A DNA stretch of 64,000 nt from the sequence record MK817115.1. One strand, given 5' to 3'. Positions 1-64,000 of the stretch are shown here, one piece after another (positions within the stretch are counted from its first letter, which is position 1; each line of letters begins with the position of its first letter). The notes beneath the pieces were generated by a model. It was not told where the DNA came from, did no database searches, and was given only the letters and a program-made list of their open reading frames with translations. Position numbers and translations under genes: made by a program. The stretch is from Escherichia phage vB_EcoM_phAPEC6.

Positions 1-233
1 TAAATCCCATCCTCAGTTGGTTCAGGTTGGAATTGAGAAGGTGTAGTCATGAGCAAACGGTCAAATCCATTTTTAGTACTGTATCTGGTTGAATACCGTG
101 CAAACGGACCTACAGTTCGTGCAGGATCTAAGTTAGGTTCAATGTAACTAAATTTAAGTTCAAAACGATATACATACATAATTAAAATCCTCTAATTTAT
201 TAAGAGAATTATAACAAAAAAGGCTGACCGAAG

Positions 234-479
234 TCAACCTTTGTTTTGAAGTTCTTGAACTAATTGTCGTACTTCGTTAATATTTTTACACTGCTTTACA
301 GTGAAGTAATCATACTTACGACCATAGGTTCTTGGGTCATCACCTTCCATATACTGCTGCACATCAAAGATTTGTAAGTAGGGATGCTGCATAACACGAA
401 TATTATCACTTTGATAAATCAACATAATATCAATCCTTATATTTACACAAGCCACCAAAACTAGTTTCTTTAGCACCAC
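234..479 (-). CDS. hypothetical small protein (81 aa)
   Basis: ORF in track; tiled with neighbouring minus-strand genes; start may be an internal Met because 5' end overlaps the next gene. Confidence 0.45.
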   Translation of the reverse strand: MVLKKLVLVACVNIRIDIMLIYQSDNIRVMQHPYLQIFDVQQYMEGDDPRTYGRKYDYFTVKQCKNINEVRQLVQELQNKG

Positions 480-780
480 GACGCATCATAACTAATTTAG
501 CATATTGTGTGCCATTACTATCTTCATATACATCTACTTCAATAAACGCTAAGAAGTTAGGGTCTGTGTCGTTAGAAAACTCAGTGAAGCTAATGTCGCC
601 TACTGTATGCTCTTTAACAAACGTATATGATTGTCCATCAATATATACAATATCTCGATCGTCACTATCACCTTGATAGATATGTTTAATATTACCATCT
701 GTACAAACTAAACCTTCCAATGGTTCAGCATATGACAATCCACACATTAACATACATACAAAAAATAAAATAATTTTCAT
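430..780 (-). CDS. hypothetical secreted protein (116 aa)
   Basis: N-terminal signal-peptide-like hydrophobic segment MKIILFFVCMLMCGLSYA. Confidence 0.55.
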   Translation of the reverse strand: MKIILFFVCMLMCGLSYAEPLEGLVCTDGNIKHIYQGDSDDRDIVYIDGQSYTFVKEHTVGDISFTEFSNDTDPNFLAFIEVDVYEDSNGTQYAKLVMMRRGAKETSFGGLCKYKD

Positions 781-782
781 GA

Positions 783-1160
783 TTATTTTCCTCCAACGTT
801 AAGTGATTTCTTGTACTGATATTCTTTATAAGTACTATACCATATATCACCAACGTAAATCAAGTACCACGTAGCAGGATAAAGAGCCAATCCAGTACTG
901 ATGTATACGAACTTTTGGTCAAGGACATCAAATACATACAGAAGGAAAGTTACTCCCATAATGCAAGAACAAATTAACCACAAGTTATAAGCAATCGAAT
1001 CGCAAGCAAAAATAGAATCAAGCTTAGAAATTAGGACATATTTGTTTGTTAAAATGAAATGAATTACTGCAACTAAACAATATCCTGCCATAAAAATAGA
1101 AATTAAAAAAGACAGAATAATTGGAATATTCAACAACAAAAGTAAAATAGTGTTTACCAT
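783..1160 (-). CDS. hypothetical membrane protein (125 aa)
   Basis: Multiple hydrophobic helices throughout translation. Confidence 0.55.
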   Translation of the reverse strand: MVNTILLLLLNIPIILSFLISIFMAGYCLVAVIHFILTNKYVLISKLDSIFACDSIAYNLWLICSCIMGVTFLLYVFDVLDQKFVYISTGLALYPATWYLIYVGDIWYSTYKEYQYKKSLNVGGK

Positions 1161-1170
1161 TTTTTAAGTC

Positions 1171-1530
1171 CTATATTTCACAGTGTAAGTTCAATTTATC
1201 TATATCTAGGTCACGGCGTACCGATGAGTCCAAGTAAATTACTATATAGATATCACCATTACCAGTTCTTGGGTCTACAATTAATATTACGTTTGCTAAT
1301 GTACCAGAATCATCTCTATAAGTCGAGATTTTTTTATTACCGATAATACTTTCTACTTTAAAACGATAAATCACACCATCAACAACTATATTTTTACCAT
1401 TTCTAGGGTCGTTAGTCAATACATGCCACGTTCCCTTAGTACTACGACAATATGTTTCTGCTGCTGCACCATAACTAAAACATGAAAATAATGCACACAC
1501 AAGTGCTATTAATTTTATATAACTCTTCAT
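1171..1530 (-). CDS. hypothetical secreted protein (119 aa)
   Basis: Signal-peptide-like N-terminus MKSYIKLIALVCALFSCFSYGAAA. Confidence 0.55.
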   Translation of the reverse strand: MKSYIKLIALVCALFSCFSYGAAAETYCRSTKGTWHVLTNDPRNGKNIVVDGVIYRFKVESIIGNKKISTYRDDSGTLANVILIVDPRTGNGDIYIVIYLDSSVRRDLDIDKLNLHCEI

Positions 1531-1608
1531 AACAAACCTCTAACGAGAAATACTTCTGTACTATATATATGTACAGAAGTATTTAATACTATAGAGATAT
1601 TTTCACTG

Positions 1609-1935
1609 TTACATCTTATTCGTGAACTTGAATTTGATAATATCAATCCAAATTTTAACATTTCCTGCAAATAGTGCTTTGATTAGCCACATAATTGCAA
1701 CAAAGTTCTCAACTAAATCCAAAGTTTTAACTACTGCACCGAGTGGGAAGATAAAACTCAAAACCCATACAATTACTGAAACCACAACGACTGCATAGAA
1801 AATACGCACAATCGGTGAATCAAGCATAAACAACTCAGAGAACTCTTTTTTATCATTATCATCAGTAATGAAGCATTCGTAAACCAGAAGCCAAATCAGA
1901 ATTAAAGACGGAATTGAAATTAGTACTGATAGCAT
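1609..1935 (-). CDS. hypothetical membrane protein (108 aa)
   Basis: Hydrophobic helices; consensus promoter just upstream at 1982..2009. Confidence 0.55.
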   Translation of the reverse strand: MLSVLISIPSLILIWLLVYECFITDDNDKKEFSELFMLDSPIVRIFYAVVVVSVIVWVLSFIFPLGAVVKTLDLVENFVAIMWLIKALFAGNVKIWIDIIKFKFTNKM

Positions 1936-1981
1936 ATTTTTTACCTCAAGTTTAAGTGTTAAGTTTCAGACTACAGGAACC

Positions 1982-2009
1982 ATTATACAGTACTACGAAC
2001 GTTTGTCAA
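1982..2009 (-). promoter_or_regulatory. sigma70-type promoter (TTGACA, 16 nt, TATAAT)
   Basis: Reverse complement of 1982..2009 reads TTGACA aacgttcgtagtactg TATAAT; CAGTACTG in spacer. Confidence 0.6.
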
Positions 2010-2235
2010 CATTTGTTTCTTCAATAAGCATAAGATAACTTAACACGAAGAGTAATACCGAAATAATATCAATAACTGTAAAGCTCACTGGAATGATAAT
2101 AGACACCAGTACTAATGCCACGTTTAGCAAGAATACAGTAGTGAGATCTACCATCGTTCGTCTAGTGGCTAATGCCACTAGTGTAGGATAGAACATAAAC
2201 AATAGTGCAACAACAAAACTTAGTACTAGATACAT
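1993..2235 (-). CDS. hypothetical membrane protein (80 aa)
   Basis: Highly hydrophobic ORF. Confidence 0.5.
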   Translation of the reverse strand: MYLVLSFVVALLFMFYPTLVALATRRTMVDLTTVFLLNVALVLVSIIIPVSFTVIDIISVLLFVLSYLMLIEETNVDKRS

Positions 2236-2906
2236 TTCTTTTTCACCTTAATAAAATTATAACACAAAACCACATCAACATCTGGCTCATCATACAAGTA
2301 CTCAAAACGTTCTTTACTTCGTTTAGTACCGATATACTCACCATTCTTATGCCAACGCCATCCACCATCCTTTGGTTGTTCAGACTTCAGTACTGGGTGA
2401 TAGCACAGGACAATTTCTTCTGGACCTTCAATTAGGTTCTTGTACTTATTCATAATCTGTTCAAGCGTATCTGCTACACCATAAGATGGATGCATAAGAT
2501 AAGACTCAGGACGTGGACGTCCACTTGGTAGAATATCATCAGTACTATTAAAGATAGCACGGAAGTCTTCAGATGTGTATAGACTTCCATCTTCATGGAT
2601 CATTGGGTATTCATCCACGACATCGTAATCAGTGAAGTGTTCAATTGCATGTGCAGGTCGATAACCTGCAAGGATACCTGCATGTTTAGTCTGGACAATA
2701 GTCATAACAGATGTATTGTTGTTTACATTTGGAACATGAATTTCAGCCCAGAACGGATGATTTGGGTCAAAAGTTGCATTTACCAATGTACACTCACCAA
2801 TGTAATCAAACATAGTTTCCTTGAAGTTTAAAGAAACCCCACGTAATGCCCAGTCAGGTGAAGTGATGAAATTAAGATTAACTAACATAAGTATCCTCAT
2901 ATGCAT
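2226..2906 (-). CDS. hypothetical protein (226 aa)
   Basis: Long uninterrupted ORF; no motif recognised. Confidence 0.6.
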   Translation of the reverse strand: MHMRILMLVNLNFITSPDWALRGVSLNFKETMFDYIGECTLVNATFDPNHPFWAEIHVPNVNNNTSVMTIVQTKHAGILAGYRPAHAIEHFTDYDVVDEYPMIHEDGSLYTSEDFRAIFNSTDDILPSGRPRPESYLMHPSYGVADTLEQIMNKYKNLIEGPEEIVLCYHPVLKSEQPKDGGWRWHKNGEYIGTKRSKERFEYLYDEPDVDVVLCYNFIKVKKKCI

Positions 2907-2919
2907 TTTTTTGATGTGG

Positions 2920-3135
2920 TTATTGTATCAAAGATGTATCGATTTGTACAACATTTATTGTAACTATTTCGTACATATAGTCAGGTGCATTGAACTCAGC
3001 ATACCACTCAATGATCTCACAAGCAGCATCAACTTGGTTGTTCGCATTAACACGTCTTGCATAGGTACTAGACATTTTATATCTACCATTTACATACACG
3101 TTATATACACCATGACACCACCACATCTTAGTCAT
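2920..3135 (-). CDS. hypothetical small protein (71 aa)
   Basis: ORF tiled in minus-strand gene array. Confidence 0.45.
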   Translation of the reverse strand: MTKMWWCHGVYNVYVNGRYKMSSTYARRVNANNQVDAACEIIEWYAEFNAPDYMYEIVTINVVQIDTSLIQ

Positions 3136-3346
3136 TTATACTAGGCCATACTTTATATTGTAAGTTCTGGTATTGAAATTTACCAATTTCATTTTTCTTA
3201 CGGAATGATTCATCTACTTGAATTTCCGCATCGTACTGACCATCAGCCTGTACAACGTACTTAAATTCTTCTACGTGTGAAAAACGTTGACCTTCACCTT
3301 CTGGTTTATAGACTTGTACTAAACCTTCAACTAGATATAAATTCAT
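3128..3346 (-). CDS. hypothetical small protein (72 aa)
   Basis: ORF tiled in minus-strand gene array. Confidence 0.45.
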   Translation of the reverse strand: MNLYLVEGLVQVYKPEGEGQRFSHVEEFKYVVQADGQYDAEIQVDESFRKKNEIGKFQYQNLQYKVWPSIND

Positions 3347-3349
3347 TTA

Positions 3350-3571
3350 TCATTCCTCATCACTTTCAGTTAGTATAATGCTATGTACAGCTTCCACATA
3401 GCGGTGTGTTTTGGGTGTGTTATACTTTGTAATTTCATCAAACAATTTAAACAGTGCATCTACTTCACTAAGAGCACGAATGAATACATCCATCTTGGTG
3501 ACTACTCTGGAAAACCCGCGTATGTTATTAAATTCAGAGACGTGTTCATACACAACATAGTATCTATTCAT
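3350..3571 (-). CDS. hypothetical small protein (73 aa)
   Basis: ORF tiled in minus-strand gene array. Confidence 0.45.
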   Translation of the reverse strand: MNRYYVVYEHVSEFNNIRGFSRVVTKMDVFIRALSEVDALFKLFDEITKYNTPKTHRYVEAVHSIILTESDEE

Positions 3572-4086
3572 ATATTAAAAAGTTCCATGAATTCATTGAA
3601 TAAAGAAGTTCTAATGCACATAACAAATTCAAAATCAACATCGATGGTGTCAAGTAGTTTGAACAACTTTGGTACTAATGGATCATTCACCTCAAAGTTA
3701 TGAATCAAACTTTGTTGAAACACATTTTCTTCAGTACTATAATCAATAACAAAATATTCAGCAATACCAGGTGGTGTGTAAACATCATATAAAATATGGC
3801 GGTGATGATTTGTTTTAGAACTAGGGGAATATATAAGTTCTATTTCATAAGATTTATCAGCACTGCGTGCGTAACAAACAATATCAGTACTCGTTATTTC
3901 TGAACCATCACTTCTCTCTGAAAAACAAACATCAGCATAGCGTTTTCCAGAGAGATTCAAAAGGTCATGAGTTGTTTTACCATAACAGAAATCAGTTTCA
4001 ATGCGTATCACATCTTGATATTCAATTGGTCTTGTATCGCGGCGTTCACGATTAAACACTAATTTCAACAACTCATTAATATCCAT
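3568..4086 (-). CDS. EE-x-FFQ-x-S motif family paralog (172 aa)
   Basis: Contains STEENVFQQSLIHNFEV matching the family motif seen in more than 20 other ORFs. Confidence 0.65.
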   Translation of the reverse strand: MDINELLKLVFNRERRDTRPIEYQDVIRIETDFCYGKTTHDLLNLSGKRYADVCFSERSDGSEITSTDIVCYARSADKSYEIELIYSPSSKTNHHRHILYDVYTPPGIAEYFVIDYSTEENVFQQSLIHNFEVNDPLVPKLFKLLDTIDVDFEFVMCIRTSLFNEFMELFNI

Positions 4087-4343
4087 TATTTCGCCTCGAT
4101 AACCTTAAGGTTAACAAAATCACCTTTTACTTTCATGCATTTGAATTCAGTGCGAGTTTCATCCCCACTATCGCGAGGCCAATGAGTGGCAGAGTAGCAC
4201 TGGTCTGGTGTTTTATATACACCTTCACCAATAGTACGAGTGATTTCACCATTGGTGAGAACTACTGCGAGATATAAAGTAAACATGATATTCGCCTTAG
4301 AATAATTTATTAATAATAATAGCACCCAACGCAAGAACTGCAA
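4086..4343 (-). CDS. hypothetical small protein (85 aa)
   Basis: ORF; hydrophobic N-terminus. Confidence 0.45.
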   Translation of the reverse strand: MQFLRWVLLLLINYSKANIMFTLYLAVVLTNGEITRTIGEGVYKTPDQCYSATHWPRDSGDETRTEFKCMKVKGDFVNLKVIEAK

Positions 4344-4439
4344 TAATTACAGATACCCACATTACTGCATTCACTGTACCAGTAAGTTCTTTATCAAACT
4401 CCCTGCACTTCTTGCGGTAATCTTCCCACTCTTTGTTAT

Positions 4440-4655
4440 TCACACTGCCACTCCTAATAGGTCGGTAGCTTTCTTGAGTACTACGTCAATGGTTTCCAGT
4501 ACTGCACCTTTGTGTTCAATTGATACAATATTATTATAAGTATCAAGGTCCAAGTACTCCATATATTCAGTTTTGAATACACGAACATCAGTACTAGTGA
4601 TTTTAATATCACAACCTTTATCCCAAATAACCTGCATCATTTCATTGGTAGTCAT
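4440..4655 (-). CDS. hypothetical small protein (71 aa)
   Basis: ORF tiled in gene array. Confidence 0.45.
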   Translation of the reverse strand: MTTNEMMQVIWDKGCDIKITSTDVRVFKTEYMEYLDLDTYNNIVSIEHKGAVLETIDVVLKKATDLLGVAV

Positions 4656-4930
4656 TATTCAACCTTATCATAAACAAGTTTGTGTGTGCTTAATACTTTG
4701 TTGTGATGTCCAGGGCATTCATATACATACAATCGCTCCTGACGTTTTTCCCAACCACCACAGATACGACCTGATTGTGTACATATTTCATACTCGTTAA
4801 TAAAAGACTTACCTGTGAATGTACAATCCTGACGAACTAAGTCTTTTGCACTAAACCTGCCGTCATCATTACATGCTGTAAGAAACATTGTACTGCACAC
4901 AATGATTCCAGACAAGAGTTTTTTAATCAT
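4655..4930 (-). CDS. putative lipoprotein (91 aa)
   Basis: Signal peptide followed by lipobox-like LTAC (MIKKLLSGIIVCSTMFLTACNDDG). Confidence 0.55.
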   Translation of the reverse strand: MIKKLLSGIIVCSTMFLTACNDDGRFSAKDLVRQDCTFTGKSFINEYEICTQSGRICGGWEKRQERLYVYECPGHHNKVLSTHKLVYDKVE

Positions 4931-5295
4931 TTAACATCACCCCAACGGAATCCATTCATATAATTCAAATTCACCTCAACGAGTTCATTTGTTTTTGTAC
5001 ACCAAATTGATAGAGTTTTTGTAACATCACCAGGTGAACTTTCATACTTCACACAATACCCTTCAATGCGAAGAGTTTTGTTAGTCCAATGTTGCCACTC
5101 AATCCAAATTTCATTAGGATAATAAACCATATCTTCCTTGAACCTATGGTATTGATCCATCGGTAAGTGACCTTCAACTTCAATTACTTCAGCACTTCGA
5201 ACAAGTTTGTCAAGCTTGTACTTTATCTCAGCAAGATATTCTTCATCATTCAGACGAGTTAATAAATCTGCTGCACGTGTTGTATCAAGGCTCAT
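4927..5295 (-). CDS. hypothetical protein (122 aa)
   Basis: ORF with 4-nt overlap to downstream gene. Confidence 0.55.
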   Translation of the reverse strand: MSLDTTRAADLLTRLNDEEYLAEIKYKLDKLVRSAEVIEVEGHLPMDQYHRFKEDMVYYPNEIWIEWQHWTNKTLRIEGYCVKYESSPGDVTKTLSIWCTKTNELVEVNLNYMNGFRWGDVK

Positions 5296-5297
5296 TG

Positions 5298-5543
5298 TTA
5301 TTCTCCATGAATTACGGAAGTGTTGATTCGTGTTTTACCGCTAGTGTATCCAGTACTTGTATTTGCATTAGGACAGTACACAGTGTATAAAGTCGCACCA
5401 GCACCATCTTGTTGCATACGATAAATCTTACACCCTGCTTCTTTTAATTCAGCAGGTAGAACAAAATCACTTGTACGTTCTTTGGTAGAAGCATCACATG
5501 CAGTGAGTAGAAATGCGACGAGTACTGCTACAATGTATTTCAT
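5298..5543 (-). CDS. putative lipoprotein (81 aa)
   Basis: Signal peptide plus lipobox LTAC (MKYIVAVLVAFLLTACDAS). Confidence 0.55.
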   Translation of the reverse strand: MKYIVAVLVAFLLTACDASTKERTSDFVLPAELKEAGCKIYRMQQDGAGATLYTVYCPNANTSTGYTSGKTRINTSVIHGE

Positions 5544-5851
5544 TAACGAACCTCCACTTCTTGAGAAAGAGCATGAGTCAGTGCATTTGAATTCGAACCA
5601 TTCATTTCACGCTGACATACAAACATAATGGCATCTTGTACTGAACCTGCGATTTCATACTCACGACCTTCTGGATCAGTTACCAGATGTTCAACGATAC
5701 AACCACCTCTCAGTACAGAAGCACCAGTACTTACACTAATTTTGTAACCTAAGAAATCAAACTGCATACATGCGTCAGTAGGTTTCATCCAATGACCGCT
5801 GTTTTGATTCAAATCGATGATTACAAAACCTTGAGTGTTAGTTTGAAACAT
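5543..5851 (-). CDS. hypothetical protein (102 aa)
   Basis: ORF downstream of consensus promoter at 5945..5973. Confidence 0.55.
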   Translation of the reverse strand: MFQTNTQGFVIIDLNQNSGHWMKPTDACMQFDFLGYKISVSTGASVLRGGCIVEHLVTDPEGREYEIAGSVQDAIMFVCQREMNGSNSNALTHALSQEVEVR

Positions 5852-5944
5852 AGTTAATTCCTCATTTAATTTAAAAGGGCGGGAACGCAGTGACGAGTAC
5901 GATTATGCTGTCTTTCCTTTCACTGCATTCCCTTTGATATAAAC

Positions 5945-5973
5945 ATTATACTGCTATTATTCAGTACTGTCAA
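5945..5973 (-). promoter_or_regulatory. sigma70-type promoter (TTGACA, 17 nt, TATAAT)
   Basis: Reverse complement reads TTGACA gtactgaataatagcag TATAAT GTTTATATCAAA. Confidence 0.6.
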
Positions 5974-6263
5974 TCGATATAAGTACCTTTTTTAACATCA
6001 CAGACTTCTTCCATCCAATGTGGATTTTCGTTTTTATCAGTGAAGATTTGTTCTGCTTCTTCTTTTGTTTCAGCTAGGACAATACGATCCCCTTCATCCA
6101 AATCACGGATACGATACACTTTCAGTTCTTGTTTCTTCTCAAGGATATTACACAGTTCACGTGCTTTTTCTTCATCGCACTTCCCTTCATTAGCATAAAA
6201 CCAAATTGCTTTTTTAATAAGGTCACGTTCTTCTTTAGAAAAAGACATAATATTTCCTATCAT
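5970..6263 (-). CDS. hypothetical protein (97 aa)
   Basis: ORF; consensus promoter upstream at 6294..6321. Confidence 0.5.
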   Translation of the reverse strand: MIGNIMSFSKEERDLIKKAIWFYANEGKCDEEKARELCNILEKKQELKVYRIRDLDEGDRIVLAETKEEAEQIFTDKNENPHWMEEVCDVKKGTYID

Positions 6264-6293
6264 TTGTTAAAGTGGATTTCGTTTGATATAAAC

Positions 6294-6321
6294 ATTATAC
6301 AGTACTGATATCTTCTGTCAA
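6294..6321 (-). promoter_or_regulatory. sigma70-type promoter (TTGACA, 16 nt, TATAAT)
   Basis: Reverse complement reads TTGACA gaagatatcagtactg TATAAT GTTTATATCAAA; same downstream box as 5945 promoter. Confidence 0.6.
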
Positions 6322-6418
6322 GTATTAATCATCAAAAATCATCATATACCCAAAGCAAGCAACACAGATGACTAAAACTAACAATACCAACGATAGCCTC
6401 TAACATCATTTTATATCC

Positions 6419-6637
6419 TTAATCGATAATTTTATATTCACGATGACCATAGAAGCCAGCCTCAAGGATGCGATTACCATCAGCATCTTCCAAGTCCCAA
6501 CCACGGGATGTTTCGGCAATAATAGTCATGATGTGACCTCTTGGGAAAATCCCACTCAGAGTGGATACATCCTCAAGTAATTGAACTTTCTTTCCAACAT
6601 TGGAATTCGGTTTAAACATTTTATGGCCCTTATTCAT
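6419..6637 (-). CDS. hypothetical small protein (72 aa)
   Basis: ORF in track. Confidence 0.45.
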   Translation of the reverse strand: MNKGHKMFKPNSNVGKKVQLLEDVSTLSGIFPRGHIMTIIAETSRGWDLEDADGNRILEAGFYGHREYKIID

Positions 6638-6812
6638 TGATCACATCAAGTACTTTATCCAGCTTTTTACCAATGCTTTCCTTTGGTTTCTCACCATTCT
6701 GGAATACATTAGAACTGCAATACTCAGGACGCGTATTAGGAAACTTCTCGTTCATCCAGGAGTGACCGTAAACACCCAGCATGATGCCAACAATAAGAAT
6801 GATAATTTGCAT
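6630..6812 (-). CDS. hypothetical small membrane protein (60 aa)
   Basis: ORF with hydrophobic N-terminus. Confidence 0.4.
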   Translation of the reverse strand: MQIIILIVGIMLGVYGHSWMNEKFPNTRPEYCSSNVFQNGEKPKESIGKKLDKVLDVINE

Positions 6813-6827
6813 GATAATTTCCTCTGA

Positions 6828-7616
6828 TTAAATGTTAGTAGTATAGTACTTGATTTCGTGTTGAATTGCAAGTTCTATTTGTTTATTGAAAAGAATTCCA
6901 AACTCTTTGATTGATTCACAATCGAATTCAATAGAAAAAGTATACTCTGGTACACGTACATTGTCAATACCCAAATACTCTTTTATGTAAATTTTAATGA
7001 GTTCACATAGTGCAGTACTAAGACATTGAATTTCAAAATGTTTTGCACCTTTGTCAAAATACTTGAATGCATCAATATCACCTACAATAAAACTATTCTT
7101 TAATGTAGTGAATAGGTTCTCAGGAAACACGGTAATAGGTGACATTGATTTAAGAATGTATGTATCTTTGGCATTCTTAATGTACTCAATGAAGCAGTAG
7201 TTGACGTCAGGCTCGATTGAACGATCCGCGTTATGATACCAGTGTTTAAACTCACTGTATTCAGCAAACTTATGCTGGCGTAATGCGTTACAATCTTCAC
7301 ACAGTGCAGTCATGTTCTCTTTATCATTACCGCCCTGAAGACAGTCCAGTACATTATGGTCTAACGTCATGCGTACAAGGCGTTTCCCTTTAAGTACATA
7401 AGGTCTGAATTTATAACGTTCTTTAGTACTGTGCTTGTGTAAAGTGAATACTACATTTGATTCACCACAACAATCACATTTAAAGCCATCACGTGACATT
7501 ACATGAATGAGTTTGCGTGTGTTCGGTCCAAACTCAGATTTAGTAATGTTATCCACAATTTCTGATGGTTGGTAATATTTTGAATTCCGTTGAATCAGTT
7601 CATCGATAGTGCTCAT
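6828..7616 (-). CDS. HNH endonuclease (262 aa)
   Basis: HNH-type motif: CDCCG ... TLDHN ... GGNDKENMTALCEDCN (Cys pair, His, Asn, Cys pair). Confidence 0.75.
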   Translation of the reverse strand: MSTIDELIQRNSKYYQPSEIVDNITKSEFGPNTRKLIHVMSRDGFKCDCCGESNVVFTLHKHSTKERYKFRPYVLKGKRLVRMTLDHNVLDCLQGGNDKENMTALCEDCNALRQHKFAEYSEFKHWYHNADRSIEPDVNYCFIEYIKNAKDTYILKSMSPITVFPENLFTTLKNSFIVGDIDAFKYFDKGAKHFEIQCLSTALCELIKIYIKEYLGIDNVRVPEYTFSIEFDCESIKEFGILFNKQIELAIQHEIKYYTTNI

Positions 7617-7847
7617 TTACATTATTCCTTCTATGCAACAACCAAGAATTACTTTTTTAACTTCAACAACTCGTACCAAATAGAATCCATTTGAAAAGTT
7701 AAAACTATACATTTGTACTAAGGCATCTGCTTCAGATTTCGCACGGATACATGATAGATAAATTTCACGTATATCACCATCTAACGATACTTGTTTCTCT
7801 GCATCGATGACAATAGAACGAATCTCAAAACGAACACCATAACTCAT
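7617..7847 (-). CDS. hypothetical small protein (76 aa)
   Basis: ORF in track. Confidence 0.45.
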   Translation of the reverse strand: MSYGVRFEIRSIVIDAEKQVSLDGDIREIYLSCIRAKSEADALVQMYSFNFSNGFYLVRVVEVKKVILGCCIEGIM

Positions 7848-8053
7848 TGAGTTTGTCCTACAATAAGCTTTGTGTTAGTATTACTATTGTAACACCACAT
7901 TTGTTCTTTATTAACTGTAATCCAAATATCTTTGTTTACTTGTTCGTATGTACTATCACGTACTGCTATGCATTGATTCATGGAATTCATTGGGGTTATT
8001 TGTATACCGGAATTAACAGAGAAAGCGACTACTAAAAAGATTACTGAATTCAT
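7844..8053 (-). CDS. hypothetical secreted small protein (69 aa)
   Basis: Signal-peptide-like N-terminus; promoter at 8118..8146. Confidence 0.45.
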   Translation of the reverse strand: MNSVIFLVVAFSVNSGIQITPMNSMNQCIAVRDSTYEQVNKDIWITVNKEQMWCYNSNTNTKLIVGQTQ

Positions 8054-8117
8054 TGGATATTCCTTAATGGTTAATCATCCATCTCTTCGAGATGTCTGTT
8101 CGCTTCTAATACTACGT

Positions 8118-8146
8118 ATTCTACGCGAATGATTAATAACTGTCAA
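8118..8146 (-). promoter_or_regulatory. sigma70-type promoter (TTGACA, 17 nt, TAGAAT)
   Basis: Reverse complement reads TTGACA gttattaatcattcgcg TAGAAT. Confidence 0.5.
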
Positions 8147-8670
8147 GGACTTTTAATATTGACGGGATTTGAGGAAGGGATTTTTCTTCCCCCCACAAGG
8201 AGGGAAATTTGACGCTGATGGTATCAGAGCTATTGCATTGAAGATTACTCATAACGAGTGCGAAAGCGGGTCATCCTGTTTCTCTCTACTTCAGTTTCAT
8301 ATGACGGTCTACACTTTTAAACATAGTGTATCTTCATTAAGTATCTATGCAATCAAATACTTAATGTGAGTACTCAAATTTTGGACGCAACTTTCCTGTA
8401 CAAAATTCGATAACTCTCCCTTAGATAATTCGTAAGGTGTTATCCTTATATGTCTATCAAGGAACCACCAGCTATCCTAACGTGGTTCTTTATACAGCCG
8501 CATTGCCGTGAGGGGTTCAAACTATGCCCACATCTAACGGGTTTCTTTTGCTGTTCGCACTGTCGGACTGCTCAACTGCCCTCTACGTTTTCGAGTGGAT
8601 CAGGTACATGAATATCATGCCAACAGAATTGTACAAGATAATTATATCACAAACTTTTACTTCATCCCAT

Positions 8671-8695
8671 AAAAAAAGGTTGGCATAAGCCAACC
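8671..8695 (-). terminator. rho-independent terminator of sigma-factor gene
   Basis: 7-bp GC-rich hairpin ggttggc/gccaacc followed on minus strand by a run of 7 T. Confidence 0.65.
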
Positions 8696-8703
8696 CTTGT
8701 TCT

Positions 8704-9669
8704 TTAGAAATCTTCGTATTCGTACCCTTTTGCAAGTACTAACTTCTTAAGCTTTTGCATAGCTTCACTGTACTTTCGGTGTATTGATGAACGGGATTTA
8801 ACATATTTTCCATTATCATCAACAAAACCATTATCAGCAATCTCACGAAGCGTTTCAGGTTCATATTCACCTAGACCATGAACACGCTGGATAATCTCAC
8901 GTTCTTTAGTACTCAATTCGTTAGTTAGTTCATTGATAGCATAACGTAAAGGTGCACGGATACTATCAACATTGAGGTTAAAATCAGAAGCAGGTGAATG
9001 AATAATGTCACCTAATGTACCATCTGTAACACCGTCTAATGGTGCATCCAGTGAAGTGTATTCGCTTTGAAATAATAAACAATTATTAACATGCTGAATC
9101 TCAATCCCAGTACCCTCTGAGATTATTTCAGGTGTTGGGCGAACACCATGTTTACGCATATATTCCTGGCAGAATCTTTTTACTTTGATCTTATGAACAC
9201 TCATATAACGTGGGAAGTGTACCATATAGTTAGCGTCAGAACTTTCGTTATAAACTGTCATGTAAATACTAGAAGAAGCATAGGTAATGAACTTCACATT
9301 CTTATTAAGATCAAAGGTTTTTAGTGCTCTCATGAACCCCTCAACACCATATGAAATCTTATCTTCAAATGGGATATAACAAGTACATTTACTTGCTACA
9401 TCAATAATAAGTCCATAATTGTAACGAACTAACAGTTCAGTGTTTTTCTTTACATTGATACCAGCTTGAATATCACGAATTAGATCTTCATTGGAAACAT
9501 TTGGTGGTCGCTTAAGTGTAATATTATATTTGAAACTGCTTTGTACTTTACCTTCATTTTCATCTTTATCTTCAACGAAATCTAAGGCTTCTAGTGTGTT
9601 GACTTCTTCATTAGCAAAACATTCATCCAGAACTTCTTCGGCAATTGTATTTAAATCAAGCTTTTTCAC
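8704..9669 (-). CDS. sigma-70 family RNA polymerase sigma factor (321 aa)
   Basis: Region 2-like segment (LIRDIQAGINVKKNTELLVRYNYGLIIDVASK) and region 4 HTH-like C-terminus (TLREIADNGFVDDNGKYVKSRSSIHRKYSEAMQKLKK). Confidence 0.75.
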   Translation of the reverse strand: MKKLDLNTIAEEVLDECFANEEVNTLEALDFVEDKDENEGKVQSSFKYNITLKRPPNVSNEDLIRDIQAGINVKKNTELLVRYNYGLIIDVASKCTCYIPFEDKISYGVEGFMRALKTFDLNKNVKFITYASSSIYMTVYNESSDANYMVHFPRYMSVHKIKVKRFCQEYMRKHGVRPTPEIISEGTGIEIQHVNNCLLFQSEYTSLDAPLDGVTDGTLGDIIHSPASDFNLNVDSIRAPLRYAINELTNELSTKEREIIQRVHGLGEYEPETLREIADNGFVDDNGKYVKSRSSIHRKYSEAMQKLKKLVLAKGYEYEDF

Positions 9670-9690
9670 TTACATCTCCTAATGACGAAA

Positions 9691-10188
9691 TCAAAATCGA
9701 TATACATTAATATTATCATCTGTGAAGCAATCATGGTTATGCACATCCATGAAAGTACTAAACACTTTATCATATAAAGTTGTATGTTCTTCATGAATAG
9801 CAGCATCTAGCATGTATTCTCCACCACTTCCCATAAAGAAAGTGTAGTCTTCATGTAGATATTCAAGTTTTTTAATAAACTTTCCTTTAGTTAAAATCAT
9901 ATGAATAACATAATCTTTAGAAAGAAGCACACAATGGCAACTTAACTTTCTGTCAGGTATAACTGGTACTTTATTAATTAACCAATCCAGTACTTTATCA
10001 ATTTCACTTACTGACCCACTAGCACTGAATAAACGGTCATGTACATATAAAGTTTTTTGATTAACAACTCCATATTGATATTTTGGTCTTAGTGGGAAAA
10101 AACCAAATAAGTTTCGTGGTATAGTTGACGTAACTCTAGAATCGGTAATCAATAAATTTAATCGTTTATCAATATAAACAGTTGTCAT
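9691..10188 (-). CDS. HslV-like Ntn-hydrolase peptidase (proteasome beta-like), 165 aa
   Basis: N-terminal MTT (Thr nucleophile after Met removal), LYxxDxxF...G segment and GSGG motif aligned by eye to HslV. Confidence 0.6.
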   Translation of the reverse strand: MTTVYIDKRLNLLITDSRVTSTIPRNLFGFFPLRPKYQYGVVNQKTLYVHDRLFSASGSVSEIDKVLDWLINKVPVIPDRKLSCHCVLLSKDYVIHMILTKGKFIKKLEYLHEDYTFFMGSGGEYMLDAAIHEEHTTLYDKVFSTFMDVHNHDCFTDDNINVYRF

Positions 10189-10189
10189 A

Positions 10190-10609
10190 TTAAACCTTAT
10201 CTAAGAATTTATCGTATATATAAAATTCTTTATCGGTGAATACATTAATTCTAGTATCGAATCTTTGCATCGTGTTCATATACAATGAACTTTTTAAATA
10301 AAAATACAAAGCAACAAATTCTGATATATGCATATTCTTTTTATTGTTACATAAATTCTTTAGCATTTTGATGCTATCAAATTCTTCTTTATCAAATCTG
10401 TACTGGTAAAAATTGTATCTATTGGATCGGCACTCATAGATACGAAGTGCCATTATATCAATACATTCTTTAGATTTACAGTACTTATTCAATACGTCAT
10501 AATCACCCGTACATAATGCTACAAAGATTTTATGTGCAAGCGTAGCTTTGCCCTCAATCGTATAATAGCCAAAAAATTTAATGATTAAGTACTGAATGAA
10601 TGTAATCAT
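10190..10609 (-). CDS. hypothetical protein (139 aa)
   Basis: ORF in track. Confidence 0.55.
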   Translation of the reverse strand: MITFIQYLIIKFFGYYTIEGKATLAHKIFVALCTGDYDVLNKYCKSKECIDIMALRIYECRSNRYNFYQYRFDKEEFDSIKMLKNLCNNKKNMHISEFVALYFYLKSSLYMNTMQRFDTRINVFTDKEFYIYDKFLDKV

Positions 10610-10614
10610 TTGAT

Positions 10615-10875
10615 TTAGAATTTCTCCGAAATTACTAGAGTGTCATCATAATCTTCTGCAATCTCATGAAGAACTTTTAAGTTACTTTCACCAGAAACGC
10701 TTTGTACTTCGTTCAAAAGATAGTTTAGATCAACTTTAGTTACTTTTTCTGAATCAAATACACAGAAAGTCAATTCAGCGTTTGGACAGATCTTCTTCAG
10801 ATTATCAGCAACAACTTGTTTGAAGTTGAAAGATGGGGAAGCAACCAGGTTAACTGCAACGAGAATAGATTTCAT
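10615..10875 (-). CDS. hypothetical protein (86 aa)
   Basis: ORF in track. Confidence 0.5.
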   Translation of the reverse strand: MKSILVAVNLVASPSFNFKQVVADNLKKICPNAELTFCVFDSEKVTKVDLNYLLNEVQSVSGESNLKVLHEIAEDYDDTLVISEKF

Positions 10876-10949
10876 AATGTTTTCCTTTTTAGCTGATAAT
10901 TAAATTAGGAGCACATTGTACTCCATATTATTTGTTATGTAAAATACTT

Positions 10950-11201
10950 TTAGATACCAAGTGCAGTAGATAACTCTTTACGTTTGTTATATGAATCAGA
11001 TTCAATCTTACTTTTCTTGTTGAAAAGGGATTCAATATCCTTATAGATTGCTTCGATAGATTTAGTTACTACCCATTCTGATTCTTGAAGCATACCTTGG
11101 AGTCGTGCGTACTCAACTTTGATAGTACTGCGAAGTTCTTCACAAACTTCTTCATTCTTAATTAGTGCAGCACTAAGTTCTTTGACCTTATCGATGTTCA
11201 T
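10950..11201 (-). CDS. hypothetical small protein (83 aa)
   Basis: ORF in track. Confidence 0.45.
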   Translation of the reverse strand: MNIDKVKELSAALIKNEEVCEELRSTIKVEYARLQGMLQESEWVVTKSIEAIYKDIESLFNKKSKIESDSYNKRKELSTALGI

Positions 11202-11260
11202 AAGTTCCTTACTCTAATTTGTTTTTAACAAAATAATTATATATAACATACTAAATTATG

Positions 11261-11686
11261 TCAAGTATTTTTAGTACCTTCTTCTGCCATTTTTGTGATA
11301 TACCAATTAAGTACTGATTTGTGTACCATAAAAAATGTGAATGCAAATATAGCAATAGCTGCTGATGTAACACTATTAGATAATGACCCAAGTTGGATGT
11401 TAGTACCTAAAATAACAATAAATGGATACAACACAATCAATCTACTGTAAGGTTCGTCTCCAGTATCACGGAGAAATCCAAGCCTTTCATGATCAGTATC
11501 CATAGTGACAATTGGACAGAACATAAGTGCAGACATAAGAGCAATACCAATTTGTGCTACATTGGAAATTGTAAACCACAAAGGATTTAAACCATATGAA
11601 ATATTATTTTCTGTACAGTAGTAACCAAACGAATTGAATGCACAAACTAAAAATACAAAAATACAAATCTTATTATAGCCTCTCAT
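11261..11686 (-). CDS. hypothetical membrane protein (141 aa)
   Basis: Several hydrophobic helices. Confidence 0.55.
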   Translation of the reverse strand: MRGYNKICIFVFLVCAFNSFGYYCTENNISYGLNPLWFTISNVAQIGIALMSALMFCPIVTMDTDHERLGFLRDTGDEPYSRLIVLYPFIVILGTNIQLGSLSNSVTSAAIAIFAFTFFMVHKSVLNWYITKMAEEGTKNT

Positions 11687-12105
11687 TTGTTTAGCTCCGT
11701 TAATTTTCGTTTAACTTCTAGATCATGAAACTCATCGGCATATGAGTTTTGAACAGTTCTGATGTATTCCAACATAACAAACATAGTTCCACATACCCAT
11801 AGATATGTATAGTAATCAAATACAAATGCATATAACATACACGGTACTAAAATGAAAGTGTAAACAAAACTATATCGTGTAGTTCCAAATACTTTCAGAT
11901 ATAACAAACGTCGATAATCACGGGCAAATGTATTGATGCACACTGAAAATGTAATTAATGTATACCATGAAATACCCTGAATTAAACCTGAAACATTTAC
12001 AAGTTTATGTTCATCGGAAAACCCCAGTGCATTTAGCACTGGAGCCATAACCCAACCAATAATACTAATAAGAAAAAGATATTTTGCATTACTTAGTGTG
12101 AACAT
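11683..12105 (-). CDS. hypothetical membrane protein (140 aa)
   Basis: Several hydrophobic helices; 4-nt overlap with downstream gene. Confidence 0.55.
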   Translation of the reverse strand: MFTLSNAKYLFLISIIGWVMAPVLNALGFSDEHKLVNVSGLIQGISWYTLITFSVCINTFARDYRRLLYLKVFGTTRYSFVYTFILVPCMLYAFVFDYYTYLWVCGTMFVMLEYIRTVQNSYADEFHDLEVKRKLTELNK

Positions 12106-12106
12106 A

Positions 12107-12565
12107 TTACTTTAGTCCCCATGCTTTTTTGATTGCATCAACAGAGTTTTGGTCCACTACTTCCTTTTTTTCTGATGTAGTTTGAAGTTTATTAATTACA
12201 TATTCCTTTGCATCTTTTTCTATCATAAATTTACCATCAACCAACACACCAAAAACTTTAGAATTTCGGGCTGGATATGGATTAATTTCATCAAGAGTAC
12301 GGACTTTCTTATCAACTATAATGGCTTTGATGTAACCAGTTTCAAGTACTGTTGTAATCACAGTCATTTCAATTGCAACTGGTGAATCCTCCCAATATGC
12401 AATCCATTTAGTAAAGCTACGATCAGGTGAATCCTTTGTGCATTTTAATTTAATTGCACTATTAAAAATGTATTGTTTAAAATTGTCATCGACAACTTCA
12501 CTAATACTAAAATAACCTTCACGCTCTTCAACATTACGTTTGAAATTTGTAGCTAATACATCCAT
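12107..12565 (-). CDS. hypothetical protein (152 aa)
   Basis: ORF with SD-like AGGGGGA upstream and promoter at 12598..12626. Confidence 0.6.
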   Translation of the reverse strand: MDVLATNFKRNVEEREGYFSISEVVDDNFKQYIFNSAIKLKCTKDSPDRSFTKWIAYWEDSPVAIEMTVITTVLETGYIKAIIVDKKVRTLDEINPYPARNSKVFGVLVDGKFMIEKDAKEYVINKLQTTSEKKEVVDQNSVDAIKKAWGLK

Positions 12566-12597
12566 TTTCCATCCCCCTTGGGTTACTTGGTGTGTTA

Positions 12598-12626
12598 ATT
12601 ATAATACTAAGAATCTTTGTTGTCAA
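12598..12626 (-). promoter_or_regulatory. sigma70-type promoter (TTGACA, 17 nt, TATAAT)
   Basis: Reverse complement reads TTGACA acaaagattcttagtat TATAAT. Confidence 0.6.
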
Positions 12627-13083
12627 ACTTTTCCCTCAAATATTTTTCTATTAATCTAATTTGTGTTGGTGGTAAGATAAAGTAATCGTACATAGATTTA
12701 CTACCATGTATCGAACAACCTACACTAATACTATAATCATATGGATATAAGTATATTGGGTCTTGTATATCAGGTATGAAAACTATTCTTGGTATATTAC
12801 CATTTCCTATTCTTACTTGGACGTTATCATTATTATTAAGATAATTTCTTATACAGTACTCAATTATACCATTTACTTTAGAATCATAACCATAATTTTT
12901 ATATTCAGGAAAAATGAAATAGCGTTCATGGTATAGATATGAGCATAGTAACGCTGGGAAAAAATTCCAAAATCCTTCATGTTTTGCAATTGTTTGTGCA
13001 TATTTAAAATGATTAGCATTACTAAAAATATTATACAGCACAAAATACACAAATGGACTTACCAACAACACTATTGTTAACAT
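12607..13083 (-). CDS. hypothetical membrane protein (158 aa)
   Basis: N-terminal transmembrane segment. Confidence 0.55.
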   Translation of the reverse strand: MLTIVLLVSPFVYFVLYNIFSNANHFKYAQTIAKHEGFWNFFPALLCSYLYHERYFIFPEYKNYGYDSKVNGIIEYCIRNYLNNNDNVQVRIGNGNIPRIVFIPDIQDPIYLYPYDYSISVGCSIHGSKSMYDYFILPPTQIRLIEKYLREKFDNKDS

Positions 13084-13544
13084 CAGAAGCCTCTGTATTT
13101 TTCATACACTTCAACGCATTCCATGATTTTGTCATCGTCCATCATATCATAGCCTTGTAGAAATTCTTCTTTATCAACCTTCCCTGCCATCATATCTGTG
13201 TCAGAAATTCTGGAGTCATAGAAGTAATACATATCTTTATAGTACTGTTTTTTGTGCTGCTCAATCTTTACTTTAGCATATCCAGCACAAAATGAAGGAG
13301 ATTTAACAACTTCCCATTTATGCTTCTTGATGGGTTTATCATTAGCATGTTTTTCCCTGTATGTCTGACGATAACGTTCACGCATTTCAGGCATGTATTC
13401 TTCAGCAGTACGTTTAGGGGGAGTTTTACCAGTCCCAATAGTTTTAATAGTTTGACGTTGTTCTTCTGCGTGTACTGGGGAAATGAAACATGATGTACCA
13501 AACAGTACTGCTACGATAACCATAAAATTCTTAAACATAATCAA
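13083..13544 (-). CDS. hypothetical secreted protein (153 aa)
   Basis: Signal-peptide-like N-terminus ending VHAEEQ. Confidence 0.55.
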   Translation of the reverse strand: MIMFKNFMVIVAVLFGTSCFISPVHAEEQRQTIKTIGTGKTPPKRTAEEYMPEMRERYRQTYREKHANDKPIKKHKWEVVKSPSFCAGYAKVKIEQHKKQYYKDMYYFYDSRISDTDMMAGKVDKEEFLQGYDMMDDDKIMECVEVYEKYRGF

Positions 13545-13768
13545 ACCTCTTTTACAATAATATCGATTGATACTGGAATTGCAATTTCACTATTACATGA
13601 ATATACATCAGCACAGTACTCAATATCTAGTACTTTATAATATTTCTCAAAACCACAAATGGTAAGATTCAACGTTGACCCAACTGCTGGGAGTACAGGA
13701 AATGATAAGAACGCAATTTTAGAATGAAATTCTTCATTGATATCTTGATATACAGTTGCAGTAATCAC
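13541..13768 (-). CDS. hypothetical small protein (75 aa)
   Basis: ORF in track. Confidence 0.45.
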   Translation of the reverse strand: MITATVYQDINEEFHSKIAFLSFPVLPAVGSTLNLTICGFEKYYKVLDIEYCADVYSCNSEIAIPVSIDIIVKEV

Positions 13769-14349
13769 AATGGTAACTCCTGTAGTGGTTTCATAATACC
13801 GAGTACTGGGTGATTTTCAATCATTGGTCGCCCTGGTACACCAGTGAGGATAACTGGGATAGAACTAATATCTTTTACATAGTTGAATCCCTCAAACGTG
13901 AACTCTTGTTTTTTCTCATTATACAATACCCATAGTATTACGTCAGCTTTTTTCTGGATATTTTTTAACTGTCGAGTACTAACACATGGTCCAAAGTCAG
14001 TCCATGATTTATACTTGATACCTTTTACTTCAATACGAAGGTTGTTTACCTTAATATCACATTCACCGTCACGTGCTTCATTTTGGAATGCTGGATCGAT
14101 ATTAAGTTTAATACCAGTATTGTTTTCAATTTCATTAAAAAGTACTAAAGATGCGTGCTCACATACCATACCAACAAAATGACTATGTGCATGATTAAAA
14201 CCATATGGCGATTTACTGGCTGGAGCCAAAAGTTTATATCGTTCTGATTTTTCAATCGCTTTTGCCATAAAAGAATCAGCTTCATCTTTATATAACTTAA
14301 CAGTCATTTTTCCATTTTTCAGTACTAATCTATTATCAATAACATTCAT
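13765..14349 (-). CDS. hypothetical protein (194 aa)
   Basis: ORF; divergent promoter at 14377..14405. Confidence 0.6.
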   Translation of the reverse strand: MNVIDNRLVLKNGKMTVKLYKDEADSFMAKAIEKSERYKLLAPASKSPYGFNHAHSHFVGMVCEHASLVLFNEIENNTGIKLNIDPAFQNEARDGECDIKVNNLRIEVKGIKYKSWTDFGPCVSTRQLKNIQKKADVILWVLYNEKKQEFTFEGFNYVKDISSIPVILTGVPGRPMIENHPVLGIMKPLQELPL

Positions 14350-14376
14350 AAAAACACCTCATTATTCATTCACTAC

Positions 14377-14405
14377 ATGATAACACCAAATCATACACCA
14401 GTCAA
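14377..14405 (-). promoter_or_regulatory. sigma70-type promoter (TTGACT, 17 nt, TATCAT)
   Basis: Reverse complement reads TTGACT ggtgtatgatttggtgt TATCAT; divergent from plus-strand promoter. Confidence 0.5.
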
Positions 14406-14414
14406 GCTCATTTT

Positions 14415-14443
14415 TTGGATATGCATAATAAATACGTTATAAT
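14415..14443 (+). promoter_or_regulatory. sigma70-type promoter (TTGGAT, 17 nt, TATAAT) for the only plus-strand gene
   Basis: TTGGAT atgcataataaatacgt TATAAT, then GGAGGG Shine-Dalgarno and ATG at 14466. Confidence 0.55.
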
Positions 14444-14465
14444 AATTATACCAATGGAGGGATAA

Positions 14466-15620
14466 ATGTCAAGGTCAATTGCTGCGGCTGGACACTATAA
14501 GTTTGGTGAATGTGGTTATGTTGTTGATGGTGCAATCCTCAACGATGGAACTAGACTAAAAAATATTAGAATCTATCGCCAAAGAAGCCATAGATTATAT
14601 GATTTAATTGATCCAAGAACTAATATAATATATCGTAAAGTACAAATAACAACTAAAGATAATAAAGGTTATCTATTAAATTACAATAAAACTAATGACC
14701 AACTATTAAGTGAAATTAATAAAAATTGTTTCTTTGTTCGTGGATATTCTGAAGAGCCACAAGAAACTGATACTGGATTTGTATATAAATTTATGCTACA
14801 TAAAACAATTTTAGGTAGTTCACAAACCTTGTATCATATGTATACACCTGAATGTGGTATTATAGATCGTGATATAGATAATATTCTCATTTCACCAGTA
14901 TTTGTTGGTAATGACTCAATTAGTGGTAAATTATTCAACACTGGTTCAGAAATTGATACTAACGGTATGGTAATAACAATCGTATTACCAGACGGGACAG
15001 AATACTTTACTACCCAATTTGTTAATGATGCATTTACAATTCCAGTTGATGTTATCACACAATCAGGGAAAGGTACTGCTACGCTCACTTCTCCATATTA
15101 TAACACTAAAGTGGTGGAATTTGATGTTCTTGAAAGTGGTGAGGATATTGATTTTGTTACATCAGTTCTTCTATCCCAATTTGAACCTGTTTCGGAAGGT
15201 GTATTTTCTGCGGTTGTTCCATTTGATGTTCATGATCGTGGACAGTACTTAGCACTTCAAGCATACAGTGGTGACTTATATCAAGTTGGTGTAGATCTTT
15301 CTGTAGACGCAGAAGGTAATATTACTGTGTATCAAACTGATAATTTACCTGTTTCTTTGAGTATAATCGGAAAAACACTGCATACTACTCCTTTCCATAA
15401 AGAATATACTTTAAGTGAGTGGGTTCTCGGTGAAGACTCTATGTACTCTATCTCAGTTCCAGTAACTGAACATGGTAAAGCACTACCACAAGTTCAATTA
15501 TATTCTTCAGACAATCATGTAGTTCATAGTGAAATACAAGTGGATGAAGATGATAATGTAATTCTTAAAGTAGTAGAACCGCTTGACTGCTCAGTCGTAA
15601 TAGTTGGTTACAACGCATAA
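14466..15620 (+). CDS. hypothetical protein (384 aa), beta-rich, possibly structural
   Basis: Long ORF with strong SD GGAGGG, own promoter and terminator; only convincing plus-strand gene. Confidence 0.75.
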   Translation: MSRSIAAAGHYKFGECGYVVDGAILNDGTRLKNIRIYRQRSHRLYDLIDPRTNIIYRKVQITTKDNKGYLLNYNKTNDQLLSEINKNCFFVRGYSEEPQETDTGFVYKFMLHKTILGSSQTLYHMYTPECGIIDRDIDNILISPVFVGNDSISGKLFNTGSEIDTNGMVITIVLPDGTEYFTTQFVNDAFTIPVDVITQSGKGTATLTSPYYNTKVVEFDVLESGEDIDFVTSVLLSQFEPVSEGVFSAVVPFDVHDRGQYLALQAYSGDLYQVGVDLSVDAEGNITVYQTDNLPVSLSIIGKTLHTTPFHKEYTLSEWVLGEDSMYSISVPVTEHGKALPQVQLYSSDNHVVHSEIQVDEDDNVILKVVEPLDCSVVIVGYNA

Positions 15621-15621
15621 T

Positions 15622-15656
15622 AAAAAAAGCCACTACATTGTAGTGGCTTTAATTTT
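15622..15656. terminator. bidirectional rho-independent terminator
   Basis: Hairpin gccacta/tagtggc flanked by A-run upstream and T-run downstream; sits between convergent genes. Confidence 0.75.
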
Positions 15657-15662
15657 ATCTAA

Positions 15663-16475
15663 TTATTTGAAATTGTCACGTAGAACTTCTTCAAGTGTTT
15701 TATCTGGATTGCTAATGGCTACATTATAAATCAATTCTTTAAATGCAGTTAGTGCCTGCTCAGTTGCTTCTGGACCAAAGTTCTCACTAATGCTTTTAAA
15801 CATACTTTGTGCACGTTCTGATTTGATACAACTAGTTACAAACTTGTCAATTTCATTACGAAGCTGCTTAGTTGTCATGTCACCAATGAGCATCTCACTA
15901 ATTTCTTTTGGTTCATCTGCACTTGTTCGGACATTCGTAAAACCAAACACATCATCACCTGAGCCAAAGCTACGTTTTTCTTTTTTAGTTTCTTTTACTG
16001 GTTCTTCTTCAACTTCTTGTTCGTATTCTTTAGTAAAGAGATGAGATAGTACATCATCAAGATTTTTAACCATACCATCAATACGAGATTCAGCATTCTT
16101 GGATACATGTTTGAATGCTTGCTCTAGTGCTTTTTCTTGAATCTGGTCACGAACATTATTAACTACATTACGAAGTTTTTCATTACAGTTGTCTAAAATT
16201 TCTAATACTTCACCAGTTTTGATTTTTTCCAAAAGTACATCTAAATCAGATTTTACATTTTGTTTTTGACTTACTTCACCATTAAGAATTGAATTCAATT
16301 CTTTAGCACCTTCAACTGCTTCTTCATGTGTTTTAAATTCAACTGGTACATCAACACCATCCAGTACAATATTAAGCACTTTACCATCAACGTAGGCGTA
16401 GGAGTAAGATGCTTTTTTGAAAGAAATAGTTTTGAAGAAAATGTTGCTCATATTGATATACTCCTTAGTGCCCAC
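15663..16475 (-). CDS. hypothetical acidic protein (270 aa)
   Basis: Long ORF ending at bidirectional terminator. Confidence 0.65.
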   Translation of the reverse strand: MGTKEYINMSNIFFKTISFKKASYSYAYVDGKVLNIVLDGVDVPVEFKTHEEAVEGAKELNSILNGEVSQKQNVKSDLDVLLEKIKTGEVLEILDNCNEKLRNVVNNVRDQIQEKALEQAFKHVSKNAESRIDGMVKNLDDVLSHLFTKEYEQEVEEEPVKETKKEKRSFGSGDDVFGFTNVRTSADEPKEISEMLIGDMTTKQLRNEIDKFVTSCIKSERAQSMFKSISENFGPEATEQALTAFKELIYNVAISNPDKTLEEVLRDNFK

Positions 16476-16806
16476 TAGCTGGGAAGGTTTTAAACATATA
16501 GTGACATTGTACTAAATCATTGAACTTCAATCCGAAATCTTTAGTACCCATCAGTGTGTGATAAAAATAATGCGAAATTGTATTAGTTTCAGCGTCTTTA
16601 ATATAGATACCAAATTCGGTACAGCAAAACTGAACAACTTCATTATAACTTTCTAACTTGGAAATTACAAGTACTTGATCATAAGAATTTTTATCAAATC
16701 CAATGATGTACATTTCCTCTGTTTCTGGGTGTACAATCATCCCACCGCGAGAAATAATTTTCTCGAAGTTACTGCTCAAGTACTGAATTGTTGAACTTAA
16801 GTTCAT
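16465..16806 (-). CDS. hypothetical protein (113 aa)
   Basis: ORF in track. Confidence 0.55.
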   Translation of the reverse strand: MNLSSTIQYLSSNFEKIISRGGMIVHPETEEMYIIGFDKNSYDQVLVISKLESYNEVVQFCCTEFGIYIKDAETNTISHYFYHTLMGTKDFGLKFNDLVQCHYMFKTFPASGH

Positions 16807-17019
16807 TTACAACTCCTTACGTATTACTCGTCCGGTAAGATGTTCATCTGTACAGAACTTCATTATAAATGCTTTTAGATGGAAGTCTTCTAAAATTCTA
16901 TATGCTTGCGTTTTCATAACGACTTCCTTCTTCTCCACATCAACAATTATATCATGTTTCTCGTGAAGTTCCTGGATCATTTGATATGAATTCAAACTTA
17001 GTACGCTCATAACCACCAA
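16807..17019 (-). CDS. hypothetical small protein (70 aa)
   Basis: ORF; 5' end overlaps upstream ORF so true start uncertain. Confidence 0.4.
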   Translation of the reverse strand: MVVMSVLSLNSYQMIQELHEKHDIIVDVEKKEVVMKTQAYRILEDFHLKAFIMKFCTDEHLTGRVIRKEL

Positions 17020-17326
17020 TGTCCTCCATCTCCCACAAAATTTGAACTGCCACTTCTAATTCGTGGTGAATTTGAAAATAACCATTACTTGCAGTGTAGA
17101 TGTAGCCATTTTTAGTAATTGCATAACCCCACTTTTTACTTTGAGAATGCATCTCACGTTTCAACCCATAAGGGGAAGGTGGCTTCTTGACTGGTTCTGG
17201 TTCTCGGTTTTCGTTGTAAATCTCTTGTTCGATTCGCAACGCTTTATGATATGAGTATACATGAATCAGGCGACAAAGTACAATAGTAATGCAACAAATA
17301 ATTGTAAATGTGATCAAGCTCATCAA
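16952..17326 (-). CDS. hypothetical membrane-anchored protein (124 aa)
   Basis: N-terminal hydrophobic segment. Confidence 0.5.
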   Translation of the reverse strand: MMSLITFTIICCITIVLCRLIHVYSYHKALRIEQEIYNENREPEPVKKPPSPYGLKREMHSQSKKWGYAITKNGYIYTASNGYFQIHHELEVAVQILWEMEDIGGYERTKFEFISNDPGTSRET

Positions 17327-17742
17327 TTTGCCCTCTGCCTAGATACATATTCATTAATTGCATCTTCCAAATCATACCCTGACATTTTTACATTATCAAT
17401 AGAAACATGATATTTTTTCAGCACTTTTTGTCCAGCAGTGTTCTCCCATATCGACCCATCAGGTTCAATATGAACTTTATGGTTCAGGATGAAATCAAAC
17501 ATTTCTTCTTTTGATAAGTTTGCTTTACGGGTTTCAATGTGATTAGTATTAAGTAATTCACGAGTATGTTTAATTCCATATTCAGTGTGCTCACCAACAC
17601 TACGATGCAAAACTTTTAACTGCTCGGCAGCAGTTTCTTCATCATAAACATGAATAGTTTCAGTACTATATAAAATATCCTGAATATTACCAGTACTTAC
17701 TTCTGTCCAAGTGTCTTTGAAATGAATTTTGATTGTTTTCAT
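17323..17742 (-). CDS. hypothetical protein (139 aa)
   Basis: ORF in track. Confidence 0.55.
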   Translation of the reverse strand: MKTIKIHFKDTWTEVSTGNIQDILYSTETIHVYDEETAAEQLKVLHRSVGEHTEYGIKHTRELLNTNHIETRKANLSKEEMFDFILNHKVHIEPDGSIWENTAGQKVLKKYHVSIDNVKMSGYDLEDAINEYVSRQRAN

Positions 17743-17753
17743 AGAAGCTCGTA

Positions 17754-18200
17754 TTAGTTATATGCTGTGAATAGGTCAATGTTTTTATCATCTACACTGA
17801 TTAATTTGCCAGTTGAACTAACAAACACAATATTTCCACCGGGCGTTAGTTGAACACGCTGGTTAACTGAATATTGCCCATTAAGGTTGTAATCAGCCCA
17901 TTCGACTACATAACGTTGAATAACACCGTTAGTATCATAAAGATAAACGTGTGTCACGTCACGCATTTTCAAACGTTCCAACAATGTAGAGTTATCCATG
18001 AAATCAGATGGTGTATTGCTGCGTAAAGCAATACCAAACTCACCGATAACAGTACTAATTGTCAGTCCGTTTGAAAAACGGCTACAAAGAGTCTTCTCAT
18101 CAGCAATATGCATCCATAAAACATTCTTTACATCAATATCAACAAATTCACAGTTTTCAAAAACCAAACCTACTTTGGAAACTTTACCATTAAATTGCAT
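17754..18200 (-). CDS. hypothetical protein (148 aa)
   Basis: ORF in track. Confidence 0.55.
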   Translation of the reverse strand: MQFNGKVSKVGLVFENCEFVDIDVKNVLWMHIADEKTLCSRFSNGLTISTVIGEFGIALRSNTPSDFMDNSTLLERLKMRDVTHVYLYDTNGVIQRYVVEWADYNLNGQYSVNQRVQLTPGGNIVFVSSTGKLISVDDKNIDLFTAYN

Positions 18201-18645
18201 TAGTAACTCCTATTTTTTTATATTTTAAAATTAAATCACTCACGGCTTTCATTAGATTATATGGAATAGCTAACTCTTTAACAGTACTATCCATAAAATG
18301 TTCTTCTTCGGTATCATAAAATGTTGAACTATAGTGTTCACAATCATTTATACTATCATAAAAAGAAGACGTAAGTTTATCGACAATGACAGTGATTTGT
18401 TTACCAGTTTTGGTATATCCTACCTGAACGGTTAATCCAATATCATCAGCCTCTACACGAATTATAAACGAATTATTAGTATAGTTCAGCCAACAATCTT
18501 CACCAAAGTATACAACACTGTGTTTCTTCTGAAATGAAGTTGCGGTGTTAAGAACGCCAATAGCAACATCAACTGTTTTTTCATTTAAAATATTAGACAT
18601 TTGTGTTCCTGCTTCGTATGTTTCGTGAAATCTCAAAAATACCAT
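18190..18645 (-). CDS. EE-x-FFQ-x-S motif family paralog (151 aa)
   Basis: Contains TEEEHFMDSTV variant of family motif. Confidence 0.55.
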   Translation of the reverse strand: MVFLRFHETYEAGTQMSNILNEKTVDVAIGVLNTATSFQKKHSVVYFGEDCWLNYTNNSFIIRVEADDIGLTVQVGYTKTGKQITVIVDKLTSSFYDSINDCEHYSSTFYDTEEEHFMDSTVKELAIPYNLMKAVSDLILKYKKIGVTNAI

Positions 18646-19009
18646 TCAACTGTTCAACAGTTAAACCCTGTAAATCATAAACAGTTGATAGTTGAAAGAA
18701 AAGTTCTGAATCTATACTATCATGTTCAATTGGAAGATTCAAGAGGTCTTTGTTAATAAAATAATCATATGTTCGAATTGTCAAAGAATCACCAAAGATA
18801 TCAATGTAAAATTTCGGAACATTATGTAACGAAACATCTATTAATATGTTTTCAGCATATCTACAAGAAATTTTAGAATTATTTTTATAAGATTGGTATG
18901 AAAAATTATAAGGTTCATCGACCAATGTGTATGATGAGGTATCACCTTCGGAAAATATTACACCACATTCAATAAGATGTGTTAACGACTTAGGTGGAAT
19001 TTTTAACAT
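18593..19009 (-). CDS. EE-x-FFQ-x-S motif family paralog (138 aa)
   Basis: Contains DSELFFQLSTVYDLQGLT. Confidence 0.6.
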   Translation of the reverse strand: MLKIPPKSLTHLIECGVIFSEGDTSSYTLVDEPYNFSYQSYKNNSKISCRYAENILIDVSLHNVPKFYIDIFGDSLTIRTYDYFINKDLLNLPIEHDSIDSELFFQLSTVYDLQGLTVEQLNGIFEISRNIRSRNTNV

Positions 19010-19010
19010 T

Positions 19011-19439
19011 TCACTTCCTATCCTTACTCATATTACTACGGATCACCCCACTAAGAAAACATATTTTCCTTAATGTATCATAACTGATATTTGTAAGATC
19101 ATGTACAAAATTCAACTGCAAGTACATTTCTTCAGTTAATTGATTAAATGTATCATCAACACAAATGTTAGTATGTTCCGTTATATCTATTTCTATATTA
19201 TTTTCCCAAATATCAATGCTAACAGCATAGTCTGATGTATGTCTGGATTGAACTGAAATAAAAATATTATTACTGTTGTATAATGTCTCGGTGTATCCAT
19301 TCAAAAATGATCCAACGACAACATCAAAAATGCCATCTCTAATTGGATTTTTTGTTTCAAACGTATCACTACAAACTTGACGGTATACAATGTCAACATA
19401 CTTATCAATTAAAGTAAACAAATAACTCATTGCATTCAC
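19011..19439 (-). CDS. EE-x-FFQ-x-S motif family paralog (142 aa)
   Basis: Contains TEEMYLQLNFVHDLT; probable true start is the internal ATG with SD-like GGTGA. Confidence 0.6.
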   Translation of the reverse strand: MNAMSYLFTLIDKYVDIVYRQVCSDTFETKNPIRDGIFDVVVGSFLNGYTETLYNSNNIFISVQSRHTSDYAVSIDIWENNIEIDITEHTNICVDDTFNQLTEEMYLQLNFVHDLTNISYDTLRKICFLSGVIRSNMSKDRK

Positions 19440-19440
19440 C

Positions 19441-19477
19441 TATATAAGAAAAAAGGCCGATTCATCGAATCAGCCTT
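19441..19477 (-). terminator. rho-independent terminator
   Basis: 11-bp stem (one mismatch) aaggccgattc/gaatcagcctt followed on minus strand by T-run. Confidence 0.55.
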
Positions 19478-19664
19478 AAGTATAACACAGTAGAAGTTAA
19501 AAAGTCAACTTCTAAATTACAGCATCCAAGAGGAATAAAAAGATACTGTTAGAGGGTAACGAATATAATGAATTTGAGGGTAATATCATTATACGTAAAA
19601 AAGTGATAGCTTCTATACATAAGGAGGAATCAGTACTGACTAGAAGCTATCGGGTTAAACGATT

Positions 19665-19949
19665 TCAGTACTGAGTGTTTAGTTTAGGATGAGTATTTCC
19701 ATCTTCGATTTGTTTTAGAATCGAGTCACGAATTTCTACTGCCCCTTGATAACTATATTTATCTTTTGGGATCACCCATGTATATTCGCCATCAGTGGTT
19801 TTAAAATCAATACATGGATTATCCCTGTATTCAGATGCAATGATTGCAATAACATGTAATGAATTCAATGAATGATTTGTATAAGGATAATTGTTATTAT
19901 CTCTGAACGTGAATGTTTTAAGTTCATCAGGTGCAACAATGAATTCCAT
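19665..19949 (-). CDS. hypothetical protein (94 aa)
   Basis: ORF in track. Confidence 0.5.
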   Translation of the reverse strand: MEFIVAPDELKTFTFRDNNNYPYTNHSLNSLHVIAIIASEYRDNPCIDFKTTDGEYTWVIPKDKYSYQGAVEIRDSILKQIEDGNTHPKLNTQY

Positions 19950-20140
19950 TATTCATCCTCGTACTTCTTGAATGGTGGAACATCTACCTTGAAGTCTTTG
20001 CACATCTTAGTTGTACGAACTTCAGTACCGTTGTGATAATTTTTCTTAAATTCATAAGAAACATAATTACGAATACCAGGTGTATGAATAATAGCAAGAA
20101 CCAATGTACGACCAAACAAGCATAATAAATTCCAGAACAT
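19949..20140 (-). CDS. hypothetical small protein (63 aa)
   Basis: ORF in track. Confidence 0.4.
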   Translation of the reverse strand: MFWNLLCLFGRTLVLAIIHTPGIRNYVSYEFKKNYHNGTEVRTTKMCKDFKVDVPPFKKYEDE

Positions 20141-20149
20141 ATGAATCTC

Positions 20150-20515
20150 CTAATTGTGGGTTTTAACCAAACGTGAGACAGCTAGTATAGCATTAACCTC
20201 ATCCAATGTCAACCCACCAATGTCATTAATCATTGAGTACTGAAATAGTGATTCTTCAGTGTAATGGTAATCATGAGAAGCAATAAAGATTGCTGGTTTA
20301 GAGGCATCCAAAATTATCTTTGTCATTGTACTATATATATCAAATTGATATAATAGATTTTCACCTGTATATGCTACGTAGATATTATTTGAATAGGCTG
20401 GATGTACCATTGTAAAACCATCATAACATAATATTTTTATGTTCGGATCGTCAAAATTGCCTGTATAAAGGTTATTACAAACATCTTGCATTATACGTAC
20501 TATTAGACTAGTCAT
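20150..20515 (-). CDS. EE-x-FFQ-x-S motif family paralog (121 aa)
   Basis: Contains TEESLFQYSMINDIGGLT. Confidence 0.6.
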   Translation of the reverse strand: MTSLIVRIMQDVCNNLYTGNFDDPNIKILCYDGFTMVHPAYSNNIYVAYTGENLLYQFDIYSTMTKIILDASKPAIFIASHDYHYTEESLFQYSMINDIGGLTLDEVNAILAVSRLVKTHN

Positions 20516-20933
20516 TTAATGGATTTAGTACCTCTTCTGGAATCAACTTTTGAACTTTAAGTATAGCTTTAATGTCCTCAAATGTTAATCCTAATATGTC
20601 GTTAAGGAGGCAGTACTGGAAGAATTTTTCTTCAGTATCAATATCGTTAACATTCAATTCAATTGATTCATCATCATAATCATAATCTTCATTATCACAT
20701 TCATAACTTCTGAATATAACTTTTTCAAAATACACATCAAATGAATAAAAATGATTATTGAATTCATAACCAAGAAAAATATTAAAACATTTACTCAAAT
20801 CTGTGGTTTGATTCAAATCTGGATCATAGCAAAATACTCTAACTTCACCAATATCTTCTAATTGTACATCATGCAGTGACCATGCGTTGTTTTTTAATAC
20901 ATAGTTCACCATTTTAACAATGTTGTATGTCAT
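20508..20933 (-). CDS. EE-x-FFQ-x-S motif family paralog (141 aa)
   Basis: Contains TEEKFFQYCLLNDILGLT. Confidence 0.6.
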   Translation of the reverse strand: MTYNIVKMVNYVLKNNAWSLHDVQLEDIGEVRVFCYDPDLNQTTDLSKCFNIFLGYEFNNHFYSFDVYFEKVIFRSYECDNEDYDYDDESIELNVNDIDTEEKFFQYCLLNDILGLTFEDIKAILKVQKLIPEEVLNPLND

Positions 20934-20939
20934 AGTGTA

Positions 20940-21029
<90 letters not shown>

Positions 21030-21041
21030 AGAAGTAAGATA

Positions 21042-21142
<101 letters not shown>

Positions 21143-21194
21143 GCCAAGAGTCGGCATAGGTGCAGCACTACAAAGTTCTTCAAGCTGCTTGGTA

Positions 21195-21226
<32 letters not shown>

Positions 21227-21227
21227 T

Positions 21228-21284
<57 letters not shown>

Positions 21285-21286
21285 TA

Positions 21287-21414
<128 letters not shown>

Positions 21415-21433
21415 GCATACTCGAAGTACCTCT

Positions 21434-21837
<404 letters not shown>

Positions 21838-21846
21838 TAATACCCG

Positions 21847-22248
21847 CTAGTAGTTTAAGTCTGCGGCGTTGAATACACCAAGTGAAGTCTTACCACGTAG
21901 TTTAGGTGAAAGGACATACTTTGTCAATTTCTTTTTACCGTACCAGCGATTGAATTCGTCTTCAGTGACATATGGGTTCTGGAAATCGTATTCGCGTTTC
22001 TTATGCAGTTCTTTAGCACGTTCTGCAATCTTGGTTCGTTGGTCTTCTGGAATGTCGAATGTATTGTTACGTTCACACCATTCGTGCTCTAATGCACCCT
22101 GAAGAAACTGTTCGGTTTCTTTGACTAGAGTGATTTTAGTCAAGCCTTTTTCGATGTTCATATAATCATCGACGTATCCATTCCAAATAACAATCTCTGG
22201 ATTGCCGTCAATTTCTTGAAGCATTTTGATCAAGTCATTCTTTTTCAT
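21847..22248 (-). CDS. hypothetical protein (133 aa)
   Basis: ORF; N-terminus MKKNDLIKMLQ paralogous to 21619..21834. Confidence 0.55.
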   Translation of the reverse strand: MKKNDLIKMLQEIDGNPEIVIWNGYVDDYMNIEKGLTKITLVKETEQFLQGALEHEWCERNNTFDIPEDQRTKIAERAKELHKKREYDFQNPYVTEDEFNRWYGKKKLTKYVLSPKLRGKTSLGVFNAADLNY

Positions 22249-22256
22249 TTAAATTC

Positions 22257-22514
<258 letters not shown>

Positions 22515-22535
22515 TTATACCTCTCATTGTTTATG

Positions 22536-22607
<72 letters not shown>

Positions 22608-22611
22608 TAAT

Positions 22612-23219
<608 letters not shown>

Positions 23220-23270
23220 ATAAACCTCACTATACGTAACTTACACCATATACGTCTGATTGTGGAATTC

Positions 23271-23295
23271 ATTATATCAGTACTGAACTATTTAG

Positions 23296-23299
<4 letters not shown>
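23271..23299 (-). promoter_or_regulatory. sigma70-type promoter (TTGACT, 17 nt, TATAAT)
   Basis: Reverse complement reads TTGACT aaatagttcagtactga TATAAT, with TG one base upstream of the -10 hexamer (extended -10). Confidence 0.65.
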
Positions 23300-23709
<410 letters not shown>

Positions 23710-23718
23710 CTTTTTTTT

Positions 23719-23880
<162 letters not shown>

Positions 23881-23884
<4 letters not shown>

Positions 23885-24045
23885 AATCGTACCAGTAGTT
23901 CAATTAAGTACATTTCATATGCTGGATCGTTGATAAGTTTATCATACAGATGTGGCTCTGAAATGAATTCCCAATGATACTTTAGCCATCTACCGATACC
24001 CGAATATCTAAAATTAATGTCATTCATCCATTCTTCATGTGTCAT
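23881..24045 (-). CDS. MTHEEWM mini-protein family, copy 2 (54 aa)
   Basis: MTHEEWMNDINFRYSGIGRWLKYHWEF...; near-identical to copy 3; ATGA overlap with neighbours. Confidence 0.5.
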
Positions 24046-24206
24046 AATCGTACCATTATTTCAATAAAGAACCACGGATACACTTCATGATTCATAAGTT
24101 TATCGTATTCTGCTGGGTCTGATATGATTTCCCAATGATACTTTAGCCAACTACCGATACCCGAATATCTAAAATTAATGTCATTCATCCATTCTTCATG
24201 CGTCAT
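23885..24206. repeat. tandem direct duplication (two ~160-bp units, near-identical over their 3' ~85 bp)
   Basis: 23960..24045 and 24121..24206 are almost identical at DNA level (ttcccaatgatactttagcca...cattcttcatgtgtcat). Confidence 0.7.
24042..24206 (-). CDS. MTHEEWM mini-protein family, copy 3 (54 aa)
   Basis: MTHEEWMNDINFRYSGIGSWLKYHWEI...; first gene after tRNA-Arg. Confidence 0.5.
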   Translation of the reverse strand: MTHEEWMNDINFRYSGIGSWLKYHWEIISDPAEYDKLMNHEVYPWFFIEIMVRL

Positions 24207-24229
24207 GGTTTTTAACCTTTAATTAAAAT

Positions 24230-24306
24230 TGGCCGAGGTAGAGGGACTTGAACCCCCAACCTAGAGATTAGAATTCTCTTGCACTATCCAATTGTGCTAT
24301 ACCCCG
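24230..24306 (-). tRNA. tRNA-Arg (anticodon UCU)
   Basis: Cloverleaf: D-arm GCAC/GTGC, anticodon stem AGAGA/TCTCT, loop ATTCTAA, T-loop TTCAAGT, encoded CCA. Confidence 0.8.
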
Positions 24307-24310
24307 TATT

Positions 24311-24426
<116 letters not shown>

Positions 24427-24459
24427 ATGTTATGTCCCATTATATAATGAATTAATGAT

Positions 24460-24786
24460 TTATGCAAGTGCTTTAGATACACCGACACCAATAATTCCAG
24501 TGATATCGATATGGATATTGGCAAGTTGATTACTATCATATGGGTTTGTTTCTGTAATAACCAATGTTGTATCATTGACTAAAACCACAGTACCTTTTAC
24601 ACGATAACCATGTAGTAGTACTTGAACCTCATCTTCAGGTTTTAATGATTGAATAACTTCAAATAAAGTTGTTTCCATTTTTTGTATTCCTTGTTTAGTT
24701 TTGATTATTTGACTTTCTAAATGCCAGTTCGCATATAAACCAGGGTTTTCTGGTATCCAAAACATATGACCTGAAAAGATTTTCAT
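24460..24786 (-). CDS. hypothetical protein (108 aa)
   Basis: ORF in track. Confidence 0.5.
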   Translation of the reverse strand: MKIFSGHMFWIPENPGLYANWHLESQIIKTKQGIQKMETTLFEVIQSLKPEDEVQVLLHGYRVKGTVVLVNDTTLVITETNPYDSNQLANIHIDITGIIGVGVSKALA

Positions 24787-24877
24787 CTCTTAATATATCA
24801 TAATGTACCTGACGAATGCCATTCCCAAAGCAGTCATGTTCTTTATGCTGTTTGGACATCCATTCTTCGTGTGTCAT
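24695..24877 (-). CDS. MTHEEWM mini-protein family, copy 4 (60 aa)
   Basis: Track ORF 24695..24895 trimmed to the conserved MTHEEWM start. Confidence 0.5.
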   Translation of the reverse strand: MTHEEWMSKQHKEHDCFGNGIRQVHYDILRDENLFRSYVLDTRKPWFICELAFRKSNNQN

Positions 24878-24878
24878 T

Positions 24879-25214
<336 letters not shown>

Positions 25215-25219
25215 TCTTA

Positions 25220-25396
25220 CTATTTTTTATCTCTAATAGCAAGCTCGTAGATGAACCAGTGGTTGGAATCTTCGTCCAAAACCAATGATTCGAACGTTTT
25301 TTTATCGTTCAAAACATCATAATGGCCTTGGCGTATACCAAATCCAAAATGATCATGTTTATATTTTAGTGACTCTATCCATTCTTCATGTGTCAT
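25220..25396 (-). CDS. MTHEEWM mini-protein family, copy 5 (58 aa)
   Basis: Track ORF 25220..25414 trimmed to conserved MTHEEWI start. Confidence 0.5.
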   Translation of the reverse strand: MTHEEWIESLKYKHDHFGFGIRQGHYDVLNDKKTFESLVLDEDSNHWFIYELAIRDKK

Positions 25397-25474
25397 TTTA
25401 TGTATCCAGTTCAATTAAGTGTTTCATTTATTCTTCTGTAAAGAAAGCATTGCAATGGACAATGGAAAAGGTTA

Positions 25475-25654
25475 TTATATTTTTTTGTCTCTAACCGCAA
25501 GCTCATAGATGAACCAACGATTTCCATTCTCATCTAGTACATATGATTCGAACTTATATTTGTCTCGTAAAATATCGAAATGACCATCAATAAATCCATT
25601 TCCAAACTGGTCATAACGTTTTTTCATCATTGCCATCCATTCTTCATGTGTCAT
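25475..25654 (-). CDS. MTHEEWM mini-protein family, copy 6 (59 aa)
   Basis: Hand-translated: MTHEEWMAMMKKRYDQFGNGFIDGHFDILRDKYKFESYVLDENGNRWFIYELAVRDKKI. Confidence 0.5.
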   Translation of the reverse strand: MTHEEWMAMMKKRYDQFGNGFIDGHFDILRDKYKFESYVLDENGNRWFIYELAVRDKKI

Positions 25655-25836
25655 CTCTTAATATCCATAACGGCTATACTAAAATATGTACCAAAATCAT
25701 CACAATTGATAATGTTGTTATAGTACTCAATTGGGTTACGCAATGATATATACAATTCAAGCTTAAAATAGTATATATCTGCTGCATTTATATTATAGTG
25801 TAGATTAAACCACTCATCAAATGTCTTAGGCTGCAT
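25651..25836 (-). CDS. hypothetical small protein (61 aa)
   Basis: ORF in track. Confidence 0.4.
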   Translation of the reverse strand: MQPKTFDEWFNLHYNINAADIYYFKLELYISLRNPIEYYNNIINCDDFGTYFSIAVMDIKR

Positions 25837-26230
25837 TATATTTATCTTTATAAAAATCCATGATTTTAGTCAACAGTACTGCAATCGTATAATCTAAATC
25901 AGGATAAAGTAAATTGTACTGAAATTCTTCCTCAACACTATAGTTAGTGGTACAGTACTGGTAATCTTTATAACCTATTGAAAAATAATTCGGATACAAT
26001 GTACAACGAAAGCGATAAGCTTCATCTGTCATATAATCATTGTATTCAACACAGAAGTATAGTGATTTTGAATTTAATTCGATAAGCTCCACGAAACCAT
26101 CTGGTAATGAATGATTATAAATGGTATTATCATTATTAAACCATTCATAATATTTTTCTAAAAAATCACTAATAGATACATCAAGACTTTGTATAGGTGG
26201 AGTTATGATAATTTGAACTTCGTTATTCAT
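25826..26230 (-). CDS. EE-x-FFQ-x-S motif family paralog (134 aa)
   Basis: Contains SVEEEFQYNLLYPDLDYT. Confidence 0.55.
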   Translation of the reverse strand: MNNEVQIIITPPIQSLDVSISDFLEKYYEWFNNDNTIYNHSLPDGFVELIELNSKSLYFCVEYNDYMTDEAYRFRCTLYPNYFSIGYKDYQYCTTNYSVEEEFQYNLLYPDLDYTIAVLLTKIMDFYKDKYNAA

Positions 26231-26775
26231 TTTCTCCCCTTATTATATTTTACATATGGGTTATCATAAAGATCATAACTTTTCTGAGCACGTTCTTTTT
26301 TGCGTTCATACATAATTCTATCATACTCCTTCGCTTTCCCATTTGCTTCATTATACAGTTTTAAAATTAGCAAAAATGTATCAAGGTCAGGGTAGTTTGC
26401 TGGATTGATAGTACTTAACATAAATCGTTCTTCTTCAGTTCTAGCAACATCAAACTCATACTTAATAGTTTTATACCCACTCCATTTATATGTGTGTATT
26501 ACTTTGTTAGTAAGTACATTATATTCAACGAAATCAGTACTACCATCAAGTACACGAGTAATCTTAATAGATGTACCAATGACAATCTGTACAGAACTCA
26601 TTTCTGAAGTTTTAAAGTAATAAATGTTATTACGGCGAAGATTAACTTCTCGATCTCCAATGCGAACATGCTTAATAACTTCCATTAATGGTTCTGGTAC
26701 ACCACGAATTGGCATGTTAATGCTCCTTTTTAATTCTATACATTTTAACAGCACTGGTTTCCCAAAAGTCACCAT
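26227..26775 (-). CDS. EE-x-FFQ-x-S motif family paralog (182 aa)
   Basis: Contains TEEERFMLSTINPANY. Confidence 0.55.
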   Translation of the reverse strand: MVTFGKPVLLKCIELKRSINMPIRGVPEPLMEVIKHVRIGDREVNLRRNNIYYFKTSEMSSVQIVIGTSIKITRVLDGSTDFVEYNVLTNKVIHTYKWSGYKTIKYEFDVARTEEERFMLSTINPANYPDLDTFLLILKLYNEANGKAKEYDRIMYERKKERAQKSYDLYDNPYVKYNKGRK

Positions 26776-26953
26776 CTAAGTTGCTGAATTTATATATAGT
26801 TTCGAGATTTTCACCATCAAACGAAAACAACACAACATCTTCTTGTACAGTGCCGTTATGTAACATGATATCATAAACTTCATTTCTTACAAATAATTCT
26901 TTGGCCTTAGAAATATCAAAATCAATAAATTTCATATATCCTCCTATTATCAT
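26717..26953 (-). CDS. hypothetical small protein (78 aa)
   Basis: ORF; overlaps 3' neighbour so start uncertain. Confidence 0.45.
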   Translation of the reverse strand: MIIGGYMKFIDFDISKAKELFVRNEVYDIMLHNGTVQEDVVLFSFDGENLETIYKFSNLDGDFWETSAVKMYRIKKEH

Positions 26954-26983
26954 TATTTGTATTATATCAGAGTTTCATTGCAT

Positions 26984-27376
26984 CTACCAGCATGTTTTCA
27001 TAACTTCTGTGATGTGATTCATTTTATCTTTAAGTACGTAAGGGATGCAAATTTCACCTGGGCTTAACGTTGTGTTCTTTTGAAACTCATCTTCTTCGGA
27101 ATCAGCCAGGTAAAATGGGTGTGTCACAAAGGTATCATCAACTGGACGATTATGTGGTTTCATTAATGCATCATGATTGACAAAATAATAAGCATCAATA
27201 TCAGGACGGAAATACAAACAATCAACCTTAATGCACGGGTGTAACCATAAGGACAAAGAATATGTTATTTGGTTACCAATTTGTCTTGGGCCTGATGCAA
27301 TTGTATTGATGTTATTTTTATCTTGTACCATTTCATAAATGAAATCTATCATTTCGTGTAGTTCTGATTCAGTCAT
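26984..27376 (-). CDS. EE-x-FFQ-x-S motif family paralog (130 aa)
   Basis: Contains DSEEDEFQKNTTLSPGEI; SD-like AAGGAAAT upstream. Confidence 0.55.
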   Translation of the reverse strand: MTESELHEMIDFIYEMVQDKNNINTIASGPRQIGNQITYSLSLWLHPCIKVDCLYFRPDIDAYYFVNHDALMKPHNRPVDDTFVTHPFYLADSEEDEFQKNTTLSPGEICIPYVLKDKMNHITEVMKTCW

Positions 27377-27387
27377 TTTATTTCCTT

Positions 27388-27418
27388 AAAAAAATACCCA
27401 GTCAAGTACTGGGTATTT
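27388..27418 (-). terminator. rho-independent terminator
   Basis: 9-bp hairpin atacccagt/actgggtat followed on minus strand by T-run. Confidence 0.6.
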
Positions 27419-27430
27419 ACAAAGTAACGT

Positions 27431-27580
27431 TTAATCAGATTTCTTTTCGTAATCTGTAAAAACAGTCAGGATTGTTGCACATAGTGAATCAACTACTGAT
27501 GCACGTGTGTTATCAAGGTCTTTAGCTAGTGCTTGAATCTCTTGAAGTTTTACTACTAAGTCGATTTTTTGATTACTCAT
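27431..27580 (-). CDS. hypothetical mini-protein (49 aa)
   Basis: Hand-translated ORF with strong SD AGGAGAAG; ends just before terminator. Confidence 0.4.
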   Translation of the reverse strand: MSNQKIDLVVKLQEIQALAKDLDNTRASVVDSLCATILTVFTDYEKKSD

Positions 27581-27602
27581 TACTTCTCCTATTGGATGTT
27601 TT

Positions 27603-27893
27603 TTAGATATTAATTTTTATACCACTAAGGTCTAGAACTTTTTTATTAGATACTGTTTCTGATTCTAATTTAGTTTCTTTTACCTCAGTGTTAATATTTA
27701 CGTCATCTTTGAGAATATCAGGGATAATACCATGTTGAATATCATCGTACATAGAAACAACGGTTTCGGCACAAGATAACATTTCACGAACTTTGTACTG
27801 ATAACCCTGTGGTAACTCATTGATGATTTCCATAATATCTAGTAATTTAGTTTGGACATCAATAAGAATTTTTCTTGATTTTTCTGGTTCCAT
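27603..27893 (-). CDS. hypothetical protein (96 aa)
   Basis: ORF in track. Confidence 0.5.
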   Translation of the reverse strand: MEPEKSRKILIDVQTKLLDIMEIINELPQGYQYKVREMLSCAETVVSMYDDIQHGIIPDILKDDVNINTEVKETKLESETVSNKKVLDLSGIKINI

Positions 27894-28399
27894 TACTCCA
27901 ACTCCACAACATTACTTTTTTTGGATTTAATCACTGATGGTGGCTCATTAACGCTTGTTTGACCACGAAGTGATTTTTCCAACGCAATGATGCGTTTTAA
28001 AGTTTTTATTGATGGTCGCTTCTTCGTCAACTCAGCTTTTGCTTCTGAATAATATTTTCTTACATATCCATAGGCATAATATTTTGAACCAATGAAAATT
28101 TCAGCAACTACTGGATTTGAGTATTGTGTATCAATTCCATCTAGATCCGTGTCTACCGAGTAGAATGAAATATTTGTATCACATGCTGAAATTTTAGCCA
28201 CCAAAAGATTTGCATCGAACTTATCTAAAATTAGAGAAATTGTTTTTTCGGCATCAGCACTATATGGCATAGCAGACATTAAAAGTTGGAATGTCTTAAA
28301 GTACTTACTTCCACTAATCATGGTATTGAAAATCAATCCAATGGTGATTAATGCAAGTGTACCAATACACACAAACAAAAACCAATATTCAACACTCAT
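27893..28399 (-). CDS. hypothetical membrane-anchored protein (168 aa)
   Basis: N-terminal transmembrane helix. Confidence 0.55.
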   Translation of the reverse strand: MSVEYWFLFVCIGTLALITIGLIFNTMISGSKYFKTFQLLMSAMPYSADAEKTISLILDKFDANLLVAKISACDTNISFYSVDTDLDGIDTQYSNPVVAEIFIGSKYYAYGYVRKYYSEAKAELTKKRPSIKTLKRIIALEKSLRGQTSVNEPPSVIKSKKSNVVELE

Positions 28400-28464
28400 T
28401 TATAAATCCTCTTACTTTATATGATTAAAATGCCCCATCAAAAATGATGAGGCGGTAAGATAAA

Positions 28465-28674
28465 TTACTTACGATTTGCTTTACGCAGTTCAGATAGTTC
28501 TTCTTGAAGACTTTTCTTCCATGCAATCAAGTGAGCAAAACGGATTGGCCTTGCACCAGTACCGTGGAATACTGCTAGAGCTTCTTCTGCTTGATGAATC
28601 TGGAATTGAATGTAGTTCACAGTGCGGTCGAAGTCGGTGATATCTAGTACTTGTGCGTTAGTTTCTTTAGCCAT
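28465..28674 (-). CDS. hypothetical small protein (69 aa)
   Basis: ORF in track. Confidence 0.5.
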   Translation of the reverse strand: MAKETNAQVLDITDFDRTVNYIQFQIHQAEEALAVFHGTGARPIRFAHLIAWKKSLQEELSELRKANRK

Positions 28675-28789
28675 TTTAATACCCTTTTATTTCTTTTTTA
28701 TGAAAAACCCTCATCATTGAGGAATGGTTTGCATTTTAATATCTGCCGATAACAAACATTATATCACAATATCTGTTCTTGTCCAATGT

Positions 28790-29149
28790 TTAATTATTAG
28801 AAAGAACAATTTTTGAAACTGGTAAATCTGTATTATTTACACGTTCTTCATTATATCCATTCTGTACAAGAATGTCAATAACTTTAGACTTATCAATTGT
28901 AAATGATTCTAACATATCATATCGGTAATAACCAATAGTCTGACTGAACTCATATTTTCCTGGCTGTTGACGACAACACGTATTTGTTTCAGCCATAATC
29001 TTATTGATTAGGTAATATGTTTCAGTACTATCAATATTTGGAATATAGATCTTATCATCAAAATGAATTACTTCATGTTTATTCATAGAGTGATTCAATC
29101 TCCGCTTTAAGAATGGAAATGATCTCTTTCTGAAGGCCAGTAATTTCAC
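28790..29149 (-). CDS. hypothetical protein (119 aa)
   Basis: ORF; 5' end overlaps next gene so start may be internal. Confidence 0.5.
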   Translation of the reverse strand: MKLLAFRKRSFPFLKRRLNHSMNKHEVIHFDDKIYIPNIDSTETYYLINKIMAETNTCCRQQPGKYEFSQTIGYYRYDMLESFTIDKSKVIDILVQNGYNEERVNNTDLPVSKIVLSNN

Positions 29150-29348
29150 TGTTCAAAGATGATAGTCGCTTCGATAATGCCATGAATTGCTTTGCATCTT
29201 CTTTAGAACGGTCATTTCGTACTTTATCAGAACTCCAGTTAGCATATGATTGCTCATCTTTCCTGTTAAGGATATCCCAGTCTAAACGTACTAGTTTACG
29301 TTCTTTCTTCAGTTCGCTTAAGTGAGATTTCATTTCGTCTTTAGTCAT
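29079..29348 (-). CDS. hypothetical coiled-coil protein (89 aa)
   Basis: ORF in track. Confidence 0.5.
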   Translation of the reverse strand: MTKDEMKSHLSELKKERKLVRLDWDILNRKDEQSYANWSSDKVRNDRSKEDAKQFMALSKRLSSLNSEITGLQKEIISILKAEIESLYE

Positions 29349-29638
29349 TAGATTGTTCCTTTCATGAAGTCTGGAATAACGATTACGATAGGAGGATTAT
29401 ACTCTACATAACCATTTTTTGTCAATAGACTTTTAATATCTGAAATCACATTATCATGCTGTTCAATATCTTTATCACAAAAGATTTCCAATTCTTTCTG
29501 AAACGGTTTTTTAACCGAGATGTTTTGAGTCAGTGTTTGGATTCTCTGTAACATATCAATTGGATCTGGACTGAACTCATTACCAACATAAAGAGTACCA
29601 GATGCATCTTTTTCTAGCAAGACTTCTAAAATTTTCAT
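29348..29638 (-). CDS. hypothetical protein (96 aa)
   Basis: ORF in track. Confidence 0.5.
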   Translation of the reverse strand: MKILEVLLEKDASGTLYVGNEFSPDPIDMLQRIQTLTQNISVKKPFQKELEIFCDKDIEQHDNVISDIKSLLTKNGYVEYNPPIVIVIPDFMKGTI

Positions 29639-30471
29639 TTCGTATCCTTCAATTTACTAAAGTTTTCTCGTGTAAATCCAGGAACTGGAAAATATACATC
29701 ACAGTCAACATCAGGATTCATAATTACCATGTCATTACATATTATATCACGAATTTTACTGCCGTCCACGATTTTTTGCATTAAATCATTCCATTTTTTA
29801 CGAGAAATAACGAATGTACTAATTATACATAAATCATGTCCACGTTTTGAAATATATCCTAGTACTTCATTATCGTAAACAACACGTATGGTAACTTTTC
29901 CAATTGTAACCCCTCTTACTGGATTAATACTAGTATCTTCAAAAATTAGTTCTAATTTAAGTTTACCATTCGAAATAAGTGATGAAGTATATTTAGAAAC
30001 CATTTTATCAATTTCTTGAGTCAAATCATCTCTACCTAGATATTCAAATACAGAATAAGTTAATTCGTCTGCACCTAACTGTTGGATAGTTGGAAGCTGT
30101 GCAACCATATCTAAAGATACAGGTTCGATATATATTCTTTCAATATCAGAAGATTGTACAAATAGACAACCATCAGGTGTCGTATCTCTAACAATTTCGG
30201 CATAATATGTATAAAGATAAAAAACATTAGACTCGGATGAGTCAGTTTCTACCCAAATCTCAGATTGTTTCATTTCATCTTTATGAAGAATTCGTTGAGT
30301 AAATCCTATGTAAAAACCAAGATATAAATCATCATCAGTTTCAAACGGATTAAACATCAAATACGGATATTTGTCAAGGTACTCATTGAACTTACGCTGT
30401 ACATCTCTATCACAATCCATGATATACTTTCGGAATTCAGAAATGATTATTTTTTCTAATGACATAATCAA
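29635..30471 (-). CDS. hypothetical protein (278 aa)
   Basis: Long ORF; no motif recognised. Confidence 0.65.
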   Translation of the reverse strand: MIMSLEKIIISEFRKYIMDCDRDVQRKFNEYLDKYPYLMFNPFETDDDLYLGFYIGFTQRILHKDEMKQSEIWVETDSSESNVFYLYTYYAEIVRDTTPDGCLFVQSSDIERIYIEPVSLDMVAQLPTIQQLGADELTYSVFEYLGRDDLTQEIDKMVSKYTSSLISNGKLKLELIFEDTSINPVRGVTIGKVTIRVVYDNEVLGYISKRGHDLCIISTFVISRKKWNDLMQKIVDGSKIRDIICNDMVIMNPDVDCDVYFPVPGFTRENFSKLKDTK

Positions 30472-30665
30472 TCCTCAAGATGCATGTAGTACATAAACAT
30501 CGCCAACCATATAAAAAACCCGAAACAACGAAGTAAAATATCAATTGTTGGATCTGTCCCACCATTAACTTGGTAAACGATTACTGGGATTAAAGCAATA
30601 GTAATAGACACAGCACATAAGATGAATGCAACAAACACCTCAAACATAAACTTAATCGTTTCCAT
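30468..30665 (-). CDS. hypothetical small membrane protein (65 aa)
   Basis: Two hydrophobic helices. Confidence 0.5.
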   Translation of the reverse strand: METIKFMFEVFVAFILCAVSITIALIPVIVYQVNGGTDPTIDILLRCFGFFIWLAMFMYYMHLED

Positions 30666-31224
30666 TATTATCCTTCAATGTGTAGTGTAGTACATCTAAA
30701 AAGTTATACATTGATTCATTACGCACAACCTTGATTGTTAAATTACGACAACCCAACATACGTTTGAGGCGACGCTTCACCGCAGTTAAATCATGTGTAC
30801 TATTCGTATACAGACCATTAACCTGACCTGGAACAGTTGGCACATGAAGAATGTAATCATAATTCATTAGTAAGCGTTGATTATATTTCTTTAATGCTTG
30901 CTTGTATTCTGAAATATTTTCAAAGAATGTACAATAACGGTCGTAACGATTCATTTTATTCAAAATTGAAATACGAAAAGCGTTACCACTATTCCAATCA
31001 TCTTCAGTTGGGTTTGGGTTGATATGTGCCATGTTAGCTGTACTGTACCCACCACTTGTGAAAACTTCAGAATATCCATTCTCAAAAACATACAATGTTG
31101 CTTTGTGGCCTCTGAATTCTTTACGGTACTTTGACAGTACTTGGATGTGATTACGCTTGGACTTGTACATTTCGTAACCTTCATAATCTGAACTGAATTC
31201 ACAAATTTTATCAACACCAGCCAT
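30652..31224 (-). CDS. hypothetical protein (190 aa)
   Basis: ORF in track. Confidence 0.6.
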   Translation of the reverse strand: MAGVDKICEFSSDYEGYEMYKSKRNHIQVLSKYRKEFRGHKATLYVFENGYSEVFTSGGYSTANMAHINPNPTEDDWNSGNAFRISILNKMNRYDRYCTFFENISEYKQALKKYNQRLLMNYDYILHVPTVPGQVNGLYTNSTHDLTAVKRRLKRMLGCRNLTIKVVRNESMYNFLDVLHYTLKDNNGND

Positions 31225-31424
31225 TTCGTATATCCTCGTTTAATTAATATAGGAGTATTATACATACTCCATTTTCATGTGTCAAGCTTTATAATACGGA
31301 AGACTTTTTACTAAAGATTCAGACGTATTATTTTTTACCCATGTACTACCGTTGTCATTAGATACGTATCCAGTACCATTAATAAATTTACGCATAATAC
31401 CAGTAAAAATATTAGTATACACCA

Positions 31425-31622
31425 TTACTCAGTATCCTTTGGTTTAGAATGTAAACCATACTTTTCATCATAACGATCATAGGTAGTACCATTAGTACTA
31501 GCTTTGATGCTTTCAGTACGATTGATTGGTTCAATCTTAACACCACGATAACCAATCTCTTCTTTAAATTGTTCCCATGATTCACGTAAACTCATTTTAG
31601 CCCCTTTTGTTATTTCATACAC
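31425..31622 (-). CDS. hypothetical small protein (65 aa; possibly 56 aa from internal Met)
   Basis: ORF; internal Met preceded by SD-like AAAGGGG. Confidence 0.45.
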   Translation of the reverse strand: MYEITKGAKMSLRESWEQFKEEIGYRGVKIEPINRTESIKASTNGTTYDRYDEKYGLHSKPKDTE

Positions 31623-31753
31623 TCACGTAGGTCAATCTTTTCAACTGAACCACCGAGTACTAGATAGTGAAAATTAGAATCTTTGTTTGCCATATTCAAA
31701 AGATCTGCTTTCTGTTGAAGCGTAAAGCGTGAAGTACTGTTACGTACTGGCAT
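31610..31753 (-). CDS. hypothetical mini-protein (47 aa)
   Basis: Hand-translated ORF with strong SD AAGGAG. Confidence 0.35.
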   Translation of the reverse strand: MPVRNSTSRFTLQQKADLLNMANKDSNFHYLVLGGSVEKIDLRECMK

Positions 31754-31755
31754 AG

Positions 31756-32199
31756 TTACTCCTTAAAGTAGATATCACGAATTTGTTTAATCATCTCTAA
31801 CTCTTGAAGTCCTATCATACCAAAGTCTTCTTGTATTGTCAACTGCTGAAAGTACATTTCTTCTAAATTATTGTACGGAATCTCAACAAGATTCAAAGGC
31901 TCACTTTCCACACGATAAATTGTATCTTGTACATCATGCTTTTCGATATGAATACTAAATGTATCTTTTTGAATTCTAAATTTATAAAATGTTTGATTTG
32001 TTGTAAACAAACCAACTTTAGGATGGAATCCCATTTGAATACACAAACAATCTTCATCCTTATATTTCAAGTATATAGCTTTTGACGTTGCTAGTACTTT
32101 AGATTTTGGGAAATAAAAATCACCCATCAGCTTCTGACGTTTCCAGTCCTCATATACAACTGGATGCTTAACCTTCTTCAATTGGTGCAGTACTGTCAT
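31756..32199 (-). CDS. EE-x-FFQ-x-S motif family paralog (147 aa)
   Basis: Contains LEEMYFQQLTIQEDFG. Confidence 0.6.
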   Translation of the reverse strand: MTVLHQLKKVKHPVVYEDWKRQKLMGDFYFPKSKVLATSKAIYLKYKDEDCLCIQMGFHPKVGLFTTNQTFYKFRIQKDTFSIHIEKHDVQDTIYRVESEPLNLVEIPYNNLEEMYFQQLTIQEDFGMIGLQELEMIKQIRDIYFKE

Positions 32200-32579
32200 A
32201 GTTTTTTCCAGTCCAATGAATCGAAATCGATTTGTTCAGGATTATCAACAGCGACAACTCGTGCATTATGAAGAGTTTCAAAGTAGCCGTTCCACGGTGT
32301 ACGTACTGGAATTTTTTCATCTCCAATTTTTACAAAGAAAGAGAATTCACATGACATTGGATCAAACCATTCTTTATGTTTGGCTTCATCGATTATTGTC
32401 GCACGTTCGTTACTATATGCATCATCGAGTTTCTTAAAGAATACCCAATGCTCTTTCAAAGACTGTAATGCTACAACTGCCTCATCCTTTGATTCCCATT
32501 GAACATCCAATGTATTGGTAACTGAATCTTCAGTTTCAGTGTCCCCTGTAGTGTAATGTACTTCAATGCTGTATTTCAT
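32196..32579 (-). CDS. hypothetical protein (127 aa)
   Basis: ORF in track; lacks family motif. Confidence 0.55.
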   Translation of the reverse strand: MKYSIEVHYTTGDTETEDSVTNTLDVQWESKDEAVVALQSLKEHWVFFKKLDDAYSNERATIIDEAKHKEWFDPMSCEFSFFVKIGDEKIPVRTPWNGYFETLHNARVVAVDNPEQIDFDSLDWKKL

Positions 32580-33034
32580 TAATCATCGCCTTTTAATAAT
32601 TTACAAATTTCAATCATATGATAATAACATGTATTCCAAAATTGTCCATTAGTACTTCCAACATCATGCACAGTACTTTGTTGGAAAACATATTCATCGT
32701 TGAACATCATTTTAATATCATCAATGTAAAATTCTGGTTTTGAATCATTATTGTATTCAATACTCGTTTCACCATCTGGATCAAGTGAAATTGATGATAT
32801 GTCGTGAATTCCTCTCGGATTTGTTGGATAAATTCTCAACGTAAGAGGATAGAAGTCTGGATCGGTTTCATAAGTATATTCGATTATGTAATAACCATCA
32901 CCAGTAATTGATTGATATTTAAATGTAGTTTCAATTGAATTTGAGATGTTAAATCCCAGTTTCTTTATCTCATGTAGATGTGATAATATTTTATGTAAAG
33001 ATCCTAAAACATGAATCAAATTATCAATTTTCAT
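32579..33034 (-). CDS. EE-x-FFQ-x-S motif family paralog (151 aa)
   Basis: Contains NDEYVFQQSTVHDVGS. Confidence 0.6.
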   Translation of the reverse strand: MKIDNLIHVLGSLHKILSHLHEIKKLGFNISNSIETTFKYQSITGDGYYIIEYTYETDPDFYPLTLRIYPTNPRGIHDISSISLDPDGETSIEYNNDSKPEFYIDDIKMMFNDEYVFQQSTVHDVGSTNGQFWNTCYYHMIEICKLLKGDD

Positions 33035-33573
33035 TTACGATCCTTTGAAAAGTTCAGTTTAAAAGTTTTACCAAATTCCATTGTAGCTTTATCCAGATTG
33101 TTAATATTTTCTTTCAACATTTCTTGCATCTTCCTAATACTTTCAATCCAGGCTTCTTCTTCGATACGAAGAATTGGTCGCAATCGTTCCTGAATATCGT
33201 TAAAACGTGTATTGAGTTCAACCAATGATTCATATGTGAAATCTTTCATATCGATAATAGTACTTCTTTGAAAGAATTCTTCTTCAGACAAATTACTTAA
33301 AATGATTTTATCACGACCAATAGATAATGTCAATTCATCATCTTTATTTTTTTTAATTACAATACTAACAGGTGTTTTTAATGTAATGCAAATATCATGA
33401 TTATTAAATGTTTCAGTTTGGTTTGACATTCTGAATTGAAGTTTCCCAGATAAAGCATGTACTGGTGATGGTTTCTTTTTACCAGTAATAACATCTTCCC
33501 ATGAATCGAGAATATTATTAATAATTTTAACATAAGGAATTGGCATATATGCACCTATGAAAAATCCACGCAA
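33031..33573 (-). CDS. EE-x-FFQ-x-S motif family paralog with C-terminal extension (180 aa)
   Basis: Contains SEEEFFQRSTIIDMKDFT followed by about 70 further residues. Confidence 0.6.
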   Translation of the reverse strand: MRGFFIGAYMPIPYVKIINNILDSWEDVITGKKKPSPVHALSGKLQFRMSNQTETFNNHDICITLKTPVSIVIKKNKDDELTLSIGRDKIILSNLSEEEFFQRSTIIDMKDFTYESLVELNTRFNDIQERLRPILRIEEEAWIESIRKMQEMLKENINNLDKATMEFGKTFKLNFSKDRK

Positions 33574-33588
33574 TGCGTGGATTTGTAA

Positions 33589-34119
33589 TTATTCAAGTAT
33601 AGTAATTTCAATTAAACGAATTTCGATAAACTCGTTTTCAGTTTCCCATGACGTGCCAAATTTCTTTTCAAGTTCAGATTTCACATCACTTTTAAATTTT
33701 CCCATAGTATTAGGAATAATTTGTTTGGTTAATTTGTCGTAACCACAATAAAACATAGGTTTCTCCCTTCGAGATATTAGCTGAACAAAATCTTTTGGAT
33801 ATGCAGGTATGTTATGCATCACTTCATGAATACACTCAGTACTTGAATCTTGTACTTTGTACATTACATTAAGTTTACCTCTGAAATTTGCGGTCATATC
33901 AACAATAGTTCCTTTACCCGATTTAAGTAAAGTTCCATTCTTTGAATGAGAGCAATAAAATACCTCATCACCAATATTAGGATAATACAAATTAAATTCT
34001 AATTCAGATTTTACAGCCAGCCGTTTGAAACTTTCTGTACGTTTTATATAAGTTTGGTATTTGTTTATGTTCAAAAGAATATCTCTCTTAGTAAATGTGA
34101 TATAACTGGCATAGTCCAT
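33589..34119 (-). CDS. hypothetical protein (176 aa)
   Basis: ORF in track. Confidence 0.55.
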   Translation of the reverse strand: MDYASYITFTKRDILLNINKYQTYIKRTESFKRLAVKSELEFNLYYPNIGDEVFYCSHSKNGTLLKSGKGTIVDMTANFRGKLNVMYKVQDSSTECIHEVMHNIPAYPKDFVQLISRREKPMFYCGYDKLTKQIIPNTMGKFKSDVKSELEKKFGTSWETENEFIEIRLIEITILE

Positions 34120-34931
34120 CCATTCCCAAGCATTTTGTATGCTTGTGTCTTACTAGACACTTTAAAGAAATCTTCAGGAACACCCTGTAATTTACAACAT
34201 TCTACTACACTTAAGTGTCTATAGTCAATATTTCTTTTGCCATTCTCTAATAGATATTGACGACTGATCACTGGGTCACGAAACACCAATTGTCGTCTGG
34301 ATTTATTAAAGTACTGGTTACAATCACCACCTTTAAAATAGTTAGCATCTATACAGTACGAAGCGGTTCTGTCAGTGTACCAACCATCTTCAATAATATC
34401 TTGAAGTTTAGGTGCATTGGATAATGCAGGTGGTATAAAAAGCTTATCAGTACTGTACCAGTAATATCTCTGCCTGAAGTGAGGCGTATAATGCTGGGAG
34501 TTTATCAGTACTGGCGTGATTCCTAAAATACTATTAATGTATTCTTTGAAATCTTCCTTCATTTTAACATTTTCAAACAGAAATTTCAAGTTAGGATTGA
34601 GACTTTTGATATGATCAAAAATTTCAACCATTACTAAAAATAACTGCCCACGTATATCATTTAAACCACCCTGTTTACCTGCAACTGACCAGGCTTGGCA
34701 TGGGAAACCACCCATTAATAAATCTATTTTGTCCCACTCAATATCCCATTCTCTCCACTTAGTTACATCACCCAATTGGATAATATCAGGAAAGTTAGAT
34801 TGAGATTCAGCTATTGCGTACTTATCAATTTCGGATGAATAATATTTTTCAACTGGGATACCCGCATCTTGCAATGCCATATATCCCACACTCATTCCAT
34901 TAAAAAGAGAAAGTACTCGGATAGGTTTCAT
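34071..34931 (-). CDS. DNA (cytosine-5)-methyltransferase (286 aa)
   Basis: C5-MTase motifs: LFNGMSVG (motif I-like), GGFPCQAWS (catalytic PCQ), FLFENV, C-terminal GNGW. Confidence 0.75.
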   Translation of the reverse strand: MKPIRVLSLFNGMSVGYMALQDAGIPVEKYYSSEIDKYAIAESQSNFPDIIQLGDVTKWREWDIEWDKIDLLMGGFPCQAWSVAGKQGGLNDIRGQLFLVMVEIFDHIKSLNPNLKFLFENVKMKEDFKEYINSILGITPVLINSQHYTPHFRQRYYWYSTDKLFIPPALSNAPKLQDIIEDGWYTDRTASYCIDANYFKGGDCNQYFNKSRRQLVFRDPVISRQYLLENGKRNIDYRHLSVVECCKLQGVPEDFFKVSSKTQAYKMLGNGWTMPVISHLLREIFF

Positions 34932-34983
34932 ATAAAATCCTTTTTATATTGTTAAGGTACTATAATATATTATAGCATCTTAT

Positions 34984-35274
34984 TTAGAAATCTTCCAAAC
35001 TTTTTTCATCACACCATCGTGATGTACAGATGATTGCAGATGCCAGAATTGAAGCACTTGCACGTCCTCCACCGAGTAAATACTGGCTAATTACGCCAAT
35101 CATATTGAACACTTTATCATACTCGGTTAGTTGTTCAAAACCTTTCTTCCAATGCTGATATTCTTCTTCTGTGACATTAAACTCACCATCAAGTTCCTTT
35201 AAAATCTTTTTAAGCACAGCACTATGTTCACTCATCATCATCTCCATATCGTTCGTCATAAAAATCATCATCAC
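34984..35274 (-). CDS. hypothetical protein (96 aa)
   Basis: ORF in track. Confidence 0.5.
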   Translation of the reverse strand: MMMIFMTNDMEMMMSEHSAVLKKILKELDGEFNVTEEEYQHWKKGFEQLTEYDKVFNMIGVISQYLLGGGRASASILASAIICTSRWCDEKSLEDF

Positions 35275-35313
35275 GATCTAATGGTTCTTTTGGCTTTTCA
35301 GACATATATTTCC

Positions 35314-35574
35314 TCACATGGTAAAGGTATTATCACCATCCATATCTTCATCAGTTGCTTCAGCTAATGTCTTGATTGTAAGTAATCCACGCTTCACGTA
35401 CAACATGAAGACCTTTTCATAATTACCAAACATAATCTCAGGTGACATGTAATTCTCTGTTACAATGACGATTGGACGGCCCTGTGAAAGCATACGAAAC
35501 ATAGTACGATATTTGTCAAATGTGCGAAATTCATCCATGTTCATCATGTGGCGTTTACGAACTACTTTAGTCAT
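35314..35574 (-). CDS. hypothetical protein (86 aa)
   Basis: ORF in track. Confidence 0.5.
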   Translation of the reverse strand: MTKVVRKRHMMNMDEFRTFDKYRTMFRMLSQGRPIVIVTENYMSPEIMFGNYEKVFMLYVKRGLLTIKTLAEATDEDMDGDNTFTM

Positions 35575-35588
35575 CTTATTACCTTTAG

Positions 35589-36029
35589 TTAATTGAACTC
35601 TACTTCTGGATAATGATTATAGAACATCTCACGAACTGCGTCAAGATGTTCTTGAAATTGTTTTATATCTTCTAATGATGGTGCATCAATAACAGTACTA
35701 AGTTGAAACAACGATTCTTCTGTGTTATATAGTGACATATCAAATGAATTATTGTTGTCATCAGTTATGATATTATCACAAATTTCGTAAGTGTCAATAC
35801 AAACATCATCAAGTGTTGTATTATCATATACAGTGTATACGAATACAAAAATAAAAGAAGAATGTTCTTTACCATAACGCGGTGGGTCATATGTCACATA
35901 GCATTTGTGATCAAATGTATCGAGTTCCATAGACACCACCCCAGCTTCACGATATTCATTAGTTTCACTGGTAAGATCCGGTATTGATGTTATCGAAAGT
36001 AAGTGGAGAAATTTACTTGGATTTAGCAT
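35589..36029 (-). CDS. EE-x-FFQ-x-S motif family paralog (146 aa)
   Basis: Contains TEESLFQLSTVIDAPSLEDI. Confidence 0.65.
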   Translation of the reverse strand: MLNPSKFLHLLSITSIPDLTSETNEYREAGVVSMELDTFDHKCYVTYDPPRYGKEHSSFIFVFVYTVYDNTTLDDVCIDTYEICDNIITDDNNNSFDMSLYNTEESLFQLSTVIDAPSLEDIKQFQEHLDAVREMFYNHYPEVEFN

Positions 36030-36484
36030 TTCACCACCATTGGATTTTGCGACTGTATATTAAAAAGGGATAATACAAAAGTACTCAATTTTTCGAAACA
36101 ATCTACTAATACATTTAACTCATCATAACTAACACCAATTTCACGAATAAGCGATTGTTGAAAGAATCCTTCTTCGGTTAACGTTAAACTACTAACCTCA
36201 GTTATGTTATAATAACTTTGGGATGTTGTGGTTGATATTAGTTGTATTGAAATCGTATCTGATGTTGTGTTGTACAGATATAAATATTTTGTTTTTCTTT
36301 CCAATGGATCTATACATGAAAGATCGATCATGTCATAGGTTTTTCCAATAAAAATATTACAATCATCTGACAATTCACAACAAATGCGTATATGTTCTTT
36401 CGGGTCATGAACACGTTGTGTGTCAAATTCACATGACATTGCAATTTCAAAATGATTTTTTATTTCGTCAACATTCATCTGCAC
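36023..36484 (-). CDS. EE-x-FFQ-x-S motif family paralog (153 aa)
   Basis: Contains TEEGFFQQSLIREIGVS. Confidence 0.65.
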   Translation of the reverse strand: MQMNVDEIKNHFEIAMSCEFDTQRVHDPKEHIRICCELSDDCNIFIGKTYDMIDLSCIDPLERKTKYLYLYNTTSDTISIQLISTTTSQSYYNITEVSSLTLTEEGFFQQSLIREIGVSYDELNVLVDCFEKLSTFVLSLFNIQSQNPMVVKC

Positions 36485-36852
36485 CCACCATTAATTCTTA
36501 TATTTGTATAGTTTAATGCTTTTTTAATAATACCAATTTCTGTAATTCCTATTACATTTTTCTCAATCAATGACAATTGGAATAGTTCCTCTTCGGAAAT
36601 ATCAATACTGTGGATTCTTGTACAATAATCGTTGAAGTCATATACATATCGTATTGTATAGTCGTTTATAGAAACTGATACAATTGCAATCCCATCATGG
36701 ATGTAAGTTAGTTCATTTGAGTATCTATTAAAAATTAACCTATCTGGTGAACCTATTGGTAGTTGAAATGTATTTCTAGTATCTTGAACAATAACAAAAT
36801 CATCATCTATATTTCTACTCAGAACACCCAAAATATCATATATAGTAGTCAT
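36475..36852 (-). CDS. EE-x-FFQ-x-S motif family paralog (125 aa)
   Basis: Contains SEEELFQLSLIEKNVIGIT. Confidence 0.65.
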   Translation of the reverse strand: MTTIYDILGVLSRNIDDDFVIVQDTRNTFQLPIGSPDRLIFNRYSNELTYIHDGIAIVSVSINDYTIRYVYDFNDYCTRIHSIDISEEELFQLSLIEKNVIGITEIGIIKKALNYTNIRINGGCR

Positions 36853-36853
36853 G

Positions 36854-37258
36854 TTATTCTTTACCTTCAGCAGTTCTGATAATTTTCATAACTTCTCTGG
36901 ATAGTGCGTATATTTTTTTATAGTACTCAAATGTAACTGAACCAAAATCATTAATAGTACTAGCCATGAAGAACGATTCTTCTGTATATAGTTCATTTGA
37001 CAAAGCAACCAGTTCTTGGTGAAATTTTGCGTCCTTCCAATAACGAAATTCAAAAACAAATTGTCCGTCATGACCGACTCTACAACATTCAGAACGATCA
37101 CTGTCTACACAGCTAAACACAATATCCCTTTCAGAGTCGTACCAGATATTTCCAATATTTGTTTCAATAACAGCATAATCAATTTTTTTAGAATTTGGAA
37201 TTAAACCTTTTTTCACCAGCACTAAACTGGTATTATCAATATCTAGTAAACTTACCAT
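36854..37258 (-). CDS. EE-x-FFQ-x-S motif family paralog (134 aa)
   Basis: Contains TEESFFMASTINDFGSVT. Confidence 0.65.
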   Translation of the reverse strand: MVSLLDIDNTSLVLVKKGLIPNSKKIDYAVIETNIGNIWYDSERDIVFSCVDSDRSECCRVGHDGQFVFEFRYWKDAKFHQELVALSNELYTEESFFMASTINDFGSVTFEYYKKIYALSREVMKIIRTAEGKE

Positions 37259-37259
37259 A

Positions 37260-37670
37260 TCAATTCCCCATTACTAAAGTGTTTTTAATCTCCAACAATT
37301 CACTATACATATTCTTCAATTGTAATATATCTTCAAAAGTAATACCACCAAGATCATCAACTAATGAACGTTGGAATAAAGATTCACTTGTTTGTAATGT
37401 ATCTAAATCGGTGATTTTTAATAAAGAACTTGGATTAAGTGTTTCGACTAGTAGTATGTTTTTGTATGGTACATATGTGATCTTGATGTTCTTTTTATAA
37501 TTAATCTTATAAAATCGCATAATTGACGATTCATCACTTAGTTGGATAATTGGGTCGTCTTGATCATTAGACCACCATACAGTACTAGTCATATGATTGA
37601 CGTGGTGGTTCAATTCTGATATGTCCAAATCTAAAAAATATTTTAGTTCATTGTGTAAATCTAAACTCAT
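37260..37670 (-). CDS. EE-x-FFQ-x-S motif family paralog (136 aa)
   Basis: Contains TSESLFQRSLVDDLGGIT. Confidence 0.65.
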   Translation of the reverse strand: MSLDLHNELKYFLDLDISELNHHVNHMTSTVWWSNDQDDPIIQLSDESSIMRFYKINYKKNIKITYVPYKNILLVETLNPSSLLKITDLDTLQTSESLFQRSLVDDLGGITFEDILQLKNMYSELLEIKNTLVMGN

Positions 37671-37725
37671 AAATTTATCCTCAATGCAGCATCATCATGT
37701 ATTGTAGGATAAACCCACAATAATG

Positions 37726-38121
37726 TCAAGATGTGAAATAATTATACCAGTAATATAGTTCTTTTAATTCTTCAGTACTGAACAATACTTCTTCTATTGT
37801 AGATTGTTGAAAGTGATATTCATCATTTAGATACATAGAAATATTACTATATACTTTCCTATTGTATTGACATAAAAAAGAAGTTTTTTGATTAATGTAT
37901 TCAGTAAATGTTAATTTATCTAACTCAATATCGAATGATAATTTAATAATATGACTATTATCATTTACATACATTAGTTTCTTTGAAAAATGATCAATTG
38001 TAATATATTCTTTATGAGAGAACTGAAATATATTATTAAATTTATTACCATTTGTGCTTCTAAATTTTTCAAGGTAATAAGAAAGTGGTTTAATTATTGA
38101 AGTTCCAATATTGTTCTTCAT
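37726..38121 (-). CDS. EE-x-FFQ-x-S motif family paralog (131 aa)
   Basis: Contains NDEYHFQQSTIEEVLFS. Confidence 0.6.
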   Translation of the reverse strand: MKNNIGTSIIKPLSYYLEKFRSTNGNKFNNIFQFSHKEYITIDHFSKKLMYVNDNSHIIKLSFDIELDKLTFTEYINQKTSFLCQYNRKVYSNISMYLNDEYHFQQSTIEEVLFSTEELKELYYWYNYFTS

Positions 38122-38139
38122 ATATCCTCAATTTTAGAT

Positions 38140-38165
38140 AAGAAAAATGCCCCGAAGATCGGGGC
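38140..38165 (-). terminator. rho-independent terminator
   Basis: GC-rich 7-bp hairpin gccccga/tcggggc followed on minus strand by T-rich run. Confidence 0.65.
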
Positions 38166-38281
38166 AGTACTAAAATGATTTTGTACCAAAAGGGGAATAA
38201 GAACAAAATGAAAATATAATAACGCATCATTATTATGTAAGGGAGGAAAGTAACATGATATGTTAACCATTTCTGGTATAT

Positions 38282-38833
38282 TTATTTATCATTTAATTCT
38301 TTAAGTTGGGTTTGTATATCTTTAGTTATATTTCGAATTTTCTTAAAGCAATAAACACTATCGTCCAATTCGATTTTAAGTTCATGTGTAAATGCATACA
38401 GAAGTTCAGCAAATACTAAATCTTGACGCATCCAGTTTCCATCTTTATATAAAGTCATTACACAATATGGGCATTCACTATTAGAAGTTTGCTTTCCAAT
38501 AAAAACACTTTGAATTGATTCATGCTTAAAGCCAATAAAACTTTCATTTATTTTTTTAATTTCAGTACTGATATCGAATTTAGCACTGGTGTTGATTGCA
38601 AAAATTTTATTCCCACTTTCATCAGTATTGATATTGAGTTCAATATCACTACCTAGTTTACGTACTGCTAGAGTATAAAGAAGTAATTCATACATGTCGT
38701 AACTTGTTACATTACCATTTGGTGCAATTACATCAACACTAACACCGTGCATTTTTACTTCTGTATTAAATCCATCTTTATCAGAAAGAAAATCAGTGAT
38801 TTGCTTTGTAAGGATTTTAATTTGGTCTATCAT
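38282..38833 (-). CDS. hypothetical protein (183 aa)
   Basis: ORF ending at terminator 38140..38165. Confidence 0.6.
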   Translation of the reverse strand: MIDQIKILTKQITDFLSDKDGFNTEVKMHGVSVDVIAPNGNVTSYDMYELLLYTLAVRKLGSDIELNINTDESGNKIFAINTSAKFDISTEIKKINESFIGFKHESIQSVFIGKQTSNSECPYCVMTLYKDGNWMRQDLVFAELLYAFTHELKIELDDSVYCFKKIRNITKDIQTQLKELNDK

Positions 38834-38886
38834 ATTTCATTTCCTTATGTGATAAAAGCCTCCATAATGGAGGCTTTTGTATTTAC

Positions 38887-39315
38887 TTAGAGAGATTCTT
38901 CGTATTCAGCAACAATCTCAACCATTTCATTAATGAACTTGATGTGAGAATGTGTCACTGTACGGAAGTCGTAAACAAGTGACTGTTGGAAAAATACATC
39001 TTCATCAAGAGAACCATCAAAGTTCAAATCAATGTTTTCATCGTCATTGCTTGGTGCAACTTTAATATTCAGAAGATTTTCATCAACTGCAAGTTTTACA
39101 ACACAACCCAGTGCAATGGCAAGAACATATGCTGGTTTCTTAGCTTTTTCATTACGGAATGGTGCACGTAGAGCACAAAAAGTACTGCTAATCTCATCAT
39201 TTGGTTCTTTGTATTTAACATTGACCATTAGTTCTTCGATTTTGACGCTCTCAATAACACGACCAGTTTCTGGAGCGAAGAAAGAATGTTCACGGATAGT
39301 TTGTTCGATATTCAT
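38887..39315 (-). CDS. EE-x-FFQ-x-S motif family paralog (142 aa)
   Basis: Contains DEDVFFQQSLVYDFRTVT. Confidence 0.6.
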   Translation of the reverse strand: MNIEQTIREHSFFAPETGRVIESVKIEELMVNVKYKEPNDEISSTFCALRAPFRNEKAKKPAYVLAIALGCVVKLAVDENLLNIKVAPSNDDENIDLNFDGSLDEDVFFQQSLVYDFRTVTHSHIKFINEMVEIVAEYEESL

Positions 39316-39318
39316 ATA

Positions 39319-39513
39319 TTATTCCTTATTTAGATTGCTAAAAATACGAAGATTGCGGTTTGCTTTAAACTGTTTCAAATCACCAAATCTATCATCAACG
39401 ATGAAAGTTGCTGATTTCTTTGACTGACATATTGTACAAATCAACATACCTTGTATTGTATACTCAGTTGAGCAATTTGTACAGTACTTTTTTTCATAAA
39501 GTTCAGTACTCAT
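39319..39513 (-). CDS. small zinc-ribbon protein (64 aa)
   Basis: Two Cys pairs CTNCS ... CTICQ. Confidence 0.5.
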   Translation of the reverse strand: MSTELYEKKYCTNCSTEYTIQGMLICTICQSKKSATFIVDDRFGDLKQFKANRNLRIFSNLNKE

Positions 39514-39845
39514 AAAACCTTCACATCAGTACGTTTTTCTCTTTGTTCTTTTTTAACCTCATCAGTTCTAGTATCTTCTAATTGTAACACAACTTCTTTT
39601 AGAATGTCAACATCAATTGTTGCTTCTACATATTGATAGTCGTTTACACCAAAAACATACTTTACTGCAACCCATACACGGTTATACCATTTTAAAAAAG
39701 GATTTAAACGCATACTTATCAGACATTGACCAAGTTTATCATCTCCATATTCCTCTGTCAAGTCAAATTGTGCAATGTGAACGCAATGCTCCATTTTATC
39801 GCCACAAGAACAACGTAAAATATACTCTTTACTATCTTCACTCAT
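39510..39845 (-). CDS. hypothetical Cys/His-containing protein (111 aa)
   Basis: CSCGDKMEHCVH near N-terminus. Confidence 0.5.
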   Translation of the reverse strand: MSEDSKEYILRCSCGDKMEHCVHIAQFDLTEEYGDDKLGQCLISMRLNPFLKWYNRVWVAVKYVFGVNDYQYVEATIDVDILKEVVLQLEDTRTDEVKKEQREKRTDVKVL

Positions 39846-40264
39846 ACTGGATAAGCCTTTAAAAATTGTTTAAGAACTCCAAACTTAGATGAATCGTAAT
39901 CGTATTGATAGTTAAGCTCTCGCTTATCATTCATACGATACACCATATGAAAATTTGGATAACCAATTCTAACAGGTTTTTTAGGATTAGCAAGTAAAAT
40001 TGCCCATTCTTTTACAGGAAATACGTTTTCAGACAGCATTTTGATATTTGTTTCAAAATACTTCATGGCTTGCTTTCCGTGCTTGTAATCTTCTTCACTA
40101 ATCTCTTGACAATCAATTCTATGTGTTTCGGTATCTAACACCCATTGTTGATCTTCGGTATATAAATCAATTACATCATCAATAGTATAACTATCAGGTA
40201 AATCATAAAATACCCAATGAGATAAACCAGAACTTACACCAATTCGAATTTTAAAGAACTTCAT
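39842..40264 (-). CDS. hypothetical protein (140 aa)
   Basis: ORF in track. Confidence 0.55.
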   Translation of the reverse strand: MKFFKIRIGVSSGLSHWVFYDLPDSYTIDDVIDLYTEDQQWVLDTETHRIDCQEISEEDYKHGKQAMKYFETNIKMLSENVFPVKEWAILLANPKKPVRIGYPNFHMVYRMNDKRELNYQYDYDSSKFGVLKQFLKAYPV

Positions 40265-40566
40265 TCTTTATCACCTTTTACATAATTATAACACACGACA
40301 CAGTGAATTACAAGAAGAATTATTTCCACAATATTAAGAGACAATACATGACTCTGCGGTGTGAAAAGTGCCAATAACAACATTATAGCAGGTATTGTGA
40401 ATATTTTCCAAGTTTTTTTCATTTTATTCCTTTGTATATGCATATGGTAAAAATAAAACCTCTGCATTAGGAATGCATTGTGCCAATCCTTCAACAATAG
40501 ATTTGTTTTTATTACATTGCCAAACTTTAGTAATTTTATGTCTAAATACTTTTTTATCAACGACAA
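40261..40566 (-). CDS. hypothetical membrane protein (101 aa)
   Basis: Two hydrophobic helices. Confidence 0.45.
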   Translation of the reverse strand: MSLIKKYLDIKLLKFGNVIKTNLLLKDWHNAFLMQRFYFYHMHIQRNKMKKTWKIFTIPAIMLLLALFTPQSHVLSLNIVEIILLVIHCVVCYNYVKGDKE

Positions 40567-40654
40567 TCCAGTACATGTCCATTTTAACAGTACTGTTATC
40601 AGATGGTGTTAGTAAAGTATCGATGTCATATGTATCAAAGATTTTGTCGTTCAT
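40424..40654 (-). CDS. hypothetical small protein (76 aa)
   Basis: ORF overlapping 40261..40566 in another frame; only one is likely fully correct. Confidence 0.35.
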   Translation of the reverse strand: MNDKIFDTYDIDTLLTPSDNSTVKMDMYWIVVDKKVFRHKITKVWQCNKNKSIVEGLAQCIPNAEVLFLPYAYTKE

Positions 40655-40916
40655 ATAATCTCCTAATAAAATATTCTCGATTCTCTCTTATATACCCAGA
40701 TACACAGTTAGTTGTGGCTTGGTTAGTGAATGAAATCTCACTATTGGACACGCCATTTGCATCACACAAAGGACATATTCCCATGTACTTGGGGGTCGGG
40801 TAGGTGTCCAATTTGTATTTTCCATTACATACCATGTACTGCTGTGGCAATACATCTAATATTATTTCATATTCTTCATCAAACACCTTGAAGCATACCC
40901 AACATTTACCCATCAT
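40635..40916 (-). CDS. small zinc-finger protein (93 aa)
   Basis: CWVCF ... CNGKY ... CPLCDANG Cys clusters. Confidence 0.5.
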   Translation of the reverse strand: MMGKCWVCFKVFDEEYEIILDVLPQQYMVCNGKYKLDTYPTPKYMGICPLCDANGVSNSEISFTNQATTNCVSGYIRENREYFIRRLYERQNL

Positions 40917-41397
40917 AGTTTTCCTTTAACACAGTTCTTATATATTCGAATGTTTTAACAAACCAATCATGTTCGTCGGATACATCTACAACTTTACCAC
41001 CATATACATAGTAATGGTAAAAAGGCAACTTGCTTTTTCTTAATCTTTCGGCTAACTCTGGATTTTGAATTATTTTAGCACAAATAGCATCTTGAATAAT
41101 AGAAATACAATCATCCGTCATTTCAATTCGATCATGCATATATTTGTTAGCGGCTGCTTTTGCTGCTGCACCAGATACTTTTCTAAGGTCATCATGTTTT
41201 TGCCCAGTTAAAAACCAAAAGTAAAATGTTTCAACTGAAGGGAACCAACCATATGGTTCAAGTGTGAAGCTATGCGAAGAAAAGTTAGATAGATCTCTAC
41301 CTAACTTCGTTCTGGCTTTACTATAAATGTTAATATGTCGGTATCCATCATCAGTAGGGTCAATGAAGTTAAATGACTCTTCTGGGAATTCAAACAT
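40906..41397 (-). CDS. hypothetical protein (163 aa)
   Basis: ORF in track. Confidence 0.55.
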   Translation of the reverse strand: MFEFPEESFNFIDPTDDGYRHINIYSKARTKLGRDLSNFSSHSFTLEPYGWFPSVETFYFWFLTGQKHDDLRKVSGAAAKAAANKYMHDRIEMTDDCISIIQDAICAKIIQNPELAERLRKSKLPFYHYYVYGGKVVDVSDEHDWFVKTFEYIRTVLKENYDG

Positions 41398-41399
41398 AA

Positions 41400-41753
41400 T
41401 TATTCTTCTTCTCCTGAAGGTGTTCCACGTAGTTTATCAAAATCAACCCAAATACCATGCTGGTTTTTAAATCGACATTTCTCATAGTACCAACTATAGT
41501 CTGTTTCAACACCTTGTGAAATAGAACGCACACTACAATCATACATATTATATAAATGTTCCCTGACAATATATGTATTAATCAGTACAACGAATAATAC
41601 AATAATACCACAGATTTTAGGATGGTCCATAATCAAGTCAAGTACTGAACTAGTTTCAGAACTATCAATCTTACTTCTACAAATAGCAACAATTTTAAGA
41701 ACAGCGAATGATACCAGTAATGAAATTACAATAACACTTAAATAAATTAGCAT
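41400..41753 (-). CDS. hypothetical membrane protein (117 aa)
   Basis: Two N-terminal transmembrane helices. Confidence 0.55.
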   Translation of the reverse strand: MLIYLSVIVISLLVSFAVLKIVAICRSKIDSSETSSVLDLIMDHPKICGIIVLFVVLINTYIVREHLYNMYDCSVRSISQGVETDYSWYYEKCRFKNQHGIWVDFDKLRGTPSGEEE

Positions 41754-41756
41754 AAA

Positions 41757-42338
41757 TTACACTCCTACACCAAAACGTAAAATAATATTATTAACAAACA
41801 CTAAATCAAAAGGTGACTTTGGTTCAGATACTGAGTACTGAAATGATTCTGCTGCGAAATTTTCTCTATTATACCATGTTTCAGAATTTATTAGCATTTT
41901 TTTATCACCAATCGTCACTGAATGTAATGGAACATTTGAAGAAGAATTTATTGAATATGCATTAAGATTACCGTTTTCATCTAATGTGATACTAAGATAA
42001 TATTTTTTCTCAATATCAGGAATAAGTTCTTTTGTATACGAATAGATTGAATCAACCCATTCATCATGTACATTTTCTGCACCAATCAGGTGTCCGAATG
42101 ATAAATTACGTTTAACTGGCTTTGATCCTGGTCGAGTTAGAATGAATTGTTTTGTTAAGTAAAAATTATTATGTTTTACTTCAATATTAACATTTTTAAA
42201 ATTCACCACTTTATCATATACATTTCGAAAAACTGTTATATCCCAAGTACTAATTTCATCCATAATACTTATCACCAGTTCTTCTAGTTCTTGTATAAAT
42301 GGCAAATCATCTTGATGAAATCTAGTCATGGTTTTCAT
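41757..42338 (-). CDS. EE-x-FFQ-x-S motif family paralog, divergent (193 aa)
   Basis: Contains AAESFQYSVSEPKSPFDLVF resembling the family motif. Confidence 0.5.
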   Translation of the reverse strand: MKTMTRFHQDDLPFIQELEELVISIMDEISTWDITVFRNVYDKVVNFKNVNIEVKHNNFYLTKQFILTRPGSKPVKRNLSFGHLIGAENVHDEWVDSIYSYTKELIPDIEKKYYLSITLDENGNLNAYSINSSSNVPLHSVTIGDKKMLINSETWYNRENFAAESFQYSVSEPKSPFDLVFVNNIILRFGVGV

Positions 42339-42921
42339 ATACCTTTTTCAAATTCATAATTTCAAGAATGCTGTATTCTTTATCACCAATCAAATCTTCA
42401 GTGAATGCAGTGGGGTCGGCATCGCTATACAACTTACCATTGATGATAACACAACCATTACTAAGATACAATGCACTCATGATCTGTTGTCCTTCTTTCA
42501 CATTTTGTGCTAGACCTGTATTTGTTACTACAAATCCATTTGTTGCTAATGATGATGTTAGTTCTGACCATTCAACTGATATTAAGTCGCGATAGTCCTT
42601 AGATACTTTTATATTCACAATACAAGCAACTCGTTTAATAGGTGGAGTGCTAATCGTGTACATTTGTGGTTGTTGGTAATTAGAGTTGTATGTTTGTGGT
42701 GTTTTAACAGCAGTTCCTGAATTTTGAGTTGATTTGGTAATTACTGGTTCTACACTGGGGACTGTTGTTCTTAGTGATATAATACGTCCAGTTTCATCCA
42801 ATTTAAGGACTAAACGATGAGTTTCATCCTCAGAGTAATAGGGAAACAAGCCACCGGAATTCATATTTTGAAGCATTTTAATTAATTCATAAGTATTTTT
42901 TAAAAACATAGTACACCCCAT
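42322..42921 (-). CDS. hypothetical protein (199 aa)
   Basis: ORF in track. Confidence 0.55.
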   Translation of the reverse strand: MGCTMFLKNTYELIKMLQNMNSGGLFPYYSEDETHRLVLKLDETGRIISLRTTVPSVEPVITKSTQNSGTAVKTPQTYNSNYQQPQMYTISTPPIKRVACIVNIKVSKDYRDLISVEWSELTSSLATNGFVVTNTGLAQNVKEGQQIMSALYLSNGCVIINGKLYSDADPTAFTEDLIGDKEYSILEIMNLKKVYENHD

Positions 42922-42956
42922 AGAAAAGGGGAGTACAAAGTACTCCCAACATTTAA

Positions 42957-43511
42957 TTATAGTTTAATTGATTCTTGAATACCAGTATCCATTGCTTTCT
43001 TGGTACGTGTATCAGATACTACTGTACAAAGGTGTTCAATATTTTCACTTGGAAACGTATTCGAATCAAGAATTTTGGAATTCCAGAAGCCTTTGCGGAA
43101 CTTAGCATAATCAGTACACTGGTCAATTTTCATTTTCTGAAGATTGTTGAACTTTGTACGTCCTGTTTCAATTGTCACCATCAATTCCTGATAAATTTTA
43201 GGATCAAGATTTGGAACCTGTTGTTGAATCTGTGACATTACAAACTTCTGGTCAACACCTTCACGCCCTTTAAAGTATGACTCAATCGTTTCTTTCAACG
43301 CATTTTTGTACTTATCTGCTACTTGAACCTTATCTTGAATAGTAAGAGTATAATTGCTAAGTTGACTTTCAGATGCATCATAGTACTTTTTAATGTTTCC
43401 TTCAAACTCAACTGCACGATCATGTGCACCAACATACATACTAATAGAACCAAACACCATTAGTACAATAACTACCAAAATACCAATTAACGCAAGGAGT
43501 TTACCATTCAT
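42957..43511 (-). CDS. hypothetical membrane-anchored protein (184 aa)
   Basis: Single N-terminal transmembrane helix. Confidence 0.6.
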   Translation of the reverse strand: MNGKLLALIGILVVIVLMVFGSISMYVGAHDRAVEFEGNIKKYYDASESQLSNYTLTIQDKVQVADKYKNALKETIESYFKGREGVDQKFVMSQIQQQVPNLDPKIYQELMVTIETGRTKFNNLQKMKIDQCTDYAKFRKGFWNSKILDSNTFPSENIEHLCTVVSDTRTKKAMDTGIQESIKL

Positions 43512-44602
43512 AAATCGTTATCCCTCATATAAAGGCCAATGAAAATAGACAGAATCAACAAAACAATGGAAGCACCGATAAGAACATCTTTTCTAGGTTC
43601 CATTTTTACTGACAAGTACTCAAACTCTTTATTAGAGAGTCTCTCAAACTGTGTGTCAATATTATGTACTTCTTTAACTAGTAAGTCAAGAGTTAATTTT
43701 TCATTTAATGCATCAATACGCATCTTTGCATGTAACTCTTCATTCTTCATTCCTTGTGCAAATGATGTACTGTAAAATTTGACAACGTTACCATCATTGT
43801 CAATACCAAAGAACATAATAACATCATTCTTCTTACCACCACGCCACGATGCAAGGGTAGCATCAACAAAATCCACATCTTTGTAATCATAAACTAGTAC
43901 TTGGATGTTTACCTGCTTTCGTGCACCCATCGTTTTTAGCTCATTACGAAGGTATTCATCGTAACCATCAACGTTGTAATTTGTAGTGTTAATTACGTGA
44001 TGTGTTTTGTAATAATCAACTACACTTGGGTATTCTGGAATAGTACTAAGATACTTTTCATCATACATGTTGTGTAGTTCTTCAGGACTAAACAATGAGT
44101 TCTTATCAGCAAATAGATAGTTGATATATGAACTCTCTGCGGCGGCATAGTCACCAATCATAACTTGCTGCCAACGTGGTGGTGTCATTGTACCTTGACG
44201 GTTCACACGTTCAATCTCAAACTCACCTACTGTACTTTTCACATACCAATCAACTTCATATGAGTAATCAAAAACCTTATATGATTCACACTCACGATGT
44301 GATTTACCTTTACTATCATATCGCGTATGGCACTTCTCATGCCATGTATAGTGCTTACATGAACTAGATTGTGTGCAATATTCTTTGTGGCTGTATTTTG
44401 AAGTTACTTGACCATTCAGAATCTCAACATCATAAAGCTGGCTATAGTTGATTGCGTATGAAATACCAAGAACAAGAGCCGCACCAACCAGACAACAACC
44501 AATATGAATCAATAGTTCTTTAGTACTGATATGCTTATCGTACATGTATTTCATAACGAATACAACGATAAGAGCAGGTATTAACAGAATAATGAAATTC
44601 AT
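43508..44602 (-). CDS. hypothetical membrane protein with Cys/His-rich ectodomain (364 aa)
   Basis: N- and C-terminal transmembrane helices; Cys/His cluster CTQSSSCKHYTWHEKCH. Confidence 0.65.
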   Translation of the reverse strand: MNFIILLIPALIVVFVMKYMYDKHISTKELLIHIGCCLVGAALVLGISYAINYSQLYDVEILNGQVTSKYSHKEYCTQSSSCKHYTWHEKCHTRYDSKGKSHRECESYKVFDYSYEVDWYVKSTVGEFEIERVNRQGTMTPPRWQQVMIGDYAAAESSYINYLFADKNSLFSPEELHNMYDEKYLSTIPEYPSVVDYYKTHHVINTTNYNVDGYDEYLRNELKTMGARKQVNIQVLVYDYKDVDFVDATLASWRGGKKNDVIMFFGIDNDGNVVKFYSTSFAQGMKNEELHAKMRIDALNEKLTLDLLVKEVHNIDTQFERLSNKEFEYLSVKMEPRKDVLIGASIVLLILSIFIGLYMRDNDL

Positions 44603-44605
44603 GTA

Positions 44606-45295
44606 TTAATCCATTTTAAGCTTGTTTAGACAGAATGAAATCTGGATTGCTTCACGTGCTGCATCAAACAGTGGGTGATGTAACTCCAACCCATTAATCC
44701 CACACGTATTTGCATATGTGATAAATTTATCCAACTGTACCGAAACGATTTCATCCATTTCAATACGAGCTTCTTCATTCAATAAACGTTTCAATGTGCG
44801 TGCATTTTCAGGTGCATCATACTTCCACAACTCACCAGCGTTCATTAGTTTTAAATGGTTTGCTTGTAAAATACTACAATCGAAGTTACATCCGTTGCCC
44901 CAGACTGAATGAGGAACTTCTTCACCATAATCATTGTAACGTAATTCTTTCCAGAAATCAACAATACTACTGTATGCAAAAAATCGTCGTGATTGACCAT
45001 TCGGTCCATACAGTTCAGGTGCTTTGAGTTTCATAGTACTGGCAACTTCAGAATATGCATTAGGGTATTCTTTCTGACATGTATTCATCCAAAAATCCAT
45101 TGCACCTGCGTCTGATTTTAAACCAGCAGCAACTTGATCCTGGTATGGTAATTTAATATATAAGAACTGACGAATGTCATTTTCAGGTTTACTTGGAACT
45201 ACTACTGCTGCGTAATTTGGGATAATAATATCATAACCGGAAAGTTCAGGTGTTCCAAGAGCTTCAATATCAACACTAATATGACGACGTTTCAT
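44606..45295 (-). CDS. dexA: DEDDh-type 3'-5' exonuclease, DexA-like (229 aa)
   Basis: Exo I-like ISVDIEALG (D-x-E) and C-terminal HHPLFDAAREA (H-x4-D); size matches T4 DexA. Confidence 0.6.
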   Translation of the reverse strand: MKRRHISVDIEALGTPELSGYDIIIPNYAAVVVPSKPENDIRQFLYIKLPYQDQVAAGLKSDAGAMDFWMNTCQKEYPNAYSEVASTMKLKAPELYGPNGQSRRFFAYSSIVDFWKELRYNDYGEEVPHSVWGNGCNFDCSILQANHLKLMNAGELWKYDAPENARTLKRLLNEEARIEMDEIVSVQLDKFITYANTCGINGLELHHPLFDAAREAIQISFCLNKLKMD

Positions 45296-45374
45296 AAGTT
45301 AGTTCCTTATCTGTACATTAAAAAGAGTGCGTTTTCAATAAGATTATATTAAAAACGCACTCATATGTCAACTA

Positions 45375-46511
45375 TTACTTGTTAGCTTTTTCGGCAATTT
45401 CACGAAGAGTGTCTTCCAGTTCATAGGAAAGTTGTGCAATTTCCTGTTTAGCACGTTCACGTTCCAATTTACCTTTTTTCTCTTCTTCAATAACTGCTTC
45501 AATACTGTCAATCATCGTTTTATGTACATTACGCAAGGTTTTAATATCCACAATACCACGGTTGTTTGCCTTTGCTGCATCCAACATATTTGCTGCAACC
45601 ATTTTAGAGTTAGTTTCCAAAAGACGGTTTGTCTCATTATCAATTAGATTGCCTAGTTCATTATCCTTACGTTGACGCTCGGAAATCAACTGTTCAGCCA
45701 ATTGAGACTTCCATGCTGGAATAACAACGGATTTTAAATCTTCAAACTTAGAAACAGTGTTCAAGTTTACTTTTTTCATACTCATCAAGCGTGGACCACT
45801 TAGTTCGCACATCATGATAAGACGACGAATCTTATCTTCTTGTTTAGAAAGTGCTTCACAAATCATCTTTTGCTCTTGAATAGCAAAAGAGTCTACATTT
45901 TTGTCTGCTTGCATTTCTACTAATAATGCATCTTGTGTTTTAGTCACTTCTTCTAAACCAACTAATGTATCACGCAATTCAAACAAATATTCTTTGTTTT
46001 CATTATATGCTTTATCAAGCCATTCACATTCTCCGTGCTGGCGATTAATACCAGTTTGAAGAGTTTTCATAATTTCGTCAATTTGCTCTTTACTGTTTTT
46101 GTACTGATCACCTACTTTCTGTTGAGCATTAACAAAGAATTTCTTAATACGACCAACAATTGATTTATCTTCTTGAAGACTGTCAATATCAACTGCACGA
46201 GTCAACGTAAGAATTGTGGTGATTGATTTACCAAACTCGGTATTGTCATCCGTTACATTAACTTTAGACATAATTTCATCAGCCAAACGCCCAACAGCAG
46301 CACCAGCAGTTGTACCAACAGTATTGATGTTTTGAACTGTTAGAGACATAGTATTTCCCTTAACATCTTTCAGTACTGGTAGTGATTTTGTAGTTTGGTT
46401 AAAAATATCACTTGCATCAATTGTATGACCTTTAGTCGCAGTTTTAGTAGTACGTTTTGCTGATTTAGCTGCGGTGGATGCTTTTTTAGGATTGATTTCT
46501 TTCTCGGACAT
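45375..46511 (-). CDS. hypothetical coiled-coil protein with Lys-rich N-terminus (378 aa)
   Basis: Long ORF; basic N-terminal tail then heptad-like segments; no motif recognised. Confidence 0.65.
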   Translation of the reverse strand: MSEKEINPKKASTAAKSAKRTTKTATKGHTIDASDIFNQTTKSLPVLKDVKGNTMSLTVQNINTVGTTAGAAVGRLADEIMSKVNVTDDNTEFGKSITTILTLTRAVDIDSLQEDKSIVGRIKKFFVNAQQKVGDQYKNSKEQIDEIMKTLQTGINRQHGECEWLDKAYNENKEYLFELRDTLVGLEEVTKTQDALLVEMQADKNVDSFAIQEQKMICEALSKQEDKIRRLIMMCELSGPRLMSMKKVNLNTVSKFEDLKSVVIPAWKSQLAEQLISERQRKDNELGNLIDNETNRLLETNSKMVAANMLDAAKANNRGIVDIKTLRNVHKTMIDSIEAVIEEEKKGKLERERAKQEIAQLSYELEDTLREIAEKANK

Positions 46512-46559
46512 TTAGTATTCCTCGTTTAATTTAATATGATGTGCTGCTCTGTGATAAAC

Positions 46560-46588
46560 ATTATACGGACAGCACGTATGATAGTCAA
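46560..46588 (-). promoter_or_regulatory. sigma70-type promoter (TTGACT, 17 nt, TATAAT)
   Basis: Reverse complement reads TTGACT atcatacgtgctgtccg TATAAT GTTTATCAC. Confidence 0.55.
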
Positions 46589-46596
46589 GTATTTTT

Positions 46597-47724
46597 TTAC
46601 TCTTTGTTACCATATGCCAGATTACGAATAATTTCTACAGTACTCTCATCCACAGCTTTACCTGTCTGTGATTGTAAACGATTGATAATCAAAGGAATAG
46701 TAATAGTTTGAATATCTACCATACGATTCATATCAACTTGATATTGCTTACTTGTTGCAATAATGCTCGTTTCAGTCATGGAGGTGGTGATTCCCATTTT
46801 CATAATACGTTCTAATGTTAATTCATATTCAAACGCATCATCCACACAACGTAGTGCGTATTCACAACCCAACTTACCATATTCAAGTTCATTTTTGATT
46901 TCATTAACTTCGTTTCTAAGTTCTGAAAACATCGTACTAAGACCACTAAACTTATTAGTGTCATACTTAACTGCTTCATTTAGTGCTTTCATCACTTTTG
47001 GCAAATCTGATGGTTGCACTTTGATATCAGTTTTACCAAACAATTTCTGTGTAAAGGTCGGCTTCAATGGGAACAACGTCTCCAACGCAACAGTAAGGTT
47101 ATTCATAAGCATTCTAATATAATCACTATGCTGTTGTAATGCTGAGTTAAGATCCAATTGACGTTCTGAAATTTGTTGAATCTTAGTTCCAATTTCTTGT
47201 GCACAAACTGGTAAGTTTACAAACCAGTCTAGTACTTTTACTGAATTCTTTTCAATAGTACTAGGGAATTCAACCCATCTTTCAATGTCATCAATTCTGC
47301 TATCGTCTGGGTTGATAGGTTTTTTCTTAAGAACAATAGGTGCAGGTACATCTGGTGATGTTTGTACCAAGTCTAAACGTGGTTTGGCACGACCTTCTTT
47401 CCATTCACGATATTCACGCTCTAATGGCGGTACTGGCATGTTAGGATCAATTCTAATATTACTAAAATGAATTTTATCCTTCATTAAATCAAGAACTTTC
47501 AGACGTTTATTATCAAAATAGATTTCATCTAATGACAGAGTTTTTACATCAAATAACGGATTACCCAGCGAGTCATAGGTGCGACGTACAATTACATTGT
47601 AAATGTATTTTTTGTTTGATGAACGGTCATATTGTTTCAATAAAGAGTTCAGTACATAATTATAGTTAAATTCTTGAATCTCAACTTCTTTGCCATTTTC
47701 AATGAAAAAATATTTACCTTTCAT
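46597..47724 (-). CDS. hypothetical protein (375 aa)
   Basis: Long ORF; no motif recognised. Confidence 0.65.
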   Translation of the reverse strand: MKGKYFFIENGKEVEIQEFNYNYVLNSLLKQYDRSSNKKYIYNVIVRRTYDSLGNPLFDVKTLSLDEIYFDNKRLKVLDLMKDKIHFSNIRIDPNMPVPPLEREYREWKEGRAKPRLDLVQTSPDVPAPIVLKKKPINPDDSRIDDIERWVEFPSTIEKNSVKVLDWFVNLPVCAQEIGTKIQQISERQLDLNSALQQHSDYIRMLMNNLTVALETLFPLKPTFTQKLFGKTDIKVQPSDLPKVMKALNEAVKYDTNKFSGLSTMFSELRNEVNEIKNELEYGKLGCEYALRCVDDAFEYELTLERIMKMGITTSMTETSIIATSKQYQVDMNRMVDIQTITIPLIINRLQSQTGKAVDESTVEIIRNLAYGNKE

Positions 47725-47820
47725 TATAAAACCTCATAATCAATTAAAATTTACGCTATGGTGATATTGTACATACTTCGACTACACATGTCAACACCTG
47801 AAAAGAAAAAAGGACGCACC

Positions 47821-48639
47821 TTAGTGCATCCTTTTGTTACTTTTATCCTTGTACCATACAAATGTCTTGACAGGTGGATATTTTTCATTCTTTGGTGGTT
47901 CAGGCATGTCGTATACAGTTGCATTTCTAAACTTAAGAATGTATGTGTCCATTAAACGGATTATACAATAGTTTAAACATTTTTGTGCTCTTTCTTTCCA
48001 AAAATGTTTATATGGTTCTGGACAACCAAGATAATCAAGTTTATACATACTCATAGCAACTTGCATAAATCTTTGGGCCGAGAATTTTCGCTTATCAATC
48101 TTACTTGCTCTGTGTTGGTCACATGTCCAACTTGATACACCAGGCAAGTGACAAAACAAATCAAAACTAACCATACTATCAAAGTATTTGTTATGACCAT
48201 GTAACTCACCATAAAATACAGCTTCTGACACAGTATCATATAATGAGAAATTTGAATGTATATGTTCATTATCAAAAATACTTTTTAAATCTTTATAAGT
48301 TTCTGGAACAGGTGGCTCAGGTAATACTTCACCGAATACTTCAACACACCATATCTTCCATAAACCTTTTGTAAATTTATTTTCTAATTCTCTATCACTA
48401 TCAATATAAAAAGTTTTTTCATTTATGAAAACTTTTCTAGCCATGTATGCTTTAAAAATTGCATCTGGATCAATGTCTTCACGATTTACATCATCCCAGC
48501 CTTTACCAATTCTTGAAATTTCAAATCTACGCATATACATACGACATGCTAAATCTTTAGTAAGGCTGCGACGATACTTTTCATCCTGATGTAATTTGGT
48601 TGTTTCGTGAAGAGATTTAAGCATATTTAAAATTCTCAT
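47821..48639 (-). CDS. hypothetical protein (272 aa)
   Basis: Long ORF; no motif recognised. Confidence 0.65.
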   Translation of the reverse strand: MRILNMLKSLHETTKLHQDEKYRRSLTKDLACRMYMRRFEISRIGKGWDDVNREDIDPDAIFKAYMARKVFINEKTFYIDSDRELENKFTKGLWKIWCVEVFGEVLPEPPVPETYKDLKSIFDNEHIHSNFSLYDTVSEAVFYGELHGHNKYFDSMVSFDLFCHLPGVSSWTCDQHRASKIDKRKFSAQRFMQVAMSMYKLDYLGCPEPYKHFWKERAQKCLNYCIIRLMDTYILKFRNATVYDMPEPPKNEKYPPVKTFVWYKDKSNKRMH

Positions 48640-49316
48640 CGCAACACCAAATATTTCCCGTTTCTTCCAATTACATATTGATCACCACTTCGTAGTACTG
48701 TATAGCTTTCCCCTAGTATGGAACTAAGACGCGAAGTGTCTAATTGTGTATCATTCTTTAATAACTTTTTCACATATGTTTCTGAAACAAAACCGCTTCC
48801 AGTACTGTAATGTAATTTACCATATGCTGTTTTTAATGTCAACATGTTTCCTTCTTTGATTACTGAAACACCAGCATAATCAAGGAACTCACTAATTGAA
48901 CTAGGAATACCCAAATCAATTCTCTGCTGTATTTCTTCAAAATCAACATCGATTGGGTCATTAACACCATATAGTTGTATTTTCCAACCTGGGTCTGGAC
49001 AAATATTTTCAATAGTTTTAATTAAACGTAAAAGTTTTTCAGGGAATTCGGCATTTCGTTCCATTTCAACATAAACTTGATATCGACCATCTAAATTTGG
49101 TGTTTCTGCTGCTTCTGTATCAGCTACATCAATAGGTGATTTTTCAATAAAAGAAGATAAATCATATGCTGCATCAAAATTGTTAAGTACCTGAAACATA
49201 ATAACAATATTACTATCTTCAATTTTAGGAGTATATTCATCAACACTAATGATAGGATGAATCAAATCTTTGAGAACTTGCGGACGTAAGCCTTGTTCAT
49301 TTAATTTCTTTTTCAT
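48636..49316 (-). CDS. hypothetical protein (226 aa)
   Basis: ORF with 4-nt overlap; does not resemble T4 gp45 by eye. Confidence 0.6.
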   Translation of the reverse strand: MKKKLNEQGLRPQVLKDLIHPIISVDEYTPKIEDSNIVIMFQVLNNFDAAYDLSSFIEKSPIDVADTEAAETPNLDGRYQVYVEMERNAEFPEKLLRLIKTIENICPDPGWKIQLYGVNDPIDVDFEEIQQRIDLGIPSSISEFLDYAGVSVIKEGNMLTLKTAYGKLHYSTGSGFVSETYVKKLLKNDTQLDTSRLSSILGESYTVLRSGDQYVIGRNGKYLVLR

Positions 49317-49879
49317 TACATTCCACCTTCTTGTGTCTCATCCGTTACTTCTACATCTAAATCCACATCATCACCAGTTACAGGTTCTTCAATATTCTCA
49401 GGAGAATTCATTGGATTACTATTGAATTCTGCTGCCATTAGTTTATATTCATCAAAACTTTCTGGATTAATCAAGTTTCGTGGAATCTGCACTCTAACCA
49501 ATAGTACTGGGATTCTTTCATTTTTTGGTATACGTACAGAGCCAGATTGTGTCGCTACACTTTTCATGTCAGCTTGACGATTTGGTTCTTTAATAGGAGT
49601 TATTTCATAATCAGCTTTAACATATACTTTAGTTCCATGTTTCTCTAAAATAGAGAATGCGGTAGGATCGGGAAAATTTTCACGATAGTATTTAAATGTA
49701 ACAGTACACCAATACTTACTTACAATTGGCCCCTCTACCAACTCACCCTCAATAATTCCTTTATACGCATATAAATCATTATCATCGAAATATTTCTCTA
49801 CAGCAAGAAGTATATCTAACATACCACTGTTATCATACAACTGCTGAATAGCATTATCTGTATAATCTAAATCGTCCAT
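49316..49879 (-). CDS. hypothetical acidic protein (187 aa)
   Basis: ORF; same length as T4 gp62 but no similarity recognised. Confidence 0.6.
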   Translation of the reverse strand: MDDLDYTDNAIQQLYDNSGMLDILLAVEKYFDDNDLYAYKGIIEGELVEGPIVSKYWCTVTFKYYRENFPDPTAFSILEKHGTKVYVKADYEITPIKEPNRQADMKSVATQSGSVRIPKNERIPVLLVRVQIPRNLINPESFDEYKLMAAEFNSNPMNSPENIEEPVTGDDVDLDVEVTDETQEGGM

Positions 49880-49975
49880 ATTTTATATTATCCTTAAAAA
49901 CTAGCACATATAATACTATTTACTACTTTTAAAATACAACAAAAGGGGTTTGAATCAAACCCCAATTTAAAAGTT

Positions 49976-50620
49976 TTATTTGTAATATTTACCTAGTACT
50001 GAATAAATTTTCAGTCTAAGTTCTGTCCAGTTTTCGATATATTCAAAACCACTATGATTCTTATACATAGTATTATGAGAACATCCCATCATAACTGATG
50101 GAATACCAAGACCCATAGCAGTTTCAATATTATTGATATAATCATCAATCATTAGTTTTACATCATATCGTGTTTGTAAATCCTCTAATGCTTCTTTCTT
50201 TGATTCATTCATTTCTATGATAATAATCTCATCAAAGCAGTTTTCACCAAATTCACGCATTAGATTTACATTTCGTAAAACTTCACCATAGCCTTTTTTA
50301 CCACATTTTGTGAGTACTACGAATTTTTCTTTATGAAAACGATCACGTAGCTCTTGTACAATATCAACTGTATTTGGTTCGACTGGCTTTAACAACCCAA
50401 ACAAATATGATTGTTGGTTGAACTGTTCAAGAATCTTTTTAACTTCAGGTTGAGGAACACCCAACCAGTCTGATAAATCATATTCTAATGGGTATGGTGT
50501 TGATGGTGTGATATTATAAGTTTGTTTTACAAACTCAGAAAGCATACCCATATGGTCCAATAGAACTTCATCACAATCAAAAACTATACAACGTGGTTTC
50601 ATTACATGTTCCCCGAACAA
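49976..50620 (-). CDS. HAD-superfamily hydrolase, 5'(3')-deoxyribonucleotidase-like (214 aa)
   Basis: N-terminal CIVFDCDEVLLD (D-x-D HAD motif I). Confidence 0.6.
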   Translation of the reverse strand: MFGEHVMKPRCIVFDCDEVLLDHMGMLSEFVKQTYNITPSTPYPLEYDLSDWLGVPQPEVKKILEQFNQQSYLFGLLKPVEPNTVDIVQELRDRFHKEKFVVLTKCGKKGYGEVLRNVNLMREFGENCFDEIIIIEMNESKKEALEDLQTRYDVKLMIDDYINNIETAMGLGIPSVMMGCSHNTMYKNHSGFEYIENWTELRLKIYSVLGKYYK

Positions 50621-51591
50621 ATTAGGTCAATCTCACACAGTAAAGCACTAAGATTCATTTCACGGTCTGATACTGTTGCTTGCTTAACAACTGCATCACG
50701 AATTTTAACTTTAATCTTCATCAGTGTGATTTCATCAGTACTGAACATTTCAGCATTTCTGTACAAGTAAGAGAAAAATGCATCCATCTCATCATCAGGG
50801 ATATTTTGTACAATTTGTTCACGCATTTGGCGAATGTTGCCTGCCTTTAATGCTTCAACAATTGCAGTACGATACCCTGCTGAATTTTCAATACTATCTT
50901 CAAGTTTTACTAGCTTACCATCAACAACTGAACTTTGCAATACGTTTAGTGTTTTACGGAAATCAGGATAGGAAGCATTGATGTACTTTTGAACTTGTTC
51001 AACACTATCATCACTACTCAAATCAACACCTTCTGCTAGAAGAATATTATAAATTCGAGTCATGAATTGTTCCATATCATGCTTTTCGATTGTAATAACT
51101 TGAACACGAGAAATGATAGGTTTTTGAATTTTATGTGGTTCGTTACTTGTTAAAATAAAGCGAGCATTTTCATGATAGTCTTCCATTACACGTTTCAAAC
51201 TACCTTGTGCTTTGTGGTTCATCTGCTCCATTTCTTCAAGAACAAAAATACGATATCTACCAAAACATGATAGCTTTGCTGCGGCATCGATTTTGTCACG
51301 AACAGCATCAATGCCTTCATCGGACATGTTAAGCGTGGTCACATCACTTGGATCAAGGTGTCCATTTTGAACTAGTCCATTAATTAGTACTTTGATCGCA
51401 GATGTTTTACCAGTTCCTGCTGGGCCAAAAAACCCAATATGTGGAATGTCACCAGTCTTAATCCATTCTTCCATTTTCTGGCGTAGTGCATCGTTTTTTG
51501 ATACATAATCTTCCATTGATTGTGGGCGATATTTTTCAGTCCATAGTGTGGTCATTTGTATTTCCTTATGTGTACGTGTTATAGAATCCAA
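50602..51591 (-). CDS. 44: clamp-loader AAA+ ATPase, gp44-like (329 aa)
   Basis: WTEKYRP box, Walker A GPAGTGKTS, Walker B FVLEE, sensor SRVQVI; aligns by eye with T4 gp44. Confidence 0.8.
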   Translation of the reverse strand: MDSITRTHKEIQMTTLWTEKYRPQSMEDYVSKNDALRQKMEEWIKTGDIPHIGFFGPAGTGKTSAIKVLINGLVQNGHLDPSDVTTLNMSDEGIDAVRDKIDAAAKLSCFGRYRIFVLEEMEQMNHKAQGSLKRVMEDYHENARFILTSNEPHKIQKPIISRVQVITIEKHDMEQFMTRIYNILLAEGVDLSSDDSVEQVQKYINASYPDFRKTLNVLQSSVVDGKLVKLEDSIENSAGYRTAIVEALKAGNIRQMREQIVQNIPDDEMDAFFSYLYRNAEMFSTDEITLMKIKVKIRDAVVKQATVSDREMNLSALLCEIDLICSGNM

Positions 51592-51851
51592 TCGGCTGAA
51601 TTATATAATAAAGCCGTGAAAAGTTCTTCTGTCATTTCCAATTGATTTAATAAAAAATTAAAAGAATTTGCCTTATTTTTAATCCCAGTACTTTCAGCTT
51701 GGGCTGATGCAACTAATAAAACTTTAAACATATCATGTGAAACTTCATATACATATTTGGTATTTTTTCTATCTTCAAACATGAATCTTCCGTTTTTAGA
51801 TACTAATGTTACATCCTTGAAACTAAATTTTCCATCATCAGTTATCATCAA
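51579..51851 (-). CDS. hypothetical protein (90 aa)
   Basis: ORF in track. Confidence 0.5.
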   Translation of the reverse strand: MMITDDGKFSFKDVTLVSKNGRFMFEDRKNTKYVYEVSHDMFKVLLVASAQAESTGIKNKANSFNFLLNQLEMTEELFTALLYNSADWIL

Positions 51852-51904
51852 AATCTGTCCAAATAAAAAGCCCAGATATTCATCCGAGCTTTAATTATAT
51901 TTTA

Positions 51905-52231
51905 TTAACGACCAAAGGTTAGCATTTTAGTTCGTGGATCTTCATCTGAAACTAAACTAACTGCGGCTGGATAATCAACCAAGTTTAATTCAATACCATC
52001 AACTTCAATAGTTCTTGACCATCGACCATGATCAATTAAAATCCATTGACCTTCTTTAATATCAGTAATGTCTTCGCCTACAGAATAAACTTTTGCCCAG
52101 CGAGAACGAATACCTCTAATTTTACCGTCATCGTTTGTTAAAACGATACCACCTGCTGTTTTGCGTTCACCATGTTCCAGTTCAGTTACCAGTACTTTAC
52201 CTTTACATGCAGTCATTACTTTATTAGTCAT
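51905..52231 (-). CDS. GroES-like co-chaperonin (108 aa)
   Basis: GroES-like pattern: KVLV...ERKTAGGIVL...KVYSVGE...IELNLVD. Confidence 0.6.
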   Translation of the reverse strand: MTNKVMTACKGKVLVTELEHGERKTAGGIVLTNDDGKIRGIRSRWAKVYSVGEDITDIKEGQWILIDHGRWSRTIEVDGIELNLVDYPAAVSLVSDEDPRTKMLTFGR

Positions 52232-52239
52232 TTAATATA

Positions 52240-52584
52240 TTACTCCTGATCTTTGGTTCTAGCTCGACGTGGTGCTTTCTTCTCTTCAGAAACCTCAGCT
52301 TCTTGTTCTTCGGGCTTAACTTCAAAACTCTCATCATCCCATACTTCATCCGTACCATGTTCAGTACTATGAAGTTGATGTTCAGGGATATAATCAGGAA
52401 TTTGCATTTCTCGTTCTTTTTCTTGAATCAACTCTTCACGAGTTTTAATAATTGTTCCACCGGAACCGATTTTATCACCACGTGCGTTTAGATTAGCATT
52501 ACCCAATGCTACCTGATGTTGATTTTGGTACTTGAGCATATCCATGTCAATTGTTGTACCACGATAAGTTGTATGTTTAGACAT
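52240..52584 (-). CDS. hypothetical protein with acidic/basic C-terminal tail (114 aa)
   Basis: ORF in track. Confidence 0.55.
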   Translation of the reverse strand: MSKHTTYRGTTIDMDMLKYQNQHQVALGNANLNARGDKIGSGGTIIKTREELIQEKEREMQIPDYIPEHQLHSTEHGTDEVWDDESFEVKPEEQEAEVSEEKKAPRRARTKDQE

Positions 52585-52647
52585 ATCAAAATCCTTTTAT
52601 TGTATGTGTGATATAAGCCTACAATAAACATTATATCACATGTTTTT

Positions 52648-53166
52648 CTACCATTTCAAAAATTCGTTAACATCAAGTTCGTACTTCAATGAATCTACCA
52701 TATGTAGTCCAATCAAAAACAAACAGTATGATGCAACAGAGCTTCCACGTCCTAGACCCCAAAAGATCTCATTTTCTTCCATATAATCAACAAGCCATAT
52801 CATACATCTTAGTAGCTTTGTCATATTATAATATTCATATAAATCAAGTTCATACTCAACACGTTTTCGTGCTTCATCGGATGTGCATTTTTGTAAGAAA
52901 AAGTCACGCAGATTTATATTGTCGTATACTGGATCATATCGCCACAGTTCATGATTTTTATCATGCTCAATTGTATAATCCAGCATACGTTGTTCTAAGC
53001 CAAATTTTTTACAGTTATCATTGAATTTCAACCTTTCAGGTTCATCAATTTCCTGCAATTGTAAGTACTGGATATCTGCACCGCAATTGATTGCATAAAC
53101 AACTGCGTTAAGATTACATTTCACATCACCATTGGGACTTATAAATCTGTTTCCTTGTACTTTCAT
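52648..53166 (-). CDS. hypothetical protein (172 aa) with a Pol III alpha-like GRGS segment
   Basis: C-terminal GLGRGSSVASYCLFLIGL resembles the DnaE GPGRGSAAGSLVAYALGIT segment; rest unrecognised. Confidence 0.55.
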   Translation of the reverse strand: MKVQGNRFISPNGDVKCNLNAVVYAINCGADIQYLQLQEIDEPERLKFNDNCKKFGLEQRMLDYTIEHDKNHELWRYDPVYDNINLRDFFLQKCTSDEARKRVEYELDLYEYYNMTKLLRCMIWLVDYMEENEIFWGLGRGSSVASYCLFLIGLHMVDSLKYELDVNEFLKW

Positions 53167-53437
53167 TTTTCTTCTTCTGGGCCTCTTCGTTGTCAGTTAG
53201 ATATGAATCCATATCGAAGATACATGGGTCTTCTTCGTCATAAACAGTTTTTTCTTTTTGTCCTTGGCGAAGTTCTAGTTCAGCATAACATTGATTTAAG
53301 ACAGTTTGCATATTACCAATAATCATGTCACTTAGGCCAGCAGCACGAGCAGAAGTTAAACGCATAGACTGTTCATTAATTTTTAACTGTAGTTCTTTTT
53401 CCGTCATTCCAGACGGGTCAAAAAACGGATTAAACAT
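53126..53437 (-). CDS. hypothetical protein (103 aa)
   Basis: ORF in track. Confidence 0.5.
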   Translation of the reverse strand: MFNPFFDPSGMTEKELQLKINEQSMRLTSARAAGLSDMIIGNMQTVLNQCYAELELRQGQKEKTVYDEEDPCIFDMDSYLTDNEEAQKKKNESTRKQIYKSQW

Positions 53438-53438
53438 A

Positions 53439-55859
53439 TTAACCTCCTATGTTATTGTTTTGCAATGTAATCAAAAATGTATCTGAAACATAATTCACTG
53501 ATTCATGCGAAAAGTATCCGAATTCAACCGATGTGATTTCGAACTCTACACCTACCATTGTACCATGTTCATTGTTCTGAAGTAAAGTGTTGAAAAATGC
53601 TTCACCTTTCCCTGGTTGACAATATGCAACTGGAATGATAGGCATGAATTTTTTCTGTATACCATCTTCAATGTATGGGTGATTCATAAATCTTGGAACC
53701 GTATCAAGCATTTCATCACTGATACTTGGTATCGCATCAACGTATAGACCACGATTTTGTAAATCGGTTGGGTCTTTTACTAAGTTGGTTGTGTCTTCAC
53801 CAATAGCCTGAAAAATATTTTGTCGTAAACCAAATAATTCACCAAGCTGACCGTTGTCGATTTGAGTATATTGACGTGGATTTTTGGATACAGATACTAA
53901 AGATCCTTCAGGTAAAACCTCTCTATATAATAGATCATATTGTAAGTTACCTTGATTGTCAAGTGCTGATATTATTTTATAATTACCCATTACCATTTTA
54001 AATTTTCCATTTGGAATAGTAGTTCCATTTGGGTTAATTATACTATTTCTCAATACTTTCTTGATATCAGAAAGGTTAGTATATGGATACGTTTGACTTA
54101 GGAAGTTTTCTTTCAATAACATCTTCGGTATTTTCTGAAGACCATATCTATTGTCAGATTGTCGGAAAAATAGTTGATTAGTGAATGATGAAGTACTGAT
54201 ACATTTAAACCATTCTCTCTCAAATGCAACCGAAGGTAATACATGTGCACTCAAATAATTCTGTCCGAATCCTCTTACAATCTTAAGGTTAAATATTTTT
54301 CTTGCTTCACCACCTTCAGTACTAAATGCTTTAACATAAAACGATAATTTAATATCATCATTTTCACTAAAATCAATACTTTTGGCATATGCAGTTCCTA
54401 CAAGATATCCATCTGGTGTCAAATCTATCCCATACTTTCTAATGTCATCACCACCATCTAAAACATACGAAACTTGATTAGAGCTATCAGTTTCAATTTT
54501 AGGATATATACTGTCTCCAAAATATTCACCAACATGTATGGTTCCTAAATCACTATCAGTAATAAAGTTTATATTATTACCTTCTTCTGCGTTTATCAAA
54601 ACCCTGAACATTTTTTGCATACCAATGATATTATCACCAAGAGTAGAGTCATAATATCCTAAATCAATCCAATCACTACTATCATAAACGGGCTTAATTG
54701 TTCCATTATCGTATTCACCACTAATTACGTATGGATACACAACATTATCTTTTAATTGATATAAATGATTGGGTAGTGGTTTTTCTGAAATAGAATATAT
54801 AGTATCTATGTCTTCAGGACAAACCCACATTTGATATGCTTTATATCGTTGATTGATAGCAAACCTTTCACTTTCTTCGGTGTATGTACTTAATATATCA
54901 ACAATCTCAACTTTAAAATATGCATCACAAGCATCTGAGTCATATAAAAATGTTTGCAATAATTGCCCATTTGGGTTGAACACCATTCCAGTGTCAATTA
55001 AATTACCATTTCTATTTTGAATATTAACTTTTACTTCTTTGTTTATACCAGAAATAGGCCATGTTGATTGTGCTGGCTTGAATACTGCGAAATCATTCGT
55101 AATATGTTTATCTGGAACTTCAGAAATATCCATGTCAATCAAACGATATGCTGGAAAAAAGACACGAGGTGTAATATCAGTAGTCATGTCAGTACCCAAA
55201 ATGAAAGGTCGTCTTCTTCCAAATCCTTGAACGAACAATGTACTGTTGGAGCCATACTCAACATCACCAATACAATAAAGCTTTTTGTCATCACCAATCT
55301 CAACTCCAGGTGTAACCCAAACTTCTTGACTATCATATGTTATTGATGTATCAGTTAATCCTAGAACACCACTTGGTGAAATATTTCCAAAATACATAAC
55401 ATTTACTGCTTGTAAATAAAAATTTATAATTTCTGTATTATTATAGGTTCCATCATTTTTACAATGAATTTTTATAAAATAAACATCTTCACTATTAGTA
55501 CTTGCAGATAAGTTAAATTCATTTTTGCTGATTTTACACTTATGCTTACCATTTACTAATTTATTACCAGTTGTACCATCTGAAATAGGAACAAAAGTAT
55601 TTTCGTCATTACCAACATAAAAAGTATAATGTGGTTCTGGATCAAATACAGCACCTGAACTATCCAAGCATTGTATGTTAAGAATCATTTCTAAGTATTC
55701 ATCTTCATTTAATACATAGCTATCATCCGTTGTGCTTTCTTTATTGATACTCAAACGCACAAGAATGTCTTGTCCTTCTTGTATATATCGAGCATCGGCT
55801 TTTATATCCCATCGTGGGGTAAAAGTTGTCATTATAATTCTCCATAGCCAAGCTGCCAT
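53439..55859 (-). CDS. large hypothetical protein (806 aa), beta-rich
   Basis: Longest ORF in window; Asn/Gly/Thr/Tyr-rich; no catalytic motif seen. Confidence 0.8.
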   Translation of the reverse strand: MAAWLWRIIMTTFTPRWDIKADARYIQEGQDILVRLSINKESTTDDSYVLNEDEYLEMILNIQCLDSSGAVFDPEPHYTFYVGNDENTFVPISDGTTGNKLVNGKHKCKISKNEFNLSASTNSEDVYFIKIHCKNDGTYNNTEIINFYLQAVNVMYFGNISPSGVLGLTDTSITYDSQEVWVTPGVEIGDDKKLYCIGDVEYGSNSTLFVQGFGRRRPFILGTDMTTDITPRVFFPAYRLIDMDISEVPDKHITNDFAVFKPAQSTWPISGINKEVKVNIQNRNGNLIDTGMVFNPNGQLLQTFLYDSDACDAYFKVEIVDILSTYTEESERFAINQRYKAYQMWVCPEDIDTIYSISEKPLPNHLYQLKDNVVYPYVISGEYDNGTIKPVYDSSDWIDLGYYDSTLGDNIIGMQKMFRVLINAEEGNNINFITDSDLGTIHVGEYFGDSIYPKIETDSSNQVSYVLDGGDDIRKYGIDLTPDGYLVGTAYAKSIDFSENDDIKLSFYVKAFSTEGGEARKIFNLKIVRGFGQNYLSAHVLPSVAFEREWFKCISTSSFTNQLFFRQSDNRYGLQKIPKMLLKENFLSQTYPYTNLSDIKKVLRNSIINPNGTTIPNGKFKMVMGNYKIISALDNQGNLQYDLLYREVLPEGSLVSVSKNPRQYTQIDNGQLGELFGLRQNIFQAIGEDTTNLVKDPTDLQNRGLYVDAIPSISDEMLDTVPRFMNHPYIEDGIQKKFMPIIPVAYCQPGKGEAFFNTLLQNNEHGTMVGVEFEITSVEFGYFSHESVNYVSDTFLITLQNNNIGG

Positions 55860-55919
55860 TATCTATAGATTATTTATATAAAGGACAAGGAAGACCCATA
55901 AGGTCTTCCATTAAATATA

Positions 55920-57332
55920 TCAATTGTCTGATTTAGGAGTAAAGTCAATCTTTCTTAGTTCTTTTAGTTCAGATTTATAAATGTCCCAAATTAAGTCATG
56001 ATTAGATAACAGTTCATTGTACTTATCCATCAAATCAAGATTATCTTGAATATCTTGTAGTACTGATTGATAATTATCTTGCGTCCAGCGATATGAAGGG
56101 AAGTTTACAATGCTTTGAATATTCTCTTCCGTTGCTTCAATTTCGGTATTTAACGATTTAACGAATTCAACCATTTCAGCACGGTTTGCAAATCCTTTTA
56201 CCTTAGCAATCATATCATTATCGAAACATTCTTTAATTAGAATTTTATAACGAACTTCAGCAGCACAATCATCAAGTTTCTTTTCATAACGCTTGATGTA
56301 ATATTTGAAACGGAAATCAACGAAGTCTTTAATCAAATCCATCGTAGTATCGTAAACTTTCACTTTGCCATTTTCACCTAGAACAGTTAAATGTTGAGTC
56401 ATTTTTTTGTTAATGCCAAAATACTCAATAACATCCATCTCTGTCCATTTAGCTGACGTTCCACGTGGAAGTTTAATGGTAATATCAATTACATCAGTAC
56501 TATCATTGTCATAATCACGAATCTCACCATCATCACTCATTTTGATTAGTTTTTCGATGAATTTCTCAATACTGTAATTAGGTGGTAAGCCTGTTACTTT
56601 AACAGTGCTTGCATCAATAACCTCAGCTTTACCATAGAATTCATACTTATTTTCATCAAGCTTAGTCACAACATCACTTGCACCACATGAAACATAATAT
56701 GGGGTCATTTCTTTTAGTGGTTTTTTATCAATAGCACGAATGCAATTATCAATAATATCTTCAATTTTATGTGGTAGAATTGTACTCTTATAACCAACTG
56801 ACATACTATCATTACCAAACAATGATAATGGAATAATAGGCAAGAAATGAACAGGTTCATATGTTGTCCCGTCATAGTTCTCTTTCATTGGTATAATATC
56901 AGCATCACGCAAAACAAGCATCTCAGTACTCTTATTCTTTTTAACATAAGTGTAACGAGCAGATGCTGGTGTACTGTTTACTTGTGTACCAAAACCACCA
57001 CGTTTTCCAATAAGAGGATAGTTGTTAGCTACTGGAGATGCTAGATTTTGAAGTGTTCCTGATGCTGACGTGTCCCCATGAAGATAGATACCATCACTAA
57101 TCATTTTTCCAGCACATGATACTGTTTTAATTTCCCCACTAATTTTAGATAATGTGAAGATTGCTTTACGTTGTGAACTCTTTAGACCATCAATTCCAGG
57201 AATAGCACGGTCTAGTGTATACATCGAATATTCTAGTGATGTTGTATTCACATAATCAGAACTGTTATAATCTAGTAGAGTTAGTGTTTGGTTATCGATA
57301 TTATGATTTTCTGTTTTTTTACTTTTAGCCAT
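55920..57332 (-). CDS. 52: DNA topoisomerase II medium subunit, gp52-like (GyrA-like)
   Basis: YSMYTLDRAIPGIDGLKSSQRKAIF aligns with GyrA/gp52 N-terminal signature; 470 aa. Confidence 0.8.
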   Translation of the reverse strand: MAKSKKTENHNIDNQTLTLLDYNSSDYVNTTSLEYSMYTLDRAIPGIDGLKSSQRKAIFTLSKISGEIKTVSCAGKMISDGIYLHGDTSASGTLQNLASPVANNYPLIGKRGGFGTQVNSTPASARYTYVKKNKSTEMLVLRDADIIPMKENYDGTTYEPVHFLPIIPLSLFGNDSMSVGYKSTILPHKIEDIIDNCIRAIDKKPLKEMTPYYVSCGASDVVTKLDENKYEFYGKAEVIDASTVKVTGLPPNYSIEKFIEKLIKMSDDGEIRDYDNDSTDVIDITIKLPRGTSAKWTEMDVIEYFGINKKMTQHLTVLGENGKVKVYDTTMDLIKDFVDFRFKYYIKRYEKKLDDCAAEVRYKILIKECFDNDMIAKVKGFANRAEMVEFVKSLNTEIEATEENIQSIVNFPSYRWTQDNYQSVLQDIQDNLDLMDKYNELLSNHDLIWDIYKSELKELRKIDFTPKSDN

Positions 57333-57382
57333 TCCATTGTCTCTTGGTAAAAGGGGAACACCATGTTCCCCATTAGTCTATA

Positions 57383-59347
57383 TTATTCCATCCAGTTCTT
57401 ACGATCATCTGCACGTTTCTTGTTGAAAATCAAATCAAGAGTTTCTCCAAGACGTCCATCATCGGTGATCGCTACTGCAACACTATTAGTGAATGCATCA
57501 CGGAAGTTTGCTTTTTCTAAAGTTCCTAAACCTTTTGCACGCGTTGCTTTCCAGCCTTTCCAATCATCTGGGTTATATTCATGCACATTATGACCATAGT
57601 AGTATTTTGATTCTTTACCTTTCTCAAGAATGATAAATGGTGTTTTGAATACATACACAAATGGATTTTCTGGGTCTTGAAACAATTCAGGCCAGAATTT
57701 AAATAAGAAGTTACACACTAGAGCACCAATGTTCTTCCCATCTTCATCTTCATCAGCACAGATGTAAAGCTTACCATAGTTTAGTTCAGAACGTTCTGCT
57801 TTAACACCTGGAACTAAGTTGATACTAGCCATTATATCATGTAAAGCCATTGAATCCATTAATTCTTTGGTTTTCTCAGTACCACTGACGTTCATAATTT
57901 TCCCACGCAATGGTAGAATACCATGAATACTTGGTATACGAGCACTAGCCATGTTGGAAATTGCAGAGTCACCTTCTGCAATCAATAGAATACACTGTGA
58001 ACGGTCTGTTCCAGTACTATCCAATAGTTTTGCAACTTTACCTTTTAGAAGTTTCTTTGCTAGGCGACGATCTTCTTCTGCATCTTTCTTATTTGTACGG
58101 GCAGCACAACGTTCGAAGATTTCATCAACCCATTCTTTGTTCTTCTTAACTAATTCATCAAACCATTCGGTACTCATAGCTTGTTGAATTGGACGGATTA
58201 CGTTTTCATTAGTTAGTTTAGATTTAATCTGTGAGTTGAATGAAGGTGCTTTCATAGTTGTGACATTATAAATCAACAAACCTTCTTCAATATCAGAACG
58301 ATTAGGTTTCATCCTACGTTTCTTAGATTCTTTCTCTAGTGCAGTTCCTACACCGAGTGAGAAGAATTTCTTGAATGTATCAAGATGTGTACCACCATCA
58401 AATGCAGGAGCATTGTTAACCAACCCATGCATATGGAAATTCGTGTTCATGCCAGCTACTGCATTAGGAACAATATAAAAAGTACTGTTAAAATTGAATG
58501 AATCATCTTTAACATTCAACTGCATTAATTTAGATGCATTGAAGAGTGCTTTTTCAGTGTTTCCTTTAATAGCAATACGTTTCCCGTTCAGAAAGATTTT
58601 ATAAGTTGGGTTAGCTGCTGCCATTTCTTTAAGAATACTATAAAGTAATTCTGTAGGTAGTTTTCTGTTTGGAAAAACTTCTTTACTCAAAGTAAAACGA
58701 ATTGTTGTTCCAGTTTTATCGGTTTGTACCTTTCTAATAGTAGGTTCGTGTACATGAAGCTCAGGGAACATAATAGTTCCTTCCTCAAACTTCTGATTGA
58801 ACTTATAAAACCCATCATAACCATCATTACTACTTTGTGTTTTATACGGACGACCTTGGCGATGAATTTCTAACTCTGCCTTAGAACTGACAATCATTGC
58901 AACAGAACCACCTAAACCATTCTGACCAATCGTTTCATCACGTTTTGAATCGTCAAAGTTACGGCCTGTTTTTGTTTCAGTCATTACCATAGTACACAAG
59001 TTTTTCTGATACTCTGGAACATAATCAATTGGAATACCACGTCCATTGTCACTAATTTCAAATGATAGTTCTTCTTCATTGAAATCAACTTTCAAAACAG
59101 GTTCTTTGGTTCCAGCTTTTTTAAATTCATCTAAGCTGTTATCAATAATTTCACGTGTAGCAGTAAGAATTGCAGGAACCCATTCTACGTTCTTAACCTC
59201 ATAACCTGATTCGCCAAAAATCAGTACTTGACTTTCATGCACTGAACGAGAACCAAGATACATCTCGGTACGCAAACGAGCATGTTGATAATCGTTAAGT
59301 CGTTGAACATCATGTTCCTGTAGAACAGCACTTTCTTTCTTAGCCAT
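57383..59347 (-). CDS. 39: DNA topoisomerase II large subunit, gp39-like (GyrB-like ATPase plus Toprim)
   Basis: GHKL ATPase region (EISDNGRGIP, GLGGS) and Toprim (ILLIAEGDSA); 654 aa. Confidence 0.85.
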   Translation of the reverse strand: MAKKESAVLQEHDVQRLNDYQHARLRTEMYLGSRSVHESQVLIFGESGYEVKNVEWVPAILTATREIIDNSLDEFKKAGTKEPVLKVDFNEEELSFEISDNGRGIPIDYVPEYQKNLCTMVMTETKTGRNFDDSKRDETIGQNGLGGSVAMIVSSKAELEIHRQGRPYKTQSSNDGYDGFYKFNQKFEEGTIMFPELHVHEPTIRKVQTDKTGTTIRFTLSKEVFPNRKLPTELLYSILKEMAAANPTYKIFLNGKRIAIKGNTEKALFNASKLMQLNVKDDSFNFNSTFYIVPNAVAGMNTNFHMHGLVNNAPAFDGGTHLDTFKKFFSLGVGTALEKESKKRRMKPNRSDIEEGLLIYNVTTMKAPSFNSQIKSKLTNENVIRPIQQAMSTEWFDELVKKNKEWVDEIFERCAARTNKKDAEEDRRLAKKLLKGKVAKLLDSTGTDRSQCILLIAEGDSAISNMASARIPSIHGILPLRGKIMNVSGTEKTKELMDSMALHDIMASINLVPGVKAERSELNYGKLYICADEDEDGKNIGALVCNFLFKFWPELFQDPENPFVYVFKTPFIILEKGKESKYYYGHNVHEYNPDDWKGWKATRAKGLGTLEKANFRDAFTNSVAVAITDDGRLGETLDLIFNKKRADDRKNWME

Positions 59348-59408
59348 TTGATTTCCTTATCGTGTCTCTTTGTCCTAAAACATTGTATCATCAATGTCAT
59401 TTTTGTCT

Positions 59409-59440
59409 CAAAAAAAATATCGGGACATCTAGTCCCGATA
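59409..59440. terminator. bidirectional rho-independent terminator
   Basis: Perfect 8-bp hairpin atcgggac/gtcccgat flanked by A-run and T-run. Confidence 0.7.
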
Positions 59441-59442
59441 TA

Positions 59443-60233
59443 TTATTTTACTAACATAAGTTTAAGTTCAGCACTTGGACTTGATTCATCATCACTCCAG
59501 TACTTATGAACTTTATCTAAACTTGCCTTTGCAAGAACTTCACCACCACCTACTATGTAGACTTGATGTGAACCAATTAAACGGGTCCAGAATTTAATTG
59601 CATCATCGGTATGAAGACTGTCGCTCAGTACTTTTACACCATTAGCTACCATATCCATAAAAATATTATAGATGATGCCCTTAGTTCCGGTTTTAGAAGC
59701 TGTGGCAGCAATCTGAAACACATTAGGAACACCGAGGACTGCATCATTGGATAAATGTCCACTAACGATAGCAAGCTGTTTACCCGCCTTATCATAAGCA
59801 ATAAAACCTGTGCCATGCTTATTCATGTAAACATCATATTCTTTATGTTCCGCGAATTTTACCATATTTTTCTTACCAGTCATTTCAGCAGTTTTATCAA
59901 CAAACTCATCTCTGTCTTGACCTTGAAAACTATCGAAGCGTTGTGGCATTTCATCCAGCTTATCTTTTTCATCGTCACATGAATCCATTATATCACAAGT
60001 TCTGTCATCTGTATCAGCTAGTTCTGCATCTTGTACAATATCAACCAAACTACGCATACTAGATTCTTTAACTTTATCAGGGAGTTTTGATCCTTTTTTA
60101 AGATTTCCTTCCTTCTCATCAGCAGCGTTCCACTCTTTTGCTGCACTTTGTGAAATGCCCGCTTTTTTAGCAAATTCTGGATTATGAGCAGCGGCAGCGA
60201 AAAACTTCGCCTGACTTTTACTTTTACTTGGCA

Positions 60234-60234
<1 letters not shown>
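59443..60234 (-). CDS. hypothetical protein (263 aa)
   Basis: Long ORF ending at terminator. Confidence 0.65.
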
Positions 60235-62400
<2,166 letters not shown>

Positions 62401-62411
62401 AAGTCTATATT

Positions 62412-63474
<1,063 letters not shown>

Positions 63475-63543
63475 GTAATAAAAGCTCCAATATGATTTTA
63501 ATGTTTTGTTCGATAGTAATTATAGGATAGAACATTAGTTCTG

Positions 63544-63738
63544 TCAAGCACTATCATTGTGTTTTTTAATTGCTTCACAGATTGCTTGAACTTGAACAAG
63601 ATAAGTTTTTGCAAATTCTGCTTGGGTTCGCACACGTGGGTTTGGTGCGTCTTTGATCATAAGTTCTAGGTCATAAACTACCTTATCAAAAACTCCCTTG
63701 TCTTCAATAATACGATCATAAAATGTTTTGTCAGTCAT
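63544..63738 (-). CDS. hypothetical small protein (64 aa)
   Basis: ORF in track. Confidence 0.45.
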   Translation of the reverse strand: MTDKTFYDRIIEDKGVFDKVVYDLELMIKDAPNPRVRTQAEFAKTYLVQVQAICEAIKKHNDSA

Positions 63739-63761
63739 GTCAAGAACTCCATGTTATAAAA

Positions 63762-63989
63762 TTATAATTTAACGTAAGATACTACTGATGCATCAGTAAC
63801 TGAAGGAACATTAAGATACACGTTCTCATATTCAATAAAATCAACAGTACTTGTAGTAAGTGCGTTCTTGATTCTCTGAATGGTTTTTTGTACAGTTATT
63901 TCTTCATTTACGATAGCATTAGTACCGTCACCTTTCAATGAATCATTGATTAGTTTTTGAATTATTTCAGCAGCTTTTGCAGTTTTCAT
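63762..63989 (-). CDS. hypothetical small protein (75 aa)
   Basis: ORF near window edge. Confidence 0.45.
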   Translation of the reverse strand: MKTAKAAEIIQKLINDSLKGDGTNAIVNEEITVQKTIQRIKNALTTSTVDFIEYENVYLNVPSVTDASVVSYVKL

Positions 63990-64000
63990 ATCTTCAGTAG

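Follow-up and report, generated by a model that had tools for sequence, protein, structure and literature searches.

Promoters of the host type have already been predicted in several other phages. In CBB (vB_PcaM_CBB), 18 RpoD-like promoters with an UP-like element are concentrated in an early region that also holds a sigma gene, and a second promoter type is set apart by a different -35, TGAAACG; the same paper reports RpoD-like early promoters for GAP32 (PMC5259590). For PA5oct, 32 TTGAC/TATAATA promoters coincide with RNA-seq starts, and the phage is rifampicin-sensitive (PMC7318152). The early promoters (Pe) of T4 are of the UP/-35/TGn/-10 kind (PMC2988021), and T4-type phages additionally carry mobile regulatory cassettes termed PeSL (promoter-early stem-loop; Arbiol et al. 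2010, PMC2839356; Comeau et al. 2014, PMC4122927).

The DNA analysed here, a window of 64,000 nucleotides, comes from an E. coli "jumbo" phage of 350 kb and is 98-99% identical to jumbo coliphages of the genus Asteriusvirus, among them 121Q, PBECO4 and G17. It holds a family of sites that are most likely the host-type (sigma-70) early promoters of a 121Q/PBECO4-like Asteriusvirus, an expected feature. As in CBB, GAP32 and PA5oct, where the promoters are assigned to the host polymerase, an A-tract, cTTGACA, about 17 bp and TAtAAT follow one another in a region of short ORFans, tRNAs and a sigma gene, and the CBB terminator Torf39 is almost identical to the composite at 208-242. Unlike CBB, the phage belongs to the genus Asteriusvirus, several of its spacers contain AGTACT and two of its promoters carry a module box, neither of which is in the CBB list. 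The likeness to T4 Pe lies in the several near-consensus sigma-70 elements per promoter, in a presumed use immediately upon infection, and in the many promoters per genome, part of them within upstream genes or at gene ends and part of them ahead of tRNA genes. T4, however, is without the sigma-70-family factor that these phages encode, and AGTACT is not enriched in a T4 sample (7 found vs 5.5 expected). The literature we searched yielded no mapped transcription starts or timing data for this phage group. Starts are predicted some 7 nt past the -10.

Number, placement and architecture of the promoters

Exact matches to TTGACW-N16/17-TATAAT number 14 in the window against 0.27 expected, a roughly 50-fold excess that none of 100 shuffles reached, and all 14 lie on the minus strand, which is the gene-coding strand. 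With at most one mismatch and a spacer of 16-18 nt there are 31 sites on the minus and 2 on the plus strand, and with at most two mismatches 65 and 13. A start codon follows at 20-110 nt downstream of 22 of 28 sites, compared with a background of 19.5% (p=2.7e-11). The matches at 28850 and 29396, where the next start codon is 176-247 nt off, may be silent.

The first-pass annotation had listed 12 near-consensus early promoters. Eight are exact (1982, 5945, 6294, 12598, 21316, 23271, 23681, 46560) and three are imperfect but well placed, namely 8118 (TAGAAT), 14377 (TTGACT/TATCAT) and 22811 (TTGACT/TAAAAT, with a tRNA gene 11 nt away), whereas the single plus-strand entry, at 14415, is a weak match (TGGATA-N16-TATAAT). 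Absent from that list were the exact sites at 11236, 14445, 28850, 31257, 45343 and 63519 and the near-exact ones at 208, 28758, 29396, 37701, 47766 and 52630. Sequence, strand, placement, conservation across genomes and the sister-phage literature all support the promoter assignment, and the further remark that part of the promoters fall within the 3' ends of the genes before them was correct: the TGA within TTGACA doubles as the upstream ORF's stop codon in 8 of 40 promoters, and about 15 more lie entirely inside gene 3' ends. This overlap of many promoters with the preceding gene's 3' end or stop codon arises because the genes are tightly packed. Several promoters are also fused with terminator-like hairpins.

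When 40 promoters are aligned, they share the order A-tract, -35, TGn (in about half) and -10, with enrichment of C 5' of the -35 (p=8e-6), of A at -5 from the -35 (30/40, p=1e-6) and of G at -14 (20/40, p=8e-6). The hexamers are intact in JNE01 and Turkey5 despite flanks that are 73-85% identical and spacers that differ. Individual sites, named by P and their first coordinate, are collected in Table 1.

Table 1. Promoters and associated features of the window
Feature	Position	Strand	Sequence and context	Relatives
Composite terminator and promoter	208..242	-	Hairpin AAAGGTTGACTTCGGTCAGCCTTT contains -35 (TTGACT); T-run leads into TGtTATAAT (N18)	Also in RaK2; terminator Torf39 in CBB supplement
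P1982	1982..2009	-	TTGACA-N16-TATAAT; AGTACTG adjoins -10; gene 1609-1935 47 nt downstream	
P5945 leader	5868..5938	-	13-bp hairpin (GGGAAUGCAGUGA/UCACUGCGUUCCC), then GCCCUUUU	
Downstream box GTTTATATCAAA, copy 1	5933..5944	-	Discriminator and predicted first transcribed bases; right-hand direct repeat of cassette	
P5945	5945..5973	-	TTGACAGTACTG...TATAAT (N17); -35 TGA is stop of gene 5970-6263; multi-copy module member	Orthologue retained in JNE01 and RaK2
Indel cassette	5951..6282	-	ORFan 5970-6263 (97 aa) and one promoter, between 19-bp direct repeats GTATAATGTTTATATCAAA	
Downstream box GTTTATATCAAA, copy 2	6282..6293	-	Left-hand direct repeat of cassette	
P6294	6294..6321	-	TTGACA-N16-TATAAT; CAGTACTG adjoins -10; gene 5970-6263 31 nt downstream	
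P8118	8118..8146	-	TTGACA-N17-TAGAAT; 5' of gene 7844-8053	-35 kept in JNE01, Turkey5
P10915 (weaker)	10915..10943	-	TTTACA-N17-TACAAT; hairpin overlaps; heads operon ending in phage sigma-factor gene	
P11236	11236..11264	-	TTGACA-N17-TATAAT; -35 TGA is upstream ORF stop codon	
P12598	12598..12626	-	TTGACA-N17-TATAAT; gene 12107-12565 33 nt downstream	
Tandem P14445 and P14377	14377..14472	-	TTGACA-N16-tggTATAAT and TTGACT-N17-tgtTATCAT; 5' of gene 13765-14349	P14445 hexamers and P14377 -35 kept at ~77-83% regional identity; P14377 -10 becomes TATTAT
Promoter-like site	19479..19508	-	TTGACT-N18-tgtTATACT; -35 within hairpin; strong hairpin 19453-19477 directly after	Hexamers kept in JNE01, Turkey5
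P21316	21316..21343	-	TTGACA-N16-gtgTATAAT; 5' of small ORF and tRNA-Thr (20950-21023)	
P22811	22811..22839	-	AGTAC-TTGACT-aaatagttcAGTACTGa-TAAAAT; two AGTACT boxes 20 bp apart; tRNA-Ser/Met/Asn cluster 11 nt downstream	
P23271	23271..23299	-	TTGACTAAATAGTTCAGTACTGaTATAAT; 22-nt module common to 22811, 23271, 23681	Homology to 121Q, PBECO4, ELP-22, JNE01, Turkey5 breaks here
P23681	23681..23708	-	TTGACTAAATAGTTCAGTACTG-TATAAT-GTTTGT; 5' of gene 23296-23649	
P24411 (extended -10)	24411..24438	-	GGGACA-N16-tgaTATAAT; tRNA-Ser(tga) and tRNA-Arg 11 nt downstream	Indel edge in ELP-22 and PBECO4
P28758	28758..28785	-	TGGACA-N16-tgaTATAAT-GTTTGT	
Second exact site near P28758	28850-28878	-	60 nt ahead of upstream gene's end	
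P31257	31257..31285	-	TTGACA-N17-atgTATAAT; hairpin GGAGTAT/ATACTCC across -10; -35 TGA is stop codon	Hexamers kept at 75% regional identity
P37701	37701..37729	-	TTGACA-N17-TACAAT; -35 TGA is stop codon	
P45343	45343..45371	-	TTGACA-N17-TATAAT; inside terminator-like hairpin (GAGTGCGTTTT.../...AAAACGCACTC, then TTTTT; -24 kcal/mol, 2nd percentile)	Conserved in JNE01, Turkey5
P46560	46560..46588	-	TTGACT-N17-TATAAT-GTTTATCAC; hairpin GTGCTG.../...CAGCAC across -10	GTTTATCAC retained in Turkey5 despite diverged spacer
P47766	47766..47794	-	TTGACA-N17-atgTACAAT; terminator directly before	
P52630	52630..52659	-	TTGAAA-N18-tgaTATAAT-GTTTAT	
P63519	63519..63547	-	TTGACA-N17-TATAAT; -35 TGA is stop codon	

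The downstream box and the promoter-leader module

Several promoters had also been said to continue with the same sequence just downstream of the -10, implying a conserved transcription-start or leader element. The sequences are present as described, GTTTATATCAAA behind P5945 and P6294 and GTTTATCAC behind P46560, but the box is not family-wide. Exact copies of GTTTATATCAAA in the window are confined to these two, copies with two mismatches occur there at chance level (24 found vs 26.6 expected), and no position 3' of the -10 reaches p<0.001 among the 40 aligned promoters. The shorter TATAATGTTT is found 6 times against 0.97 expected, in every case behind a promoter -10. A conserved element is thus not a property of the window's family as judged by the alignment; it is one of a subfamily, whose box is kept in relatives and, as a close variant, stands in the consensus of a module.

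That consensus, TATAAT-GTTTTACATCgAG followed by a G-run/C-run hairpin, belongs to a multi-copy module elsewhere in Asteriusvirus genomes, found at 8-30 places per genome and mostly in the terminal immediate-early region outside the window. TH47 has 22 module promoters within 13.4 kb, and 13 of the 22 in its immediate-early region share TATAAT-rnTTTACATCrAG and then a GGGG...CCCC hairpin. The box at 5945 and 6294 corresponds, in variant form, to the -10-proximal portion of this promoter-leader module, whose roughly 100 nt comprise, in order, an A-tract, (A)GTAC, the -35, a spacer holding AGTACTG, TATAAT, a GTTTTACATCaAG-like box, the G-run/C-run hairpin and a ribosome-binding site. The -35 and the start of the spacer of P5945 are identical to TH47 module copies, and the full leader element is present at only 1-2 promoters of the window. 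Given a module with a close variant of the box in its consensus in Asteriusvirus genomes and a box kept in relatives, a leader element therefore exists.

At the orthologous promoter, both RaK2 and a further related jumbo phage retain the box. In RaK2, a phage of a different genus whose adjacent gene is about 78% identical and whose spacer has diverged, TATAATGTTTATATCAA is identical at 17 of 17 positions; it is identical also in a 366-kb IMG/VR jumbo contig, and TATAATGTTTATATCAAG is retained in both. In JNE01 and Turkey5 the box persists although the spacer before it is wholly different. Such conservation in another genus suggests selection on the box itself, beyond inheritance through recombination. 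The P5945 leader folds with an energy of -24.3 kcal/mol (z -5.0) and has a short conserved stretch in common with a feature that the RaK2 annotation calls a pseudo-tRNA; no Rfam family matches it. We read it as a 5'-proximal stem-loop or attenuator, or possibly as a small RNA.

We consider it a serious possibility, though one at somewhat less than even chances, that box and module leader together form a functional element under selection, with the duplication around the cassette (below) being secondary. The cross-genus identity, the persistence of the box beside unrelated spacers, the TH47 promoters and the very stable leader hairpin favour this, while the absence of the box from most promoters in the window, the scant covariation in the hairpin (most pairs are invariant G-C) and the chance that module copies are kept uniform by frequent recombination or gene conversion, without selection on function, speak against it. 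As an A+T-rich discriminator, such an element could adjust how long the open complex lasts or how readily the polymerase escapes from the promoter. It could set the 5' end of the transcript and so place a hairpin near that end, shielding early mRNA from 5'-end-dependent decay, or it could be the site of a factor that shuts off early transcription.

An ORFan cassette between two promoters

The box occurs twice in the window because an ORFan cassette is flanked on both sides by promoters derived from the module. The genes that follow the repeated promoters are not paralogous. The cassette is missing from ELP-22, where a single chimeric promoter has its junction within GTATAATGTTTATATCAAA, and from seven other Asteriusviruses. 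It is separately missing from Turkey5 and present in the close relative JNE01, and the cassette-less state is represented by two separate lineages with one chimeric promoter each. Recombination inside the shared 19 bp would add or remove the cassette, as in the PeSL cassettes of T4-type phages. Those cassettes, too, recur as modules of some 100 bp in which a sigma-70 promoter is combined with A+T-rich sequence and, in many cases, a G-run/C-run stem-loop; they likewise cluster before ORFans in variable regions, and can flank an ORFan with two copies in one phage where a relative has a single chimeric copy. The differences are that the module's hosts here are Rak2-like jumbo phages rather than T4-likes and that a minority of the window's promoters have a stem-loop; because the promoters taken together show no more structure than background (Mann-Whitney p=0.84), the stem-loop part of what defines a PeSL applies to a subset only. 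Indel edges fall inside promoters in 6 of 20 cases (p=6e-5 vs all positions), but this enrichment loses its significance when the comparison takes intergenic location into account (5 of 15 vs positions outside gene interiors, p=0.09).

AGTACT boxes, the phage sigma factor and the polymerase

In these phages the palindrome AGTACT occurs 5-18 times more often than expected, at roughly 2-6 sites per kb across the genome, and takes fixed positions in several promoters: it adjoins the -10 at 1982, 6294, 22811, 23271 and 23681, follows the -35 at 5945 and adjoins the -35 at 22811. It is under selection. That the promoter boxes are operators, through which a putative AGTACT-binding protein that also occupies the genome-wide sites would switch a promoter subclass on or off, is rather unlikely. 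The composite AGTACTG(N0-1)TAWAAT does occur 7 times in the window (5 of them promoters) against about 0.3 expected and recurs in ELP-22, JNE01, PBECO4 and RaK2; 10 promoters of a 14.5-kb IMG/VR contig read AGTAC-TTGCAT-N-AGTACT-nTATAAT, their boxes being spaced by 20 bp; in JNE01, the counterpart of P28758 has a box that is absent in the window; and the genome-wide sites are conserved. However, no candidate protein was identified, the P6294 orthologues in JNE01 and Turkey5 keep the promoter and not the box, and the published CBB promoters are without AGTACT although the CBB genome is enriched in it. Moreover, the proximal UP-subsite consensus is AAAAAARNR, which AAAAAGTAC 5' of the -35 fits, and the pattern may be partly ordinary.

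Still less probable is that the RNA polymerase at these promoters uses the phage's own sigma factor in place of host sigma-70, which would make them middle rather than early. The gene concerned (8704-9669) does encode a sigma-70-family protein with regions 2, 3 and 4, and among solved structures primary sigma factors come nearest to it (E=5e-17), but the gene lies itself behind such promoters, in an operon that follows P11236 and P10915 and ends at a terminator at 8675-8698. Its -10-reading segment is not conserved, with ASSSIYMTVYNE where E. coli has ATWWIRQAITRS, and its region 4.2 helix differs and contains an insertion. The promoters, in turn, agree with the E. coli sigma-70 consensus element by element, UP and TGn included, and in CBB the equivalent promoters were attributed to the host enzyme by the authors who described that phage, the second CBB promoter type being the one with -35 TGAAACG. 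Functionless chance occurrence of A+T-rich hexamers in DNA of 33% G+C describes a loose scan well (at least 9 of 12 matches, 93 sites vs 102 expected in 20 kb, so that weak matches are uninformative) but is refuted with near certainty for the strict set by its enrichment, strand exclusivity, position before genes and conservation in diverged genomes.

Host RNA polymerase with sigma-70 is the reader we favour. At each promoter it would find its standard contacts, an A-tract (UP-like, for the alpha subunit), cTTGACA, a spacer of 16-18 bp, TGn in about half and TATAAT, and it would thereby transcribe small ORFans, tRNA clusters and the phage sigma-factor gene. Such promoters can outcompete those of the host directly upon DNA entry.

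A minus-strand family of probable sigma-70 promoters

The near-consensus promoters of the window form a real family, and one of a known kind. Exact matches to TTGACW-N16/17-TATAAT number 14, all on the minus strand, against 0.27 expected, and rise to 16 on that strand when an N18 spacer is allowed. With at most one mismatch and a spacer of 16-18 nt, 31 sites fall on the minus strand versus 2 on the plus strand, and with at most two mismatches the figures are 65 versus 13. A loose promoter scan of 20 kb returned 93 sites versus 102 expected, and the signal is thus confined to the strict set. The first-pass annotation had named twelve sites, eight of which are exact; those at 8118, 14377 and 22811 are imperfect yet well placed, the one on the plus strand, at 14415, is a weak match (TGGATA), and six further exact sites had been overlooked.

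As is usual for sigma-70 promoters, the window sites pair near-TTGACA and near-TATAAT hexamers 17±1 bp apart, and they lie on the same strand as a start codon or RNA gene and tens of bases 5' of it. Among sites with at most one mismatch, 22 of 28 stand 20-110 nt 5' of a start codon, where 19.5% of all positions lie (p=2.7e-11), and this placement supports promoter function. Ahead of each of two tRNA clusters the -10 hexamer ends only ~10-11 nt before the first tRNA; with a -10 ending 10 nt before the mature 5' end, the predicted leader of the primary transcript is only ~3-4 nt. The earlier remark that some promoters lie inside the 3' ends of upstream genes was borne out, as 8 of 40 promoters have the stop codon of the preceding ORF in the TGA of their TTGACA, and further promoters sit wholly inside the 3' ends of upstream genes.

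When 40 placed promoters were aligned and each position was tested against the base composition of the strand, significance was reached by C directly 5' of TTGACA, by A at -5 from the -35 hexamer (30/40) and by G at -14 (20/40). The positions -7 to -9 from the -35 are A-rich, and T at -15 is enriched (23/40), but its p=0.003 falls short of the cut-off. The A-tract and the TGn are the usual sigma-70 accessory elements, namely an UP-like tract and an extended -10. In phages JNE01 and Turkey5 the -35 and -10 hexamers are kept at nearly every alignable promoter, within surroundings that are 73-85% identical and with spacers that often differ. The second promoter type of phage CBB (TGAAAC...TATAAT) occurs in the window at chance level only. 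A composite element at 208-242, in which the -35 lies inside a terminator hairpin whose T-run passes into TGnTATAAT, is kept across three genera, with RaK2 copies at 14044-14073 and 15701-15730; the CBB paper lists it as a terminator only (PMC5259590).

The window encodes a sigma factor of its own, whose gene is the last in an operon headed by P11236 and P10915 (P with a number denotes the minus-strand promoter at that window coordinate) and closed by a terminator; the phage sigma is thus presumably made from such promoters. Its segment ASSSIYMTVYNE aligns to the -10-reading region ATWWIRQAITRS of E. coli sigma, where we take the promoter-contacting residues to lie, and its region 4.2 helix differs too. 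These differences make it far more likely that the flagged promoters, which agree with E. coli sigma-70 in every sub-element, are read by host sigma-70 rather than by the phage sigma. Publications on other phages agree with this reading: in CBB, 18 RpoD-like promoters with an UP-like element cluster in the early region that holds the sigma gene (PMC5259590); in PA5oct, 32 TTGAC/TATAATA promoters coincide with RNA-seq starts and a rifampicin-sensitive polymerase is needed (PMC7318152); and the early promoters of T4 are of the same UP/-35/TGn/-10 type (PMC2988021). The labels "early" and "sigma-70" are inferred, the former from the sigma gene behind such promoters and from the like interpretation of sister phages; the searched literature yielded no transcription-start or timing data for Asteriusvirus.

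The first 20 kb of the window are 98-99% identical to the Asteriusvirus jumbo coliphages slurp01, 121Q, PBECO4 and G17 (~350 kb). The window has a G+C content of 33% and is 93% coding, with almost all genes on the minus strand; by the annotation of G17 and ELP-22, 1-47 kb hold short hypothetical genes and seven tRNA genes, and replication genes and some virion genes occur from ~47 kb onward. The sole plus-strand gene is preceded, 32 nt 5' of its start, by AATAAATA, which is similar to the late motif ATAAATA reported for CBB (PMC5259590). Copies of the T4-late-like motif TATAAATA are far fewer than expected (2 versus 12), and the lone one on the minus strand, at 55871-55878, lies 12 nt 5' of the start of a 2.4-kb gene (53439-55859), a combination that fits a reserved late-promoter signal. 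The JNE01 orthologue of the methyltransferase gene has an insertion of ~1 kb at window position ~34700, which either interrupts or extends it. A segment of ~6.4 kb (6408 versus 6564 nt) has no high-identity alignment with G17, which is elsewhere 98.5-100% identical to the window, and this suggests a replaced mosaic segment. Three tandem paralogous ORFs of 54 aa have two counterparts in PBECO4 and ELP-22, their copy number varying through recombination between paralogues. Three ORF-poor stretches of 225-330 nt each have no convincing ORF and matched no Rfam family; they may be non-coding RNAs or the remains of genes.

Coordinates of features in the window
Feature	Position	Strand	Remark
Sigma-70-family sigma factor gene	8704-9669		regions 2, 3 and 4 present
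C5-cytosine DNA methyltransferase gene	34071-34931	minus	Pfam PF00145, E=7.5e-38
Sole plus-strand gene	14466-15620	plus	virion protein in relatives' annotation
Promoters of tRNA clusters	22801-22839, 24401-24438		
Leader of P5945	5868-5938	minus	
12-mer box copies	5933-5944, 6282-6293		
ORFan between P5945 and P6294	5970-6263		
Tandem 54-aa ORFs	23720-24206	minus	
ORF-poor stretches	8253-8582, 19440-19664, 21378-21618	minus	
Segment divergent from G17	~32516-38925		
AGTACT, example sites	893, 2388, 4497, 5962, 6300, 13503, 19631, 19666, 22818, 23278, 23687		

Downstream box, ORFan cassette and repeated module

A conserved box just 3' of the -10 had also been proposed for the early promoters, and it proved to characterize a small subfamily but not all early promoters in the window. 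Across the 40 aligned promoters no position 3' of the -10 is significant, the hexamer being followed only by slight biases, to G at +1 and to T at +3, +4 and +6. The 12-mer box GTTTATATCAAA occurs exactly at two places only, at P5945 and P6294, and with two mismatches its count in the window is at chance level; TATAATGTTT occurs six times versus 0.97 expected, each time at a promoter (5945, 6294, 23681, 28758, 46560 and 52630). The box marks a promoter as belonging to a repeated promoter-leader module and reflects the insertion or deletion of a cassette.

The cassette lies between P5945 and P6294, which have 19 bp in common (GTATAATGTTTATATCAAA), differ in their spacers and enclose an ORFan that is missing in ELP-22 and seven other Asteriusviruses. 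ELP-22 has a single chimeric promoter, whose upstream half comes from P6294 and whose downstream half comes from P5945, joined within the shared 19 bp. The same polymorphism arose independently in another lineage, in which JNE01 has both promoters (the first with a quite different spacer) and its close relative Turkey5 has one chimera. Similarly, P22811, P23271 and P23681 are near-identical, with TTGACTAAATAGTTCAGTACTG in common, and precede unrelated genes or a tRNA cluster; homology with 121Q, PBECO4, ELP-22, JNE01 and Turkey5 breaks in or beside them. Tandem gene duplication as the source of repeated promoters is rejected, as the genes behind them are unrelated, those behind P5945 and P6294 included. 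For promoters as indel edges in general, 6 of 20 distinct edges are placed in a promoter or up to 10 nt from it (p=6e-5 against all positions), but the enrichment is lost against positions outside gene interiors (5/15, p=0.09, not significant), which leaves the general claim at the level of a suggestion.

The module itself is most abundant outside the window, ~46-56 kb away in G17 and PBECO4 coordinates, in a terminal region that aligns in 7-22 pieces. In the Asteriusvirus TH47, the 13.4 kb of terminal, direct-repeat-proximal DNA at 86541-99921 hold 22 near-consensus promoters on one strand. Their consensus runs from AAAAAGTAC through TTGCAT or TTGACA and a 16-bp spacer, which often ends in AGTACTG or begins with it, to TATAAT, and continues with (G/A)nTTTACATC(G/A)AG, a GGGG...CCCC hairpin, ACTAA and a ribosome-binding site; the stem-loop of G-run and C-run is present in 13 of the 22 copies. 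When one 106-nt copy was used as query, it matched 8-30 places per Asteriusvirus genome and 4-8 in Munch-like phages. Single matches of 75-79% identity were also found in the rV5-like ~140-kb phages UPEC06, JLBYU50 and ZYD, and further ones in records that carry the label Campylobacter phage A145 and C3, a hint that regulatory modules may have passed between unrelated coliphages. P5945 belongs to this family of modules: two TH47 copies share its TTGACAGTACTGAA start exactly, and its box is the variant of the module's box that lacks one base.

The leader of P5945 folds into a hairpin of 13 bp with GCCCUUUU after it (-24.3 kcal/mol, z -5.0), beginning seven bases past the presumed transcription start, and could act as an attenuator, as a stabiliser of the 5' end or as a small RNA. 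An Rfam scan of this leader and elsewhere returned tRNAs only. The leader has a short conserved stretch in common with a pseudo-tRNA feature of RaK2 ('tRNA-OTHER'), a class of feature for which ARAGORN made no call. Stem-loops are present at the window promoters 208, 5945, 19479, 31257, 45343, 46560 and 59382; as a group, the 40 window promoters have folding energies no different from background (p=0.84), and the idea that the promoters are generally embedded in stem-loops is accordingly discarded.

It is quite possible, though not the reading that we favour, that the box is itself functional, in that it may tune the discriminator or promoter escape, or define the 5' end together with a protective hairpin. 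In support, the box shows conservation of its own: in RaK2, the orthologue of P5945 has TATAATGTTTATATCAA unaltered, despite a diverged spacer and beside a gene that is ~78% identical. A second RaK2 promoter has AGTACTGTATAATGTTTACAATCAAG, and AGTACTGTATAATGTTTATATCAAGAC occurs in an IMG/VR contig of 366 kb that has Salmonella phage Munch and Klebsiella phage fENko-Kae01 among its relatives. The exact 18-mer has 15 matches in IMG/VR, three of them Rak2-like genomes; the others are about the number expected by chance, by rough estimate, although a few have promoter-like surroundings, and were set aside.

Taking the box as a mark of module membership, the closest known parallel is the promoter-early stem-loop (PeSL) cassette of T4-type phages, a repeated unit of promoter and stem-loop, often with poly-G/poly-C stems, that precedes ORFans; an ORFan between two units in one phage corresponds to a chimeric unit in another (PMC2839356, PMC4122927). 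Like PeSLs, the module has a repeated sigma-70-like promoter motif with an A+T-rich stretch 5' of the -35; the window and ELP-22, and again JNE01 and Turkey5, exchange an ORFan flanked by two copies for one chimera; and the units are sited mainly in variable regions and before ORFans. The genes served by the window promoters have no Pfam match, and 20-27 kb and 5.9-6.3 kb of the window are mosaic among relatives. A stable stem-loop within or next to the promoter, a further trait of PeSLs, is seen in only a subset of the window promoters. On these comparisons of sequence, the structure of module and cassette appears to match that of the PeSL cassettes.

The AGTACT palindrome

First met in promoter spacers, CAGTACTG occurs 26 times in the window versus 0.66 expected, and AGTACT, with 149 sites versus 21.9 expected, is by far its most over-represented hexamer. 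The excess of AGTACT holds in each of the three reading frames as well as in non-coding DNA, and C is preferred before the motif and G after it (cAGTACTg). GGTACC and CGTACG, which have the same GTAC core, are absent from the window (5.4 expected each), and TGTACA is over-represented like AGTACT. In every enterobacterial Rak2-like phage sampled AGTACT is the top palindromic hexamer, with enrichments of 5-8x in the window, 8.3x in RaK2, 9.9x in CBB and 7-8x in JNE01 and Turkey5; it reaches 16-18x in the terminal, promoter-rich immediate-early regions versus 4.7x in tail genes. T4 has no such enrichment (7 versus 5.5 expected), and a 16-kb sample of PA5oct has zero sites. At 75% nucleotide identity, 53-60% of AGTACT sites are intact versus 25-26% for other hexamers, and sites gained are about as many as sites lost. 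Composites of AGTACT abutting the -10 number 7 versus ~0.3 expected, and the Munch-like contig has ten promoters with two AGTACT boxes 20 bp apart, one abutting the -35 and the other the -10. The motif thus keeps fixed places in a conserved subclass of promoters.

From this distribution one may envisage that AGTACT is recognised genome-wide by a phage or host protein or by a modification enzyme that would tie the control of early promoters to the marking or compaction of the genome, a proposal that we consider rather unlikely. The CAGTACTG of promoter spacers may be one face of such a clade-wide DNA signal; the searched literature held nothing relevant on AGTACT or CAGTACTG in phages. Several other accounts fail. 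Repair bias of the very-short-patch kind is argued against, since the one-off neighbours of AGTACT, including AGTATT/AATACT, are not depleted. Sites of the SlmA type, which we take to be GTGAGTACTCAC, do not fit, as C comes next after AGTACT in just 9 of 149 cases. The methylation reported in the RaK2 paper is CpG-type and AGTACT contains no CpG, which speaks against the phage C5-methyltransferase as its obvious partner. Codon or dipeptide usage is excluded by the 134 sites within genes versus 32 in synonymous-codon shuffles (maximum 44) and 20 in codon-order shuffles.

Meaning for Rak2-like jumbo phages

The value of these results is mainly one of annotation, in the form of a checked inventory of some 25-40 early promoters, together with operons (that of the phage sigma included) and tRNA promoters, for Asteriusvirus-type phages, which are used in therapy studies and whose genome records list no promoters. 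To the specialist the promoter finding is ordinary, and it is the result on module and cassette that adds to the known kind. The AGTACT enrichment is a strong, simple signal that can be tested genome-wide, and if a factor that binds or modifies AGTACT were found, it would constitute a new aspect of jumbo-phage DNA biology. The PeSL idea holds that regulatory cassettes are portable recombination sites for the shuffling of ORFans (PMC2839356, PMC4122927). A module present in 8-30 copies per genome and flanking a presence/absence cassette would extend that idea beyond the T4-type phages to the Rak2-like jumbo phages, and this could help to explain the mosaic early regions of the latter.

Follow-up and report, generated by a model that had tools for sequence, protein, structure and literature searches.

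The jumbo coliphage vB_EcoM_phAPEC6 is a Rak2-like phage (Asteriusvirus; 121Q/PBECO4 type) in which tandem duplication and divergence have produced a family of ~65 small paralogous proteins per genome, some of them encoded in the 64,000-nucleotide stretch analysed here (the window). The family belongs to a superfamily of small (about 105-230 aa), mostly acidic, cytoplasmic proteins that is confined to Rak2-like jumbo phages. The best reading, which we put forward tentatively, is that these are diversified, early, intracellular putative binder proteins that share one scaffold.

Membership and extent of the family

All 22 open reading frames (ORFs) of a first-pass annotation, which had proposed at least 22 paralogs with a common but unnamed motif, are present on the minus strand with correct coordinates. 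The motif falls into a single column block of a MAFFT alignment and occurs far more often than by chance: several versions of a motif regular expression match 12-17 ORFs of the window, every one already listed, against 0.002-0.15 matches in residue-shuffled ORFs. Leave-one-out hidden Markov models (HMMs), searched against 261 ORFs, recover 19 of the 22 (E 3e-12 to 7.5e-4), with the top non-member at E >= 0.003, and an independent HMM, trained exclusively on 117 proteins encoded elsewhere, retrieves 18 of the listed ORFs at E <= 1.6e-8 without picking up any other ORF of the window; a genome-wide HMM likewise reveals no missed member there. Both types of model thus agree on a genuine, expanded and diverging paralog family. 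The count itself needs correction, as profile comparison points to 19 firm members, one or two probable ones and one false one, owing to three exceptions. The ORF 41757..42338 is rejected, since it lacks the motif, has a leave-one-out E of 20, goes undetected in the external, further and genome-wide HMM searches and has no family matches by phmmer. Membership of 26984..27376 is doubtful (E 0.03-0.25 across searches), its likeness to 22836..23219 being confined to the surroundings of the motif. Finally, 25826..26230, with a motif one residue short, is a borderline or probable divergent member (genome-wide E 1.3e-3); its ortholog in phage BF17 gives E 2.8e-4, and its weak phmmer matches are mainly family members. 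The divergent 22836..23219 is accepted on its genome-wide E of 1.4e-6. As to coding share, earlier put at roughly a quarter of the coding capacity, all 22 ORFs together make up 24.9%, and the 19 firm members 21.3%, of 3568..42338. The ORFs and associated elements are as follows (E values from leave-one-out, external and genome-wide HMMs).

3568..4086 (-), member, 172 aa, TEENVFQQSLI; leave-one-out 7.2e-5, external 1.6e-8, genome-wide 3.5e-11
18190..18645 (-), member, 151 aa, TEEEHFMDSTV; leave-one-out 1.1e-6, external 1e-13
18593..19009 (-), member, 138 aa, DSELFFQLSTV; leave-one-out 5.8e-8, external 1e-11; BLASTP to 20150..20515 E 2e-5
19011..19439 (-), member, 142 aa, GTG start, TEEMYLQLNFV; leave-one-out 3.7e-5, external 1.1e-10
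20150..20515 (-), modelled member, 121 aa, TEESLFQYSMI; leave-one-out 3.2e-12
20219..20260 (-), codons of residues 86-99 in the modelled member (N-cap Thr, helix α2, Asp-hydrophobic), from DSSP and column frequencies
20508..20933 (-), member, 141 aa, TEEKFFQYCLL; leave-one-out 1.1e-8; BLASTP to 20150..20515 E 1e-11
21316..21343 (-), sigma70-type promoter, perfect 12/12, upstream of tRNA-Thr and members 20508..20933 and 20150..20515
22836..23219 (-), divergent member, 127 aa, DEEDEFQKRTV; leave-one-out 9.6e-5, external only 0.013
23271..23299 (-), sigma70-type promoter, 11/12, immediately upstream of 22836..23219
23296..23649 (-), member, 117 aa, TEEEYFQMSTV; leave-one-out 2.3e-6, external 3e-14
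23681..23708 (-), sigma70-type promoter, 11/12, immediately (32 nt) upstream of 23296..23649
25826..26230 (-), borderline or probable divergent member, 134 aa, VEEEFQYNLL; leave-one-out 0.19, external 0.02
26227..26775 (-), member, 182 aa, basic C-terminal extension, TEEERFMLSTI; leave-one-out 2.5e-5, external 1.9e-11
26984..27376 (-), doubtful member, 130 aa, SEEDEFQKNTT; leave-one-out 0.08, external 0.25, genome-wide 0.029
31756..32199 (-), member, 147 aa, LEEMYFQQLTI; leave-one-out 1.8e-5, external 9e-14
32579..33034 (-), member, 151 aa, NDEYVFQQSTV; leave-one-out 7.5e-4, external 1.6e-11
33031..33573 (-), member, 180 aa, ~70-aa C-terminal extension, SEEEFFQRSTI; leave-one-out 5.7e-6, external 5.1e-13
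35589..36029 (-), member, 146 aa, TEESLFQLSTV; leave-one-out 5.1e-8, external 2.9e-15
36023..36484 (-), member, 153 aa, TEEGFFQQSLI; leave-one-out 9.8e-10, external 1e-16
36475..36852 (-), member, 125 aa, SEEELFQLSLI; leave-one-out 3.7e-5, external 2.5e-9
36854..37258 (-), member, 134 aa, TEESFFMASTI; leave-one-out 2.3e-10, external 7.2e-15
37260..37670 (-), member, 136 aa, TSESLFQRSLV; leave-one-out 3.6e-8, external 1.1e-15
37701..37729 (-), sigma70-type promoter, 11/12, immediately (31 nt) upstream of 37260..37670; heads the run from 37670 down to 35589
37726..38121 (-), member, 131 aa, NDEYHFQQSTI; leave-one-out 4e-7, external 1.1e-10
38887..39315 (-), member, 142 aa, DEDVFFQQSLV; leave-one-out 7.1e-6, external 4.7e-14
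41757..42338 (-), non-member (earlier listed), 193 aa, 'AAESFQYSV'; leave-one-out 20

The expansion proposed from the window is real, but only about a third of it had been seen: at E <= 1e-3 the genome-wide HMM finds 65 members per genome, with reversed decoys at E >= 0.19, so that the family accounts for about one tenth of the phage genes, most copies lying in a ~28-kb array outside the window. A Klebsiella Rak2-like phage carries at least 43 copies, 17 and 7 members are packed into 20 kb and 4.7 kb, respectively, of metagenomic contigs, and public data (1.84 billion proteins) yield 164 clusters at 50% identity, nearly all of which keep the motif. The proteins are mostly acidic (median pI 4.7 vs 5.8 in non-members) and, outside the motif, 8% identical, and BLAST at 1e-5 breaks the family into components of 6 or fewer. 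Every window member matches one PHROGs entry at an E between 1e-56 and 1e-122, and siblings cross-hit weakly; these entries (17453, 24941, 24510, 30841, 30548, 38573, 22160, 28118 and others) are all of 'unknown function', and PHROGs does not join them as one family.

Predicted fold and the motif helix

Two AF2 models of one member (20150..20515) share the same topology (pLDDT 74.7 and 85.7), and the better one (pTM 0.79) is a compact fold of the order α1-β1..β5-α2-α3. On this model, each family protein is predicted to be a single compact α+β domain, composed of an N-terminal helix, a five-stranded antiparallel β-meander and two C-terminal helices. The motif, '[ST]-E-E-x-[YFL]-F-Q-x-S-[TL]-[VI]-x-D', is modelled as the N-capped helix α2 and its C-cap: DSSP assigns residues 87-96 to a helix in both models, and the block has a pLDDT of 81-92. 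The earlier idea of a short linear peptide near the C-terminal tail, serving in docking, processing or targeting, fits neither the motif's place within a folded domain nor its pattern of conservation. Among 136 sequences, the motif positions are conserved as E (94%), E (96%), F (99%), Q (86%, M 13%), S (92%), T (58%, L 38%), V (45%, I 39%) and D (70%), and the low-information positions 89, 93 and 97 are spaced i, i+4, i+8 and line up as a single stripe along the helix, the pattern that a half-buried helix should show. Conservation outside the motif is limited to hydrophobic columns and Y31, no conserved basic residue outside the motif was found in the alignment columns, and the 89/93/97 stripe, α1 and the sheet vary freely. 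One half of α2 would pack, together with α3, on the sheet and form the sole conserved core of the fold, the burial of residues being judged from helical periodicity. That position 92 accepts either Gln or Met speaks more for packing than for chemistry, and the conserved cluster could have no more than a structural role.

These features bear on three ways of reading the motif as a signal. According to one, it is a linear peptide that docks the sliding clamp (bacterial β-clamp QL[SD]LF-type or PIP-like), as Q-x-S-L-[IV] is superficially like Q-L-S-L-F and, judged by ORF translations only, replication genes are present in the same window. We consider this extremely improbable: in the 136 sequences, L occupies position 2 in 19% and position 4 in 38% (against 58% with T), and F never occurs at position 5, which is V, I or L; both models predict the segment with confidence as a helix of a folded domain and not as a flexible peptide; and 65 clamp binders per genome would be implausible. 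Only marginally more credit is due to a processing site or degron, cut after Q as by 3C/TEV-type proteases (E-x-x-Y-x-Q|S). The TEV protease site is ENLYFQS, which an 'EEEYFQQS' subset of the family resembles, and relative BF17 has an annotated peptidase about 5 kb off, but only 35% of sequences have Tyr at P3, Q is followed by a variable residue, Ser coming at P2' and not P1', and the segment is helical and belongs to the fold core. In addition, prohead proteases of the T4 type in this clade cleave after Glu, and the ORF presumed to be the 'HslV-like' gene of the first-pass annotation (9691..10188) has no Pfam or NCBIfam match. The third reading, in which the coding sequence holds a DNA- or RNA-level signal (a recombination hotspot, say, or a regulatory site), draws on the predominance of GAA-GAA and TTT-CAA, but these include preferred codons (GAA, TTT) of a 33% GC genome, and it is refuted by codon analysis. 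The motif serine is encoded by AGT 8 times and by TCN, an unlinked codon family, 7 times, and Q (CAA/CAG), F (TTT/TTC) and T (ACT/ACA/ACC) codons vary as well, so that conservation acts at the protein and not the DNA level.

Promoters, selection and the candidate role

As first suggested, near-consensus sigma70 promoters precede the units in which the genes are arranged; 29 such promoters are found on the coding strand and 2 on the opposite one, with 2.6 expected from shuffles, and these consensus matches suggest early expression. An alternative is that the motif is a packaging or injection signal and the members are internal-head or ejected proteins, perhaps of a 121Q inner body. Inner-body proteins form paralog families in phiKZ. 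A bubblegram pattern of the phiKZ inner-body type has been described for 121Q (PMC5646251). The proposal is nonetheless very unlikely: no family gene of either arm is called 'virion structural protein' in the 121Q annotation, although neighbouring genes are, which contradicts it indirectly; early sigma70-type promoters are not the class expected for head proteins; and the N-termini are unconserved and hence hold no shared targeting peptide.

Compared with phage BF17, members are less conserved than their neighbours, with an amino-acid identity of 73% vs 89% (p=0.008) and an omega of 0.29 vs 0.11 (p=0.0015). Even among orthologs, the N-terminal part (70% identity) diverges faster than the motif (86%), in line with the first-pass annotation, the C-terminal part being at 77%. 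The raised omega could reflect relaxed constraint instead of target-driven diversification. Another alternative is that the arrays are largely dispensable tandem copies, kept because an enlarged capsid filled by the headful mechanism can accommodate or requires additional DNA (ratchet model), with the motif persisting solely as a folding nucleus. Hua et al. 2017 proposed that jumbo genomes can grow by tandem duplication, and they cited a >30-gene array in 121Q ('>30 very similar genes'; PMC5646251), although the latter is probably an adjacent, unrelated array of ~70-aa 'LGTNYQEEYV' proteins. An omega 2.6-fold above that of neighbours and N-terminal parts under hardly any constraint would also suit such duplicates. 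We regard this as unlikely, since every gene-wide omega is below 1 (0.08-0.48), indicating purifying selection on each copy tested, orthologs retain synteny across Asteriusvirus, large arrays are kept in another genus and many copies have strong promoters of their own.

For the favoured reading, putative binders on a shared scaffold, we propose that host RNA polymerase would transcribe the genes early from the sigma70-type promoters and that the products would remain in the cell and not be incorporated in virions, forming a varied collection of binding proteins that act inside the cell in host takeover or counter-defence. Through the variable surfaces of its sheet and α1, each paralog would have a separate target, and the invariant polar cluster E87-E88-Q92-S94-D98 is likely a site common to all copies, because it is without a conserved basic partner inside the protein; a cation, a basic segment or one partner shared by the copies would bind there. 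A more specific but improbable version is an adaptor library, in which the variable sheet face of each paralog grips a different host protein and the invariant acidic helix plugs all of them into one machine (e.g. a protease, chaperone, modifying enzyme or RNA polymerase). The near-invariant polar/aromatic patch (E-E-F-Q-S-D) on otherwise so dissimilar proteins, the missing intramolecular basic partner and the presence of dozens of diverged copies, not identical dosage copies, speak for it. However, no candidate for the common partner emerged and the supposed HslV-like gene lacks family-level support; the faces of the helix that carry the conserved residues should pack on the sheet, while the likeliest exposed stripe is the variable one, and the Q/M interchange again indicates packing.

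Related systems in other viruses

Host-takeover modules of early genes include gp37-60 of Bacillus phage SPO1 and the small non-essential early genes of T4. Like the family described here, they group small non-virion proteins, many of them acidic, under strong early promoters of the host type, but their proteins are unrelated, whereas the present phage uses one fold about 65 times over. The poxvirus ankyrin/PRANC and BTB-Kelch multigene families combine a variable target-binding part with a short conserved C-terminal helical module and thus follow the same plan, with many paralogs per genome; the adaptor version in particular resembles these families (F-box-like in the case of ankyrin/PRANC). 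There is no kinship in sequence or fold, and the conserved helix here belongs to one small domain. The acidic α-β-α-α proteins MAM33/p32/gC1qBP are also counted among the closest known systems.

The literature found on jumbo-phage expansions neither names, delimits nor describes the present family, but reports comparable cases. Bacillus phage G has a lineage-specific expansion of ~35 zinc-ribbon copies (PMC7824862), and the phage G and 121Q expansions are, like this one, dozens of small same-strand tandem paralogs in >300-kb phages, attributed to tandem duplication (PMC7824862, PMC5646251); the phage G family is a zinc ribbon, whereas the family here has neither this nor another known domain. 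For RaK2, its authors found that about 10% of the gene products are paralogs (PMC3622015).

Extent of the family

The first-pass annotation grouped at least 22 minus-strand ORFs between 3568 and 42338 as small paralogs sharing a [ST]-E-E-x-[FLY]-F-Q-x-S-[TL]-[IV] motif. The 22 that it lists all translate cleanly at the given coordinates, and MAFFT aligns the motif as a single block with a helix-like segment behind it. Regular expressions for the motif match 12-17 ORFs of the window, each of them a listed member, compared with 0.002-0.15 in shuffled proteins, and its significance against shuffled sequences therefore holds. As pairwise BLASTP connects just a core subset of the listed ORFs, profiles were used instead. 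Leave-one-out HMMs recover 19 of the 22 at E 3e-12 to 7.5e-4, with the best non-member never below E 0.003, and 18 of the listed ORFs are recovered (E <= 1.6e-8) by an HMM made only from 117 proteins encoded outside the window, which detects no unlisted ORF. The family is thus real, very large and detectable by profile, and the initial observation stands, except for one false and two weak members: 41757..42338 is rejected, since no profile search detects it, 26984..27376 is doubtful, and 25826..26230 is probably a divergent copy in which a deletion has made the motif one residue shorter.

The window has 33% GC, and nearly all of its genes lie on the minus strand. Segment 35000-39500 matches Escherichia phage ECO103 4-12-1 at 100% identity and 121Q, PBECO4, G17 and others at 99.5-99.8%, all of them Rak2-like jumbo myoviruses (genus Asteriusvirus) with genomes of ~350 kb; over 17500-39500, identity to ECO103 4-12-1 is just 98.8%. 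In the 121Q annotation, all genes of the listed set are ‘hypothetical proteins’. The whole ECO103 4-12-1 genome was assembled from the window and seven fetched segments, and an iterated HMM run on it converges at 65 members (best reversed-sequence decoys E 0.19-0.5). Nineteen of these are encoded in the window, one immediately upstream and a few at 199-213, 252-253, 324 and 345 kb, while about 38 form the main array, a nearly continuous run of ~28 kb outside the window (record positions 266,957-294,906).

Arrays are conserved across genera. At least 43 copies, likewise laid out in two arms, are present in the Rak2-like Klebsiella phage OU509535.1, and metagenomic contigs contain 17 within 20 kb and 7 within 4.7 kb. 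With one distant member as query, tblastn matches a single Erwinia jumbo phage; with the HMM consensus it gave no match, probably owing to the low-complexity filter. A HMMER scan of 1.84 billion representative proteins (clusters at 50% identity, E <= 1e-3) returned 164 clusters, all of ~60-250 aa. The motif core is kept in 173 of 184 fetched proteins, and of 132 full-length representatives (110-180 aa) that were compared, just 13 are close orthologs of window members. The expanded family is hence bigger than first reported, with roughly one gene in ten across a whole clade of jumbo phages. To this clade belong Asteriusvirus and the RaK2/K64-1 group, as well as the CBB, GAP32 and Eneladusvirus phages on the basis of structural matches. 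Several phages of this clade are under study as therapy against E. coli O157 and Klebsiella. The family has gone unnoticed as a single unit because BLAST at 1e-5 splits it into components of six members or fewer; once it is recognised, dozens of ‘hypothetical proteins’ in each genome become a single tractable problem, in which one fold has to be solved, one invariant site can be mutated and two arrays can be deleted.

The motif and the predicted fold

AlphaFold2 was run on member 20150..20515 (121 aa; residue numbers below refer to it) with two alignments, one of 19 paralogs (pLDDT 74.7) and one of 136 diverse family members (pLDDT 85.7, pTM 0.79). Both models have the same topology, composed of a helix at 4-18, five antiparallel strands within 26-79 and two further helices at 87-96 and 104-119. 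The predicted fold is consistent and confident, and it presents the motif as an internal helix (DSSP 87-96 in both models; block pLDDT 81-92). Among the 136 sequences, the motif columns read T (63%) or S (22%), E (94%), E (96%), an uninformative position, Y (35%), F (30%) or L (16%), F (99%), Q (86%) or M (13%), an uninformative position, S (92%), T (58%) or L (38%), V (45%) or I (39%), an uninformative position, D (70%) and a hydrophobic residue. The uninformative positions 89, 93 and 97 are spaced i, i+4 and i+8 and form a single helix stripe, which is the pattern of a helix that is buried on one side, with T/S as its N-cap and D as its C-cap. From this periodicity we infer a half-buried internal helix and not a linear motif of a disordered tail. 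Before the motif, conservation is limited to alternating hydrophobic columns and a single aromatic residue (Y31). No alignment column contains a conserved basic residue, so the acidic and polar cluster E87, E88, Q92, S94 and D98 has no conserved charged partner inside the protein and may form a shared intermolecular or ligand site.

The first-pass annotation had proposed that the motif is a linear signal for docking, processing or packaging. The location of the helix inside the predicted fold speaks against this proposal, as do comparisons with each type of signal. The bacterial beta-clamp-binding motif is QL[SD]LF or QLxLxL, an extended peptide in a flexible terminus or loop. In the 136 sequences, the Q is found in 86%, position 2 is L in 19%, S is present in 92%, position 4 is T (58%) or L (38%) and position 5 is V (45%), I (39%) or L (13%) and F in 0%; together with the helical conformation in the two models, this makes a clamp-binding peptide highly improbable. 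A site of the 3C/TEV type is expected in an exposed, unstructured segment with Glu at P6, Tyr at P3, Gln at P1 and Gly or Ser at P1'. Here, the motif is helical and part of the predicted core, P3 is Tyr in just 35% of the 136 sequences, P1' is variable and the Ser is found at P2', and we consider a processing site or degron very unlikely. The gene referred to as ‘HslV-like’ by the first-pass annotation may be 9691..10188 (165 aa, minus strand, beginning MTTV), which has no match in Pfam (E <= 1e-3) or NCBIfam (1e-2), so the label is tentative; a ClpS-like gene was not located. It is also very doubtful that the proteins are packaged in the virion, in the manner of T4 IP-like or phiKZ inner-body-like proteins: as indirect evidence, the label ‘virion structural protein’ is in 121Q on no family gene in either arm but on the neighbouring genes 69, 78, 154 and 155, and the alignment has no shared N-terminal capsid-targeting or propeptide sequence, with conservation in its first 85 columns confined to scattered hydrophobic positions. 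Finally, the conserved Ser is encoded by both AGT and TCN, and the codons for Q, F and T vary too, which means that selection acts on the protein; a signal at the DNA level is refuted by this codon usage and has a negligible chance of being correct.

Comparisons with known domains gave no relative of known function. No Pfam family is common to the proteins of any of the four sets scanned (10 window members, the 136 aligned members, 20 long or motif-less, atypical homologs and 10 main-array members), NCBIfam gave no match, and a profile search of PDB sequences had a best E of 0.43, that is, no match. With Foldseek, only uncharacterised proteins of Rak2-like phages were matched in BFVD. The alpha-beta7-alpha-alpha fold of MAM33/p32 gave no significant structural superposition, and Pfam MAM33 has no match among the 136 members or the window members. 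Each of 10 members matches PHROGs of unknown function (17453, 24941, 24510, 30841 and others) at E 1e-56 to 1e-122, with a separate group per member and weak cross-matches at E 1e-3 to 1e-11. One of the 136 aligned homologs, which is outside the 20 long or atypical homologs rescanned, matches RecQ-1-like_HTH (PF21220; E 3.7e-12) and may be either a fusion protein or wrongly recruited.

Evolution, promoters and possible function

The congeneric phage BF17, which is syntenic with the window at ~86% DNA identity, was used to compare rates of change. Family orthologs share 73% protein identity and neighbouring genes 89% (p=0.008), and the median dN/dS is 0.29 for the family versus 0.11 for the neighbours (p=0.0015), whereas dS does not differ and all values are below 1. 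Within orthologs, identity is 70% in the N-terminal part, 86% in the motif and 77% in the C-terminal part. The family thus evolves faster but under constraint: all copies are kept by selection, and their variable parts change ~2.6x faster than the surrounding genes. It is unlikely that the copies are capsid-filling duplicates that are largely dispensable; if they were, the capsid/genome ‘ratchet’ model of jumbo-phage growth could be tested on them directly.

The first-pass annotation placed the gene clusters under consensus early-type promoters, and this is borne out at the level of consensus matches. Across the whole window, 29 near-consensus sigma70 promoters (>=11/12) are on the coding (minus) strand, 12 of them perfect (12/12), and 2 are on the plus strand; shuffles give a mean of 2.6 and a maximum of 9. 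For most of these promoters, the next ORF start is 30-100 nt downstream, and five immediately precede a family member. Since the phage encodes a sigma factor of its own (8704..9669), host-type promoters plausibly mark an early class. Seven tRNA genes are found among the members (20950-25192, minus strand: Thr-tgt, Asn-gtt, Met-cat, Ser-act, Arg-tct, Ser-tga and Gly-tcc), and the tRNA-Thr gene is flanked by a perfect sigma70 promoter (21343..21316) on one side and by member 20508..20933 on the other. A strong terminator-like hairpin with an 11-bp stem (19477..19453, minus strand) separates a 10/12 promoter (19508..19479) from the start of 19011..19439 and may be the terminator of the upstream unit overlapping the next promoter. 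Most members are acidic, with a median pI of 4.7 versus 5.8 for non-members. For the family we infer early expression, a cytoplasmic location and the function proposed next.

Our preferred, albeit tentative, reading is that the family is a diversified repertoire of early intracellular binding proteins built on one scaffold for host takeover or counter-defence, in which the invariant helix is the fold core and possibly a shared site. Host-type promoters upstream, as consensus matches, are a trait that the family has in common with early host-takeover genes, which are a functional class and not a homology family. If the members are diversified binders of host or defence proteins, they would rank among the largest known phage repertoires directed against the host and would also be a natural library of small binding domains. 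An alternative, which we regard as rather improbable, is an adaptor library of ~65 paralogs coupled to one shared machine. The hypervariable sheet face of each paralog would then recognise a different host or defence protein, and the invariant E-E-F-Q-S-D helix would couple all of them to one protease, chaperone, modifying enzyme or RNA polymerase. With such a library, bacteriophages would have their first equivalent of the ANK/F-box or BTB-Kelch adaptor families of eukaryotic viruses, here on a fold without a solved relative.

Neighbouring genes and the adjacent array

Several further features of the window were noted:
23720..23884, 23881..24045 and 24042..24206, minus strand: mini-family of three tandem 54-aa ORFs
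24695..24895, 25220..25414 and 25475..25654, minus strand: mini-family of three 59-66-aa ORFs with mutual BLAST matches
34071-34931, minus strand: cytosine-5 DNA methyltransferase gene, embedded between family members
50602..51591, minus strand: putative clamp-loader-like AAA+ protein
51905..52231, minus strand: putative GroES-like protein
55920..59347, minus strand: putative type II topoisomerase-like proteins

The last three, assigned by translation alone, belong to 43500-64000, where small ORFs give way to larger minus-strand genes that appear replication- or housekeeping-like. The methyltransferase gene is also found between members in a distant metagenomic relative (L002, 10888-11745), and its placement is therefore conserved. 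Among Asteriusvirus genomes that are otherwise ~98% identical, conservation is lowest in the stretch 17500-22800, where five family members and a tRNA are located; in 121Q, PBECO4 and Salmonella SD phages this stretch gives a separate megablast alignment or none.

In the literature, paralogs and tandem arrays are mentioned in general terms, but we found no account of the family or its motif and no transcriptome, expression or phenotype data for this phage group. The RaK2 authors noted that ~10% of that phage's products are paralogs (PMC3622015), the CBB authors listed 22 paralogous ORFs (PMC5259590), and Hua et al. 2017 mention an array of ‘>30 very similar genes’ in 121Q (PMC5646251). The latter is probably a second array directly beside the main one, which consists of ~26 tandem genes of 66-104 aa with an ‘L-G-T-N-Y-Q-E-E-Y-V’ motif (OR844650.1 295,140-300,897, corresponding to 121Q genes ~321-346 and to L010 188-6195). 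Kinship of this array with the family was rejected at an hhalign probability of 0.3%.

What the first reader, a model, noticed from the sequence alone, without database searches (positions are those of the whole stretch)
8150..8670. ORF-free island of about 500 bp with elevated GC between the sigma-factor terminator and the next promoter
In an otherwise gene-dense, AT-rich genome this stretch has no convincing ORF on either strand (only a 66-aa plus-strand ORF without RBS) and is visibly richer in G+C, for example ccgcattgccgtgaggggttcaaactatgcccacatctaacggg. Such islands in phages usually encode structured RNAs (intron-like ribozyme remnant, sRNA, tRNA-like element) or are recently acquired gene remnants. 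I could not fold it into a tRNA or tmRNA by eye.
Basis: seen in the sequence. Interest (0 to 1): 0.5.

Follow-up and report, generated by a model that had tools for sequence, protein, structure and literature searches.

The report
Unannotated large structured RNA gene
The "empty" GC-rich gap after the phage sigma-factor gene is a gene for a roughly 480-nucleotide, pseudoknotted non-coding RNA that matches no Rfam 15 family; four or five old, diverged copies of it are spread around every related jumbo-phage genome examined, and I found no description of it in the papers I could search.

Summary
Window 8150-8670 has no credible ORF and is 39.9% GC against a 33.2% window mean (99th percentile).

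It is not a gene remnant. On the minus strand it carries its own promoter: a TGGGAT box at 8669-8664 and an extended -10, TGaTATAAT, at 8649-8641. About 480 nt of conserved sequence follow (about 8634-8155).

The element is one of four dispersed copies in phage 121Q. GAP32, CBB and fHe-Yen9-04 each have five, co-oriented and 44-86 kb apart. RaK2 has at least the copy after its sigma gene.

Across 53 distinct copies (median identity 60%), a 71-pair, 15-helix structure with three pseudoknot helices is 97.3% paired. Compensatory changes occur at 53 pairs. G·U outnumbers A·C 301 to 29, which fixes the RNA strand as the window minus strand.

There is no Rfam 15 match, no tRNA or tmRNA call, no conserved ORF and no Pfam hit.

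The promoter belongs to the phage's "divergent RpoD-like" class, which also precedes DNA-synthesis genes.

Function is unknown. My best reading is a diffusible, folded RNA made at replication time (0.45). The main rival is a cis-acting element tied to replication origins (0.25).

The parts
8675..8698 (-). Intrinsic terminator of the upstream sigma-factor gene. It insulates the RNA gene from read-through.
   Evidence: 10-bp stem, 5 GC pairs, T-run. phage G17's record annotates a terminator at the matching place.
8664..8669 (-). TGGGAT box in the -35 region, a variant of the phage-specific TG(G/A)(G/A)AC box.
   Evidence: Conserved upstream of every family member. The strict pattern TGRRAC-N14-17-TGnTATAAT occurs 14 times in 121Q, all on the + strand, against about 0.1 expected. 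The CBB paper describes the same class as a divergent RpoD-like promoter with -35 TGAAACG (PMC5259590).
8641..8649 (-). Extended -10 element TGaTATAAT. The inferred transcription start is near 8634.
   Evidence: Read directly from the sequence. TATAAT is invariant in the family alignment. Found by the window pattern scan. The start site is inferred, not mapped.
8494..8634 (-). 5' domain of the RNA. P1 (8626-8620 with 8566-8560). P2 hairpin with the conserved loop CGAAAAyGUAG (8603-8576). Pseudoknot helix PKa (8571-8569 with 8559-8557). P3 (8554-8550 with 8498-8494). P3.1 (8540-8537 with 8509-8506).
   Evidence: Pair counts: P3, P3.1 and PKa are 100% paired in 53 sequences, with AU/UA/GC/CG swaps. 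RNAalifold recovers P2, PKa, P3 and P3.1 independently. Window coordinates.
8335..8493 (-). Central domain. P4 hairpin (8488-8484 with 8466-8462). Invariant GAUAG. P5 (8448-8445 with 8436-8433). Invariant AAGGGAG. A variable region with the GUACA...GUCCAAAAUUUGAG module. The long P7 hairpin (8366-8354 with 8347-8335).
   Evidence: P4 has 3-4 pair types at every position; in P7, 10 of 12 pairs show changes on both sides. One search adds P5 (AU:37, GC:14). Coordinates.
8233..8334 (-). 3' pseudoknotted core, the most conserved part. GACCGU. Helix Hm (8304-8301 with 8274-8271), which interleaves with P9 (8293-8289 with 8243-8239) and P10 (8286-8282 with 8266-8262). P11 (8259-8257 with 8249-8247). 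The PKb 3' strand (8237-8233), which pairs with the P7 loop (8352-8348).
   Evidence: P9, P10, Hm and PKb are each 100% paired in all sequences, with compensatory changes at 16 of their 19 pairs. The window copy keeps Hm through a compensatory UCAU/AUGA. This core is what survives in the divergent metagenomic subfamily and in RaK2.
8155..8232 (-). 3' tail. Conserved CAUCrGCGUCA, the P13 hairpin (8203-8198 with 8194-8189) with an almost invariant G6 run, then a conserved block ending CAAAUCCCGUCAAUAUU. The window subtype has no terminator hairpin here.
   Evidence: the 5' arm of P13 varies only C to U against the G run, which is G·U-compatible only on this strand. In three of the five positional subtypes an intrinsic terminator sits between CGUCAG and P13.
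8118..8146 (-). Sigma-70-type promoter TTGACA-17-TAGAAT for the downstream protein genes. It marks the end of the RNA locus.
   Evidence: 11 of 12 matches. A TTGAC(A/T) element follows most family members at the matching place.

Best explanation
Window 8669-8155, minus strand, is an independent gene for a non-coding RNA of about 480 nt with a complex fold. The fold has at least 15 helices, three of them pseudoknot helices, and many invariant unpaired nucleotides.

The RNA is transcribed from a phage-specific promoter (a TGGGAy box plus an extended -10). The same promoter class drives the phage's DNA-replication genes and a tRNA cluster, so the RNA is probably made in the middle, replication phase of infection.

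It is one of four (Asteriusvirus) or five (GAP32, CBB, fHe-Yen9-04) old paralogues, each kept at its own chromosomal position.

Shown: the family, its boundaries, its conserved secondary structure, the RNA strand, the absence of coding potential, and the promoter class.

Inferred: the product works as a released, folded RNA (a ribozyme, a scaffold for a protein-RNA complex, or a self-assembling particle in the manner of GOLLD/ROOL), not as a message or a DNA site. In three of the five positional subtypes the structured body is followed by a subtype-specific intrinsic terminator that would release it. Its biochemical activity is not known.

I put about 0.9 on 'structured RNA gene' and 0.45 on 'diffusible, trans-acting RNA'. 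The confidence given is the second figure.
For: Family and copy number. There are four copies in 121Q, all in unannotated gaps and all in the same orientation. GAP32, CBB and fHe-Yen9-04 have five. About 65 nhmmer hits come from viral contigs and 81 of 83 from metagenome loci.

Structure. On A1 (53 distinct sequences, median identity about 60%), 97.3% of cells are paired, against 78.3% in shuffles and 37-45% when partners are slid. Fifty-three of 71 pairs change on both sides. There are 627 compensatory cells against 159 in shuffles, and 0 of 500 shuffles reach the observed values. RNAalifold independently recovers 10 of the helices, with 33 of 53 predicted pairs compensatory.

Strand. G·U/U·G cells number 301 and A·C/C·A cells 29.

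Promoter. TGnTATAAT and the TGRRAC box are conserved. The class is strongly over-represented in 121Q and sits upstream of the SSB, primase, exonuclease and gp55-like sigma genes (PMC5259590). In the window it also precedes tRNA-Ser.

Terminators. Stems differ between subtypes but all carry U6-9 runs.

Not coding. Not a known RNA.
Against: No expression data exist for any member, so the promoter, the start site and the 3' end are all inferred.

The window subtype and one other lack the terminator.

The roughly 50-nt tail with the G6 run is as conserved as the core, yet in three subtypes it lies downstream of the terminator. A simple released-RNA model does not explain that.

Even spacing, co-orientation and the separate retention of every positional paralogue suggest a role tied to location, not a diffusible one.

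Single-sequence folding is not distinctive: z = -1.7 on the minus strand and -1.4 on the plus strand.

The curated structure was chosen on the same alignment on which it was scored.
Confidence: 0.45

Rival explanations
1. A cis-acting chromosomal element: a replication origin, or a locus that organises replication, defined by its RNA. Transcription from the middle-type promoter would yield an RNA that primes or licenses DNA synthesis at each of the four or five loci. The conserved tail (G6 run plus CAAAYCNCGUCA) could be where an RNA-DNA hybrid forms or where an initiator protein binds. This would resemble T4 oriF/oriG R-loops or ColE1 RNA II, but with a far more elaborate RNA.
For: The five copies are 44-86 kb apart and all in one orientation. 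The chance of a smallest gap this large under random placement on a circle is 0.001-0.02 per genome, but gene order is shared between these genomes, so this is effectively one observation.

Each positional orthologue is retained across genera. That includes the copy lying between minus-strand genes, where the RNA is antisense to its neighbours.

The promoter class is the one that drives replication genes. In T4, the origin transcripts of oriF and oriG start at middle-mode promoters, and at least five origins fire early (PMC3016281).

The phage encodes UvsW-like, RNase H, gp41/61-like and gp43-like proteins.

The tail is conserved even beyond the terminators.
Against: T4 origins share no sequence motif, and their R-loops do not depend on specific sequence (PMC3016281). 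A 480-nt pseudoknotted RNA with many invariant unpaired bases has no precedent in a primer.

Intrinsic terminators in three subtypes should release the RNA before the tail.

No unusually AT-rich unwinding element was seen downstream, but this was judged by eye and not quantified.

GC skew across 121Q follows gene orientation only and shows no inflection at the loci.

Dispersal and divergence of direct repeats could also be explained by selection against repeat-mediated deletions in a phage that recombines heavily. That last point is my inference.
Confidence: 0.25
2. A cis-regulatory leader, such as a processive-antitermination RNA (like put of HK022) or a riboswitch-like element. It would be transcribed ahead of the downstream gene block and would modify RNA polymerase or control read-through of the terminator that follows it.
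For: The architecture is promoter, then a large structured RNA, then (in three subtypes) a terminator, then genes in the same direction. Most copies sit at the head of a co-directional gene block and are followed by another promoter.
Against: The copy next to the EndoVII gene points into oppositely oriented genes. Downstream genes have their own strong sigma-70 promoter. Two subtypes have no terminator to regulate. The size and pseudoknot content far exceed known antitermination RNAs. No Rfam riboswitch or leader model matches.
Confidence: 0.1
3. The conservation acts on DNA, not RNA: either a protein-binding region or a structured single-strand initiation signal.
For: The G6 run and CGUCAG boxes are almost invariant, as a protein site could be. 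A folded single DNA strand would also tolerate G·T.
Against: A conserved promoter lies upstream and terminators lie downstream. There are long-range and pseudoknot helices with full Watson-Crick compensation over about 450 nt. The strong G·U over A·C asymmetry fits one transcribed strand.
Confidence: 0.07
4. A decayed protein gene, or simply a spurious gap.
For: Several GenBank records place 'hypothetical protein' ORFs over the region.
Against: No ORF is conserved in frame, strand or position. No Pfam hits. Orthologues differ by indels that are not multiples of three. The substitution pattern fits base pairing, not codons. The possible micro-ORF in the tail varies at codon positions 1 and 2, and the window copy has no start codon (read).
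Confidence: 0.02

Closest known systems
GOLLD and ROOL, large 'ornate' non-coding RNAs carried by phages and prophages
   Same: Several hundred nucleotides long, with many helices and pseudoknots. Phage-borne, with their own transcription unit and no known biochemical function. This is the nearest analogue for how the RNA might work, as a self-folding particle that may assemble into multimers (PMC12286853, listed; only its title and abstract opening were seen).
   Different: There is no similarity to any Rfam model. The window copy is not next to tRNA genes. Here there are four or five diverged paralogues per genome at conserved, evenly spaced positions, which to my knowledge has not been reported for GOLLD or ROOL. 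Oligomerisation was not tested.
Bacteriophage T4 R-loop origins oriF and oriG
   Same: A T4-related replication machinery. Several dispersed loci per genome (T4 has at least five early origins). Transcripts start at a promoter that combines a phage-specific -30/-35 box with a normal -10 (PMC3016281).
   Different: T4 origins share no sequence and need only a promoter plus an AT-rich unwinding element of about 100 bp. Here about 480 nt of sequence and structure are conserved, and many copies end in a terminator. Origin activity is untested.
ColE1 RNA II primer
   Same: A structured RNA of about 500 nt whose folding matters. In ColE1 a G-run in the RNA helps form the persistent hybrid (from my own knowledge). 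The present RNA has an almost invariant G6 run near its 3' end.
   Different: No homology. No antisense RNA I-type partner was looked for. It sits in a phage chromosome with several copies. Terminators lie upstream of the G-run in three subtypes.
PA5oct ncRNA001-004, non-coding RNAs of a related jumbo phage supported by RNA-seq
   Same: A related jumbo phage lineage. Four ORF-free, actively transcribed regions of 236-619 nt, two of them highly expressed throughout infection (PMC7318152).
   Different: The two tested (ncRNA001 and ncRNA002, locus L135) show no sequence similarity to the family profile by nhmmer --max. ncRNA003 and ncRNA004 were not tested. No structure has been described for them.

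Membership tests
Any Rfam 15 family (including GOLLD, ROOL, group I and II introns, RNase P RNA, 6S, HEARO, raiA, riboswitches) | A match to the family covariance model at or near its gathering score | tested here: not met
   cmscan in permissive E-value mode on window 7500-9300 and on 10 loci that hold family members. Only terminator-like sub-threshold hits appeared, at 15-36 bits against cut-offs of 43-99, and none lay inside the conserved body.
tRNA / tmRNA / tRNA-like element | A cloverleaf or tmRNA architecture detectable by ARAGORN | tested here: not met
   ARAGORN finds seven tRNAs in the window, all at 20950-25192, and nothing at 8150-8670.
Group I / II self-splicing intron | Insertion within a host gene, with exon continuity across the element | tested here: not met
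   All copies lie in intergenic gaps between complete ORFs and have their own promoter. No flanking ORF is interrupted.
T4-type R-loop replication origin (oriF/oriG) | A phage-specific middle-type promoter driving the origin transcript | tested here: met
   The TGRRAC box plus extended -10 belong to the class found upstream of replication genes. The timing of expression is inferred only.
T4-type R-loop replication origin (oriF/oriG) | An AT-rich DNA unwinding element just downstream of the promoter, and a persistent R-loop | tested here: inconclusive
   The sequence downstream of the promoter is the GC-enriched structured RNA (40% GC). No unusually AT-rich block was seen by eye downstream of the tail, and this was not quantified. 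R-loop formation cannot be tested with these tools.
T4-type R-loop replication origin (oriF/oriG) | Autonomous or early replication initiating at the locus | not testable with these tools
   This needs nascent-strand mapping or 2D gels. GC skew is uninformative because it follows gene orientation.
GOLLD/ROOL-like ornate RNA (functional resemblance only) | A large multi-helix fold with pseudoknots, supported by covariation | tested here: met
   15 helices and 71 pairs, 53 of them with changes on both sides, including three pseudoknot helices.
GOLLD/ROOL-like ornate RNA (functional resemblance only) | Assembly of the RNA alone into homo-oligomers | not testable with these tools
   This needs native gels or cryo-EM of the transcript.
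Protein-coding gene or pseudogene | A conserved reading frame or a detectable protein homologue | tested here: not met
   The longest ORFs are 31-85 aa, at different positions and strands in different copies. No Pfam hits for the five window ORFs.
Recently mobile repeat (MITE / IS remnant) | Near-identical copies within a genome, with presence or absence varying between close relatives | tested here: not met
   Paralogues within a genome are about 60-70% identical, whereas positional orthologues are conserved across genera.

The most novel reading that the evidence does not exclude
The four or five evenly spaced, co-oriented loci are chromosomal control points of the jumbo-phage genome, most plausibly replication origins or replication-organising centres. 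Their activity would depend on a conserved, ribozyme-like, pseudoknotted RNA made on the spot. That would be an 'RNA-defined origin', a type not known in any phage. A further unexcluded possibility is that the five diverged paralogues assemble into one hetero-oligomeric RNA particle.
Probability: 0.25. Interest if true: 0.9.

Novelty: categorically new. Interest (0 to 1): 0.78.

Why it matters
Large RNAs with intricate conserved folds are rare. Most of the well-known ones turned out to be ribozymes or the cores of major cellular machines. The few without a known function (GOLLD, ROOL, OLE) are under active study.

This candidate class is of that size. Its covariation support is very strong, and every genome of a whole clade of 350-kb phages that I examined carries it. 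These phages infect E. coli, Salmonella, Klebsiella, Cronobacter, Erwinia, Yersinia and Xanthomonas, and several are candidates for phage therapy. Every annotation I inspected either leaves it blank or covers it with spurious small ORFs.

The unusual layout makes the question of function directly testable in a culturable E. coli phage. There are five old paralogues, evenly spaced and co-oriented, driven by the promoter class of the replication genes. If the RNA is linked to origin function, it would also locate the so far unmapped origins of these genomes.

At the least, the family should be added to Rfam and to phage annotation pipelines.

Tried and rejected
- **Rfam.** Scans in permissive E-value mode on the window copy and on 10 other loci gave only terminator-like noise.
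- **ARAGORN.** Nothing at the locus.
- **Single-sequence folding.** Both strands gave weak z-scores (-1.7 and -1.4), so this cannot decide the strand or the structure.
- **Other copies in the window.** BLAST and nhmmer found none. The other copies lie outside these 64 kb.
- **Homology to PA5oct RNAs.** ncRNA001 and ncRNA002 showed none by nhmmer.
- **Coding potential.** No conserved ORF and no Pfam hit. I considered a possible 10-21-codon ORF starting at GGGGGGAUG in the tail. I rejected it because changes fall on codon positions 1 and 2 and the window copy has AAG in place of AUG (read).
- **GC skew of the 121Q genome as an origin signal.** It only mirrors gene orientation.
- **Alternative long-range pairings.** I checked the 5' UGAC with either GUCA box, and GCGGGG with UCUCGU. 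They show only conserved sequence or one-sided changes, so I left them out of the model. RNAalifold does propose a 3-bp closing helix between the 5' and 3' ends, again with one-sided changes only.
- **Automated helix selection.** Greedy and maximum-weight methods mixed real helices with spurious long-range ones, so I curated the helices by hand.
- **Bacterial genome scan.** It returned mostly chance matches in GC-rich genomes. Only two were true hits, both on contigs of Enterobacteriaceae metagenome-assembled genomes (a Buttiauxella and an uncultured Enterobacteriaceae bin).
- **Literature.** Searches and five phage genome or comparative papers (UE-S1, fEgEco12, CBB, PA5oct, and the Iyer et al. 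jumbo-phage review) contain no description of this RNA. The GAP32 paper is not in the library.

Full report
**1.

Window 8150-8670 lies between two features on the minus strand. Upstream is the stop of a sigma-70-family gene (8704-9669) with its intrinsic terminator (8698-8675). Downstream is a near-consensus sigma-70 promoter (8146-8118) for the next genes.

The only ORFs inside are 39-66 aa. GC is 39.9% against a window mean of 33.2%, the 99th percentile of 521-bp windows. The sub-block 8440-8620 reaches 46%.

**2. Which phage this is**

The window is 99-100% identical to Asteriusvirus jumbo phages: slurp01, G17, SP27, 121Q and PBECO4. Most of these records annotate nothing under the region. 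A few cover it with small "hypothetical proteins". UE-S1 marks a "repeat_region" there.

**3. The element is a family, not a single locus**

A sensitive BLAST found the 450-bp stretch at about 70% identity in Cronobacter GAP32, Pectobacterium CBB, Serratia BF, Yersinia fHe-Yen9, and in Erwinia, Salmonella, Klebsiella and Xanthomonas jumbo phages. Each genome had three to five matching places.

I loaded the whole 121Q genome. It holds four copies, at 90.2-90.8 kb (the window copy), 192.8-193.3 kb, 247.5-247.9 kb and 326.6-327.1 kb. All are in unannotated gaps and all point the same way.

Pattern scans of IMG/VR and a profile search gave about 65 hits. GAP32, CBB and fHe-Yen9-04 each have five copies, at roughly 30, 95, 175, 260 and 337 kb.

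A metagenome scan added 81 more loci. Among them is a divergent subfamily that keeps only the 3' core and the tail. RaK2 has a full-length copy directly after its own sigma-factor gene, the same context as in the window, and its ORF245 is annotated over it. A scan of bacterial genomes returned only two true hits, both on contigs of Enterobacteriaceae metagenome-assembled genomes.

**4. Anatomy on the window minus strand**

Every copy begins with a conserved TG(G/A)(G/A)AC box and an extended -10, TGnTATAAT. In the window these are TGGGAT at 8669-8664 and TGaTATAAT at 8649-8641.

About 480-560 nt follow, with blocks that are nearly invariant across genera:
- CGAAAAyGUA
- CACGGCAAUrCGGC
- GAUAG
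- AAGGGAG
- CGACCGUU
- GAAAC
- AACCCGC
- CAUCGUCAG

In three of the five positional subtypes an intrinsic terminator comes next. Its stem differs between subtypes and its U-run is 6-9 long. The window subtype has none.

All copies then carry a hairpin, CCCCUG/GGGGGG, with an almost invariant G6 run, followed by AUGNAAA...CAAAYCNCGUCA. Most copies are followed by a TTGAC(A/T) promoter for the downstream genes.

**5. It is a structured RNA**

I aligned the window copy with 52 distinct relatives (A1; the underlying set of 53 copies has median pairwise identity about 60%). I then curated 71 base pairs in 15 helices.

| Measure | Observed | Shuffled | Partners slid |
|---|---|---|---|
| Cells paired | 97.3% | 78.3 ± 0.4% | 37-45% |
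| Compensatory cells | 627 | 159 | 54-78 |
| Pairs changed on both sides | 53 of 71 | 39.2 | 16-23 |

None of 500 shuffles reached the observed values.

- Helices P3, P3.1, P9, P10, PKa, PKb and Hm are paired in every sequence, and in most positions carry two to four different pair types.
- Three helices are pseudoknots. PKa crosses P1. PKb joins the P7 loop to a downstream strand. Hm interleaves with P9 and P10.
- RNAalifold cannot predict pseudoknots and was run independently. It recovers P2, PKa, P3, P3.1, P4, P5, P9, P10, P11 and P13, with 33 of 53 predicted pairs compensatory.
- All of these helices can form in the window copy, some through compensatory changes such as UCAU/AUGA in Hm.
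- G·U pairs outnumber A·C 301 to 29, so the folded strand is the window minus strand. That is the strand with the promoter and the terminators.

Two caveats apply. The structure was selected on the same alignment on which it was scored, and the sequences are related to each other. The size of the effect, the slid controls and the independent prediction make chance very unlikely.

**6. What it is not**

- It is not any Rfam 15 family.
- It is not a tRNA or tmRNA.
- It is not coding: no ORF is conserved in frame, strand or place, and there are no Pfam hits.
- It is not an intron, because it interrupts no gene.
- It is not a recently mobile repeat. Paralogues within a genome are 60-70% identical, while positional orthologues are kept across genera.
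- It is not homologous to ncRNA001 or ncRNA002 of PA5oct, the two RNA-seq-defined RNAs I tested.

**7. Context and regulation**

Each copy has a conserved neighbourhood from CBB to 121Q:
- one lies ahead of the Dam methyltransferase and cytidyltransferase genes;
- one lies between the spanin/structural genes and a Dps-like gene;
- one lies between endonuclease VII and baseplate-hub genes, both on the opposite strand, so there the RNA is antisense to its neighbours.

The window copy lies after the sigma factor, as does the copy in RaK2. Its best BLAST match in CBB is the copy next to the endonuclease V (denV) gene. Asteriusvirus has lost one of the five positions.

The promoter class TGRRAC-N-TGnTATAAT occurs 14 times in strict form in 121Q, against about 0.1 expected, always on the + strand. 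It sits upstream of the gp32-like SSB, primase, exonuclease and gp55-like late sigma genes, among others. The CBB paper describes the same class as a "divergent RpoD-like promoter" with -35 TGAAACG, enriched before DNA-synthesis genes (PMC5259590). In the window a second instance directly precedes tRNA-Ser. The RNA is therefore probably made with the replication genes. This is an inference.

**8. Mechanism**

The shown facts establish a gene for a large, intricately folded RNA. They do not establish what the RNA does.

*For a released, trans-acting RNA (0.45).* Each copy is an insulated transcription unit. The terminators are genuine and subtype-specific. The fold is ribozyme-like, with many invariant unpaired bases. 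Peripheral modules vary and appear to have been exchanged between paralogues.

*For a cis-acting role tied to location, most naturally replication origins (0.25).* The copies are evenly spaced: the chance of so large a smallest gap is 0.001-0.02 per genome. For CBB, correcting for the terminal repeat included in the record (genome sizes from PMC5259590) gives about 0.005 by my own arithmetic. Because gene order is shared, this is effectively one observation. The copies are co-oriented even against local gene direction. Every positional paralogue is retained. The promoter class parallels T4 origin transcripts, and T4 has at least five early origins (PMC3016281). The tail is conserved beyond the terminators.

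*Against the origin model.* T4 origins share no motif and need no specific RNA sequence. Terminators should release the RNA before the tail. GC skew gives no signal.

A leader or antitermination role (0.1) is weakened by the antisense copy and by the separate downstream promoters. A purely DNA-level role (0.07) and a decayed gene (0.02) are unlikely.

**9. Novelty**

I found no description in Rfam 15, in the annotation of any record I inspected, or in the searchable literature. The GAP32 paper could not be read.

By sequence and structure this is a new RNA class. Its layout, with five old paralogues evenly spaced and co-oriented, has no parallel that I know of among large bacterial or phage RNAs.

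The nearest analogues for how it might work are GOLLD/ROOL (a folded RNA particle) and T4 oriF/oriG or ColE1 RNA II (origin transcripts). It is a member of none of these.

Noticed in passing
window 24439-24411 (-) and 52658-52630 (-); 121Q (L003-L009) at 5263, 15293, 21683, 27380, 101439, 202713, 206597, 208846, 223612, 258185, 277198 and 321899: A phage-specific promoter class, TG(G/A)(G/A)AC-N14-17-TGnTATAAT. In 121Q it is strongly over-represented, all on one strand, upstream of the SSB, primase, exonuclease and gp55-like sigma genes. In the window it lies directly upstream of tRNA-Ser(tga). The CBB paper knows it as the 'divergent RpoD-like' promoter. Which factor reads the box is unknown; the phage sigma factor encoded just upstream of the RNA gene is a candidate.
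   Followed up: partly
window 8155-8203 (-), and the matching tail in all family members: The tail with the G6 hairpin and the CAAAYCNCGUCA box is as conserved as the RNA core. In three of the five subtypes it lies downstream of an intrinsic terminator. It could be a long isoform, a DNA site, or a G-run that forms an R-loop. Unexplained.
   Followed up: partly
A1 columns ~330-360 versus ~500-530 (e.g. L019:1126-1665 versus L028:6237-6765); in the window about 8375-8405 (-): A module of about 27 nt, GNAC-AAUAUAGAUCC-GUNC-AAAAUUYGAG, sits in the central region in some subtypes and inside helix P11 in others. The insert in P3.1 has two alternative forms spread in a mosaic among subtypes and genera. 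Both suggest module exchange between paralogues.
   Followed up: no
L283, L288, L314, L317, L319, L329, L341 (ENA metagenome contigs): A divergent subfamily with a different 5' domain but the same 3' pseudoknotted core, AAGGGAG box and G6-AUGGAAAU tail. I did not identify which phage lineage it comes from.
   Followed up: partly
L005:35194-37161 (121Q 135,194-137,161; outside the window): A 2-kb stretch with no annotated gene in 121Q. It contains a loose match to the same promoter class at 135,737. It may hold further unannotated RNA or small genes.
   Followed up: no
L345:1490-1696 (RaK2 ORF245); records OR699282, PP886230, PQ330092, PQ390715 and the OR6991xx Salmonella phage records, under the window-equivalent region: Gene callers have placed one to four 'hypothetical protein' ORFs on top of the RNA gene in several GenBank records. 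These are probably annotation artefacts.
   Followed up: partly
window 20950-25192 (-): A cluster of seven tRNA genes, including a tRNA-Ser called with the unusual anticodon ACT (22709-22800) and 90-nt tRNA-Met and tRNA-Ser calls. The 121Q record annotates the matching genes somewhat differently: tRNA-Leu(taa) where ARAGORN calls tRNA-Arg(tct).
   Followed up: no
window 6828-7616 (-): A 262-aa ORF, two small ORFs downstream of the RNA gene, annotated as an HNH endonuclease in 121Q (gene 170). Another HNH gene lies near the 247-kb copy in 121Q. This is probably coincidence in a genome rich in HNH genes.
   Followed up: no
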